Source: Nitrospirota bacterium (lineage in GTDB: Bacteria > JACPQY01). Taken from it: a stretch of DNA of 34,015 bases. Shown here one piece after another: positions 1-34,015 of the stretch (its first letter is position 1; every line of letters starts with the position of its first letter). Made by a program: the position numbers and the translations under genes. The notes beneath the pieces were generated by a model. That model searched no databases. It was not told the DNA's origin and was given only the letters and a program-made list of their open reading frames with translations. The stretch is from assembly GCA_016180645.1 (NCBI GenBank), contig JACPAV010000036.1, positions 1 through 34,015 on the forward strand. Direction: 5' to 3'.

Positions 1-3000
1 GTTATTCGTCACGGCTACGTTCGGCGAAGGCGTGCCGTTGTAGTTGGCGTCGGTGCTGGTGGAACCTGAGAACACGATGGAGTAGGCGATGTTGCCATCC
101 TGAACCGCGTCATCCACGCCGGTGACCGTGACGGTCTGCGGACTGTTCCAGTTGAGATTCGTGAAGATGAGCGAGGCCGGGCCGACCGTGCCCTCGGTCG
201 TGTCGTTTGAACTGTAGTTGACCGTGACGTCCGCCGTGGGTGAGGAAGTCAGGGACACGGTAAAGGTGGCCGTCCCGCCCGCTTCGGTCGTGTTCCCGCT
301 GATTGTGCTCACGTTGTAGCCCGGCGTATCGTCGTCCGTGTTCGTCACGGAAACATCGACGGGATCGAGACCGTTGTAACTTGTGTCCGTGCTCGTCGCC
401 GCCCCCGTCGTGATCGTGTAGGCGATGTTCCCGTCCGCCGCGACGTCATCCACGCCGGTGACAGTCACCGTCTGAGGTGTGTTCCAGTCGGCGCTCGTGA
501 AGGTCAGGGAGACCGGGGAGACCGTGCCTTCGGTCGTATCCGTGCTGGAGAGGCCGATCGAGACGTTGGCCGTGGGTGGCGTGTTCAGGACCACCGTGAA
601 GGTCGCCGTGCCGCCCAGTTCGGTCGTGTTCCCGCTGATTGCGCCGACCGTGATTCCGGATGGGGCGATGGAGAAGTTTGCGTTCGAATCGTCAGCCGAA
701 CTGTTGCCGTAGGCGTCCGTGGCCGTGAGCCTGACGCGCACGGTGCTCGAGCTGATCGCGGGCACCGTCCACGTGTAGCTCCCATCGTTCGTTTCCCCGC
801 TCGCAATCGAGTTCAGGTAGCTGCCTCCGCTGTCCGTCGAATAGTCGAGGGCGAGGGTGAAGGCGCTCGCGTCGGTCAAGTCCGCGTTGTTCCACGTGAT
901 CGACCTACTCTGCCCTTGGGTCCACAGTTCGGCGCCATTGGGGGCGATCAGAGTGGAGATGAGAATCGATGGGGCGGCGATATCATTATTCAGAGCTGTG
1001 GGGGAGGACTGGTTCCCGACCGCGTCGGTGGCGGTGACATATAAGGAAGGGTTGGTATTGTCGCCGATGGCCGTGGCCCCGAAGGAGCCATCGGCCAGTG
1101 ATGTGACGGTCGTGATGAGTGATGTGAGAAGACCATCGGAGTAGATTTTGACGGTGGAATTGGCTTCGACGGCTCCGGCTGCTCCACCGACGGTATCATT
1201 CGTACCCGGTGTATTCTGGGTGACCGTCAGTTGCGCAGGGGCCGGCGCGGGAGGCGGAGTCGAGTCCACCGTCCACGTGTACGAGGCGGGCGACGGATCC
1301 GCGTTGCCCGCGGGGTCATTGGCCCGGACGGAGAAACTGCGAGGACCATCGGCGAGGCTACTGTACGCCTTGGGTGAGGCGCAGGTGCTGTAGGCGCCGG
1401 AATCGAGCTTGCATTCGAAAGTTGCGGCCGAATCGGGACTGTTGAAGGTGAACGACGCCGAGGTCTGATTGGTCAGGGATGAAGGCTGACCGCTGATGGA
1501 CGTTTCAGGGGCCGTCGTATCGAGCGTGACGGTTGCCGTCAGGCTTGAGGTGGCGTTGCCCAGGGAGTCGCGGAACCGGACGTAGACGGTGCGCGTTCCG
1601 TCGGCGCCGGAAGACAAGGTCCAAGGCTTGGAAGCGGAATAGGGCTCATAGGGTGAAAAGGACGTATTGTCGTTTGAGAACGCCATCTCGGGCGCGTCCG
1701 TCGCCGACAAGGTCAGCGTGACCGCCGTGGAGTTCACCGCCGCCGCCCCGGAATTGATCTTTACCGACCCGCCCGTCGGCGCGCTCGTCTTGACCGTCCA
1801 CGTGTACCCGGCGGGCGTCGGATCCACGTTGCCTGCGGCATCGGCGCCGCGGACAGTGAACGAATGAGGACCATCGGATAGGGGTCCGGAGATCGAGTGA
1901 GGAGAGGCGCAGGAGGAGGCCGGAGCAGAGTCGAGAGCGCATTGGAAAATGGCGGACGTATCCGGGGAGGTGAAAGTGAACGTCGCACTCGTCTGATTGC
2001 TGAGAGCTGATGGCTGAGAGCTGATCGCTGTATCGGGCGGCGCGGTGTCCACTGTCCACGTGAACGAAGCGGGAGTCGAGTCGATGTTTCCTGCTGCGTC
2101 CTTCGCCCGGACGTTGAAGGTGTTCGACCCTTCGACGGCGCTCAGGGTGAGCGGGGCGGTGCAGGCGGCGGCGGAAGCCGAATTCAAAGAACAGGCAAAG
2201 GAGCACCCCTCACCCCCGCCCTCTCCCCCAAGGGGCGAGGGAGAATTCTTATCGGAGCAGGAGAAAGAAAAGGTACCGGTGCCCTTGTTGCTCAGAACTG
2301 ATGGCTGAACGGTGATGGCTGTTTCGGGCGGGGTTGTGTCGACCGTCCACGTGAACAGGGCGGGAGTGAGATCCTTGTTGCCCGCCTTGTCGATGGCGGA
2401 GACGGAGAAGGTGTTCGACCCTTCGACGGCGCTCAGGGTGAGCGGGGAGGCGCAGGGCGACGGGGCGCCGGAGTTGAGGGAGCACGTGAAGGTTGATTCC
2501 GGCTCAGAACTGGTAAACTCAAAGGTCGCCGACGCCTGGTTGCTGAGAGCCGGCGGCTGAGAGCTGATCGCTGTTTCGGGCGGAGCGGAATCCTTCAGCG
2601 CCAGCTTGAACGGCACGGACAGCGGCGTGGGGTCCGTATTGCCCAGCGCGTCCGCCGCCTTCACCAGCAGGACGTGATCGCCATCGTCGGCCGCAGGAAC
2701 ATAGGACGCCGGGCAAACCCTGAAGGCTCCCCCGTCCAGCGCGCACTTGAACAGGCAGGCCGCCTTGTCGCATTTGAACACGAAGACAGAATCGGGCTTT
2801 GTCACCGTGCACGAGGTAGGGGCGGCGCCTGAACCGGTTTCCGCTCGACGTTTCGCCCCCAAGGGTGGCGCGCAGGGAGTGGAGATCAGCGTGGTGTCCG
2901 GTGGGTTCAGGTCCACTGCCTTCAGTTCGATCTTTACGTCCGCCGGCGCGGCGACGCCCGCTGCCTTGAAGTCGTCCTTCACTTTCTGATCGAGTTGAAC

Positions 3001-3981
3001 GCTCAGCGTCTCGAAAGCCACCTGCACTTGTTCATTGGTGAGCTTCTTGTTGTCCCCATTGGAGGCGGACGCAACCGCCTGCTGGAGAATGGCGGCCACC
3101 CCTCCGGGCTGGCCAGGCGATGCCGAACCCAGCGCCACCGCCACCGCCACCTCGGTCAAGGTGGACACACCGTCACCGTTCAGGTCGGGCAATTCCACTT
3201 CGTTCGTGTTGATCGTCGTCGGCTTGATGTCCAGGGTCAGAACGGGGGCGCCCGCCTTGCCGCCGGATGCCGTTGCATCGGCCTGCTGGACTTTCACCTC
3301 GACCGTGGTGGTGACACGAACATACTCCACATCCTGCCGCTGTCTCGACCGAACGCGCGTGCTGATCGCGTTCTGGCCGTCTTGCGCCGATTTCTTGGGA
3401 AGATCGAACGAGAGTTGGAAGACGAAAGCGGTCTGGCCGTCGTCCTCCACGGGCGGTTGGCCGCTTGCCTGCTTTCGCGCGGCAGCACCTCTCACGCCCC
3501 CTCTCACGCCTCCCCGAACCCCACCGCGGACGCCTGAAGCCTCGGCCCCTCTCACGCCCCCCCGCACGCCGCCTTGCTCCGATCCGCGGACCCCACCCCT
3601 GATGCCGCCCCGGATCCCGTCGGCCACAAGCTGATCGTTCACGTACACGTCGGCCACCACATCTTTGGAGTCCGCCGCCTGAATCCCGTTCAGCATCGCC
3701 GCCACCTCGGGGGAGAGCGGAATGTCCATGTCCATCGGTACCACGTCTTTTTTCGCCTCCGGCAGTTCGATTTTGCGCATGCAGGCGGGAAGGAAGGTGA
3801 GCAGTGAGCAGCAAGTGGTGAGGAGCAGGGCGAGAGTCGAGAACCGAGAACCGTGAACCGTGAACCGCGAGGAGTAGGGCGAGAGGCGCGAGGCGGGAGT
3901 CGTGAGCCGGGGAGAAACAAAAGAAGAAAAAGCAAAAGGAACGCGCGAGACTTCGCGCAGACTCAGCCCTGCCAACGACAT
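1..3981 (-). CDS. Giant surface lipoprotein A (3' end runs off the window, >1327 aa): shared N-terminal GVRG-repeat domain, multiple bacterial Ig-like repeats, Calx-beta-like repeats
   Basis: Absent from the ORF track because the frame has no stop in the window. Manual translation from ATG at 3981 gives a hydrophobic stretch plus LPAC lipobox, IPLSPEVAAMLNGI, (GVRG)n, LPDLNGDGVSTLTE, several Ig repeats (ATFxCSLD...C.SP...TF.V.A.D.AGN.D.TP...TWTVD) and, at 1-660, two TTExGGTATFTVxL...WNxPQTVTVTGVDD Calx-beta-like units. A promoter sits 6 nt upstream. Confidence 0.85.
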   Translation of the reverse strand, partial: MSLAGLSLREVSRVPFAFSSFVSPRLTTPASRLSPYSSRFTVHGSRFSTLALLLTTCCSLLTFLPACMRKIELPEAKKDVVPMDMDIPLSPEVAAMLNGIQAADSKDVVADVYVNDQLVADGIRGGIRGGVRGSEQGGVRGGVRGAEASGVRGGVRGGVRGGVRGAAARKQASGQPPVEDDGQTAFVFQLSFDLPKKSAQDGQNAISTRVRSRQRQDVEYVRVTTTVEVKVQQADATASGGKAGAPVLTLDIKPTTINTNEVELPDLNGDGVSTLTEVAVAVALGSASPGQPGGVAAILQQAVASASNGDNKKLTNEQVQVAFETLSVQLDQKVKDDFKAAGVAAPADVKIELKAVDLNPPDTTLISTPCAPPLGAKRRAETGSGAAPTSCTVTKPDSVFVFKCDKAACLFKCALDGGAFRVCPASYVPAADDGDHVLLVKAADALGNTDPTPLSVPFKLALKDSAPPETAISSQPPALSNQASATFEFTSSEPESTFTCSLNSGAPSPCASPLTLSAVEGSNTFSVSAIDKAGNKDLTPALFTWTVDTTPPETAITVQPSVLSNKGTGTFSFSCSDKNSPSPLGGEGGGEGCSFACSLNSASAAACTAPLTLSAVEGSNTFNVRAKDAAGNIDSTPASFTWTVDTAPPDTAISSQPSALSNQTSATFTFTSPDTSAIFQCALDSAPASSCASPHSISGPLSDGPHSFTVRGADAAGNVDPTPAGYTWTVKTSAPTGGSVKINSGAAAVNSTAVTLTLSATDAPEMAFSNDNTSFSPYEPYSASKPWTLSSGADGTRTVYVRFRDSLGNATSSLTATVTLDTTAPETSISGQPSSLTNQTSASFTFNSPDSAATFECKLDSGAYSTCASPKAYSSLADGPRSFSVRANDPAGNADPSPASYTWTVDSTPPPAPAPAQLTVTQNTPGTNDTVGGAAGAVEANSTVKIYSDGLLTSLITTVTSLADGSFGATAIGDNTNPSLYVTATDAVGNQSSPTALNNDIAAPSILISTLIAPNGAELWTQGQSRSITWNNADLTDASAFTLALDYSTDSGGSYLNSIASGETNDGSYTWTVPAISSSTVRVRLTATDAYGNSSADDSNANFSIAPSGITVGAISGNTTELGGTATFTVVLNTPPTANVSIGLSSTDTTEGTVSPVSLTFTSADWNTPQTVTVTGVDDVAADGNIAYTITTGAATSTDTSYNGLDPVDVSVTNTDDDTPGYNVSTISGNTTEAGGTATFTVSLTSSPTADVTVNYSSNDTTEGTVGPASLIFTNLNWNSPQTVTVTGVDDAVQDGNIAYSIVFSGSTSTDANYNGTPSPNVAVTNN
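1993..2030. repeat. In-frame 7-bp repeat array (CTGAnnG x5); related arrays at 2291-2321 and 2536-2573
   Basis: ctgattg ctgagag ctgatgg ctgagag ctgatcg ctg; encodes TAISSQPSALSNQ on the minus strand. Confidence 0.75.
2128..2154. repeat. REP-like CCCTTCGAC-N4-CTCAGGGTGA element in frame; copies at 2419-2445 and 15356-15380, related motif at 6996-7023 (opposite orientation)
   Basis: cccttcgacggcgctcagggtgagcgg occurs twice in gene A; gene C has cccttcgacggtgctcagggtgaca; gene B has ccgctcgtcctgagcctgtcgaaggacg. Resembles, from memory, the widespread CCTGAGCnnGTCGAAGG intergenic repeat. Confidence 0.65.
2206..2243. repeat. REP-like CCCTCACCC...CCCTCTCCC...GGGnGAGGG hairpin element inserted in frame
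   Basis: cccctcacccccgccctctcccccaaggggcgagggag; encodes SPSPLGGEGGGEG between two Cys of an Ig loop that is only 4-8 aa in sister domains. Confidence 0.75.
3797..3915. repeat. Degenerate 7-bp array (17 in-phase units) encoding the signal region of lipoprotein A
   Basis: gtgagca gtgagca gcaagtg gtgagga gcagggc gagagtc gagaacc gagaacc gtgaacc gtgaacc gcgagga gtagggc gagaggc gcgaggc gggagtc gtgagcc ggggaga. Confidence 0.75.
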
Positions 3982-3987
3982 GCAACG

Positions 3988-4016
3988 TTTTTAGCAATCA
4001 CGCAATGTGATGTCAA
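3988..4016 (-). promoter_or_regulatory. sigma70-type leaderless promoter for lipoprotein A
   Basis: Minus strand TTGACA-N17-TAAAAA-N6-ATG(3981), with TG at the extended -10 position; the spacer contains an ATCAC-N5-GTGAT palindrome. Confidence 0.65.
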
Positions 4017-4042
4017 GTGGTTTCTAAATATGTTTCTAATAG

Positions 4043-4064
4043 AAATGTGATGTAGATCACAATC
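4043..4064. promoter_or_regulatory. CRP/FNR-family operator (TGTGA-N6-TCACA)
   Basis: AAATGTGATGTAGATCACAATC, 19/22 match to the E. coli CRP consensus; centred about -72.5 from the inferred start at 3981. Confidence 0.7.
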
Positions 4065-4329
4065 GGTTTTTTCCACGTATGTGCATGGACTTGGGATGTC
4101 CACATTCGGGCACCCGGCATGCGATGAAAAGTCATAAGCTGAAGCAGAGCATGAAGATTCGAGCCGGGTCCCGGACATTGACTTTGTGTCACTTCTCCGG
4201 CTCGGCGTTTCCGAGAAGCCTCCATCCTGCGCTACAAGTCCTACACGTCGGGAGTGTCGGGTTTTCTGCCCAAGGTGGTCATCGTCGGCGCCGGACATGG
4301 AGACCATGACTTACGTCAGGCGGCCTAAT

Positions 4330-4351
4330 AATTGTGACGTAAATCACAATT
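4330..4351. promoter_or_regulatory. Second TGTGA-N6-TCACA palindrome within a cluster of overlapping inverted repeats (4309-4362)
   Basis: ATTGTGA-CGTAAA-TCACAAT has perfect 7-bp arms; it overlaps TTACGTCA...TGACGTAA and TCACAA-N7-TTGTGA. Confidence 0.55.
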
Positions 4352-4444
4352 CAAATTTGTGAAGTTACTACGAGCACTTACGATGACAATGACCGGTGTC
4401 CACCAACATTGGGGGATTCCTGTGAGGAGCGCCTTGGCATGTGT

Positions 4445-5041
4445 CTATCGTTTCCGAACACGGGCATAGTCAAACCCCGCCGCGCGAATGGCTTTCTTGT
4501 AGGCTCCGAACCACTTGCGTGCCGCGTTGTAGAGGGCACTGTTCGATCGGCTGACCGCGTTGTCGTGGAGCGGAAGACCCCGCGCTTTGCATGCCCGCAG
4601 TGCTTCAACAACCTTTGAACGCGACCAAACGGGAGCCTTGCAAATCTTGTCGTAGTCGATTCCGGCCGCGCGGATGGCGGCCTTGTACGAGCCAAACCGG
4701 CCGGAAGCCGCGGCGTACAGACGACCCCCCTCAACTGTTGCGGTGAGCGCTCTCATGTTCAATGGTTGCCGCTCGCGCCATCGCTTGCGCAACTCTTCGG
4801 CAACCCGCTCCCTGGGCCAGATGGTCCGCCGTTCGGCGTCCTGGCGCCGGAGGGCTTCGGCCACGACGTGCTGCACTTCATACTCCTCCTTGTACTCTTG
4901 CGGGTCGACTTTGTGCTTGAAGTAGAGATGAGGGCTGAGATTGCGGTATCGACGTCGGCACATCAGGCACGTGACGAATTCCTCGGGCGTACGAGGCCGG
5001 GGATTGGGCAGGCCGGCATTCGAACTTCGGCGATGTTTCAC
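4445..5041 (-). CDS. Putative DNA-binding protein: Ros/MucR-like zinc finger plus two helical W...LY.AA...FG.Y..AIRAAG.DY repeats
   Basis: VTCLMC..YRNL..HL..KH...EYKEEY resembles the MucR finger; two internal ~64-aa repeats; GGAG upstream of the GTG start; very basic. Confidence 0.7.
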   Translation of the reverse strand: MKHRRSSNAGLPNPRPRTPEEFVTCLMCRRRYRNLSPHLYFKHKVDPQEYKEEYEVQHVVAEALRRQDAERRTIWPRERVAEELRKRWRERQPLNMRALTATVEGGRLYAAASGRFGSYKAAIRAAGIDYDKICKAPVWSRSKVVEALRACKARGLPLHDNAVSRSNSALYNAARKWFGAYKKAIRAAGFDYARVRKR

Positions 5042-5045
5042 GGGA

Positions 5046-5272
5046 TCACTTCTCCGTAGTCTCTAGGTCGGGGGAGAAGGCGGCGGGGGCGACGAGTCGG
5101 TCGCGGTACTCATTTTCCTCAGTATCCCGCCTGTGTCGGGTTTCGTCAACGAGCCCACGAGCTGCCGGATCGTCCCACGATCGGCGTGGAAAGGCTTTCT
5201 TGTGCGTCGAGCGGAGCCGCGAGGAGACGAGGGGGGAGTAGATGCGGGTCTGGGAAATCGAACTGGCAAGGA
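5046..5272 (-). pseudogene. C-terminal remnant of a third Xer-like tyrosine recombinase
   Basis: 5184-5249 encodes TRIYSPLVSSRLRSTHKKAFPR, 19/22 aa identical to the end of the 25665..26660 recombinase (12/66 nt differ, mostly synonymous); preceded by degenerate LASSISQ (cf. LGHSSIS); the frame ends 4 nt before the MucR-like gene. Confidence 0.8.
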
Positions 5273-5292
5273 CCGGTGACCCCCGTTCGAGG

Positions 5293-5360
5293 CCCCGTGG
5301 CTTGCCACGGGGTATCTTTTCCTCGGCACAAGCACGGGGTAGGAAGTCCGCCGCGGCGGA
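5293..5360. repeat. GC-rich hairpin cluster (REP- or IS200/IS605-end-like) at the recombinase truncation point
   Basis: CCCCGTGGC-TT-GCCACGGGG (5293-5312), a degenerate second copy ending CACGGGGTA (~5322-5341) and the perfect palindrome TCCGCCGCGGCGGA (5347-5360). Confidence 0.6.
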
Positions 5361-5520
5361 TGCGGGCCTCCAACGGTGTGAAATGGCGGCTAGCCGGCAC
5401 CCGGAGCCGGGGGGAGGACCACAAGCGCGACAGGCCGGCCATTGCTGGGGAGCGGGCCATCGGGAGCAGCTCGGCGATGGAACGAACACGGCTCGGCTGA
5501 CGCCCGTTCCGCTGGTCGGC

Positions 5521-5549
5521 TTGCCCTGAACCGCCATCGCCACTAGAAT
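5521..5549 (+). promoter_or_regulatory. sigma70-type leaderless promoter for lipoprotein B
   Basis: TTGCCC-N17-TAGAAT-N6-ATG(5556). Confidence 0.65.
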
Positions 5550-5555
5550 AGGTCC

Positions 5556-8500
5556 ATGCTTGTTCGGCGGACGCGGGACGTTCTCCTCGCGTTCGTCGTG
5601 GCCCTGTCCTCGTCCGTGCTGATCGGTTGTTCCGCGTGCGACGGCAAGAAGGGCGACAGGTCGGTCGAGCTTGAGATCGGCCTGCCGCTCACACCTGAGC
5701 AGGCCGCGGCGTTGGAGGGCATCCGGGCCGGCGTGCGGGGCATCAGCCGGGTGGACGATCTGTCGCGTGTGGATGAGCTTTCGCGTGTGGACGAACTGAG
5801 CCGGGTTGATGAGATCAGCCGGGTGGACGAGATCTCCCGTGTGGACGAGGCTCTCCGAGGGGCTGCGGCCAACCTCCTCATCGACGACCAAGCCGTGGCG
5901 GAGGGCCGGCGCGGAGAAATCGTCTCCGGCGTGCGCACCGGCGTCCGTCTGGGCCGACGCGCCGCTCCGGGCCGTAAAGTCGTGAATGGGGAAGCACGGG
6001 AGGGACGCGCTCCGTTGCGTCCGCCCGACCGTCAGGGCCACGATGGAGCGTGGCTCTTCAGGGGTCACGATCTTGCGATCTCACGCAAGCAAGCGCCGGA
6101 AGCTCCCTCCTTCTCGTTTCATATCCTCGTCTCGATTTCGGAGAAGTTCCTCCACGCCGGCGAGAGGAGGCTTCGCCTTCAGGTCTTCCCTCCCGAGGAG
6201 CCGGAACTGATTCTGATCGACGTCCAGATGCCGCTCTCGGTGGAGGAGGAGAAGGGCAGGCCCGTCATCCCGGAGCAGGAGATCCCCGCCGAGCTTATTC
6301 AACTGCCCGACGGTGACGAGGACGGGGTATCCACGCTGGTCGAGACCATCACGGCCGGACCGGATTTCGCGCGAGACCCCGGCAAGAAACCCTCGGTTGA
6401 ACTGACACGAGGCATGCTCGTCCTGCTCGGCAAGAATCTGGGGCAAACCCTCCAGGCCGAACAGGGCATCACCGTGGAGGTTTCCATCGATCCCCAGGCC
6501 ATCACGCTCGATCCGCCGGAGACGGCGGGAGCCTACGTTCCGCCCGAACCGGGGACTCCCGCCGCTCAGCTTCCCCCGGGCGTGACGATTGTCGGCATCC
6601 CCACCACTTTCACCTTCTCCTGCTCCGGTACGGCCGGGACGGCCGCGTGCAAGTACGCGTGCTCCATCGACGGCGGCCCGTATTTCGGATGCGCTTCGCC
6701 TTTCACGTGGAAGTTCGACACGCCGGGAGAGCATCGGATCCAGGTCAAATCCGCTGACAACCTCGGCAATACGGACACCTCCCCCGTCGAGTTGATCGTC
6801 AATGTCCTCACCCCGGAGGTCGCCGCTGATCCCGAAGCCGTGAAACAGTACGACCTCCCGCCCAACACGATCATCTTCCAAGAGCCGCCGGCCGTAAGCA
6901 GTGAACTTTCAGCCACGTTCACCTTCACGTCTTCCGAGGTCAACACCACGTTCGAGTGCTCGCTCGATGGCGCTCCGTGGGCGGAGTGCTCAAGTCCGCT
7001 CGTCCTGAGCCTGTCGAAGGACGGCTCGCACACTTTCCGTGTCCGTGCCATCGACTCCGCGGGGCAAGCCGACCCCACACCCGCCACATACACCTGGACC
7101 ATCGACACCACCGCACTCGAAACGACCATCACCAGCGGGCCAACCGCCACCACCGGATTTACCTCGGCAACTTTCGAGTTTTCCTCTACAAGCCCTGGCG
7201 CCACCTTCGAGTGCTCCCTCGACGGAACAGGCTTTGCCCCGTGCACTTCCCCCCACTTGATCACTGGACCACTTTCTTCGGGCACCCACACGTTCAGGGT
7301 TCGCGCAAAGGCTGTTTCAGGAATCGTCGATCCCACACCCGCCACGTACACCTGGACGGTCAACACCACTCTCCTCGACACGACGCTCGCAGGGGCGGGC
7401 TTGCCCGCCCTCCTCACCACCCAGACGACGGCCACGTTCGAGTTCACCGCATCCAATCCCGCGGCCACGTTTGAATGCGAACTGGACGGGGGCGGGTTTT
7501 CGGCCTGTTCATCACCCAAAGCCTATTCCGGGCTCACGTCCGGTTCCCATACGTTCAAAGTGCGAGCGAAAGATACCTCCGGCAACCTGGACTCCACGCC
7601 CGCTTCCTACACATGGACCGTGGACGTGACACCTCCGACTTTTGCCGGACTTGCGACCGCCACGGCCGTCTCAACGACCCAGATCGACCTCGCTTGGACG
7701 GCGGCGACTGACAACGTGAGCGCCTCAAACAAGATCATCTATGAGATTTGCCAATCGACGACCTCCGGCACCTGCGCCACAACCTTCACCGCCACGTACA
7801 CCACCACTGCCGGCGCCATTTCCTATTCCGCTCAGTCCTTAGTCCTCAGCACTCAGTACTTCTTTATGGCCCGCGCCAAAGACGAACTCGGAAACCGCGA
7901 CACCAACACCACCGAAAACTCCGCCGCCACCCTCGGTGGCCCGCTACCTCCCGGCGGGAATGTCCAGGCCGTCGCCACCCATCTCGGCGATCACACCTGT
8001 TCTCTCATCTCGGACGGGACGGTCAAGTGCTGGGGGAACAACCTTTATGGTCAGCTTGGGGACGGAACAACCACCAATCGCCCAACGCCCGCCGGCGTTC
8101 CTTCACTGCCGAATGCTATCGCCATAGCTGGAGGGAACACTCACACCTGCGCGCTCATAGTGGGCGGGACCGTCAGGTGCTGGGGAGAAAACTCTTACGG
8201 TAAGCTGGGGGACGGAACGACCACCAACAAGTGGACGCCTGTTCCAGTGGCGTCTCTTTCCAACGCGGTCGGGATAGCGGGAGGGGGCATTCACGCCTGC
8301 GCACTCTTGGCGGACGGGACGGTCAAGTGCTGGGGAAGCAATAACTATGGAAACCTCGGGGACGGAACAACAGTAGACAAGTGGACCCCTGTCCCGGTGG
8401 CGTCCCTATCCAACGCCATCGGAATGGCGGGAGGGTACTATCACACCTGCGCACTCTTGGCGGACGGGACGGTCAAGTGCTGGGGATCGAACCAGTACGG

Positions 8501-10151
8501 TCAGGCGGGAGATGGAACAAGCCCCCCACCGCCAAGCAATGAAAAGAAACTGACACCGGTGGTCGTGAGCGCTCTCTCGAACTCCGTGACCATTGGCGTG
8601 GGAGGCTATCACACCTGCGCACTCTTGGCGGACGGGACGGTCAAGTGCTGGGGACGCAATAACTACGGGCAGATCGGGGACGGAACGACCACCAACAGGT
8701 TGGCTCCTGTCGCCGTGTCCGCGTTGAGTGCGGCTGTCTCGGTGGTGGGCGCGGGTGCGCACACTTGCGCCCTCTTTTCGAACGGGACGGTTCAATGTTG
8801 GGGATACAATCTTGAAGGTGAACTTGGGGATGGGACGACCGCCAACAAGTGGACGCCTGTCCCGGTGGCGTCTCTTTCTAACGCCATCGGGACGGCAGGA
8901 GGGACCGCTCACACCTGCGCGCTCATAGCGGACGGGACGGCAAGATGCTGGGGGTGGAATCCTTCCGGTCAGCTTGGGGATGGGACGACGGTGGACAAAT
9001 CGACGCCCGTGGCCGTCACGAATCTCGGCGGCCCGCTCGGCGTGAAACTCCCCCGTCTCCACGAGTCCACCGCCTCCGGCGCGCCGTCTCGCCCCTTCCG
9101 CGAAGGGCTTACGAACCACCTCGGCTATCACACCTGTTCCCTTCTCTCCGACGGCACAGTCAAATGCTGGGGACGCAATGGCTATGGCCAGCTTGGGGAC
9201 GGGACGCTGGTGCAAAAGACGACCCCGGTTGCCGTTTCCACGCTCTCCGGCGCCGTCGCCGTCACGGGAGGTCTCTATCACACCTGCGCTCTGGCCTCCA
9301 ATGGAACGGTCAAGTGCTGGGGACGCAACCTTTACGGCCAACTGGGCGACGGGACGACCACGGATTCGCCCACTCCTGTGGCCGTGATCTCCTTGTCGAA
9401 CGGCGTCGCCGTCACGGGAGGTTACTATCACACCTGCGCACTGGCCTCCAATGGAACGGTCAAATGCTGGGGATACAACTATAGCGGCCAACTGGGCGAC
9501 GGGACGTTCGCGCAGAGGACGACCCCGGTTACCGTTTCCACGCTCTCCGGCGCCGTCGCCGTCACGGGAGGCTTCGATCACACCTGCGCGCTGGCCTCCG
9601 ATGGAACGGTCAAATGCTGGGGATCCAACGATTCCGGCCAACTGGGCGACGGGACGACCACGGATAAGACGACCCCGGTTGTCGTCTCCACGCTCTCCGG
9701 CGCCGTCGCCGTCACGGGAGGTCTCGATAACACCTGCACGCTGGCCTCCGATGGAACGGTCAAATGCTGGGGATGGAACGCTAACGGCCAACTGGGCGAC
9801 GGGACGACCACGGATAAGACGACCCCGGTTGCCGTTTCCACGCTCTCCGGCGCCGTCGCCGTCTCGGGAGGTGACGAGCACACCTGCGCGCTGGCCTCCA
9901 ATGGAACCGTGAAATGCTGGGGATGGAACGCTAACGGCCGGCTGGGCGACGGGACGACCACGCAGAGGACGACCCCGGTTGCCGTTTCCACGCTCTCCGG
10001 CGCCGTCGCCGTCTCGGGAGGGAACGAGCACACCTGCGCGCTGGCCTCCGATGGAACGGTCAAATGCTGGGGACGCAACACTTACGGCCAACTCGGCGAC
10101 GGGACGACGATCACCCGCCTCACCCCCGTCGCCGTGACGAACCTGCCGTGA
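5556..10151 (+). CDS. Giant surface lipoprotein B (1531 aa): shared N-terminal domain, 4 Ig-like repeats, FN3 domain, 14 RCC1/BLIP-II repeats (two 7-bladed propellers)
   Basis: LIGC lipobox; LPLTPEQAAALEGIRAG; LPDGDEDGVSTLVE; Ig repeats; FN3 (IDLAWTAATD...QYFFMARAKD); 14x HTCAL.SDGTVKCWG.N..GQLGDGT. Confidence 0.92.
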   Translation: MLVRRTRDVLLAFVVALSSSVLIGCSACDGKKGDRSVELEIGLPLTPEQAAALEGIRAGVRGISRVDDLSRVDELSRVDELSRVDEISRVDEISRVDEALRGAAANLLIDDQAVAEGRRGEIVSGVRTGVRLGRRAAPGRKVVNGEAREGRAPLRPPDRQGHDGAWLFRGHDLAISRKQAPEAPSFSFHILVSISEKFLHAGERRLRLQVFPPEEPELILIDVQMPLSVEEEKGRPVIPEQEIPAELIQLPDGDEDGVSTLVETITAGPDFARDPGKKPSVELTRGMLVLLGKNLGQTLQAEQGITVEVSIDPQAITLDPPETAGAYVPPEPGTPAAQLPPGVTIVGIPTTFTFSCSGTAGTAACKYACSIDGGPYFGCASPFTWKFDTPGEHRIQVKSADNLGNTDTSPVELIVNVLTPEVAADPEAVKQYDLPPNTIIFQEPPAVSSELSATFTFTSSEVNTTFECSLDGAPWAECSSPLVLSLSKDGSHTFRVRAIDSAGQADPTPATYTWTIDTTALETTITSGPTATTGFTSATFEFSSTSPGATFECSLDGTGFAPCTSPHLITGPLSSGTHTFRVRAKAVSGIVDPTPATYTWTVNTTLLDTTLAGAGLPALLTTQTTATFEFTASNPAATFECELDGGGFSACSSPKAYSGLTSGSHTFKVRAKDTSGNLDSTPASYTWTVDVTPPTFAGLATATAVSTTQIDLAWTAATDNVSASNKIIYEICQSTTSGTCATTFTATYTTTAGAISYSAQSLVLSTQYFFMARAKDELGNRDTNTTENSAATLGGPLPPGGNVQAVATHLGDHTCSLISDGTVKCWGNNLYGQLGDGTTTNRPTPAGVPSLPNAIAIAGGNTHTCALIVGGTVRCWGENSYGKLGDGTTTNKWTPVPVASLSNAVGIAGGGIHACALLADGTVKCWGSNNYGNLGDGTTVDKWTPVPVASLSNAIGMAGGYYHTCALLADGTVKCWGSNQYGQAGDGTSPPPPSNEKKLTPVVVSALSNSVTIGVGGYHTCALLADGTVKCWGRNNYGQIGDGTTTNRLAPVAVSALSAAVSVVGAGAHTCALFSNGTVQCWGYNLEGELGDGTTANKWTPVPVASLSNAIGTAGGTAHTCALIADGTARCWGWNPSGQLGDGTTVDKSTPVAVTNLGGPLGVKLPRLHESTASGAPSRPFREGLTNHLGYHTCSLLSDGTVKCWGRNGYGQLGDGTLVQKTTPVAVSTLSGAVAVTGGLYHTCALASNGTVKCWGRNLYGQLGDGTTTDSPTPVAVISLSNGVAVTGGYYHTCALASNGTVKCWGYNYSGQLGDGTFAQRTTPVTVSTLSGAVAVTGGFDHTCALASDGTVKCWGSNDSGQLGDGTTTDKTTPVVVSTLSGAVAVTGGLDNTCTLASDGTVKCWGWNANGQLGDGTTTDKTTPVAVSTLSGAVAVSGGDEHTCALASNGTVKCWGWNANGRLGDGTTTQRTTPVAVSTLSGAVAVSGGNEHTCALASDGTVKCWGRNTYGQLGDGTTITRLTPVAVTNLP
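5745..5852 (+). repeat. Hexapeptide tandem repeat SRVD(D/E)(L/I/A) x6 (18-bp unit)
   Basis: Six units with mixed synonymous codons (Ser agc/tcg/tcc; Arg cgg/cgt). Confidence 0.9.
7389..7411 (+). repeat. GTAG-type REP-like hairpin in frame (AGAGLPAL); inverted twin at 15498-15520
   Basis: G(C/T)AGGGGCGGGC-TT-GCCCGCCCT; 24 nt identical in inverted orientation at 7391-7414 and 15495-15518. Confidence 0.7.
7981..9030 (+). repeat. Seven ~150-bp RCC1 coding repeats (propeller 1)
   Basis: Seven HTC/HAC...CWG.N..G units; blade 4 has a SPPPPSNEK insertion. Confidence 0.85.
9121..10148 (+). repeat. Seven near-identical 150-bp RCC1 coding repeats (propeller 2)
   Basis: Exact 150-nt period: units start at 9121, 9271, 9421, 9571, 9721, 9871 and 10021. 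Confidence 0.95.
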
Positions 10152-10259
10152 TACCGAACAGTATTTTGAAATAGGGAAATACTTCCTGACCGCCTCGCAA
10201 GTAGTGCTGGCCACCAGAGTCATTAGGGATAGTGGGAAGGTAGATGTAAAAGTAGTATC

Positions 10260-10399
10260 GGACGCATGGGAATGCGTCCCTACCACAATTCGGCATCCGT
10301 AGGGAGCGATTCCCATCGCTCCGATTGTGCGGAGACATAGGAATGTCTCCCTACGAGAAAACTACGAAGAAAATCGCCCGATGTAAAATCGGGCGCTAC
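10260..10399. repeat. Cluster of four GTAG-type REP hairpins between convergent genes
   Basis: GGACGCAT-GGGA-ATGCGTCCCTAC (10260-10283); GTAGGGAGCGAT-TCCC-ATCGCTCC (10299-10322); GGAGACAT-AGGA-ATGTCTCCCTAC (10331-10354); CGCCCGAT-GTAAA-ATCGGGCGCTAC (10375-10399). Confidence 0.85.
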
Positions 10400-10420
10400 G
10401 AAGAGAGGGTAAAAGATGTC

Positions 10421-11917
10421 TCACTTGAGCGTCACAAATAGAAGCACAGCCGCAGTGAGCCCATTCTGCATTAGGAGAATGGGTTTTTCCCGGTAGACCT
10501 TGGCATTGACTGCGATGAACTGAAGCGCGCCAATCGGCAGAAACGTCCAGCCCAGCCCGTTCCGACCGATTATCCAGAAAGCCGCGGCATGCGCAATCGC
10601 CACGGCGATGGCGGCAACACGCTGGGCCCTTCGAAGTCCCAAAACGGTCGGAAGATTACGGATGCCTGCTGCCTTATCCCCCTCTACGTCTTTCAGGTCG
10701 ATCAGGTAAGCACCGAGCGTGAACCACGCGAAGATCGCGCCGACGTAGCCCACCGGCGCGGAAAAGTTTCCGCTGTAGAGGGAGTAACCGACCAGGAAAG
10801 CGCTTACGCTGCTGATGCCGATGACGACCTTGGAGAGCACGCAACGTTCTTTGAGCCGTAGGGGAGGCGCCGAATAGACGAAGTAGGCCAGACCGAAAAG
10901 CAAAGTCAACATCACGACCAAGACACCGGCCGACAGCGCCAAGGCCAGCGCCGCCAGGAGCACCCACCGCGAGACCCGGACGTATCGAACCGGGTCAACG
11001 GAGCCTTTCACAAGCGGTCGATGGGGTTCGTTGACGCGATCGATCTCAATGTCGTACACGTTGTTGACCATGACCGAGTAAATCCAGATCAGCCATATGG
11101 CGCAGAACGCAAGGACGGCCCGCAGCCCTAGCTCGATCCCTTGCGCCGGCAGGGCGGCGGGCGATGCTGCCGTGCCTAGAAAAAACAAGAGCTCGTAATG
11201 GACGATTCTCAGGAAGCGCGTGTCTTTGAGTATCTCCCGCACAAATGCGGGGGCCTCGATCGTACAGACGGCCAGCGTCTCAATGCCGACCATCAGCGCG
11301 AAAATCAGGGGCATCTCCTTGAACCCCGTCGCCTCCCTGCCGGCCGGGCCGGCCAGCCAGTCCAAATAAACGGGAATCGAGACGAAGAAGAACATGAGCG
11401 TATAAGAGGCAACCATCCCTGCGATAGCTCTTGGCCACGATCGCGTCGTCGCTTGAACGTACAGGAACGTGAGCAGGCATATCAGCCCGATCTCGACGCG
11501 CATTCCCAGACTGATGCCCTTGGCCGCGAGCGGCCCGAAGAAGGTCAGATAAGCGTGCAGGAGGGCCTGAATGTCCTTGACGCGCAGGTAGTCGTAATGG
11601 GGGGTGTGGCTTGCGAAGAGGGTCGAGTCGAGAATAGGAGGCAGGAGCGTTACGATCAGACCCGCAAAGATGAGTCTCAAAAGCTTGACGACCTGCTGGC
11701 CGGTCAAAGCATGAACGATCAGGCCGAGCGCCATGGCAAGAGCGAGATAGAACAGCACATAATGAGCCAACTGGATGGCGCTCAGCGTATATCCCTCGCG
11801 ATAAACCTCCAGAAAGGTGCGGAGAAGGACGAAGAACAGGAACCCCGCAAAGGAGTAGGCCAACGGGAGCGACGACTCTGAAAATCTGGCCGTAAAGCGG
11901 CTAAGCCACTCGTTCAT
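10421..11917 (-). CDS. UbiA-superfamily prenyltransferase with an extra N-terminal multi-TM region
   Basis: Asp-rich motifs NNVYDIEIDRVNEPHRPL and DLKDVEGD, YSAPPLRLK, many hydrophobic helices; ATG at 11917 (MNEWLS) preferred over the TTG start at 11980. Confidence 0.85.
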   Translation of the reverse strand: MNEWLSRFTARFSESSLPLAYSFAGFLFFVLLRTFLEVYREGYTLSAIQLAHYVLFYLALAMALGLIVHALTGQQVVKLLRLIFAGLIVTLLPPILDSTLFASHTPHYDYLRVKDIQALLHAYLTFFGPLAAKGISLGMRVEIGLICLLTFLYVQATTRSWPRAIAGMVASYTLMFFFVSIPVYLDWLAGPAGREATGFKEMPLIFALMVGIETLAVCTIEAPAFVREILKDTRFLRIVHYELLFFLGTAASPAALPAQGIELGLRAVLAFCAIWLIWIYSVMVNNVYDIEIDRVNEPHRPLVKGSVDPVRYVRVSRWVLLAALALALSAGVLVVMLTLLFGLAYFVYSAPPLRLKERCVLSKVVIGISSVSAFLVGYSLYSGNFSAPVGYVGAIFAWFTLGAYLIDLKDVEGDKAAGIRNLPTVLGLRRAQRVAAIAVAIAHAAAFWIIGRNGLGWTFLPIGALQFIAVNAKVYREKPILLMQNGLTAAVLLFVTLK

Positions 11918-12004
11918 ATGCCTGATGCCCTTGCGTGCTGCTCTGAGCGTACAGGCCCGCGGGGATCCTTCACGTGTCAACGCGTGGAGGACCCTGGGGG
12001 GGTC

Positions 12005-15000
12005 TCACTGCCCGCCGGTGGTGGTCTTGAGGACGGTGCCGCTCTCGCCGACGGCGTAGCCGGTGCTTCCGTTTCCGGGAAATTGAACGCCACGAAGAAG
12101 TACGGTTGTCCCGGACGTCTGGCTTATCCAGTTCCCCCCGCCGTCCGTCGTCTTAAGAATCGTCCCACTAGCTCCCACAACGTAGCCGGTGTTCGCATTG
12201 ATGAAATAGACGCCGTAAATCGCAGACGTCGTACCGGACGTTTGCGACGACCACGCGGTGCCGCCATCGGATGTCTTCAGGATCGTGCCGCTGTCCCCGA
12301 CCACGTATCCCGTGGTCGCATCCACCGGGAAATGTATCGCCCGGAGCAGATTTGTCGTGCCCGAGGTCTGGGTCTGCCACACATTGCCGCTGTTCGTGGT
12401 CCGGATGATGGTCCCGCTTACCCCCACGGCAAAAGCCGATGTTGACGTCGCAAACTGGATGGCGTTGAGTTGATTACTGGTTCCCGAGCTTTTGCTGACC
12501 CAGCTTGCCCCGCCGTTTGTCGTCTTATAGAGCGCGCCGCTCGAACCCACGAACCAGCCGGCGGTCGTATCAAGGAAATGAACACCATAGAGGGTGTTGC
12601 TGATCGCCGGGGACTGGTCGGTCCAGCCCGTTCCTCCATCGGTCGTCTTGAGAACCTTGCCGGAAGCGCCCACGGCCCAACCTGTTGTGGTGTCAACGGG
12701 AAAGTGCATATCGTAAAGATCGGTCGTAATACCTGACGATTGCGCAGCCCATGTACCACCGCTATCCGTAGTCTTGATGATTGTCCCAGAGGCGCCCACG
12801 GCATATCCGGTTGCGCTCACGGGGAAGTGAACTGCATAGAGAATCTTTCCGGTTCCGGCTGTCTGATCCGCCCAGCTTGTGCCGCCGTTGGTGGTTTTCA
12901 GCGCCGTCCCGTCTACACCCACAATGTATCCCGTTGTCGCGTCTACAGGAAAATTCGCACTCCACAAATCGGATGTTGTGCCGGACGTCTGGGCAGCCCA
13001 AGTGGCCCCGCTGTCCGTCGTCTTGTAGATCTTTCCACCGGTCCCTGCGATGTACCCGGTTGTTGTGCCTCCCACGAATCGAACGGTATAGAAATCGGTC
13101 GTTGTGTTCGGCGAATCCTGAGCGGACCAATTCGTCCCGCCGTCCGTCGTTTTGAGGACCTTCGAGGGATTTGTGCATGCCCAGCCGCAGGAGGTAGACA
13201 AAGTCACCGCGTACCCCGTGGTTGCGTCCACGGGGAAGTGGACGGAGTAAATTGGCATTGTGGTCCCGGAGGTTTGGGCCGTCCAGGTGGCGCCGCTGTT
13301 CGTGGTCTTGAGAATCGTGCCGCTGCCACCAATGGCGTACCCCGTGGTTGCGTCCACGGGGAAATGCACGCCTTCCAGGAAGTTCGTTGTCCCGGAGGTT
13401 TGGGCCGTCCAGGTGGCGCCGCTGTTCGTGGTCTTGAGAATCGTGCCGCTGCTTCCGACCGCGTAGCCCGTCGTCGCGTCCACGGGGAAATGGACGCCGT
13501 ACAGGTTGTTTGTTACCCCGGAGGTTTGGGCCGTCCAGATGGCGCCGCTGTCCGTTGTCTTGAGAATCGTGCCGGTGTTGCCGACCGCGTAGCCCGTCGT
13601 CGCGTCCACGGGGAAATGGACAGCGTAGAGACGATTGATGGTACCGGATGCTCCGCAGGTAACCGCCCAGGTTGCGCCCCCATCCGTCGTCTTGAGGATC
13701 ATTCCCCGGTCGCCGACGCTGTAGCCGGTCAGGTTGTTCACAAAATGCGTGCCGTATAGCGTCATTCCCGTAGGCTTCCGTTGCACTTCGGCCCAGGAGC
13801 CGGCCGGGCACGTGGGAGGGGCAACGGGGGCCGCGCTGACCTGCACCGTGTTGGTTTCCACATTCCCGGCTTCGTCGACTGCCCGAACGACAAAGTAGTA
13901 GGTCGTGCCCGTTGTGAGGCTGTCCACCCCGTAACTCACGGCACCGGCCGCCGTGGTGTAGGTGGTCGTAAAGGTCGTCTGGCACGTGCCGGTGGTGGTG
14001 GATTGGCAGATTCGATAAATTATGGCTGCGCTTGCGCTCACGGCGTCGGTGGCGGCCGTCCAGGTGAGGTTGATCCGAGTGGCGGAGGCGGAGGCCGCGG
14101 ACGACGCGCCGGAGAATGTGGGAGGCGTTGTGTCTACAACTACGGTCACGCCGTTGGAGGCGGTCCATGCGGCGATCTGGCCAAGCGTATCGACGGCGCG
14201 GACGCAGTTGTAGTACGTTGTGCTGGCCACCAAGCTAAGACTCGTGGTTGTCTTCGATGTGACCAGTGCTACGTCTGTAGTGGCGACGATATTCCCCGCG
14301 CAAGCGGTTGTCGTGCTCAAATTGTAATCATACCGCTGGAGCCCGCTTCCCGCGTCGCTGAATCCGCTCCAATTGACGTTCATGGTGGTGGTGGAAGACT
14401 GCGAGGAGACATCGGCTCCCGTACCATCATTAACGGTTCCGGTAGCCGGGGCCGCGGTGTCGCAGGTTCTCGTGACCGCTACGCCTCCGCCGGTATTGCC
14501 CGCGGCATCGGTGGCGGCCATGTTGAGCGTCAAGGTTTCGCCGTTCGCGCACGCGATCGCCGTTTTGGAGCATGTACCCGAGGAAAACGCGGCCGCCGCC
14601 CACTCCGTGTCGCACGCGCCGTCCGTTGATTTGCAGTATTGGCAACTCGTGATGCTCGATCCCGAATCTGAAAAAGCCGCCGAGAGATCGAAAGAGCCGT
14701 CCACGTGGGTGGCGGTGGCCGTGTTGGCCGGGGTGACGGTTCCCGCCACCGGCGCGCCGATATCGATCGTCCACGCGGTCGAGGCGGGGGAGGCGTCCGT
14801 GTTGCCCGCGGCGTCCTTCGACCTCACCTGGAAAGTGCGGGAGCCCGCCATGAGACCGGAGTACACCTTGGGAGACGCGCACGCCGAATAGCCGCCCGAG
14901 TCGATTTCGCATTCGAACGTTGCGCCGGAATCCGGGGCGCTGAAACTGAACGACGCGGATGTGGTGTTCGTGGGGTTGGGCGGCTGGGCGGTGATCGACG

Positions 15001-17050
15001 TGTCCGGGGCGGTCAGATCCACCGTCCAAGTATGGGAGGCAGGCGTAGCGTCTGCGTTCCCGGCAGCATCGACGGCGCGCGTACTGAAGCTGTGAGACCC
15101 TTCTGCCAGCGAAGTGGGTGCTGTGAAGGGCGATGAGCAGGCGGCGTACGCGGCCGAGTCGAGCTTGCACTCGAATCTAGCTGTGGATTCCGGCGACGTG
15201 AAGGTGAACGAGGCCGTGGTGGAGTTGGTCGGGTCGGTCGGCTTGCTGGTGATGGAGGTATCCGGCGGGGTCAGATCGACGGTCCACGTGAAGGTCACGG
15301 GGGTTGGATCCTTGTTCCCGGTCTTGTCCACGGCGGCAACGGAGAAGGTGTGAGACCCTTCGACGGTGCTCAGGGTGACAGGGGACACGCAGGAGGAGAA
15401 GGCGGCAGAGTCGAGGGAGCACTGGAAGGAAACGGGCGCGGACGGATTGGAATCCGTCCCTACGAATTGGAACGTGGCGGAGGTTTGGTTGGTCAGGAGG
15501 GCGGGCAAGCCCGCCCCTACGAGGGATGTATCCGGAGGCGTCTTGTCGCAATCGGCCGGGCAGGAGGCCTCGGTCTCGCCCGCCTCGCACACCTTGTTGC
15601 CGCAGACAATGGCCGGAAGTACCGTGAATTTGATCTCCGCGGGCGTCAGGTCCTTGTTGCCGATGGCGTCAGCGGCCTGCACACGAAGCGTGTGGTCCCC
15701 AGGGCTCAGGGTTCGGGGATCAGGGGTCAGGGGAGAAGCGCAGGGGGCAAAAGAGGCGCCGTCCAGGGAGCAGCGGAAGGCGCAGAAATTTTCATTGCAC
15801 GTCAGGGTTAGGGTGATTTGTTCTCCGCTCTTGATTGACGCGCCACTCGCCACTGGCAACGCGCCACTCACCGCGCTCAGCGCGGTGTCGGGCGGCGTCA
15901 AATCGACCGGCTTCACCTCTACGAGTGTTTTCACCCCTTGATCGGCGAGCTCCTTTTGGAGATTCTGAGCGAAGGACGCGGAGACGGCCTGGGCTTGTTC
16001 CTCCGTAGGCTTCTGGGCCGGGTCCTGGGCAACCTGAAGGGCCTGTTGTATCCCTGCTTCCTTCGCGATCACGGCCAACTCCACCAATGTGGAGACTCCA
16101 TCGCCATCGACGTCGGGGAGAACCACGTCGTTCAAGGCGATAGGCGTTTCTTCGATTTCGATCTCGAAAGCAGGGGTCAGGGCTCCGGGATCAGGGGTCA
16201 GTCCGGAGTCCGGCCCGCCTTGCTGATCCCCGACCCCTGAACCCTGAACCCTTAACTTCACTGTGGTTTGGACTTCGATGAGGGTTGTGGTCGCGTCCGT
16301 CGCGGGCCGAACGCGGGTGGTCAGCGTGTACAAGCCATCGGATGCCAGGGCGATCGGCAGATAGAAAGTGATCTCCATGCCCAGCGCGAGCGCATCCTGC
16401 GCTTGCCGTTTCACGCACCCTCCGCAGCCATCCCTGGCGCTCCGGGTACGGTCAGCCGTCCTGGCACCATGATTCGTGAATCGTGAATCGTCAGGAGCGG
16501 CCGTACCTGCCGCATTGTCTTGCGCGTCACTCATCACGGACCACTCGCCACTTCTTCGGGGTGGGGCCCCCGGGAGTCCCTTTCCGCCGCCGATGGCCGC
16601 GCGGACGCCCGTCCGAACGCCGGCTCGAATCCCCGTGCGAACGCCGGCGCGCACGCCTTCGGCAACTACTTGATCGTTCCACAAGATGTCTGCCGCTAAT
16701 CCGTCTTCGACCACCGCGCGAACGCCATCCTGCTGACCGGCGCGTACCCCTTGCTCAGTCCCGGCGCGCACGCCCTGTTCTGTCTCGGCACGAATGCCGT
16801 CTGTTGCAATCGTCCGAACCCCTGCCCGCACGCCCGCACGCACGCCTTCAAGGAGCGCCGCCTGCTCCGGCGTAAGCGGAATGCCGACGATTACTTCGAT
16901 CGAATCGTCCGGAATGTGATGAGAAGATTTTTTCTTCTTGTTGGAGCAGGACGAAACAAGCAGAATCGTGAGTGAGGCGAGCAGCAACGCCCATGCGAAC
17001 CCCGAGACCCTCCACGGCCGTACGATCTGGCCCTCCATTGTAGACCTCAT
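12005..17050 (-). CDS. Giant surface lipoprotein C (~1681 aa): shared N-terminal domain, Ig-like repeats, Cys-rich repeat, FN3 domains, 14 YCF48/BNR-type blades (two 7-bladed propellers)
   Basis: VSSC lipobox; IPLTPEQAALLEGVRAG; LPDVDGDGVSTLVE; CGNKVCEAGETEASCPADC; 14x L..VHFPVDATTGYAVG..GTILKTTDSGATW; ATG at 17050 overlaps the upstream stop (ATGA). Confidence 0.92.
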   Translation of the reverse strand: MRSTMEGQIVRPWRVSGFAWALLLASLTILLVSSCSNKKKKSSHHIPDDSIEVIVGIPLTPEQAALLEGVRAGVRAGVRTIATDGIRAETEQGVRAGTEQGVRAGQQDGVRAVVEDGLAADILWNDQVVAEGVRAGVRTGIRAGVRTGVRAAIGGGKGLPGAPPRRSGEWSVMSDAQDNAAGTAAPDDSRFTNHGARTADRTRSARDGCGGCVKRQAQDALALGMEITFYLPIALASDGLYTLTTRVRPATDATTTLIEVQTTVKLRVQGSGVGDQQGGPDSGLTPDPGALTPAFEIEIEETPIALNDVVLPDVDGDGVSTLVELAVIAKEAGIQQALQVAQDPAQKPTEEQAQAVSASFAQNLQKELADQGVKTLVEVKPVDLTPPDTALSAVSGALPVASGASIKSGEQITLTLTCNENFCAFRCSLDGASFAPCASPLTPDPRTLSPGDHTLRVQAADAIGNKDLTPAEIKFTVLPAIVCGNKVCEAGETEASCPADCDKTPPDTSLVGAGLPALLTNQTSATFQFVGTDSNPSAPVSFQCSLDSAAFSSCVSPVTLSTVEGSHTFSVAAVDKTGNKDPTPVTFTWTVDLTPPDTSITSKPTDPTNSTTASFTFTSPESTARFECKLDSAAYAACSSPFTAPTSLAEGSHSFSTRAVDAAGNADATPASHTWTVDLTAPDTSITAQPPNPTNTTSASFSFSAPDSGATFECEIDSGGYSACASPKVYSGLMAGSRTFQVRSKDAAGNTDASPASTAWTIDIGAPVAGTVTPANTATATHVDGSFDLSAAFSDSGSSITSCQYCKSTDGACDTEWAAAAFSSGTCSKTAIACANGETLTLNMAATDAAGNTGGGVAVTRTCDTAAPATGTVNDGTGADVSSQSSTTTMNVNWSGFSDAGSGLQRYDYNLSTTTACAGNIVATTDVALVTSKTTTSLSLVASTTYYNCVRAVDTLGQIAAWTASNGVTVVVDTTPPTFSGASSAASASATRINLTWTAATDAVSASAAIIYRICQSTTTGTCQTTFTTTYTTAAGAVSYGVDSLTTGTTYYFVVRAVDEAGNVETNTVQVSAAPVAPPTCPAGSWAEVQRKPTGMTLYGTHFVNNLTGYSVGDRGMILKTTDGGATWAVTCGASGTINRLYAVHFPVDATTGYAVGNTGTILKTTDSGAIWTAQTSGVTNNLYGVHFPVDATTGYAVGSSGTILKTTNSGATWTAQTSGTTNFLEGVHFPVDATTGYAIGGSGTILKTTNSGATWTAQTSGTTMPIYSVHFPVDATTGYAVTLSTSCGWACTNPSKVLKTTDGGTNWSAQDSPNTTTDFYTVRFVGGTTTGYIAGTGGKIYKTTDSGATWAAQTSGTTSDLWSANFPVDATTGYIVGVDGTALKTTNGGTSWADQTAGTGKILYAVHFPVSATGYAVGASGTIIKTTDSGGTWAAQSSGITTDLYDMHFPVDTTTGWAVGASGKVLKTTDGGTGWTDQSPAISNTLYGVHFLDTTAGWFVGSSGALYKTTNGGASWVSKSSGTSNQLNAIQFATSTSAFAVGVSGTIIRTTNSGNVWQTQTSGTTNLLRAIHFPVDATTGYVVGDSGTILKTSDGGTAWSSQTSGTTSAIYGVYFINANTGYVVGASGTILKTTDGGGNWISQTSGTTVLLRGVQFPGNGSTGYAVGESGTVLKTTTGGQ
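13205..13625 (-). repeat. Near-identical 126-bp (42-aa) propeller-blade repeats
   Basis: ggtttgggccgtccag recurs at 13271, 13397 and 13523. Confidence 0.85.
15440..15463 (-). repeat. GTAG-type REP hairpin in frame (VGTDSNPS)
   Basis: ggacggattggaatccgtccctac is 21/24 identical to the intergenic REP at 10260-10283, including one compensatory stem change. Confidence 0.8.
16171..16256. repeat. Two inverted 7-bp arrays (CAGGGGT-type / CTGAnCC-type) in frame; related arrays at 15700-15734 and 16467-16555
   Basis: caggggt cagggct ccgggat caggggt cag ... ctgatcc ccgaccc ctgaacc ctgaacc; encodes VQGSGVGDQ...LTPDPGALTP. Confidence 0.75.
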
Positions 17051-17307
17051 ATTATCCACCCCGCCGTTAGGAAATCAAACCAGTCGCCAAGATTCGGTGC
17101 AGTGAGTCTGACGCCCGCGAAGAAGGCCATGAAGGAGTAGAGCACCAGTTTCCCGAACAAGCGTATTTGCTTCTTCGTTTCCGCGGTCTTCTCCGGGTTT
17201 TTCTCAGGATGCGCGGGGCCGCCCTGATTGTTCTCAGGCGCACCGCGGACCTTGCCCGTTCCTCGGTCGGCTGTTCGATTCTTGATTGTCTTGCTCGACT
17301 CTCCCAT
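17047..17307 (-). CDS. Small (86 aa) putative membrane protein, first gene of the sigma54 operon
   Basis: MGESSKT...LFGKLVLYSFMAFFAGVRL...GWII; starts at the predicted sigma54 transcription start; its stop overlaps the ATG of lipoprotein C. Confidence 0.6.
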   Translation of the reverse strand: MGESSKTIKNRTADRGTGKVRGAPENNQGGPAHPEKNPEKTAETKKQIRLFGKLVLYSFMAFFAGVRLTAPNLGDWFDFLTAGWII

Positions 17308-17319
17308 GCCCTTGTTGTG

Positions 17320-17336
17320 AGCAAGGCCGGTGCCAA
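17320..17336 (-). promoter_or_regulatory. sigma54 (-24/-12) promoter
   Basis: TTGGCACCGGCCTTGCT is a perfect TGGCAC-N5-TTGC; it faces away from a GAFTGA-containing activator gene; AT-rich tract at 17361-17386. Confidence 0.88.
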
Positions 17337-17414
17337 CAGAGTGCCCGGTTGAGATCGTGTAGATTATATAGTTATATACGATAGATGGGCATAGAGACGC
17401 ACGAATGTCCTCAA

Positions 17415-17443
17415 TGGACAATCCAAGCAGATTGATGTAAGGT
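17415..17443 (+). promoter_or_regulatory. Possible sigma70 promoter of the activator gene, overlapping a TGTCC-N5-GGACA palindrome (17406-17420)
   Basis: TGGACA-N17-TAAGGT, 12 nt before the ATG at 17456. Confidence 0.4.
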
Positions 17444-17455
17444 GCAGCAAGTTTG

Positions 17456-20400
17456 ATGCACGATACATCAACCCTATTGGGCCGGTTCGAAATAAGACAG
17501 GAGCTTGGCCAGGGCAGTTGCGGCAGGGTGTATCGCGCCTTCGACGCTTCTCTTGGGCGAGAGGTCGCCGTGAAAGAGTTTTTCGATTCATCGGCGACGT
17601 TTGCTCACGAACTGGAGATCCTCTCCAAGATGGACCACCCGAACTTGGTGAAAGTTTTCGACCTCGCCGTGGACGAAAAGACCGGCGTCCACTACCTGAT
17701 TGAAGAGCTGATTCCCGGGACGCCAATGGATCTTTTCCTGCGCGAATCGGACGGATCTGCGCGGCTCGATGTTTTCGCCCAGCTTCTGCGCGGTCTTGAG
17801 TATTTGCACCAACGCGGGGTGATTCACCTCGACATCAAGCCGTCGAATGTCCTGGTGACGACGGAAGACCGAAGAGCGAACGGAAAGGTGCAAGCCAAGA
17901 TTCTGGATTTCGGGATTGCGGAGGAGGTGAAAAAGTTCAAGCCGCAGGGATCGTTTTCGGGGACGTTTCCGTATGTGGCTCCGGAGATGATTCGGGGAGA
18001 CGTGATCGACGGCCGCGCGGACCTATACTCGCTCGGCATGTTGTTTCATGACGTCTGCTCGCGGGTCTCGAAGCCGCACGATTCTTTATCCACTCAGCAA
18101 TGGATAAGAGCCACGTTGGACCGCAAGGCGCCGACCGTCAACGAATTCCAGGCAGACGTGCCGCCGCCGTTGCGCGAGATCCTCATCCGACTCCTGGACC
18201 CCGACCCACAATTTCGCTTCCGTTCGGCCAACCAAGTGATCCGCATTTTGAACCGGACGATGAAAACCGCTTTCCCGGTCGAGCCCGGCCGCCTGCGGCT
18301 CCCGGATTTGCCCACGACCCTTCTCACGGGCCGGCAGGCCGACTTCTCCATCCTTCAGAGGGCATACGAGACGTTCGACGCTGGCCAACGCACGTCGTAT
18401 GTCGCCGCGCTCTTGGGCGAACGCGAGCATGGGAAGTCGGCCCTCTGCCGAGGCTTCGTCCGATGGGCCAGGATGCGCGATCTAACCGCCCTCGATCTCA
18501 CGAACCCGAACGAGGGCGTTGGTGAGCTGTTGGACCGAATGATCCCCCCGGGAGAGGAGCGGACGTTCGAAACTCAGGGGACCTTCCTAAAACAGGTTTT
18601 ACCCGAACGGTTCAAGCATGCGCCGGACTTGGAGTCTCTGGAGACCGACCCCCGGCTGGAACAATCCCGACTTCGAGACAAACTCGCGGAGACATTCGGC
18701 CGTGCCCTGCGCGGGAGAACCATTCTTCTCGTGCTCGACGACATCGAAGGGCGAGGCGAGATTACGCAATTCCTTGCGCACTACCTGCTGCACTACGGGT
18801 CAAAACCTTCGGTGGGCGCCGCGGAAGGGAGGCTGTTCATCCTGCTCTCCGCGAGGAGTCCCGTCGAGGTTCCGCACGGGATCCAAGTCGATCGTCTGAT
18901 CGATCTCAAGTCGTGGGGACCGGAGGATCTCATGCGCATTCTCCCTTCTCTTTTGTTGGTTGAAATTGTACCGGAGGAGCTGGCGCGGATAATCTGGGAG
19001 AGGACCGAAGGGGTGCCGGGCCGCGTGGTGGAGGCGTTGCGGTCCCTGACCGAAACCGTTTTTCGTCCCGACGTGGACCTTCAGGCGCAGCTTGACGCGT
19101 TGACGGGGCGTGACCTTCAGGCCATCACGGGCACGCTCACCATGGGGGCCGAGCGGCTCGCAGCACTGGACGAGTCGGAACGCCGGATTCTTCAGTGGTT
19201 GTGCGTCGCCCCTGTGGAGCTGTCGGCGGACGACTTCGGCCGATTGGACCCCATCCTGAAAATCGGGACGGCGATGGCGCTCAGGCGACTCCAGGACATG
19301 GGTTGGATCGTCCCGCTCCGCAGTGGATTTCGTCCGGCAAGTGCCGTCCGGCGGGAGGCGGTTGAATCGGACATGCGACCGGAAATCCGACGAGCCCTGC
19401 ACCTCAGGTTGGGTGAAGTGATGGAGACAAGCCATCCGCGTTCCCCCTTGGAGCGCGCGGGCGAATTTTTCAGAGCGGGCGACGCCCAGCGAGCTTTCCT
19501 TACGGCTCAGGCCGAACTCCAAACCATGCTCCGACTCAGCCAGCCGGCCAGGGTCGCGCATTTCCTCGAGTTCCATCGCTCTCACGCCGACTCGCTCCTC
19601 AAAGATCAGCGCCGGACGTTCGAGAGGCTCTTGGCCGAAGCTTATCTCGCTTCGGGTGAATTTCTCAAGGCGGCGACGATTCTGGAGGAGATCTTGAAGG
19701 AAGCATCCGGCATGGACAGCGCGGTACGAATTCTCCTCGTGCGCGCGTATCGGTACGGGGGGCGCATGGATGACGCGAAGCGAACGATCGAAGAATCCCG
19801 GGCAGGGGGAACCGCGGATGGTAAGGCGGCGGTACTCCTGGATGCCCTCCTCGCGGACGTCCTGTTGGAGCAGGGGCAGTTTGAGCAGGCGGCGGCGCTG
19901 GCCGACCGCTATCTGTCTGAGGGCTGCCGCTACGAGGCGGACGAGCAGGTCGCGTTCCGCCACGTAAAAGCGAAATCACACTTCTACCGAGGCGAAACAG
20001 ACCAGGCTATCTTGCTGTTCAAGCAAAACGCCGCGGAAACGGACAAGGCGGGCGGCAAGCTCGCCCAGCGGGCACTTTCTTTAAATTCTCTCGCCACGGC
20101 GTACCTCGACCAAGGGCGTGTAGACGAGAGTCTTCAACTCCTCCACTCCAGTGCCGAGATCGCCCAGCAGATCGGCGATCTGCGGACTCTGGCGCTTTCT
20201 CAGGTGAACCTCGGGCTCGGCTACTCCGAAAAGGGCGACACGCTTCAGGCGGCCCAATACTACGAGAAAGGACTGGCAACCCTTCGGAAGATCGGGGATC
20301 AGGCCAACGAAGCGAGGACGCTTTACAACATGGGCGTGCTCCACATCCAGAGCGGCGATCTCGTCTCGGCCGAGGACGCTTTTGAGGAAGCCCTCGAACT

Positions 20401-22648
20401 CGCCCGGACTCTGAACCTGGCCCATCTCGAAGTAACCGTTCGGTTGCAGAGGGCGGAGTGCTACCTCCGAAAAAACGCTTTGAAAAAAGCTTTGGCGGAG
20501 TGCGAGAGAGCGGAGAGTCTCGCGCGGTCCCTCGGAGCCGGGCAGGAGGCGCTGCTCGGCCGGTTCAAAAAGCTTGACATCCGATTGAGTCTGGAACCAC
20601 CGGCCGTTCTGGAACCGGATCTAAATGCTGCGGTCGAGGAAATGAGCAGAACGCCCCACCCGGAACTCGAGGCGTGGGCGCTTTATCTGCGCGGCCGGCT
20701 CCAGGAGCCATCCGGTCCGGCAGCCGCGATTCAGACATTCGAGAAGGCCCTGAAAAAATGGGGCGAGTCGGGCACGGCCGACCCGGCGCTCCGGCAAAAG
20801 ATCGAATGGCGCCTGGCGGATTTGAAGGGGGCGAAAGGCCGAGCGCCTGAGATTTCCGTGGAACCTGCCGCCCGGCGGCTGGAAGGCGAAACCAAGCGGG
20901 AGCGGATGCAGCCGGCGCAGGCCGACCCTGCCCGCGCGCAGGATGCGCAAGCGGTGCAGGCAGCGACCAGGACGGTCGACTCTTCCGATGTCGTCTCTCT
21001 TCTGGAGATTGCGAGGAAAATGAACACAGCCCTGGATACCGGCGAAGTCTTGGTGGACATCCTGGATGCGCTCCTCAAGTTTACGGACGCAGATCGAGGG
21101 TTCCTGCTCCTCCGGGAGAACGACCGGTTGCAGGTGCGCGTCTCACGCGCGCGCGGAGGGACCGAGGTGTTCGGCGCCGACCACAGCTTCAGCCTCACGG
21201 TGGCCGAGGAAGCCTTGCAAAGGGGGAAGCCCGTGATCACGTTCGATGCCTACGATGACCCCCGATTCAAAGACTCCGCCAGCATTTACCAGCTTCAGCT
21301 TCGCTCGATCCTGTGCGTGCCGCTATTTCTGAGAGGCGAGCCGCTGGGCGCTCTCTACCTGGACAGCCGCGCCCAACCCGGCCGGTTCGGAGAAAAACAT
21401 ATTCCCGTTCTCACGGCCCTGAGCGACCTGGCTGCAACGGTGATCTACAAAGCGCAGCTTATCGCACAAAACATCCAAGATCAGCGGCAGCTTCGGCGGG
21501 TGGTTCGGGAGCTGAAGGAATCGAAAGAAAACATTGAAACCTTGAACGAGGAACTCACGGCGTCCAATTCGAACTTGCAAGCCCTCCTCGCGGAGAAGGA
21601 GCAGCAAATCGAGGTGGTTCAGGAACGGTTCAGCGCGCTCATTCAGGAAGAGGAACCGAAGTACCGATACGATCGCTTGGTCGGGACCAGCCGGGTGTGG
21701 CGGAAGTTGCTTCTCGTGGTGGACCGGGCGGTGGAGAGCCGCGTGGCGGTCCTGATCCTGGGGGAAAGCGGCACGGGCAAGGAGCTCATCGCGCGAGCCA
21801 TCCATTTCAATTCGGTTCGGAAGGACAAAACCTTCGTGCCGGTCAATTGCGCCGCGATCCCGCCCGATCTGTTCGAAGCGGAACTCTTCGGTCACGTAAA
21901 GGGGGCTTTCACGGGGGCGGACCGCGACAAACCGGGGCTGTTCGAAGTCGCCCATGAGGGGACGCTCTTCTTGGACGAAATCGGGGATCTGCCGCTGCCC
22001 GTTCAGGCGAAACTTCTTCGCACCTTGCAAGACGGCGTGGTGCGGCGGCTGGGAAGCACGCGGGAGGCGAAAGTGGACGCGCGCATCCTTGCAGCCACCC
22101 ACCAGGATTTGAAGGCTCGGATCAAGGAAAAAACATTCCGGGAGGACCTATTTTTCAGACTGAATGTGTTCGAGATCACGGTGCCTCCCTTGCGCGAACG
22201 GATCGAAGACATCCCCCTGCTCGCGGGCACCTTCCTTGACCAGATCGCCGGTGAAGAGGCGAAGCCCAGGAAAGAGCTCTCCTCTCAAACGATCCGGCAA
22301 CTTCAGGGCTATTCCTGGCCCGGCAATGTGCGCGAGCTGGATAATGTCGTAAGGAGGGCCTATCTGGTCACACCGGGTCCGGAGATCAAGATTGATCTTC
22401 CGAAACAGGAGGAGAAGGCGGACGGAGGAGTAAAATCCGAACTCCAGCCAAGCGGGCGGCCCCTATGGGAAACCATGAGCCATCTGAAGAAGCGGATGAT
22501 TGAAGCCGCCTTGAAAACGACGGGCGGAAATATCTCCGCCGCGGCGAGAGAGCTTCAGGTGGATAGGACCCGGCTGGCCGCGTGGATCAAAACCTACAGG
22601 CTGAAGCCATCGGGCCAAGGTCAACGCGCCCGCAAGAGAGGCGGCTGA
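17456..22648 (+). CDS. Ser/Thr kinase - STAND-type NTPase - TPR - GAF - coiled coil - sigma54 AAA+ activator - Fis-type HTH
   Basis: LGQGSCGRVY/VAVK/HLDIKPSN/DFG/APE; GEREHGKS, LLVLDD, TEGVP; TPR-like helices; RSILCVPL...LGALYLD; GESGTGKE, GAFTGA, LFLDEIG, WPGNVREL; GNISAAARELQV. Alternative TTG start at 17453. Confidence 0.93.
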   Translation: MHDTSTLLGRFEIRQELGQGSCGRVYRAFDASLGREVAVKEFFDSSATFAHELEILSKMDHPNLVKVFDLAVDEKTGVHYLIEELIPGTPMDLFLRESDGSARLDVFAQLLRGLEYLHQRGVIHLDIKPSNVLVTTEDRRANGKVQAKILDFGIAEEVKKFKPQGSFSGTFPYVAPEMIRGDVIDGRADLYSLGMLFHDVCSRVSKPHDSLSTQQWIRATLDRKAPTVNEFQADVPPPLREILIRLLDPDPQFRFRSANQVIRILNRTMKTAFPVEPGRLRLPDLPTTLLTGRQADFSILQRAYETFDAGQRTSYVAALLGEREHGKSALCRGFVRWARMRDLTALDLTNPNEGVGELLDRMIPPGEERTFETQGTFLKQVLPERFKHAPDLESLETDPRLEQSRLRDKLAETFGRALRGRTILLVLDDIEGRGEITQFLAHYLLHYGSKPSVGAAEGRLFILLSARSPVEVPHGIQVDRLIDLKSWGPEDLMRILPSLLLVEIVPEELARIIWERTEGVPGRVVEALRSLTETVFRPDVDLQAQLDALTGRDLQAITGTLTMGAERLAALDESERRILQWLCVAPVELSADDFGRLDPILKIGTAMALRRLQDMGWIVPLRSGFRPASAVRREAVESDMRPEIRRALHLRLGEVMETSHPRSPLERAGEFFRAGDAQRAFLTAQAELQTMLRLSQPARVAHFLEFHRSHADSLLKDQRRTFERLLAEAYLASGEFLKAATILEEILKEASGMDSAVRILLVRAYRYGGRMDDAKRTIEESRAGGTADGKAAVLLDALLADVLLEQGQFEQAAALADRYLSEGCRYEADEQVAFRHVKAKSHFYRGETDQAILLFKQNAAETDKAGGKLAQRALSLNSLATAYLDQGRVDESLQLLHSSAEIAQQIGDLRTLALSQVNLGLGYSEKGDTLQAAQYYEKGLATLRKIGDQANEARTLYNMGVLHIQSGDLVSAEDAFEEALELARTLNLAHLEVTVRLQRAECYLRKNALKKALAECERAESLARSLGAGQEALLGRFKKLDIRLSLEPPAVLEPDLNAAVEEMSRTPHPELEAWALYLRGRLQEPSGPAAAIQTFEKALKKWGESGTADPALRQKIEWRLADLKGAKGRAPEISVEPAARRLEGETKRERMQPAQADPARAQDAQAVQAATRTVDSSDVVSLLEIARKMNTALDTGEVLVDILDALLKFTDADRGFLLLRENDRLQVRVSRARGGTEVFGADHSFSLTVAEEALQRGKPVITFDAYDDPRFKDSASIYQLQLRSILCVPLFLRGEPLGALYLDSRAQPGRFGEKHIPVLTALSDLAATVIYKAQLIAQNIQDQRQLRRVVRELKESKENIETLNEELTASNSNLQALLAEKEQQIEVVQERFSALIQEEEPKYRYDRLVGTSRVWRKLLLVVDRAVESRVAVLILGESGTGKELIARAIHFNSVRKDKTFVPVNCAAIPPDLFEAELFGHVKGAFTGADRDKPGLFEVAHEGTLFLDEIGDLPLPVQAKLLRTLQDGVVRRLGSTREAKVDARILAATHQDLKARIKEKTFREDLFFRLNVFEITVPPLRERIEDIPLLAGTFLDQIAGEEAKPRKELSSQTIRQLQGYSWPGNVRELDNVVRRAYLVTPGPEIKIDLPKQEEKADGGVKSELQPSGRPLWETMSHLKKRMIEAALKTTGGNISAAARELQVDRTRLAAWIKTYRLKPSGQGQRARKRGG

Positions 22649-22668
22649 AATAAGGACGAATCTCCTAC

Positions 22669-22697
22669 AATTCCGACTATCGCGCATTAGCGAAACT
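22669..22697 (+). other. dif/Xer-like candidate recombination site
   Basis: AATTCCGACTA-TCGCGCA-TTAGCGAAACT (11-7-11); shares CGAC.A and TTAGCG with the inverted site at 23973-24000. Confidence 0.4.
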
Positions 22698-22943
22698 GCC
22701 CTGAAAGCGCACACCGACCCAGCCTGGCCGTTCCTGGCGGTCTGAAGACGATTTGACGCTCCCGCAAAAGCGTCCGAAAAGAAGATCGTCATTTTATTGA
22801 GCTTGTACCCGCCATGGATTCTCAGCGGGCTCTTACGTGGCAAGAAATGTCAATCCATCCTCGAACCGTGGCTGGTCGAATCTTCACAGAATGCTTCAGC
22901 ATTGGTTCACGGCTGCGATTGACTCGAAATTGCGTAACACTTT

Positions 22944-23933
22944 TCAGGCTTCGAAGACCTGTTCATGGATTTTCTTCAATCGCGCCGTGGCCAGCTTCGC
23001 GTAGATTCTTGTCGTAGCCGGCGAGGCGTGTCCGAGCAAATCCTGCGTTGCGGCAAGATCGCCGGTTTTCTCCAGCACCATCGTGGCAAATGTCGCGCGG
23101 AAACGGTGTGGCGTAATCTTTCCTTGGAGGCCGGCCTTTCTCACATACTGCCACAGCGCAAGCCTCGCTCCACGCGGGGTGAGTCTGAGCAGTTCCTTGC
23201 CGGCCGCCCGGCTGTGCTGGGCGAAGAGCGGCGTGACCTTTCCCTTGCAGATGAGTTTCAATGACTTCCTCACCTCTAGGTATTCCTCCATGGCATCCCA
23301 ACCCCGCACGTCGAAGAAGACGAGCCTTTCGCGCGAGCCTTTGCCCATCACGCGCAACGCTCGCTGCCGGGCCTGCAAGTCCTCAGCGTTACCGCCGAGG
23401 ATCTCTGAGATGCGGGTACCCGTACAACGTAGGGTCTCGATGAGAGCCACGTCTCTGCGCCAGGCGACGAATAGCCGCGGTTTCCTCGTGTTGGGACGCG
23501 CCCGGGCCGCCTTGATGATGGCTTCCATCTCGTTCGGCTGGAGTACGCGCGGCAGTTTCCGAGCGCCGCGGCGCCGGATCGCCCGGTAGGCTTCACGGAT
23601 CCTTTCCATTTCCGAGGAGAGAGAGGGGTGGAGCTTCTCGCGCGCCAGATACCGGAGCCACGACTGAAGACCCGCGAGATACACCGCCACGGAGGCAGGG
23701 TTGGCCCGATCACGCCAGCGCTCGCCCGTGAGCCAGAGCGGATAGTCCAGCAGATCTTCTACCTTGAGCGCCGTGACCCTTGCTTTCAGCGGGTCGACCG
23801 GCACCTGCTTCAGGTAGTCCTTAAAGCATTCGAGGGCGGTGGAGTAGGCGCGGGCGGTCTCCTTGGAGCGGCCGACTTGCACCTCCGCGATGAACCGGTC
23901 GATCGTGTCTTGGATGGTGCTGCTACCGGCCAC
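22944..23933 (-). CDS. XerC/XerD-like tyrosine recombinase (Int1)
   Basis: N-terminal SAM-like region; TGTRISE, GKGSRER, PHRFR, LLGHAS, TTRIY; catalytic R-K-H-R-H-Y all present. Confidence 0.93.
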   Translation of the reverse strand: MAGSSTIQDTIDRFIAEVQVGRSKETARAYSTALECFKDYLKQVPVDPLKARVTALKVEDLLDYPLWLTGERWRDRANPASVAVYLAGLQSWLRYLAREKLHPSLSSEMERIREAYRAIRRRGARKLPRVLQPNEMEAIIKAARARPNTRKPRLFVAWRRDVALIETLRCTGTRISEILGGNAEDLQARQRALRVMGKGSRERLVFFDVRGWDAMEEYLEVRKSLKLICKGKVTPLFAQHSRAAGKELLRLTPRGARLALWQYVRKAGLQGKITPHRFRATFATMVLEKTGDLAATQDLLGHASPATTRIYAKLATARLKKIHEQVFEA

Positions 23934-23939
23934 GAGAGC

Positions 23940-23968
23940 ATCCTACCAACCTCTCACGCCCGTGTCAA
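23940..23968 (-). promoter_or_regulatory. sigma70-type leaderless promoter of Int1
   Basis: TTGACA-N17-TAGGAT-N6-GTG(23933). Confidence 0.75.
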
Positions 23969-24400
23969 CTACACTACCGCTAATGATGATTGTCGCCAGC
24001 GTAACCACTCTACGAGACTGCACAAGAATGGGGCGCCTGACCCAAGAATCTGCATCCAGCGGGTCTGCCAGCCGATGACTGCAAGAGCCTCGGTTTCGCC
24101 GGGATCAAGGCTTTGAAGAAAAACATCGTTGAACGATTTCTTCAGTGCTCCGATCTCGCTGGCTGTAGCGTCGACGCGTTCTATTTTTCCCTGATTGACC
24201 AACTCTTGTAGATTGATGGGCGAGGGGACTGCTGCTTGGTCGGTTGAATAGAAGAGTGCTTCGTCGTCAATTACGGTTCCTGGCACGACGATCTTATGAC
24301 GCGCTATCAGTTGTTCCCAGACAGAGATGTCGTAGGCGACAATGACAATGTTGGCGTCAGCCAGAAGCGGGGAGTTCAGTGCAGAAGGTTTGGCTGGCAT
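23969..24400 (-). pseudogene. PIN-domain-like protein, apparently truncated at the C-terminus
   Basis: LLADANIVI, VPGTVIDDEA and LDPGETEALAV are PIN-like; after ~24075 there is no final conserved Asp segment and the frame runs into the Int1 promoter; overlaps the XRE gene end. Confidence 0.6.
23973..24000 (-). other. dif/Xer-like candidate site 4 nt upstream of the Int1 -35 box
   Basis: Minus strand GCTGGCGACAA-TCATCA-TTAGCGGTAGT (11-6-11). Confidence 0.4.
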
Positions 24401-25487
24401 CTAGACCGTATTGCTGCAGAAAGGCAGGGAGGTCAAGAAGGCTTGTCTCGAGCAAGTGCGCAATCTTTGCCCGGGAAATGCTCGCTCGTTGGTAGGCAAG
24501 TACTGCGAGCCTTACATACTTTTCGGGGAACTTCGGTGGTTGGAACCATTTGCCTCGCATACTTACGCGGTCCAGAGTCCTGAAGTCTTCATCGGCCAAC
24601 AAGTGTTCCACGTCGTTCTGCTCAACTCTGCGCAGGCCTACCAGTCTCCACAGAAGCGCTTCGGTTGAGATTTCAAACCGTCGCGCAAAATCGATCAGGT
24701 CGACAACCTTGATTTTCCCATTCGTTAGTCGCCTTTCGAATTCAGCAATGACTAAATCTGCCGGTAGGAGCACGGCTGCGGCGAAGGCATTAGCGAGTTT
24801 CTCCACAAGCGTCCAGCGATTCTCATTGCCAATGAGCGTGCTTGGAGGGATGCTCTTCCATGTCACGAGATGAAAAAGTTCGTGTGCGAAATTGAAGTTC
24901 CGGCGCCAAGGCGCTTCTTGCAGATTCATCAAGATTGCGGGACCAAACGATCCGATCGTGCAGGCTGCTGATCCATCCATGCCTAAGTCGGCGTGCCAGA
25001 TCTTCACGTTATATTTTTCTTCAAGTACTTTCGCGAGGGCGACCGCAGGTTGGGACCCGAGGTTAAATTCCTGGCCGACCGAGAGTGCGAGCTCAGCTGC
25101 CCGTGAGTAAGGTGACTTCTCGAGATCGACATCTTGTTCTGGGAAGGAATGACTCCGAGTCTGACCGCTGATGTCCTCGAGGAGCTTATACTGTTGGCAC
25201 TTCAGAAGAAAGTCCGCCTCTATGCGCCTTGCATCCTCAGGTCGCTTTCGCCAGAGTATCGGAGGTCTATCCGGTTCAGTCTCCTGGAGGAGGTCAGATA
25301 CCGTCACAGAAAGCGCTTTGGCGATCTTGGTGAGTTCAGATGCACGTACTTCCCGATTGCAGCGCTCAATGTCAGAAATTGTCTGGAACGCAGTAATTCC
25401 GATTGCGGCGGCGAGATCGTCTTGGGACATACCCAGACGTTCACGATATCCTCGGATACGGTCAGCAAGCTCTTTCTTCGGGTTCAT
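24357..25487 (-). CDS. XRE-family HTH plus ImmA/IrrE (M78) metallopeptidase
   Basis: GMSQDDLAAAIG...ISDIER HTH; RRNFNFAHELFH (HExxH); EKLANAFAAAVLLP; GGAGGTG RBS. Confidence 0.92.
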   Translation of the reverse strand: MNPKKELADRIRGYRERLGMSQDDLAAAIGITAFQTISDIERCNREVRASELTKIAKALSVTVSDLLQETEPDRPPILWRKRPEDARRIEADFLLKCQQYKLLEDISGQTRSHSFPEQDVDLEKSPYSRAAELALSVGQEFNLGSQPAVALAKVLEEKYNVKIWHADLGMDGSAACTIGSFGPAILMNLQEAPWRRNFNFAHELFHLVTWKSIPPSTLIGNENRWTLVEKLANAFAAAVLLPADLVIAEFERRLTNGKIKVVDLIDFARRFEISTEALLWRLVGLRRVEQNDVEHLLADEDFRTLDRVSMRGKWFQPPKFPEKYVRLAVLAYQRASISRAKIAHLLETSLLDLPAFLQQYGLDASQTFCTELPASG

Positions 25488-25518
25488 CCACCTCCGGAGT
25501 TTCTTGAGTCCACGAAGT

Positions 25519-25547
25519 ATTGTCGCACTTATCGGCTAGATTTTCAA
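25519..25547 (-). promoter_or_regulatory. Candidate sigma70 promoter of the XRE-peptidase operon
   Basis: TTGAAA-N17-GACAAT upstream of the RBS. Confidence 0.5.
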
Positions 25548-25664
25548 GAAGAATCTGAAAACACCGCCATGCGTTTGGAATGCGAAGGGGATTCACAGCA
25601 TTGGACATTGGATTCTCAAGCGCATTCCACACATTAAATGCCAGCCAAAAGGCTCGGTGAGCGC

Positions 25665-26660
25665 CTACCGGGGGAAAGCCTTCTTGTGCGCCGCACGGAG
25701 GCGGGATGAGACGAGGGGGGCGTAGATGCGGGTTGTGGTGGGGGAGGCGTGGCCGAGGAGGTCTTGCGTCGCCGCGAGGTCGCCGGTTGCCTCCAGGATT
25801 TTGAAGCCATAGGTATGCCTCAGCCGATGGGGAGTCACCTTTTCGCGAATGCCGGCCGCCTTGACGTAGCCCCACAGCATCTTCCGAGCCCCGTGGGAAC
25901 TGAGACGGCGGAGTATCCGACCGGCACGTCGCCCATGCTGGGCGAAAAGGGGTGTGGATTTGCCCCGAACCGTGAGTCTGAGTGCTTGGCGCGCATCAAG
26001 GTACGCCTTCAGCGCCCGCCAGGCGGTTGAGTCGAACATCACGATTCGTTCCTTCGAGCCTTTGCCCGTGACGCGAAGTGTCTTGTCCCTCACGTCAAGC
26101 GCCTCCACGTCCGCCCCCAGGATTTCCGAGATCCTTGCGCCTGTGCTCCGGAGTGCCTCGACCAGGGCGATGTCGCGGAGCCTGGCCGCTTGGAGCCTGG
26201 GGGATTTCCCCGGGTGGGCGGTTCGGATCGTTTTCAAAATCTTGTCGATCACGTCGTCCCGGAGCGTTCGGGGGAGGCGTCTGCCTCGGGGCCTCGCGTC
26301 CTTATAGGCGTGCCGGATCCGTTCCATGTTCGAAGCGATGTCCGGCGCGAGCTGTTCCCGCTGGAGGTACCTGAGCCACGCCGTCACGACCGCGATGTAG
26401 GTTCCGACGGTGTACGGGTTTGCGCGGTTCTTGAAGTGGTCTGACGCCAGCCAAGACGGATACCGGACGACCACGCCGGCCGTGAGGCCCGAGGCCGGTG
26501 TCTTCCTGGGGTCGATCCTCGCGTCCTTGAGATACCGGAGCCAGTTGTTGAGGGCGTATCCGTACGTCGCGCCCGTGCGGGCGTGCCGGGCCTGCACTTC
26601 GGCTACGAACGCGTCAACGGTCTCCTGGAGGGTGGGGCTTTCTGCCCGGTCGTCCGCCAT
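25665..26660 (-). CDS. XerC/XerD-like tyrosine recombinase (Int2), paralogue of Int1
   Basis: TGARISE, GKGSKER, PHRLRH, LLGHAS, TTRIY; collinear with Int1 (shared RANP, MERIR, GDLAATQDLLGHASP). Confidence 0.93.
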   Translation of the reverse strand: MADDRAESPTLQETVDAFVAEVQARHARTGATYGYALNNWLRYLKDARIDPRKTPASGLTAGVVVRYPSWLASDHFKNRANPYTVGTYIAVVTAWLRYLQREQLAPDIASNMERIRHAYKDARPRGRRLPRTLRDDVIDKILKTIRTAHPGKSPRLQAARLRDIALVEALRSTGARISEILGADVEALDVRDKTLRVTGKGSKERIVMFDSTAWRALKAYLDARQALRLTVRGKSTPLFAQHGRRAGRILRRLSSHGARKMLWGYVKAAGIREKVTPHRLRHTYGFKILEATGDLAATQDLLGHASPTTTRIYAPLVSSRLRAAHKKAFPR

Positions 26661-26666
26661 GGTCCG

Positions 26667-26695
26667 AGGATAGCGCGGCCCACGGCCGGTGTCAA
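26667..26695 (-). promoter_or_regulatory. sigma70-type leaderless promoter of Int2
   Basis: TTGACA-N17-TATCCT-N6-ATG(26660). Confidence 0.75.
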
Positions 26696-26700
26696 TCTAC

Positions 26701-26728
26701 AGTTACCTATAGAATCATTTGGGTAATC
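26701..26728. other. Palindromic 11-6-11 candidate recombinase site 5 nt upstream of the Int2 -35 box
   Basis: AGTTACCTATA-GAATCA-TTTGGGTAATC (TTACC...GGTAA arms). Confidence 0.45.
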
Positions 26729-26773
26729 ATTAGAGAGAATGCCGTAACCCCCCAGGGCTTGCCGGGGCGACTT

Positions 26774-27095
26774 CTACTCCTTCCGCCGGAGGCTGAGCGA
26801 GACGCGGCCGAGGCGGATGGAGTCGCTGTCCATGAGAAGCTGGGGTTTGTGGATGGGCTCGGTGCCGTTCCGTATGTACGTGCCGTCGCGGTAATCCAGT
26901 CGCGCATGGAGAGTAGATACGGACGGATCCTCGATCTGCACTGCGTTCTCCTTGCCGCGTCCGATCGCAAACGACTCTCCGACCATGACCTATTCTTTCG
27001 GCCGGCCGCCGTTGGCATCGCGTAGCGAGAGCGACAAGGCTTGTAGTCGGGCTCGGTGCCCGCCGATGGAAGAAGCCATCGTGATCTTGGAATCC
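26774..27095 (-). pseudogene. Degraded paralogous 3' end (FHA domain) of the 31137..33083 gene
   Basis: SIGGHRARLQALSL...E*VMVGESFAIGRGKEN...D.SVS..HARLDYRDGTYIR...PQLLM...IRLGRVS aligns with the intact tail; Trp codon replaced by TAG at 26990-26992; 12-aa deletion (HFWIQDLGSRNG). Confidence 0.85.
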
Positions 27096-27390
27096 GGTGC
27101 GCCTTCCGTGTTCCGGTCGGTCTGACCTCCTGAAGACAGTGAACATGTCATATTGGCGCGGCAGGGGGCCACCAGCAACCCCCGTTTTTTGATGCTCTCC
27201 TCCCTCTGTGCGCCTGCATATCCTGAATGTTTTCTGTCGGCCTGACTCCCCAGCGGAACGGGATCGTGAAATCCGTCTTGCCATACGACATCCTTCCGTG
27301 GGAGGATCGCCGCATGGTCGGCGCTTAGGCGGAAAATGGGATCCGGACGTTTACCATCTTGACGAAATACAAAATAGGGAAGATCTGATC

Positions 27391-27657
27391 ATGTCGGACG
27401 AACATACCCAACTGCCGATTGTTGCCTACATTCATCGGGATTCGGATGCAAAGGACACAGAACTGGTCGGTCTGATGAGCCAGTTCGAGAAGGATCCGAA
27501 AAACGTGGACACCGTCTGCAAGATTGCCCGGAAACGAGTCCAGCAAGGTGATGTCAAGTTGGCTCGGATGTGGCTGGAGTACGCTCTGGCAATCTGTGAA
27601 AAGGATCTGAAACACGAGATCGAGAAGGAGATTCGGGAGTTGCGCCGTAGCGATTGA
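27391..27657 (+). CDS. Small helical, TPR-like hypothetical protein (88 aa)
   Basis: DPKNVDTVCKIA...GDVKLARMWLEYALAI resembles one TPR unit; start codon uncertain. Confidence 0.5.
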   Translation: MSDEHTQLPIVAYIHRDSDAKDTELVGLMSQFEKDPKNVDTVCKIARKRVQQGDVKLARMWLEYALAICEKDLKHEIEKEIRELRRSD

Positions 27658-27669
27658 CTGGAGGACGCC

Positions 27670-27880
27670 ATGATGACGGATATCGATCATGCATCCATTC
27701 AACCTTCCACCGGGGAACTATGGGTTCCTTGAAATGGTCTGCAACGAGACCGGCTGCAACTGTCGGCGTGTTTTCTTTTGCGTCGTCTGCTCATTCCGTC
27801 GGGAGGTCCAGGCGGTTGTGGGGTTGGGAAAGTCGGAACTTCCTCACGAAATGGATGAGGAGTGGCGATGCCCGTGGAGA
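27670..27880 (+). pseudogene. Frameshifted fragment of a Cys-rich (C-x4-C-x-C-RRV ... GWES) hypothetical domain
   Basis: GGAGG RBS and ATG at 27670; LPPGNYGFLEMVCNETGCNCRRVFF in one frame continues as WGWESRNFLTKWM in another (shift near 27820); recalled as a domain often found in SEC-C proteins, unverified. Confidence 0.5.
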
Positions 27881-27900
27881 GAAGGTAACAACAGCCATCC

Positions 27901-29880
27901 ATGTTGCGTAGCACGAAGCGTCGTGTTGCCGGGATCGTTCTTCTGGCCCTTGCGGCGCTCACAGGCGCGACCCTCTTTTCATACCGGCATCAAGATCCAA
28001 TCTTCATCGAGCTGCTACCGCTTGAGCTGCACCTGGAATACGAGCGCGCGGATAACCTGGCCGGGATGGTTGGCGCGACATGGGCCCGGCTGCTTGTCGA
28101 GACGTTCGGTGCCACGTCATTTCTCTTTCCGCTCCTGTTCCTTGCCGCGGGTTTGGGGAAACTTCGCTCTTCGCGCGCCACCCTCAGCATAACGCGAAAG
28201 ATCGCCATTGCAGGAGGTCTCCTCGCGCTCTCGGGTCTATCCCTTTTCTACGATCCAATGGAGAAAGTCGGATTTTCCAGGATCAAGGAACCGGCAGGGA
28301 TCGTGGGAAAGCATATCGGATCGGGTCTCGCGGACTCTCTGAATGAGAGTGGCGCGATCGCCGTCCTGTGTGGCGTTTTCCTTCTTTCTGTTGTGCTTGC
28401 TCTCCGAATCTCATTCAAGCAGACAACAAGGAGCGTCAAGTCTATGGTGCAGATCATTTTCCTGCCGGTTGGTTTCGTTCGAAAGGGACTCGCCACTGTC
28501 GGAATATCCGCCCGTGGAGGCGTGCGGGCCGAGGCACATCCCACCCACCGCGACAAGACTCCAATAAGCCGTCGCGAGCAAGAATTACCGATGTCCGCAC
28601 GGACGGGACCGGAGAAGGCCGCCGGCGCGGGGGCCAGGGACATTGCAGACCTACCCCTGCTCACCTCACCCGCCGAATACTCACCACCGTCAATAGCGCT
28701 GCTCAGCACGCCGGCAAAACCGGACCAGGCGACAAAGCAGAAGGAAATTCGAGACACTTCAGGTTCGATAGAGGCAAAGCTCATGGAGTTTGGCGTAAAG
28801 GGAAAGGTTGAGAATGTCGAGGTAGGCCCTGTCGTTTCTCTTTTCGAATTTGCGCCCGCGCCGGGCGTCAAGATATCCAGGATCACCACTCTGGCCGACG
28901 ACTTGGCAATGGCTCTCGGCTCGAAGCACATCCGGATTGTCGCGCCTCTCCCTGGAAAGAGTGCCGTTGGTGTAGAGGTGCCGAACCGGCAAAGGGACAT
29001 CATACGACTGGCGACAGTGTTGGGCTCCGAGGCTTTTCGAGCTTCAAGCTCCCCCTTAACCGTTGCGCTAGGCGAGGAAGGAACTGGAACCCCGCTCACT
29101 GCCGACATTGCCAGGATGCCTCATCTGCTTGTGGCTGGCTCAACGGGTTCCGGCAAGAGTGTGGCGCTCAACACCATCATCGTCAGTCTATTGTTCAAGG
29201 CCTCACCTGACCAAGTTAGACTCATCCTGATAGATCCAAAAGCCGTGGAGTTCACCGGCTATGATGCCCTTCCCCACCTCCTAACGCCGCCCATATCCGA
29301 TGTGCAAAAAGCGCGAATCGCCCTTGGCTGGGCTGTCCGGGAAACCGAACGCCGAAACAAGTTCCTCGCAGAGCATTCAGCCCGGAACATCGTGGCCTAC
29401 AACAAAAAGGCCGGGAGAAGGAACAATAAAGGGGAACCTGTGTCCGCTGGGTCCGGCAAGAGAGTCAAGACCCTTCCACACATCGTGATCATTATTGATG
29501 AACTGGCCGACCTAATGATGGTTTCCGCTGATGAAGTCGAGGGACACATCACCCGGCTCTCACAGATGGCCAGGGCGGCAGGGATCCATCTCATCCTTGC
29601 TACGCAACGACCCTCCGTTGACGTTGTGACCGGTGTTATCAAGGCCAACCTGCCCGTGCGAATTGCCCTGAAGGTCTCGACGCAAGTGGACTCGCGAGTC
29701 ATCCTCGACACCGGCGGCGCAGAACGCCTTCTCGGCCACGGAGATATGCTCTTCATCCCACCTGGTTCACCTGAACCCCTTCGGGCCCACGGGGCCTTCG
29801 TCACAGATGAAGAAATCGAGAGGGTCGGCAGTTTTGTGAGGAGGCAGGGAAGGACCTCTTATCTGGGTGAGTTAGCCTGA
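27901..29880 (+). CDS. ftsK: FtsK/SpoIIIE-family DNA translocase (4TM + alpha/beta motor) lacking the C-terminal gamma domain
   Basis: NLAGMVGA..A..L..TFG in the 4TM region; PAPGVKISRI; MPHLLVAGSTGSGKS; LILIDPK; IVIIIDELADLMM; LATQRPSVDVVTG; GAERLLGHGDML; stops right after the motor. Confidence 0.88.
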   Translation: MLRSTKRRVAGIVLLALAALTGATLFSYRHQDPIFIELLPLELHLEYERADNLAGMVGATWARLLVETFGATSFLFPLLFLAAGLGKLRSSRATLSITRKIAIAGGLLALSGLSLFYDPMEKVGFSRIKEPAGIVGKHIGSGLADSLNESGAIAVLCGVFLLSVVLALRISFKQTTRSVKSMVQIIFLPVGFVRKGLATVGISARGGVRAEAHPTHRDKTPISRREQELPMSARTGPEKAAGAGARDIADLPLLTSPAEYSPPSIALLSTPAKPDQATKQKEIRDTSGSIEAKLMEFGVKGKVENVEVGPVVSLFEFAPAPGVKISRITTLADDLAMALGSKHIRIVAPLPGKSAVGVEVPNRQRDIIRLATVLGSEAFRASSSPLTVALGEEGTGTPLTADIARMPHLLVAGSTGSGKSVALNTIIVSLLFKASPDQVRLILIDPKAVEFTGYDALPHLLTPPISDVQKARIALGWAVRETERRNKFLAEHSARNIVAYNKKAGRRNNKGEPVSAGSGKRVKTLPHIVIIIDELADLMMVSADEVEGHITRLSQMARAAGIHLILATQRPSVDVVTGVIKANLPVRIALKVSTQVDSRVILDTGGAERLLGHGDMLFIPPGSPEPLRAHGAFVTDEEIERVGSFVRRQGRTSYLGELA

Positions 29881-30002
29881 GTAACGCCCTCGACCGCCTT
29901 CGGTCAGTCCAATCTTGATTCCGATGTTGCCATTCCCACTCCCAAGCCGGTTCTGGATTCCCAAACCCCAAAACGGGGTAGAGAAGTGCTGATGAAGAGA
30001 TT

Positions 30003-30089
30003 TCAATGTTTGCACCTGAGGGTAAGTGCGACACGACCGAGGCGGATGCGGTCACCGTCCATGAGGAGTTGGGGTTCGTGGATGGGATC
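30003..30089 (-). pseudogene. Second orphan 3' tail of the FHA gene
   Basis: DPIHEPQLLMDGDRIRLGRVALTLRCKH*; ~45/53 nt identical to both 26808-26860 and 31171-31223. Confidence 0.8.
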
Positions 30090-30103
30090 GATCTCGTCCA
30101 CGC

Positions 30104-31075
30104 CTAGCGACTCTTGTCAGCCGCGATAATTCGGAGGGAGTCGCCCTTGGCAACAATTTCGAAGGAACGTTTTGCCTGCATGGGTTGCGGGCCAAAGGAA
30201 ACTAGGATCCGGCCTTCTTCCGTCTGCTGATCCCAGTAATAGGGCCAAGCGATCGGAATCTCGTCCGACGTGACACTGCTTATCTTTTTTCCCCTGGAGA
30301 CGTAGATCGTGTAGTCAATATCGGTGATGAACAAATCGCGCACCGCAATGTCTTCCACAACGGCAATGCACAACGGGGTCTTGCCGGTCCCGACTTGATA
30401 GATCCCGTTCACGACTCTGGCGTGCATCGATAGATCTACTAGCTTCTCAGGACGTATGCTACCGCTGTACTCGAATTCGAGAAGTGCGCTCTGGCTTCGA
30501 ATCTTGAGGGCCGATCCAAGGGCCACGCACCCCGGCGGTATGGTTGCGCTGAAGGGATGCTGCTGAGGAGGCGCAGTCCGAGACTGAATCACCGGCCCAG
30601 TCACACAACCACCCTCGTAAACGCACGCGCGGAGGCAGACTTTGGCCAGAGGGGATCCTTCCTCATCATGTTCCATCGTGGTTGAGACCAACTGCATTCC
30701 TGCAAGAAAATCGGGGTCCGCCTCACGGATCGATACATGGAATTGGAGAGATGATTCTCCGCTCGCGGTCGCCGAGTCGACCATCTCCACGGAATACCTC
30801 GACTCTATTACCTTTTCCACTGCATCCAGAAGAGCCATCTTCTTGGATAGCTCATTCGCTGCTTCTGCCCCCACGCCACGCGTGTCGGCAGCTCCGTATG
30901 CGCATCTTTCAACGAAGTCACCTGACTGAATGGACGGTTCGAGTCGCCTGGGGTGCTCCTCTGCGGAATCGGCGCCGGACGATGACCCGAGGTAACACGC
31001 CCAGGGTAGTATGAATGCGTAGCGAACCTTTCCTGCGGCCTTCGCCAGACGGAGACGCAGGTATTCAATAACCAT
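30104..31075 (-). CDS. Hypothetical, probably exported protein (323 aa) with a possible LPP20/FlgT-N-like region
   Basis: GGGAGG RBS; N-terminal basic then hydrophobic stretch; AANELSKKMALLDAVEKV helix; co-oriented with upstream genes. Confidence 0.6.
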   Translation of the reverse strand: MVIEYLRLRLAKAAGKVRYAFILPWACYLGSSSGADSAEEHPRRLEPSIQSGDFVERCAYGAADTRGVGAEAANELSKKMALLDAVEKVIESRYSVEMVDSATASGESSLQFHVSIREADPDFLAGMQLVSTTMEHDEEGSPLAKVCLRACVYEGGCVTGPVIQSRTAPPQQHPFSATIPPGCVALGSALKIRSQSALLEFEYSGSIRPEKLVDLSMHARVVNGIYQVGTGKTPLCIAVVEDIAVRDLFITDIDYTIYVSRGKKISSVTSDEIPIAWPYYWDQQTEEGRILVSFGPQPMQAKRSFEIVAKGDSLRIIAADKSR

Positions 31076-31136
31076 ATTGGCTTTCCTCCCTTCAACGGGA
31101 AAACGGTTCAGTTCACATTCTTTCGTGCCATGATAG

Positions 31137-33083
31137 TCATGCTCTCCGTTTCAAGTGAAATGAAATCCTACCTAGGCGGATGTGGTCACCGCCCATGAGG
31201 CGTTGGGGCTCCTGGATGCGTTCAGGGCCGGTCCTCACATAGGTGCCGTTGCGGCTGCCGAGATCCTGAATCCAAAAATGACCGTCCTGGTAGTCGATGC
31301 GGGCGTGATGTTCCGAAACGGACGAATCGGCGAGCACGATACCATTGTCCTTGCCGCGGCCGATGGTGAAGGAACTGGCGACCATAACCCATTCTCGGAA
31401 AGGTTTTCGTCCCCCCTCCTTCTCCGATAGAGCGAGAGCTTGAAGCTTCGTCTGTCGCCCGCCAATGGTTGACGTCGTCGTGACGCTCGAGACAACGTCG
31501 GACTCTGTGAGGATTCTGACCGAGAGCTTGAAGTTCGTGCCGAACAGGATTTCGCCGGAATGGGACAGGACAGTGGGAGATTCAATCTTCGCCCCTTCGA
31601 AATACGTGCCGAATGTGCTGGATAGATCAATCAGTCGATACAGGCCATCCGTGAATTCGATCTTCGCATGCCGGCGTGATAAATAGGTATCTTTGGAATC
31701 CTCGGGATCAAAGATATCGTTCTCCTCTGCGCGGCCGATCGTGACCGCGTTCTTCGCCAGGAGAACAACTTCCCTCCCTCCCTCCCACTCCAGGATTGCC
31801 GCCTTCATCGGAGCACTCATGCCGGTCAATTCCTTGTATAGGTTTTGGCCCTCCCGATGTTCCGGGAAAGCGGACAAGGCGGCGTTGACGGCCTCGACGG
31901 CCTCATCGATCTTCCACTCGGCCTTCAGGACGCGGGTCTTGCGGACCAGATCTTCCGCTTCGGCTTTCCGCCGATCTATCTCGCCAAGAAGGCGCTCCGC
32001 ATCCATCTTTCGGTTTCCCTCAAGCAAGGGCAATACGGATCGCAAGTCCTTGGCAGCGGTATCCAGCCGCCCGTTCTCCAGAGCAGTCTGGGCCGTTTCA
32101 AAATGGGACAGTGCCCGCCGGGCCTCGTGGACCCGGTCGAGTCCATCACGCGCGGGCTGATTCTCCGCATCGATGTCCAAGGCCTTTGAAAACTCGATTT
32201 CGGCTTCCCCGAGCATGCCCCTCTCCAATTTCCTTACGCCTCTCTTGATGTAGGACTGCACCCGGCGCGAGAAAATCCTTTGCCGAAGCTCGATGGCCTC
32301 CACATGATTCGGGGACTGCTGGATCACCTGCTCCACCATGGCAAGGGCCTGGTCTAAATTCTCTCTTTCTTCAAATCGTTCCGCCGCGCGCATTTTGGCC
32401 TGCTCGGCGCGGCCGGAGAAATAGAAACGCCCGCCCACCGCGCAGGCAAGCGCCAAGAGGAGGAGGCCGCAGACTGTTGGGATCGGGCCGACGATTACCG
32501 ACTTCGCGGAGGCAATCAGGGTACCTCCTTTCAGGGGCCTCAGCTCGGCGATGACGTTCGTATTCCCGAAGGCCGGGTAACTCGAAATGTCCGCAACAAG
32601 TTCCGGCGCCCTGAGCTTCGGATCTTCGCGAGTCTCCTCGTCGACTGTGTCCCTTTCGTACCGGTACCGTAACTTCTCCAGACTCTCGACCATTTCTGGA
32701 GCCGAGACGACTTCGAAACGGCTGTTGAGAGGCGGAATTGTTAGCTCGTGCTCGAGCATCCGCTTGAGAGTCTTGAGAAATGCTTCGTCGTGCTGATGCT
32801 GGTCTGTCTCAAGGTGGACGACCGCCACCCTCATAGCCCCTTCCCAATGGGCTTGCTTGCCGAATTGGCGCGCAAGGTCGGTAGCCGCCCCAGACTCTGA
32901 GAATGAGCACGCTGAAAACATAAGTGTTGCCAGCAAGGCGACCATCAGTATCCTTTCCTCAAGAGAAAAACGGACCACCATGGGGAGTTTTTCCACGCGG
33001 GGTGCCAGCCAAATGAAACACTCATGTGCCCGCCATACGGCGGGGGGTGCGGAATCGGGTCTGTGCCTACCGTCTATCTCCAT
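31137..33083 (-). CDS. Membrane-anchored TPR plus tandem FHA domain protein
   Basis: Hydrophobic segment with FSAC, extracytoplasmic domain, TM helix (VCGLLLLALACAVGG), TPRs, FHA1 (TIGRAEEN...LSRRHA...SSTFGT) and FHA2 (TIGRGKDN...VSEHHA...GSRNGT); the true start may be the later MVVRFSL. Confidence 0.85.
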   Translation of the reverse strand: MEIDGRHRPDSAPPAVWRAHECFIWLAPRVEKLPMVVRFSLEERILMVALLATLMFSACSFSESGAATDLARQFGKQAHWEGAMRVAVVHLETDQHQHDEAFLKTLKRMLEHELTIPPLNSRFEVVSAPEMVESLEKLRYRYERDTVDEETREDPKLRAPELVADISSYPAFGNTNVIAELRPLKGGTLIASAKSVIVGPIPTVCGLLLLALACAVGGRFYFSGRAEQAKMRAAERFEERENLDQALAMVEQVIQQSPNHVEAIELRQRIFSRRVQSYIKRGVRKLERGMLGEAEIEFSKALDIDAENQPARDGLDRVHEARRALSHFETAQTALENGRLDTAAKDLRSVLPLLEGNRKMDAERLLGEIDRRKAEAEDLVRKTRVLKAEWKIDEAVEAVNAALSAFPEHREGQNLYKELTGMSAPMKAAILEWEGGREVVLLAKNAVTIGRAEENDIFDPEDSKDTYLSRRHAKIEFTDGLYRLIDLSSTFGTYFEGAKIESPTVLSHSGEILFGTNFKLSVRILTESDVVSSVTTTSTIGGRQTKLQALALSEKEGGRKPFREWVMVASSFTIGRGKDNGIVLADSSVSEHHARIDYQDGHFWIQDLGSRNGTYVRTGPERIQEPQRLMGGDHIRLGRISFHLKRRA

Positions 33084-33138
33084 CTAAATTTCGAAGAACC
33101 AAAGTGTAAAAGGACAAAGGGTAAAAGGGTAAGAGAAT

Positions 33139-34015
33139 TCATGACCCCGTCCTCGCACAACGGAAGCCGTACTGGGCGTGCCTGCCCGAGGGAACGCTGT
33201 TGATACGAAAGGAGGAACGCACGTACTCCGTGAGGCTGCCCCAGTCGCCGCCACGAACCACGCGGCGGTATTGCCCAGACGAAGATCCCTTCGGGTTCCG
33301 CGAGGGCGAGCCGGAGTAGTACGTCTCCCCATACCAATCGCTCACCCACTCGTCTACGTTCCCCGCCATGTCCAGCGCCCCGTATGGACTCGCTCCTTCC
33401 GCCTTGCTCCCCACCGGCCACGTGCGAGTCTCCCCGCAACCATTGCCCCCGTCCCACATCACTGCATACCGGCACGATGCCTGTGCGTTCCCCCACGGAT
33501 ACTTCCTCCCATCACCCCCCCGCGCCGCCTTCTCCCACTCCGCCTCCGTGGGCAGCCGCTTACCCGCCCAAGCACAATACTTGCGGTCCCCTTCCCAAGT
33601 AACGCAATTCATGGGGTGGTTCCCTCGGCCATCGGGATGACCATAGTTGCAGAAGCGACTCAAATCTCCCAAGGAACGATCGACGTACCGATACTCATTG
33701 TGTTCACCTGCGCACGCACCCGCATTCACGCACTTCCGGTAGGCGTCCACCGTCACCTCCGTCTTGTCGATGGAAAAGGCATCCAGGTAAACCTTGTGAT
33801 AGGGCCTCTCGTCATTGCCGCACTCATTGTCCACGCTCTCGTTGCACCCCATCCAGAATTCCCCGGCGGGGACGAGGACCATATCCGATGGGACGGCCGC
33901 CTCGACCCACGCCTGCCGCTCTCGTTCGATGTTCTGCCGGTTCTGGGACCAGAACCAGTACCCGCCTCCGGCGAGGAGGAGAACCAAAGCCGCCACAGCC
34001 GCCCACACCGCGCGA
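33139..34015 (-). CDS. Formylglycine-generating enzyme (FGE-sulfatase/SUMF1) domain protein, 5' end outside the window
   Basis: TM helix then MVLVPAGEFWMG, ERPYHKVYLDAFSIDKTEVT, RLPTEAEWEKAARG, DMAGNVDEW, RVVRGG, GFRCAR; frame open to the window edge. Confidence 0.9.
   Translation of the reverse strand, partial: RAVWAAVAALVLLLAGGGYWFWSQNRQNIERERQAWVEAAVPSDMVLVPAGEFWMGCNESVDNECGNDERPYHKVYLDAFSIDKTEVTVDAYRKCVNAGACAGEHNEYRYVDRSLGDLSRFCNYGHPDGRGNHPMNCVTWEGDRKYCAWAGKRLPTEAEWEKAARGGDGRKYPWGNAQASCRYAVMWDGGNGCGETRTWPVGSKAEGASPYGALDMAGNVDEWVSDWYGETYYSGSPSRNPKGSSSGQYRRVVRGGDWGSLTEYVRSSFRINSVPSGRHAQYGFRCARTGS

What the first reader, a model, noticed from the sequence alone, without database searches (positions are those of the whole stretch)
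1..17050. Family of three modular giant lipoproteins: conserved unknown N-domain, Ig stalk, swappable head
Seen: genes A (<1-3981), B (5556-10151) and C (12005-17050) share, in order, a lipobox Cys, (I/L)PL(T/S)PExAAxLxG(I/V), A(D/N)xxx(N/D)DQxVA(E/D)G, G(V/I)R(G/A/T) micro-repeats, a basic-QA motif (RKQA/KRQA), LPDx(D/N)xDGVSTLxE and xLxPP(D/E)T, then Ig repeats. Their distal regions are unrelated: Calx-beta-like repeats, 2x7 RCC1 blades, 2x7 YCF48/BNR blades. I do not recognise the ~300-aa N-domain. Inference: it is a common export, anchoring or polymerisation module that displays interchangeable binding heads, i.e. a polymorphic adhesin or target-recognition system.
Basis: partly seen in the sequence, partly recalled or inferred. 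Interest (0 to 1): 0.82.

Follow-up and report, generated by a model that had tools for sequence, protein, structure and literature searches.

The report
Expanded lipoprotein family with swappable propellers
An uncultured groundwater bacterium spends nearly 3% of its genome on about 30 giant lipid-anchored proteins that share an undescribed base domain and a stalk but carry different propeller-shaped heads, most likely a repertoire of surface binding proteins.

Summary
All seven N-terminal motifs occur in the same order in genes A, B and C. The N-regions are homologous with the Gly/Arg repeats cut away (E 4e-20, 3e-4, 4e-11).

The three genes are part of a family of 31 in this genome, 2.7% of the assembly. 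A sister genus has about 14 more. Nothing comparable turned up elsewhere: 24 full-length representatives among 1.84 billion proteins, and one other MAG among 185,579 species genomes.

The N-module matches no Pfam, NCBIfam or PDB family. AlphaFold folds it confidently (pLDDT 78.6) as a split Ig-like sandwich plus three helices. The Gly-Arg run is a disordered loop, and a DxDxDG-type loop is kept in 21 of 25 members.

Every complete head is a beta-propeller: 17 RCC1, then Kelch, FG-GAP, NHL and BNR. Heads are polyphyletic on the N-domain tree, and one pair shows a recent swap.

Four of six giant kinase/sigma-54 activators, including the window's gene D, lie beside family genes.

"Calx-beta" for gene A was not confirmed. 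Location and ligands are inferred only. By sequence, the scan had not met this module before.

The parts
1..3981 (-). Gene A, family member (1327 aa seen; C-terminus cut by the contig end)
3781..3981 (-). A: 67-residue signal peptide ending in lipobox LPAC (Cys67)
2905..3780 (-). A: conserved N-module. It holds IPLSPEVAAMLNGI (3682-3723), the Gly-Arg run (3487-3618), RKQA (3466-3477) and the DxNxDG loop (3151-3186). AlphaFold gives mean pLDDT 78.6.
643..2904 (-). A: stalk of OmpL47-type/Big_13 Ig-like repeats and further Ig-like domains
1..642 (-). A: two tandem units (112 and 102 aa) of unassigned family. Calx-beta is not confirmed.
5556..10151 (+). Gene B, family member (1531 aa)
5556..5630 (+). 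B: signal peptide and lipobox LIGC (Cys25)
5631..6512 (+). B: N-module, with SRVDE(L/I) hexapeptide repeats (DNA 5742-5849) and the DGDEDG loop (6309-6344)
6513..7937 (+). B: stalk of OmpL47-type/Big_13 repeats plus an Fn3-like domain. The stalk/head boundary is approximate, read from the sequence.
7938..10148 (+). B: head of two RCC1-like propellers (14 RCC1 repeats)
12005..17059 (-). Gene C, family member (1684 aa from the GTG at 17059; the ATG at 17050 is the likelier start)
16946..17050 (-). C: signal peptide and lipobox VSSC
15896..16945 (-). C: N-module, with IPLTPEQAALLEGV (16841-16882), 12 GxR units (16598-16846), KRQA (16400-16411) and the DVDGDG loop (16079-16114)
13838..15895 (-). 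C: stalk of OmpL47-type/Big_13 repeats, Big_3_3 and Fn3. The stalk/head boundary is approximate.
12008..13837 (-). C: head of BNR/YCF48-type propellers (13 blade motifs found by regex)
17320..17335 (-). Sigma-54-type -24/-12 box TGGCAC-N5-TTGCT pointing at gene C, in the C-D intergenic region
17453..22648 (+). Gene D: Ser/Thr kinase, STAND NTPase/TPR, GAF, sigma-54 AAA+ and HTH_8 (1731 aa), divergent from gene C. It is one of six paralogues, four of which lie beside family genes.

Best explanation
A, B and C belong to a lineage-restricted family of 31 paralogues of giant lipoproteins, all built on one plan.

1. A Sec/LspA signal ends in a lipobox Cys, which becomes the lipid anchor.
2. A tether of 17-32 residues follows, often basic.
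3. Next comes the conserved module of about 300 aa. It is a folded, membrane-proximal base or pedestal: an Ig-like beta-sandwich whose strands are interrupted by a disordered Gly-Arg loop of variable length, then a DxDxDG-type (probably Ca2+-binding) loop and three helices.
4. A rigid stalk of OmpL47-type Ig-like repeats follows.
5. One or two beta-propellers at the tip bind a ligand.

The constant base and first stalk unit give every paralogue the same attachment to the envelope, most likely the outer membrane facing outwards. Recombination within the stalk swaps heads, producing a repertoire of binding specificities. At least some members are switched on individually by neighbouring giant kinase/sigma-54 activators.

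Shown here: homology, copy number, restriction to the lineage, lipobox, predicted fold, head classes, head swapping, regulator adjacency. Inferred: outer-membrane or surface location, Ca2+ binding, the pedestal role, ligand binding, sigma-54 control.
For: Homology holds without the repeats.

Family size: 31 genes, 125.6 kb, 2.7% of the assembly.

Lipid anchor: a strict lipobox in 27 of 31 genes. Three more carry variant boxes (LSTSC, LSSSC, GPLGC). One broken gene has none. The Cys lies 17-32 residues before the PLxPE motif. Lgt, two LspA, LolA and Omp85 genes are present in the genome.

Fold: AlphaFold2 of A's module gives mean pLDDT 78.6 and pTM 0.74, with 168 of 341 residues at 90 or more. 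The Gly-Arg run at residues 74-112 scores 40-50. Modelled alone, the helical part gives pLDDT 85.6. The best structural matches are generic Ig, C2 and Fn3 sandwiches at Z 5.9 or less.

The module is not a decayed stalk repeat. hhalign matches only the PPDT overhang.

The DxDxDGxxxxxE loop is kept in 21 of 25 members.

Heads of the 22 complete genes: 17 RCC1, 1 FG-GAP, 1 NHL, 1 Kelch, 1 Kelch+NHL, 1 BNR. Of 9 relatives from elsewhere: 4 FG-GAP, 3 Kelch, 1 RCC1, 1 none.

Head swapping: see the tree. The pair C20_113706 (RCC1) and C57_14838 (NHL) is 68-88% identical over the first 400 aligned columns, about 47% in the stalk, and 20-30% after that. The NHL gene has no repeat of 90% identity or more elsewhere in the genome, so it is not an assembly chimera.

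Regulators: 4 of 6 full-length paralogues of D lie beside family genes. Sigma-54-like boxes point at the family gene at 3 of these loci. The background is 0.016 boxes per 450 nt.
Against: There are no localisation, expression or binding data. No RNA run holds the locus.

The lipobox alone does not say inner versus outer membrane, or which face.

The acidic loop is lost in 4 of 25 members (the C10_86760/C62 clade and C38), so Ca2+ binding cannot be essential to all.

Within 450 nt of the lipobox codon, only 3 of 34 upstream regions have a sigma-54 box at 9/11 or better. Two further boxes, beside regulators at other loci, appeared only in the wider intergenic scan. Regulator pairing therefore covers a minority of members.

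Propellers of the NHL/SGL, Kelch and BNR classes can be enzymes rather than binders.

The structure is a prediction from a shallow alignment of 32 rows drawn from two genomes.

Six members are cut by contig ends, so the head tally is incomplete.
Confidence: 0.55

Rival explanations
1. The N-module is a sorting or export domain. A dedicated outer-membrane machine recognises it and flips these lipoproteins to the cell surface, as the short LES motif does in Bacteroidota or as Slam does for neisserial surface lipoproteins. Its conservation would then reflect the machine, not a structural role.
For: - The module is always directly behind the lipid anchor, at a fixed distance of 17-32 residues.
- It is conserved across paralogues whose stalks and heads differ.
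- Two N-module-only lipoproteins exist, with ORFs of 245 and 376 aa.
- The genome has several large Omp85-family genes that could serve as translocons.
Against: No recurrent neighbouring transporter gene was found among 286 neighbour ORFs. Known lipoprotein surface signals are short linear motifs, not 300-aa folded domains (recalled knowledge). Slam (PF04575) was not found, but the control genomes were silent too, so that search is inconclusive.
Confidence: 0.15
2. The N-module is an oligomerisation or lattice-forming unit, so the proteins form trimers, fibres or an S-layer-like coat of stalks.
For: It is compatible with a helical subdomain and with the high gene dosage.
Against: No coiled-coil-like long helices are predicted; the helices are 12-25 residues long. 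Nothing in the sequence data points to a defined oligomer.
Confidence: 0.1
3. The proteins are periplasmic lipoproteins rather than surface proteins. The base domain, with its Arg-rich loop, would bind peptidoglycan or a membrane partner. The propellers would act as periplasmic enzymes or sensors.
For: Lipoproteins face the periplasm by default in most diderms (recalled knowledge). OmpA-domain proteins lie beside 2 family genes. NHL/SGL, Kelch and BNR propellers include enzymes (Pfam names).
Against: Chains of 1,300-2,900 aa with 3-8 Ig-like stalk units plus two propellers are far longer than a periplasm is wide (inference from domain counts). The stalk unit is of a type named after a surface-exposed Leptospira protein (search listing). 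OmpA neighbours occur at only 2 of 31 genes.
Confidence: 0.12
4. The resemblance is only low-complexity repeats plus common stalk repeats, so there is no real shared domain.
For: The Gly-Arg run draws low-complexity hits: an RGG-box protein in the PDB and unrelated Gly-rich proteins such as P0048 and P0056.
Against: The repeat-free parts still align at 4e-20, 4e-11 and 3e-4. A confident fold spans both sides of the repeat. A profile of 23 members finds full-length matches only in this lineage.
Confidence: 0.01

Closest known systems
Lipoprotein / Ig-like stalk / RCC1-propeller proteins of uncultivated bacteria (earlier scan notes e1-1152627, e1-3005632 and e1-1439377; Pfam PF25390/PF00415 architectures)
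   Same: Lipobox, a stalk of Ig-like or other repeats, one or two seven-bladed RCC1 propellers at the C-terminus, and unknown function.
   Different: Those notes name no such N-module, and by sequence the scan holds no look-alike. The module was found only in this lineage. Here the plan is multiplied to 31 genes and takes five propeller classes.
Leptospira OmpL47 and other spirochaetal surface proteins built of tandem Ig-like/barrel repeats
   Same: The stalk repeats pass NCBIfam's OmpL47-type barrel domain model NF047446 (58.8-72.9 bits against a cut-off of 40). OmpL47 is described as surface-exposed in the title and abstract listing of PMC2698987 (listing only).
   Different: The OmpL47 equivalog model is far from met (55 bits or less against 250). 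OmpL47 has no such N-module and no propeller head.
Surface-lipoprotein sorting systems (Bacteroidota lipoprotein export signal; Neisseria Slam/SLP)
   Same: An element just behind the lipidated Cys is shared by many otherwise different surface lipoproteins (recalled knowledge).
   Different: Those signals are short motifs or depend on a Slam barrel. Here the shared element is a folded domain of about 300 aa. No Slam match was found (inconclusive).
Polymorphic toxin / CDI-type proteins (constant N-terminal delivery part, variable C-terminal cassette)
   Same: The same evolutionary logic: a constant N-terminal part and a recombining C-terminal part.
   Different: No toxin or immunity domains. 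All C-termini are beta-propellers.
DxDxDG / EF-hand-like calcium loops (for example in dockerins and thrombospondin type 3 repeats)
   Same: The 12-residue pattern D-x-(D/N)-x-(D/N)-G-x5-E runs into a helix. The consensus itself is recalled.
   Different: There is a single loop, not a pair. No EF-hand, dockerin or TSP3 family match by Pfam or by fold search.

Membership tests
Bacterial lipoproteins (Lgt/LspA substrates) | Signal peptide ending in a lipobox [LVI][ASTVI][GAS]C | tested here: met
   Strict pattern in 27 of 31 genes; 3 variant boxes; 1 broken gene without one. A: LPAC. B: LIGC. C: VSSC.
Bacterial lipoproteins (Lgt/LspA substrates) | The genome encodes the processing and transport enzymes | tested here: met
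   Lgt (208 bits), two LspA (139 and 137 bits) and LolA (67.7 bits), all above Pfam cut-offs.
Bacterial lipoproteins (Lgt/LspA substrates) | The Cys is actually acylated, and the protein is membrane-bound | not testable with these tools
   Needs biochemistry.
OmpL47-type beta-barrel domain (NF047446) | Score above the curated cut-off of 40 bits | tested here: met
   A 58.8, B 60.8, C 72.9 bits.
Leptospira OmpL47 (equivalog NF047441) | Whole-protein score of 250 bits or more | tested here: not met
   55.2, 26.2 and 50.1 bits.
RCC1-like domain propeller (PF25390, PF00415) | Score above cut-off, about 7 repeats per propeller | tested here: met
   B: 520.8 bits (cut-off 150) and 14 RCC1 repeats. 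RCC1 heads in 17 of 22 complete family genes.
Ycf48 photosystem II assembly factor (NF010237 equivalog) | Whole-protein score of 326 bits or more | tested here: not met
   C scores 193.7 bits. Only the BNR-type propeller fold is shared (PF14870, 186.6 bits).
Calx-beta (PF03160), for A's distal repeats | A Pfam match | tested here: not met
   No hit at E<=0.01 on the whole protein, at E<=0.001 on the last 500 aa, or at E<=0.01 on one 112-aa unit.
EF-hand / DxDxDG calcium-binding loop | Pattern D-x-[DN]-x-[DN]-G-x5-E followed by a helix | tested here: met
   21 of 25 members. In the model a helix starts at residue 215, inside the loop at 207-218.
EF-hand / DxDxDG calcium-binding loop | Binds Ca2+ | not testable with these tools
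   Needs ITC or a structure.
Polymorphic toxin systems | C-terminal toxin domain with an adjacent immunity gene | tested here: not met
   All heads are propellers. No toxin family appears. There is no recurrent small downstream gene.
Slam-dependent surface lipoproteins | A Slam (PF04575) barrel in the genome | tested here: inconclusive
   No match in G000, but the family rang in 0 of 14 control genomes.
Any described domain family, for the N-module | Significant match in Pfam, NCBIfam, PDB sequences or solved folds | tested here: not met
   Pfam best E 0.2. NCBIfam gave only sub-threshold FliH hits on the repeat region. The PDB profile search gave only an RGG low-complexity hit. Foldseek found nothing at E<=1e-3. 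VIA best Z was 5.9 and 4.7, generic folds. For folds this is inconclusive rather than proof of novelty.

The most novel reading that the evidence does not exclude
The N-module is the shared docking or export handle of a lineage-specific surface-display system. Together with the giant kinase/sigma-54 activators beside some members, it would form a regulated repertoire: individual sensors switch on individual stalked propeller receptors, and recombination in the stalk re-deals the heads. That would be a bacterial cell-surface recognition repertoire of a kind not described before.
Probability: 0.18. Interest if true: 0.75.

Novelty: new variant of a known kind. Interest (0 to 1): 0.5.

Why it matters
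Lipid-anchored stalk-and-propeller proteins keep turning up in uncultivated bacteria, and nobody knows what they do.

This lineage offers unusually favourable material. A single genome holds 31 copies with a common, confidently folding and undescribed base domain. It shows five head classes, a visible recent head swap, and dedicated-looking regulators.

The material gives defined constructs for structure, Ca2+, lipid or LPS binding, and glycan or protein binding assays. It also gives a concrete hypothesis for how a groundwater bacterium of a barely sampled phylum (2 species held) organises its surface.

It also adds a new domain family to be modelled in Pfam or NCBIfam. At present the relatives are named only after their heads ("FG-GAP repeat protein").

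Tried and rejected
- **Self-association.** N-module residues 15-300, two copies, own alignment: verdict 'no answer', score 0.00, controls not run. This is no evidence either way.
- **ESM Atlas.** No usable hit.
- **Expression.** No RNA holder listed. Four DNA runs of one groundwater study hold the locus, and three may be its source.
- **Logan contigs.** They confirm the sequence piecewise but break in the stalk and propeller repeats, so they give no independent check of N-module/head linkage.
- **Joint 6993 to 15488.** An 'opposite strands' joint in three runs has only 31-32 nt on one side, so I read it as a shared k-mer and not an inversion.
- **Programmed inversion or shufflon between B and C.** Only 69-nt (81%) and 49-nt (71%) inverted matches, which are stalk homology. 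Rejected as unsupported.
- **Slipped-strand phase variation in the Gly-Arg run.** The coding DNA is not a clean tandem repeat.
- **N-module as a decayed stalk repeat.** hhalign matches only the PPDT overhang.
- **A common partner gene.** Among 286 neighbour ORFs within 8 kb, the only cluster with four or more members was the kinase/sigma-54 group. OmpA-domain proteins (2 loci), a subtilase, an ABC exporter and a GNVR protein are one-offs.
- **Sigma-54 promoters for the whole family.** 3 of 34 upstream regions.
- **Calx-beta for A.** Not found.
- **Viral relatives of the fold.** None.
- **EF-hand or dockerin folds.** Not among the listed matches for the helical part. This is absence from a list, not exclusion.
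- **Literature.** Full-text searches for RCC1 + lipoprotein + beta-propeller + Nitrospirae and for surface lipoprotein + Ig-like + beta-propeller + paralogous family + groundwater listed nothing on this family. I saw listings and abstract starts only.
- **Tool errors.** One search failed on a frame error and was corrected.
Full report
**What is in the window.** Six-frame ORF listing and translation give three giant genes:
- A: 1-3981, minus strand. Its C-terminus runs off the contig.
- B: 5556-10151, plus strand.
- C: 12005-17059, minus strand. The ATG at 17050 is the likelier start.

A fourth giant gene, D (17453-22648, plus strand), is divergent from C. D is a Ser/Thr kinase fused to a STAND-type NTPase/TPR region, a GAF domain, a sigma-54 AAA+ activator and an HTH_8 domain.

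**The observation.**
- lipobox Cys;
- (I/L)PL(S/T)PExAAxLxG(I/V);
- A(D/N)...DQxVA(E/D)G;
- 9, 3 and 12 G(V/I)R(G/A/T) units;
- RKQA/KRQA;
- D.(D/N).DG(V/I)STLxE;
- LxPP(D/E)T.

The N-regions align at 3e-26 (A-C), 1e-26 (B-C) and 2e-9 (A-B). I cut away everything up to the basic-QA motif, and the remainders still align at 4e-20, 4e-11 and 3e-4. The shared module is real.

**Is it a known family?** I found no match.
- Pfam on the three N-regions at E up to 10 gives nothing better than E 0.2.
- NCBIfam gives only sub-threshold FliH hits on the repeat region of C.
- A profile of 32 N-modules against all PDB sequences hits only an RGG-box low-complexity stretch.
- The ESM Atlas gave no usable hit.

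**Structure.** AlphaFold2 with a 32-row alignment folds A's module confidently: mean pLDDT 78.6, pTM 0.74, and 168 of 341 residues at 90 or more. The PLxPE motif forms a strand and a helix. The ADV.VN..VAEG motif and the first two GxRGG units form strands of the same beta-sandwich. The rest of the Gly-Arg run (residues 74-112 of the piece) is a low-confidence loop. The sandwich resumes after RKQA. Then come the acidic loop and three helices.

The "micro-repeats" are therefore a variable disordered insertion in a folded domain, not a linker between domains.

Fold searches gave no clear relative:
- Foldseek against the PDB and BFVD finds nothing at E<=1e-3.
- VIA-align against 48,161 chains gives at best Z 5.9 (2.9 A rmsd, 86 residues). 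The matches are generic Ig, C2, ASF1 and Fn3 sandwiches, below the level the tool calls meaningful.
- The helical part modelled alone (pLDDT 85.6) gives Z 4.7 or less and no Foldseek hit.
- One eukaryote-like filamin-repeat protein (P0036) matches profile positions 130-228. This fits an Ig-like fold and nothing more.

The module is not a decayed stalk repeat. hhalign between the N-module alignment and an alignment of nine stalk units matches only the PPDT overhang.

**Size of the family.** A profile of the three N-regions finds 43 matches on 27 ORFs in the window's own 4.7-Mb, 65-contig genome. A 23-row profile adds eight more ORFs. From these 35 ORFs I dropped three that share only the lipobox and Gly-Arg run (C31_89887, C3_213730, C23_92845). 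I counted the two pieces of a split gene on C27 once. That leaves 31 genes, about 125.6 kb or 2.7% of the assembly.
- 27 of the 31 have a strict lipobox.
- Three have variant boxes.
- The broken C27 gene has none.
- The Cys always lies 17-32 residues before the PLxPE motif.
- Four members stand in tandem on contig C10.
- Six are cut by contig ends, gene A among them.
- Two are N-module-only lipoproteins, with ORFs of 245 and 376 aa.

The genome encodes Lgt, two LspA, LolA and several Omp85 proteins, so it is a diderm with an outer-membrane lipoprotein route.

**Distribution.** The genome's GTDB phylum holds only two species in the collection. The other one (G001, a different genus, 84% complete) gives 20 matches, including at least 14 separate ORFs. 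Of 39 genomes from other families, one has a weak hit, and only to the PPDT/first-stalk part.

A profile search of 1.84 billion representative proteins returns 71 hits at E<=1e-3. Only 24 of them span most of the module. Eight of these are this genome's own proteins and 16 come from elsewhere. The other 47 match only the PPDT/first-stalk part or the Gly-rich run, or are fragments.

A pattern scan of 185,579 species genomes finds five loci, all in one other MAG (L063-L067). The word-based search of 5.8 billion proteins finds six proteins. The two that carry names are called after their other domains (FG-GAP repeat; fibronectin type III) and labelled Nitrospirae bacterium.

By sequence, the scan had not met the module before. 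It had met lipoprotein-stalk-RCC1 architectures without it in several other phyla.

**Stalk and heads.** The stalk units pass NCBIfam's OmpL47-type barrel model and match Big_13. They do not pass the OmpL47 equivalog.

I scanned the post-N-module part of every member in Pfam. The 22 complete genes carry:
- RCC1-like propellers, mostly two per gene: 17 genes, B among them;
- FG-GAP: 1;
- NHL/SGL: 1;
- Kelch: 1;
- Kelch plus NHL: 1 (2963 aa);
- BNR/YCF48-type: 1 (gene C).

C is not a Ycf48 orthologue (193.7 bits against a cut-off of 326).

Of the 16 outside representatives I examined 9: 4 FG-GAP, 3 Kelch, 1 RCC1, 1 without a head family. Seven were not scanned.

Every identified head is a beta-propeller.

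A's distal 112-aa units have no Pfam or PDB match, so "Calx-beta-like" is unconfirmed. Its closest paralogue (C22_1) has the same units and is cut as well.

**Swappable heads.** I built a maximum-likelihood tree of 34 N-modules: 25 from this genome and 9 from outside. Left out were the three fragments, two short members, the split gene and the seven unscanned representatives. On this tree RCC1 heads need 9 changes and Kelch is scattered. Many forks are weakly supported: 15 of 31 are drawn open.

The clearest case is a sister pair with SH-aLRT 100, C20_113706 (RCC1 head) and C57_14838 (NHL head). Their identity falls along the alignment:
- 68-88% over the first 400 aligned columns (N-module plus first stalk unit);
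- about 47% in the next 300;
- 20-30% thereafter.

Megablast shows that the NHL gene has no repeat of 90% identity or more elsewhere in the genome. An assembly chimera is therefore unlikely.

**Context.** All-against-all comparison of 286 neighbour ORFs within 8 kb of family genes finds one sizeable recurrent group, the relatives of gene D. The genome has six full-length paralogues of D. Four of them lie beside family genes:
- D next to C;
- C10:93117-98468 next to C10_86760;
- C28:90132-95453 next to C28_95502;
- C10:37719-42926 upstream of the C10 array.

 In G001, one of two long homologues lies directly beside a family gene.

Sigma-54-type boxes point at the family gene at three of these loci. 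For gene C the box is TGGCAC-N5-TTGCT at 17320-17335, minus strand. Boxes of this quality occur 0.016 times per 450 nt in the genome. Only 3 of 34 family upstream regions have one within 450 nt, so this control applies to a subset.

**How it most likely works.** The lipidated Cys and a short, often basic tether hold a folded base domain at the membrane. From it rises a stalk of Ig-like units, and the tip carries one or two propellers that bind something.

The base is constant because it serves the same attachment job in all copies. The Arg-rich loop and the acidic loop (the latter kept in 21 of 25 members) are candidates for contacts with an anionic surface and for Ca2+-dependent stiffening.

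The heads are exchanged by recombination in the stalk. Some members have their own kinase/sigma-54 switch.

Location, Ca2+ binding and ligand binding are inferences. The rivals remain open: export handle, oligomerisation unit, periplasmic role. The one test of self-association gave no answer.

**Verdict.** The finding is real and is a richer system than reported. The architecture belongs to a known, poorly understood kind. The N-module, the scale of the expansion and the regulator pairing are new.

Noticed in passing
window 17453-22648 (+); G000 C10:37719-42926, C10:93117-98468, C28:90132-95453, C18:168860-174106, C31:14241-19562: Six paralogues of a protein of about 1,750 aa that fuses a Ser/Thr kinase, STAND NTPase/TPR, GAF, a sigma-54 AAA+ activator and HTH_8. 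This is an unusual one-polypeptide kinase/enhancer-binding protein. Four of the six lie beside family genes.
   Followed up: partly
window 17050-17307 (-): An 86-aa ORF with a hydrophobic C-terminal segment lies between the sigma-54 box and gene C. Its stop overlaps C's ATG (ATGA). It has no paralogue in the genome, so it is unclear whether it is a real gene or a leader.
   Followed up: partly
L023:264-365 (G000 C10:56711-56812): A dispersed repeat of about 95 nt lies in frame inside the variable loop of the N-module of the FG-GAP paralogue. The genome holds four further long copies (94-102 nt) on C6, C8 and C11, and at least nine partial copies of about 37 nt.
   Followed up: partly
window 22944-29880: A region that looks like a mobile element: two tyrosine recombinases (22944-23933, 25665-26660), an HTH/M78-peptidase (ImmA/IrrE-like) protein and an FtsK/SpoIIIE translocase. 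Related recombinases lie within 8 kb of family genes on C38 and C63.
   Followed up: no
window 10421-11980 (-): A 519-aa protein between B and C. Only its C-terminal half (residues 270-496) is a UbiA prenyltransferase domain. The N-terminal 270 aa or so have no family.
   Followed up: no
window 4445-5041 (-): A small Ros/MucR-like zinc-finger regulator with a homing-endonuclease-associated repeat, between A and B.
   Followed up: no
window 6993 and 15488: Logan contigs of three runs join B's stalk to C's stalk on opposite strands, with only 31-32 nt on the shorter side. This is probably a shared k-mer. If real, it would be the junction of an inversion that exchanges the two heads.
   Followed up: partly
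G000 C63:14576-20443 (L062); C3:213730-218883 (L056); C31:89887-93225 (L055); C23:92845-97680 (L040): Other giant exported proteins in this genome. One is a 1955-aa CarboxypepD_reg/PKD/MopE/Fn3/RCC1 protein without the N-module, divergent from a family gene. Three are lipoproteins that share only the lipobox plus the Gly-Arg run; one of these has an NHL head.
   Followed up: partly
G000 C17:205152-205580 and C13:36242-36667: Two signal peptidase II (LspA) genes in one genome.
   Followed up: no
window 31137-33083 (-): A 648-aa protein with TPR and a C-terminal FHA domain, a possible partner of Ser/Thr kinase signalling.
   Followed up: no

What the first reader, a model, noticed from the sequence alone, without database searches (positions are those of the whole stretch)
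2117..15520. Several REP-like palindrome families written in frame into the same loops of the Ig domains
Seen: (i) GTAG hairpin 15440-15463 is 21/24 identical to intergenic REP 10260-10283 with a compensatory stem change; (ii) G(T/C)AGGGGCGGGCTTGCCCGCCCT at 7389 and 15498 replaces the usual ITSxP segment with LxGAGLPAL; (iii) CCTGAGCnnGTCGAAGG-type motifs at 2128, 2419, 6996 and 15356 all occupy the loop after C-x-(S/A)P (PLTLSAVEG, PLVLSLSKDG, PVTLSTVEG, versus PKxYSGLxxG in sister domains); (iv) a CCCTCTCCC hairpin at 2206 expands a Cys-Cys loop. Known precedent: Rickettsia palindromic elements in coding frames. Inference: several repeat families often replace rather than lengthen a loop, suggesting repeat-templated diversification of surface proteins.
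Basis: partly seen in the sequence, partly recalled or inferred. Interest (0 to 1): 0.75.

Follow-up and report, generated by a model that had tools for sequence, protein, structure and literature searches.

The report
Selfish DNA palindromes translated inside surface-protein domains
Short repeated DNA elements that normally lie between genes have been written, in the reading frame, into the same few sites of the Ig-like domains of a large family of lipoproteins in an uncultured groundwater bacterium, an unusually concentrated case of a phenomenon already known from Rickettsia and a few other bacteria.

Summary
All four motifs are at the stated places. The window is one whole contig of a 4.7-Mb genome with hundreds of GTAG-headed REP hairpins and two RAYT genes flanked by them. 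Three window genes belong to a family of 46 Ig-domain genes; 22 of the 46 carry at least one repeat family in frame.

- CCTGAGC-N2-3-GTCGAAGG (41 copies): 14 of the 16 copies in Ig genes lie in the loop after C-x-S-P. It is read in two frames, as LSAVEG or LSLSKD.
- The CCCTC hairpin lies in the B-C loop in 4 of 4 Ig copies.
- The 22-mer GTAGGGGCGGGCTTGCCCGCCC has 8 copies, all coding, in three protein contexts. They are 99% identical while flanks are 41-53% identical. In 80 metagenome loci the same 22-mer mostly lies outside long open frames.
- None of these peptides occurs in 2162 homologous domains from other organisms. Close paralogs show empty sites.

Caveats: raw hairpin counts in the window barely exceed synonymous shuffles, and many REPs lie outside the Ig domains.

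Best reading: tolerated in-frame colonisation, later spread by duplication. Selected diversification of the surface proteins is not shown.

Intragenic REPs are in print (PMC3733652), and this scan noted similar cases on other DNA (e1-1925534, e1-971112, e1-1520257).

The parts
1..3981 (-). Gene A (3' end runs off the contig): lipoprotein-like N-terminus, 5 IgX/Big_13-type domains, further Ig-like repeats
   Evidence: ORF; Pfam Big_13 E 8.4e-19; 5 domains by the IgX HMM; 71% aa identical to paralog C22_1_4017
5556..10151 (+). Gene B: lipoprotein-like N-terminus, 4 IgX domains, fn3-like part, RCC1 beta-propeller repeats
12005..17059 (-). Gene C: lipoprotein-like N-terminus, 4 IgX domains, fn3, BNR/YCF48-like repeats
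15499..15520 (-). Element ii: GTAG-headed 22-mer hairpin read as VGAGLPA(L) at the end of strand A of domain C-d2
   Evidence: One of 7 exact copies in the genome, all coding. Copies 98.9% identical against flanks 41-53%. Folds at -9.1 kcal/mol, z -2.66. AF2 model places it at residues 7-14, end of strand A plus the following turn
7389..7410 (+). Element ii, variant with GCAG head, read as AGAGLPA(L) in strand A of domain B-d4
   Evidence: Paralog C23_698_5254 has the canonical TITNQPAAI at this site, two residues shorter
15440..15463 (-). Element i: GTAG hairpin (8-bp stem, loop TCCA) read as VGTDSNPS, in the B-C loop of C-d2
   Evidence: Folds at -8.5 kcal/mol, z -2.78. The B-C segment is 18 aa instead of 14
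10260..10283 (-). Intergenic REP of the same local sub-family as element i (between convergent genes B and UbiA)
   Evidence: z -3.73
10299..10322 (+). Intergenic REP, same sub-family, stem GGAGCGAT
10331..10354 (-). Intergenic REP, same sub-family, stem GGAGACAT
10375..10399 (-). Intergenic REP of another GTAG sub-family (stem CGCCCGAT, loop TTTAC; 6 perfect copies in the genome)
2129..2146 (-). Element iii (N3 form), read LSAVEG, in the loop after C-T-A-P of A-d3. The shared stretch with intergenic copies is 2130-2154
2420..2437 (-). Element iii (N3 form), read LSAVEG, in the loop after C-A-S-P of A-d2
   Evidence: Paralog C22 has the N2 form here, read in another frame as LSLSKD
7004..7020 (+). 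Element iii (N2 form, CGTCCT..AGGACG stem variant), read LSLSKD, in the loop after C-S-S-P of B-d2
   Evidence: Paralog C23 has PLTLSLLTQG at this site with different DNA
15357..15374 (-). Element iii (N3 form), read LSTVEG, in the loop after C-V-S-P of C-d2
   Evidence: AF2 places it on a short strand plus turn, block pLDDT 92-94
2204..2245 (-). Element iv: CCCTCGCCCC..GGGGAGAGGG hairpin with G-rich tail CGGGGGTGAGGGG, read SPSPLGGEGGGEG, between the two extra cysteines of the B-C loop of A-d3
   Evidence: The same architecture occurs in intergenic copies and in paralogs C22, C38 and C10. Contigs of 4 runs branch here
2005..2024 (-). Possible fifth family: TCAGCNN heptad run, read ISSQPSALS, in strand A of A-d4. 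Similar stretches at 2555-2567, 2298-2311 and 1482-1497
   Evidence: Found by an unbiased 13-mer comparison with intergenic DNA. The 13-mer TCAGCTCTCAGCC occurs 5 times between genes, 0 times in other genes and 7 times in Ig genes. QPSA[LVI]S occurs 0 times in 120 external proteins and 10 times in the 46 G000 Ig proteins

Best explanation
The window's three large genes belong to a paralogous family of 46 genes for lipoprotein-like proteins built from roughly 85-residue Ig-like (Big_13-type) domains.

Dispersed short repeats of this genome have repeatedly entered these genes in the reading frame. They are GTAG-headed REP hairpins (some sub-families served by two RAYT transposases), the CCTGAGC..GTCGAAGG element, the CCCTCTCCCC hairpin with its G-rich tail, and probably a TCAGCNN heptad repeat.

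Copies survive only where they keep the frame open and the fold can bear them. Within the Ig domain there are three such sites:
- the end of strand A;
- the B-C loop, often between two extra cysteines;
- the short strand and turn after C-x-S-P.
Copies also survive in the N-terminal non-Ig regions.

Some events are plain insertions, up to arrays that sit in inserts of about 40 to about 105 residues. Others are short patches that replaced native residues with little change in length.

Once in, the patches were carried along by gene and domain duplication. Probably they were also moved by short-tract conversion between paralogs or from dispersed copies.

Shown: the DNA-level identity with extragenic repeats, the recurrent sites, the empty sites in paralogs, and the open frames. 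Inferred: the route of entry (transposition plus deletion, or templated patch replacement) and that the copies are passengers rather than selected.
For: The genome is REP-rich.
- 396 of 4884 perfect hairpins carry a GTAG head.
- 651 GTAG hairpins by a looser rule, 478 of them between my gene calls.
- 331 matches to the main pattern, 0 for the reversed control.
- Two Y1 proteins of 156 and 157 aa pass NCBIfam's RAYT equivalog (100.5 and 88 bits; cut-off 80) and are flanked by REP arrays.

The gene family: 138 domain rows in 46 proteins.

Enrichment.
- Perfect GTAG hairpins per Mb: 514 intergenic, 113 in Ig genes, 12.8 in other genes.
- 13-mers seen >=4 times between genes cover 1.55% of Ig genes against 0.42% of other genes >=1.5 kb.

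Sites.
- Element iii: 14 of 16 Ig-gene copies after C-x-S-P.
- Element iv: 4 of 4 in the B-C loop.
- Heptad run: 8 of 9 in strand A.
- GTAG hairpins: 6 in strand A, 5 in the B-C loop, 36 outside the aligned domain parts.
- 22 of 46 proteins carry at least one family.

Frames: sense GTAG copies in Ig genes use codon phases 21/15/0. The phase that would read TAG is empty. The C65 gene stays open over 1986 aa through 18 hairpins.

DNA-level, not peptide-level.
- Element iii is read as GCC GTC GAA GGG in A and as TTG TCG AAG GAT in its 71%-identical paralog C22.
- Both stem variants (CACCCT..AGGGTG and CGTCCT..AGGACG) occur between genes and in Ig genes.
- Element iv keeps the family's G-rich tail.
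- Element ii sits in three unrelated protein contexts.

Empty sites in paralogs: A against C22, B against C23.

External controls.
- 0 of the motifs GAGLPAL, LS.VEG, LSLSKDG and GEGGGEG in 2162 domains of 120 homologues. Segment lengths there are tight: strand A is 20 aa in 1330 of 1411, and the B-C segment is 13-14 aa in 1908 of 2113.
- The 22-mer of element ii occurs at 84 sites in 80 metagenome loci. 83 are not open in the VGAG frame, none is in an IgX domain, and only 4 have >=200 aa open in any frame. All 8 G000 copies are open across the whole 273-aa window.

The fold bears it: AF2 model of C-d2, which holds three elements, has mean pLDDT 88.3.

The sequence is reproduced without differences by contigs of 4 runs of one study, which may include the source sample.
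Against: - Inside the window alone the hairpin count is not clearly above synonymous-codon shuffles.
- Elements iii and iv fold no better than shuffled sequence in their Ig copies. Their family membership rests on sequence identity with intergenic copies.
- Element ii has no intergenic copy in this genome, and element i has only three neighbours. For these two, an origin by transposition within this genome is not demonstrated, and no RAYT is linked to them.
- Most GTAG hairpins in Ig genes (36 of 47) lie outside the HMM-aligned parts of domains: in N-terminal regions or in very large inserts. 'The same loops' therefore holds for iii, iv and part of the GTAG copies only. A few near N-termini may lie upstream of the true start.
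- Gene calls are my own rough hexamer-score calls with longest-ORF starts. Intergenic/coding counts are approximate, and many of the 81 hairpins in genes under 1000 aa may be miscalls.
- No close orthologue exists (best 53% identity; one same-family genome). Insertion polarity rests on paralogs and distant homologues.
- Native loops of relatives (for example SPFTVLLLTEGSHTF in G001) resemble the element-encoded SPLTLSAVEGSNTF. The replacement at that site is therefore conservative at the peptide level.
Confidence: 0.8

Rival explanations
1. The repeats are not mere passengers. Dispersed copies serve as donor templates for short-patch replacement of three exposed sites. The identical in-frame 22-mers at domain starts serve as recombination points. 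Together they would give the cell a selected way to vary its surface lipoproteins.
For: - Concentration in one family of exported proteins.
- Several families at the same sites.
- Replacement with little change in length at two sites.
- Only a fragment of roughly 25-28 nt of the longer intergenic element iii is present in the Ig copies, which fits copying of a patch better than transposition.
- Element presence is patchy among the most similar domains: the nearest neighbour shares the label in 4 of 7 and 3 of 11 cases.
- All 8 copies of element ii share one reading frame.
Against: - No presence/absence or cassette variation was seen in the contigs of 4 runs (contigs drop rare variants).
- At least one element iii copy and one B-C loop REP are also in a homologue of the sister genus, so they are old and stable.
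- Flanks of element ii copies show no recent exchange (41-53% identity).
- The same repeats also sit in non-Ig regions and in an unrelated giant protein, as expected for simple tolerance.
- No reverse transcriptase was found, so there is no DGR-type machinery.
Confidence: 0.12
2. The palindromic stretches are ordinary lineage-specific coding sequence, conserved for the peptide or arisen by chance. Their likeness to intergenic repeats is coincidence, or the intergenic copies are decayed gene fragments.
For: - The hairpin count in the window is close to synonymous shuffles.
- Elements iii and iv fold weakly.
- Element ii is coding-only in this genome.
- Native loops of relatives have a similar peptide pattern.
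Against: - One DNA motif is read in two frames.
- Zero variation at seven or so synonymous positions across 7 copies of element ii while flanks are 41-53% identical.
- The same 22-mer lies outside long open frames at 80 of 84 sites in DNA with flank GC from 0.28 to 0.77.
- Intergenic copies of iii and iv have their own larger hairpin architecture and no Ig-domain flanks.
- The peptides occur 0 times in 2162 external domains.
Confidence: 0.04
3. Assembly artefact: short repeats caused chimeric joins in a metagenome-assembled genome, so the in-frame elements are not in the real genes.
For: - The genome is a 65-contig assembly.
- Several Ig genes run off contig ends.
- Contigs of the public runs break at exactly these elements.
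Against: - Frames stay open for 1300-2300 codons across the elements.
- Both flanks of each element belong to one continuous domain alignment.
- Separate contigs of 4 runs span 14586-15518 and 6994-8325 with 0 differences, although the runs are of one study and may include the source.
Confidence: 0.03

Closest known systems
Intragenic GTAG- and CGTC-tagged REPs (Di Nocera, De Gregorio and Rocco 2013, PMC3733652; I read passages of the text and searched its supplementary tables)
   Same: Both have GTAG-headed palindromes that are mostly extragenic, with some copies inside ORFs read in frame as singles, dimers (20-30 aa) or clusters (43-82 aa). Both have RAYT genes flanked by the same REPs.
   Different: That paper stresses a variety of unrelated host proteins, many in DNA repair, and argues against functional constraints. 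Here the copies concentrate in one 46-gene paralogous family, recur at defined sites of one domain type, involve at least three further non-GTAG repeat families, and often replace rather than add residues. My term search of its supplement found no Ig-like or surface entry and one cadherin-domain protein with a single REP.
Rickettsia palindromic elements (RPE; cited in PMC3733652 as refs 13 and 14; the original papers were not read here)
   Same: Palindromic repeats inserted in frame into genes that stay open.
   Different: RPEs are longer elements of an obligate intracellular alphaproteobacterium, spread over many unrelated genes. No sequence relation to them was tested. Here the host is a free-living groundwater bacterium of a lineage with two species-level genomes.
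REPIN-RAYT systems
   Same: Inverted REP doublets and a RAYT gene flanked by them. The doublets also appear inside the B-C loop, where they read VAAPFTGASSDAGVKPAAT in 6 domains.
   Different: REPINs are described as extragenic populations. Here part of the population is translated.
Diversity-generating retroelements acting on Ig-like or C-type-lectin folds (recalled)
   Same: The idea of templated change at exposed sites of surface proteins.
   Different: No reverse transcriptase (RVT_1) was found in the 97%-complete genome. There is no template/variable repeat pair and no adenine-specific pattern.
Earlier notes of this scan on other genomes (e1-1925534, REP in Ig-domain codons without length change; e1-971112 and e1-1520257, palindromes in T9SS C-terminal domain loops)
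   Same: REP-type palindromes in frame at fixed sites of exported beta-sandwich domains.
   Different: Those are AI notes, unchecked here, on other organisms. Part of e1-1520257 was later marked as fallen. The present case has more families and a genome-wide paralog comparison.

Membership tests
GTAG-tagged REP | Short (20-40 bp) imperfect palindrome with the tetranucleotide GTAG at one end | tested here: met
   Elements i and ii: GTAG followed by an 8-bp or 7-8-bp stem. The B copy of ii has GCAG. Elements iii and iv have no GTAG head and are not of this class.
GTAG-tagged REP | Many copies, mostly extragenic | tested here: inconclusive
   Met for the genome's main families: 478 of 651 lie between gene calls. 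Not met in this genome for ii (0 of 8 intergenic) and barely for i (3 of 4, all local). The 22-mer of ii lies outside long ORFs in other organisms' DNA.
REP-RAYT (REPIN) system | A RAYT (Y1 HUH transposase) gene flanked by the REPs it serves | tested here: met
   G000:C25:35020-35490 and C25:105731-106204 pass NF047646 (100.5 and 88 bits; cut-off 80). They are flanked by GGGAGCATC/GGGAGGGTC/GGGCGGATC REPs and by CGCAGGC REPs. Those families occur in frame in genes on other contigs. No RAYT is linked to sub-families i and ii of the window.
REP-RAYT (REPIN) system | Mobilisation of the REPs by the RAYT | not testable with these tools
   Needs biochemistry or population data.
Rickettsia palindromic elements | Membership of the RPE sequence families | not tested
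   No RPE sequence was compared. The likeness is in behaviour only (in-frame palindromes in open genes).
Big_13 (PF19077) bacterial Ig-like domain | Match to the Pfam model above the gathering score | tested here: met
   A scores 68.4 bits and C 46.9 bits (cut-off 27). B scores 24.1 bits, which is below it. The AF2 model is a beta-sandwich closest to the FN3-like modules of CbhA (3pe9, TM 0.71), SiiE BIg and PKD domains.
Diversity-generating retroelement | Reverse transcriptase with template/variable repeat pair | tested here: not met
   No RVT_1 match in G000 at E <= 1e-5; the control rang in 3 of 14 genomes.

The most novel reading that the evidence does not exclude
The dispersed palindromes act as a standing library of donor sequences that the cell, or selection, uses to overwrite three exposed sites of its Ig-domain lipoproteins by short templated patches. 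The identical in-frame 22-mers at domain starts act as joints for shuffling domains between paralogs. This would be a surface-variation system that needs no reverse transcriptase, built from selfish REP-type repeats, in a two-species candidate lineage.
Probability: 0.12. Interest if true: 0.85.

Novelty: new variant of a known kind. Interest (0 to 1): 0.6.

Why it matters
Intragenic REPs have been treated as scattered accidents. Here at least four repeat families occupy the same few sites of one domain type across a 46-gene family.

Several features go beyond the published picture:
- One DNA motif is read in two frames.
- One REP sub-family survives only inside genes.
- Native residues are often replaced rather than added to.

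This gives a natural map of which positions of a Big_13-type Ig fold accept foreign sequence; a cysteine-bracketed loop appears to act as the preferred landing site.

It also gives a concrete system in which to ask two questions: whether REP/REPIN populations can persist by living in tolerant coding sequence, and whether repeat-templated patching contributes to surface-protein evolution.

It is also a warning for annotation. Peptides such as VGAGLPAL, LSLSKDG or GEGGGEG in large exported proteins can be repeat-derived.

Tried and rejected
- Close orthologues for an empty-site test. The search of 5.8 billion proteins with residues 380-780 of C gave only homologues of 37-53% identity among the 120 listed. 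The relatives search found one same-family genome. I therefore used paralogs instead.
- Taxonomy through the search for related loci with the window's FtsK. It returned only distant genomes and left out the own record, so nothing was learned. The 'Nitrospirae' label comes only from earlier AI notes.
- Public runs. No RNA holder is listed. Laying contigs of 4 DNA runs showed no variant lacking an element. Contigs cannot show rare variants, so this says little.
- Plain hairpin counting against synonymous shuffles. My first counter was inconsistent and is discarded. The corrected one shows only a weak excess.
- Self-templated fold-back (quasi-palindrome) origin of element ii from the native P-A codons. 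Rejected, because the whole 22-mer, both arms included, recurs in three unrelated contexts.
- DGR-type mechanism. No RVT_1 was found.
- A maximum-likelihood tree of the domains was not built. Only 50 unmasked columns were left, so I used nearest-neighbour labels instead.
- Literature. Two full-text searches found no paper on REPs concentrated in Ig-like surface proteins. This covers only the held library.
Full report
WHAT THE WINDOW IS

The 34,015-base window is one whole contig (C51) of a 65-contig, 4,716,505-base genome with 60.8% G+C. The genome is rated 97% complete. In the 199,900-species collection its phylum holds only this genome and one other, G001, of another genus in the same family. 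Earlier AI notes call it an uncultured Nitrospirae bacterium; I did not test that. Four public runs of one groundwater study hold the sequence.

The finding spans three large genes:
- A, 1-3981(-), whose 3' end runs off the contig.
- B, 5556-10151(+), with RCC1 repeats.
- C, 12005-17059(-), with fn3 and BNR/YCF48-like repeats.

Each starts with a hydrophobic stretch ending in a cysteine (LPAC, LIGC, VSSC). This looks like a lipoprotein signal; the lipobox rule is recalled, not tested. Each gene carries four or five domains of about 85 residues that match Pfam Big_13. A and C score above the cut-off and B below it.

THE OBSERVATION

- Element i (15440-15463, minus strand) is a GTAG-headed hairpin with an 8-bp stem. 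It differs from the intergenic REP at 10260-10283 at three positions, two of which are a compensatory stem swap.
- The gap between the convergent genes B and UbiA holds three REPs of that sub-family and one of another. The sub-family has no other copy in the genome.
- Element ii is the 22-mer GTAGGGGCGGGCTTGCCCGCCC at 15499-15520(-), and with a GCAG head at 7389-7410(+).
- Element iii (CCTGAGC, two or three bases, GTCGAAGG) lies at 2129, 2420, 7004 and 15357.
- Element iv is the CCCTCGCCCC..GGGGAGAGGG hairpin at 2219-2241, with a G-rich tail.

An alignment of the ten clean window domains shows each element against sister domains that lack it.

IS IT MORE THAN CHANCE?

Counting hairpins in the three genes alone is not convincing. 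There are 10 with stems of 7 or more, against 7.05 +/- 2.11 in synonymous-codon shuffles (8 of 60 shuffles reach 10). There are 5 with stems of 8 or more, against 1.65 (1 of 60). My first counter was faulty and is discarded.

As single-stranded DNA, elements i and ii fold better than shuffles (z -2.78 and -2.66; the B copy of ii -1.41). Elements iii and iv do not (z -1.6, -1.08, -0.97). The case therefore rests on comparison with the rest of the genome and with homologues.

THE GENOME'S REPEATS

- Of 4884 perfect hairpins (stem >=8, loop 3-8), 396 are preceded by GTAG.
- The main forms are GTAG-GGGAGCATC-TTCA-GATGCTCCC and GTAG-GGGAGGGTC-TTCA-GACCCTCCC, about 100 each. They usually stand as inverted doublets.
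- A pattern for this class matches 331 times in G000 and 23 times in G001. The reversed control matches 0 times.
- Seven Y1-transposase matches exist. Two of them, of 156 and 157 aa, pass NCBIfam's RAYT equivalog (100.5 and 88 bits; cut-off 80) and are flanked by REP arrays.
- The two longer Y1 proteins scanned score below the cut-off. None of the five longer ones is flanked by GTAG hairpins.

With my own rough gene calls (3654 genes, 87% coding, longest-ORF starts), the 396 perfect GTAG hairpins split as follows: 307 intergenic, 15 straddling a gene end, 19 within 90 bases of an end, and 55 deep inside genes. Most of the last group lie in ORFs of 1300-2300 codons.

THE GENE FAMILY

A profile built from the window's domains finds 138 domain rows in 46 proteins of the genome.

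Perfect GTAG hairpins per megabase number 514 between genes, 113 in these 46 genes and 12.8 in all other genes. An unbiased test used 13-mers that occur at least four times between genes. They cover 1.55% of the Ig genes against 0.42% of other genes of 1.5 kb or more. In gene A this test picks out both element iii copies.

The most extreme member is the C65 gene. It reads through 18 GTAG hairpins in 1986 open codons. Its arrays, translated as repeats of SRRGASLDAPS, lie in inserts of about 40 to about 105 residues within B-C loops.

An unrelated giant protein on C47 holds 9 GTAG hairpins and complete copies of element iii in both orientations.

WHERE IN THE DOMAIN

In the profile alignment the dominant insertion point is after position 30, in the loop between strands B and C. 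There 33 of 146 rows have an insert, 28 of them of three residues or more.

Of the 25 domains whose B-C segment is 20 residues or longer, 22 carry two extra cysteines bracketing the insert (my count from the list). By eye, 14 of the 25 contain recognisable repeat DNA:
- single GTAG hairpins;
- six copies of a REP doublet read VAAPFTGASSDAGVKPAAT, whose arms belong to the family that flanks the second RAYT;
- four copies of element iv.

Mapping all elements on the profile gives:
- Element iii: 14 of 16 Ig-gene copies after C-x-S-P.
- Element iv: 4 of 4 in the B-C loop.
- Heptad run: 8 of 9 in strand A.
- GTAG hairpins: 6 in strand A, 5 in the B-C loop, 36 outside the aligned parts.

Those 36 lie in the large C65 inserts and in N-terminal non-Ig regions. 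A few near N-termini may lie upstream of the true start. In all, 22 of 46 proteins carry at least one family. 'The same loops' is therefore right for iii, iv and part of the GTAG copies, but REPs are not confined to the Ig domains.

An AlphaFold2 model of C-d2, which holds elements ii, i and iii, has mean pLDDT 88.3. It places ii at the end of strand A and the turn after it, i at the end of strand B and the B-C loop, and iii on a short strand and turn. The nearest solved folds are the FN3-like modules of CbhA (TM 0.71), SiiE BIg and PKD domains.

DNA-LEVEL, NOT PEPTIDE-LEVEL

First, element iii. Genes A and C22_1_4017 are paralogs, 71% identical in protein and 72% in DNA. In their second domain A has CCTGAGC-GCC-GTCGAAGG, read L-S-A-V-E-G. 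C22 has CCTGAGC-TT-GTCGAAGG, read L-S-L-S-K-D. The same GTCGAAGG is thus read in two frames.

Intergenic copies share the left flank CCGCTCAC or CCGCTCGT with the Ig copies. Both compensatory stem variants (CACCCT..AGGGTG and CGTCCT..AGGACG) occur in both settings. The 41 copies split 14 intergenic, 11 in other genes and 16 in Ig genes.

The Ig copies hold only about 25-28 bases of the longer intergenic element, and not its right arm.

Second, element iv. The Ig copies keep the family's G-rich tail (..GGGTGAGGGG), and two sub-families each have an intergenic counterpart.

Third, element ii. Seven exact copies and one variant are all inside large genes. They sit in three different contexts: the start of an Ig domain (six copies), the B-C loop (one) and an N-terminal non-Ig region (one). 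The copies are 98.9% identical while the 60 bases on either side are 41% and 47% identical.

In public metagenome contigs the same 22-mer occurs in 119 stretches. At the 84 sites in the 80 loci fetched, 83 are not open in the VGAG frame and none lies in an IgX domain. Only 4 have 200 or more open codons in any frame. All 8 G000 copies are open across the whole 273-codon window. Flank G+C at the metagenome sites runs from 0.28 to 0.77. The motif is thus an ordinary extragenic REP in other organisms and a purely intragenic one here. G001 lacks it.

Fourth, external homologues. In 2162 domains of the 120 best external proteins (37-53% identical), the motifs GAGLPAL, LS.VEG, LSLSKDG, GEGGGEG and RGASLDAP occur 0 times. 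Segment lengths there are tight: strand A is 20 residues in 1330 of 1411, the B-C segment 13-14 in 1908 of 2113, and the segment after the second cysteine 15 in 1926 of 2125.

EMPTY SITES

No close orthologue exists, so polarity comes from paralogs.
- C22-d2 has VGAGLPALL where A-d2 has the canonical AISSQPPAL.
- C22-d3 has another GTAG hairpin (VGAASTPPAL) where A-d3 has AITVQPSVL.
- A and C22 share element iv.
- C23_698_5254 is 67% identical to B over the Ig region. It has TITNQPAAI and PLTLSLLTQG where B has elements ii and iii.

On 50 columns outside the element sites, the most similar domain shares the label in only 4 of 7 cases (strand-A hairpin) and 3 of 11 cases (element iii). Only 94 near-complete rows of the 146 were used for that comparison.

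Some insertions are old. A G001 homologue has VGAASSDPPS between the two cysteines of a B-C loop, and element iii (PLTLSLSKGDG) after C-x-x-P. The second resembles a G000 domain on contig C10.

INSERT OR REPLACE?

- Element ii changes strand A from 20 to 22 residues.
- Element iii leaves its loop one or two residues shorter than in sister domains; B's copy has the same length as its empty paralog.
- Element i adds 4 residues and element iv adds 13.
- The C65 arrays add far more.

Both modes therefore occur. For element ii, a fold-back origin from the native Pro-Ala codons is excluded, because both arms recur in unrelated contexts. Short similarity at the right junction (CCCGC) is visible in both paralog comparisons, but I did not test it statistically.

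Whether patches came by transposition followed by deletion, or by templated copying from dispersed repeats, is open. No reverse transcriptase was found.

FRAMES

In Ig genes, sense-oriented GTAG hairpins use codon phases 21, 15 and 0. The empty phase is the one that would read TAG. This is what selection against broken genes would leave.

A POSSIBLE FIFTH FAMILY

The 13-mer screen also flagged strand A of the 'clean' window domains. ISSQPSALS is encoded by a run of TCAGCNN heptads. The 13-mer TCAGCTCTCAGCC occurs 5 times between genes (there in heptad runs), 0 times in other genes and 7 times in Ig genes. The peptide QPSA[LVI]S occurs 0 times in the 120 external proteins and 10 times in the 46 G000 Ig proteins.

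WHAT IS KNOWN

Di Nocera et al. 2013 (PMC3733652; I read passages and searched the supplement) describe intragenic GTAG and CGTC REPs in several species. Dimers there encode 20-30 residues and clusters 43-82, in 'a variety of unrelated proteins', and the authors cite the Rickettsia palindromic elements. My term search of their supplementary table found no Ig-like or surface entry and one cadherin-domain protein. Two full-text searches found no paper on REPs concentrated in an Ig-domain family.

This scan has noted similar cases on other DNA: e1-1925534, e1-971112 and e1-1520257, part of the last later marked as fallen. It has also noted REP doublets in this same genome, e1-1207582. Those notes are unchecked leads.

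VERDICT

The DNA-level reading is well supported. The functional reading, selected diversification, is not.

I file it as a new variant of a known kind. It is intragenic REP colonisation, but it involves several families, recurs at fixed sites, runs across a whole paralog family, is partly replacement rather than insertion, and occurs in a very sparsely sampled lineage.

Noticed in passing
window 13214-13235, 13340-13361, 13476-13497: The BNR/YCF48-like repeats of gene C each encode FPVDATTGY with a palindrome (CCCCGTGGACGCAACCACGGGG; 8-bp stem). It recurs because the protein repeat recurs and has no GTAG head.
   Followed up: no
window 15869-15887: Perfect 8-bp hairpin CACCGCGCTGAGCGCGGTG, read TALSAVS, in strand A of the first (degenerate) domain of C. 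Not a member of any family I defined.
   Followed up: no
window 2803-2889: Gene A has 13 extra residues (PPLGAKRRAETGS) in its first domain relative to paralog C22. The inserted DNA is followed shortly by ..GCCGCCCCTAC, which may be a decayed antisense GTAG element.
   Followed up: partly
window about 3500-3700, 9900-..., 16700-16800 (N-terminal parts of A, B, C); also L009, L016, L100: All family members, including those of the sister genus, have runs of G(V/I)RGG or SRVDE(L/I) units near the N-terminus. Some have RFTVHGSR-like stretches that look like further simple DNA repeats read in frame.
   Followed up: no
window 22944-29880: Two tyrosine recombinase genes, an HTH-Peptidase_M78 (IrrE-like) gene and an FtsK/SpoIIIE gene lie together. 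This may be an integrated mobile element.
   Followed up: no
window 17453-22648: A 1731-aa regulator fuses a Ser/Thr kinase, AAA_16, TPR repeats, GAF, a sigma-54 activator domain and a Fis-type HTH. It is transcribed divergently from gene C.
   Followed up: no
G000:C47:1508-8458: A 2317-aa protein outside the IgX family holds 9 GTAG hairpins, complete element iii copies in both orientations (HPEPVEG and FDKLRVSG..ELVEP) and other simple-repeat peptides (LITHHSS, ERRTSNE) in one open frame.
   Followed up: partly
G000:C48:52212-54576, C46:14126-15064, C36:71675-72397, C52:22213-23226: Five longer Y1-transposase-like proteins (240-369 aa) are not flanked by GTAG hairpins. The two that I scanned score just below the RAYT cut-off (70.6 and 74.3 bits) and have a C-terminal extension.
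   Followed up: partly
whole genome: The genome's phylum in the 199,900-species collection contains only G000 and G001. The main REP sequence GTAGGGGAGCATCTTCAGATGCTCCC is identical in both genera, but about 14 times more abundant in G000 (331 against 23 pattern matches).
   Followed up: partly
G000:C10:45371-65396 and 86757-92402: Contig C10 holds five IgX-family genes, four of them in a row. They carry four of the seven exact copies of element ii and several other elements, making this the densest cluster of repeat-bearing paralogs.
   Followed up: no
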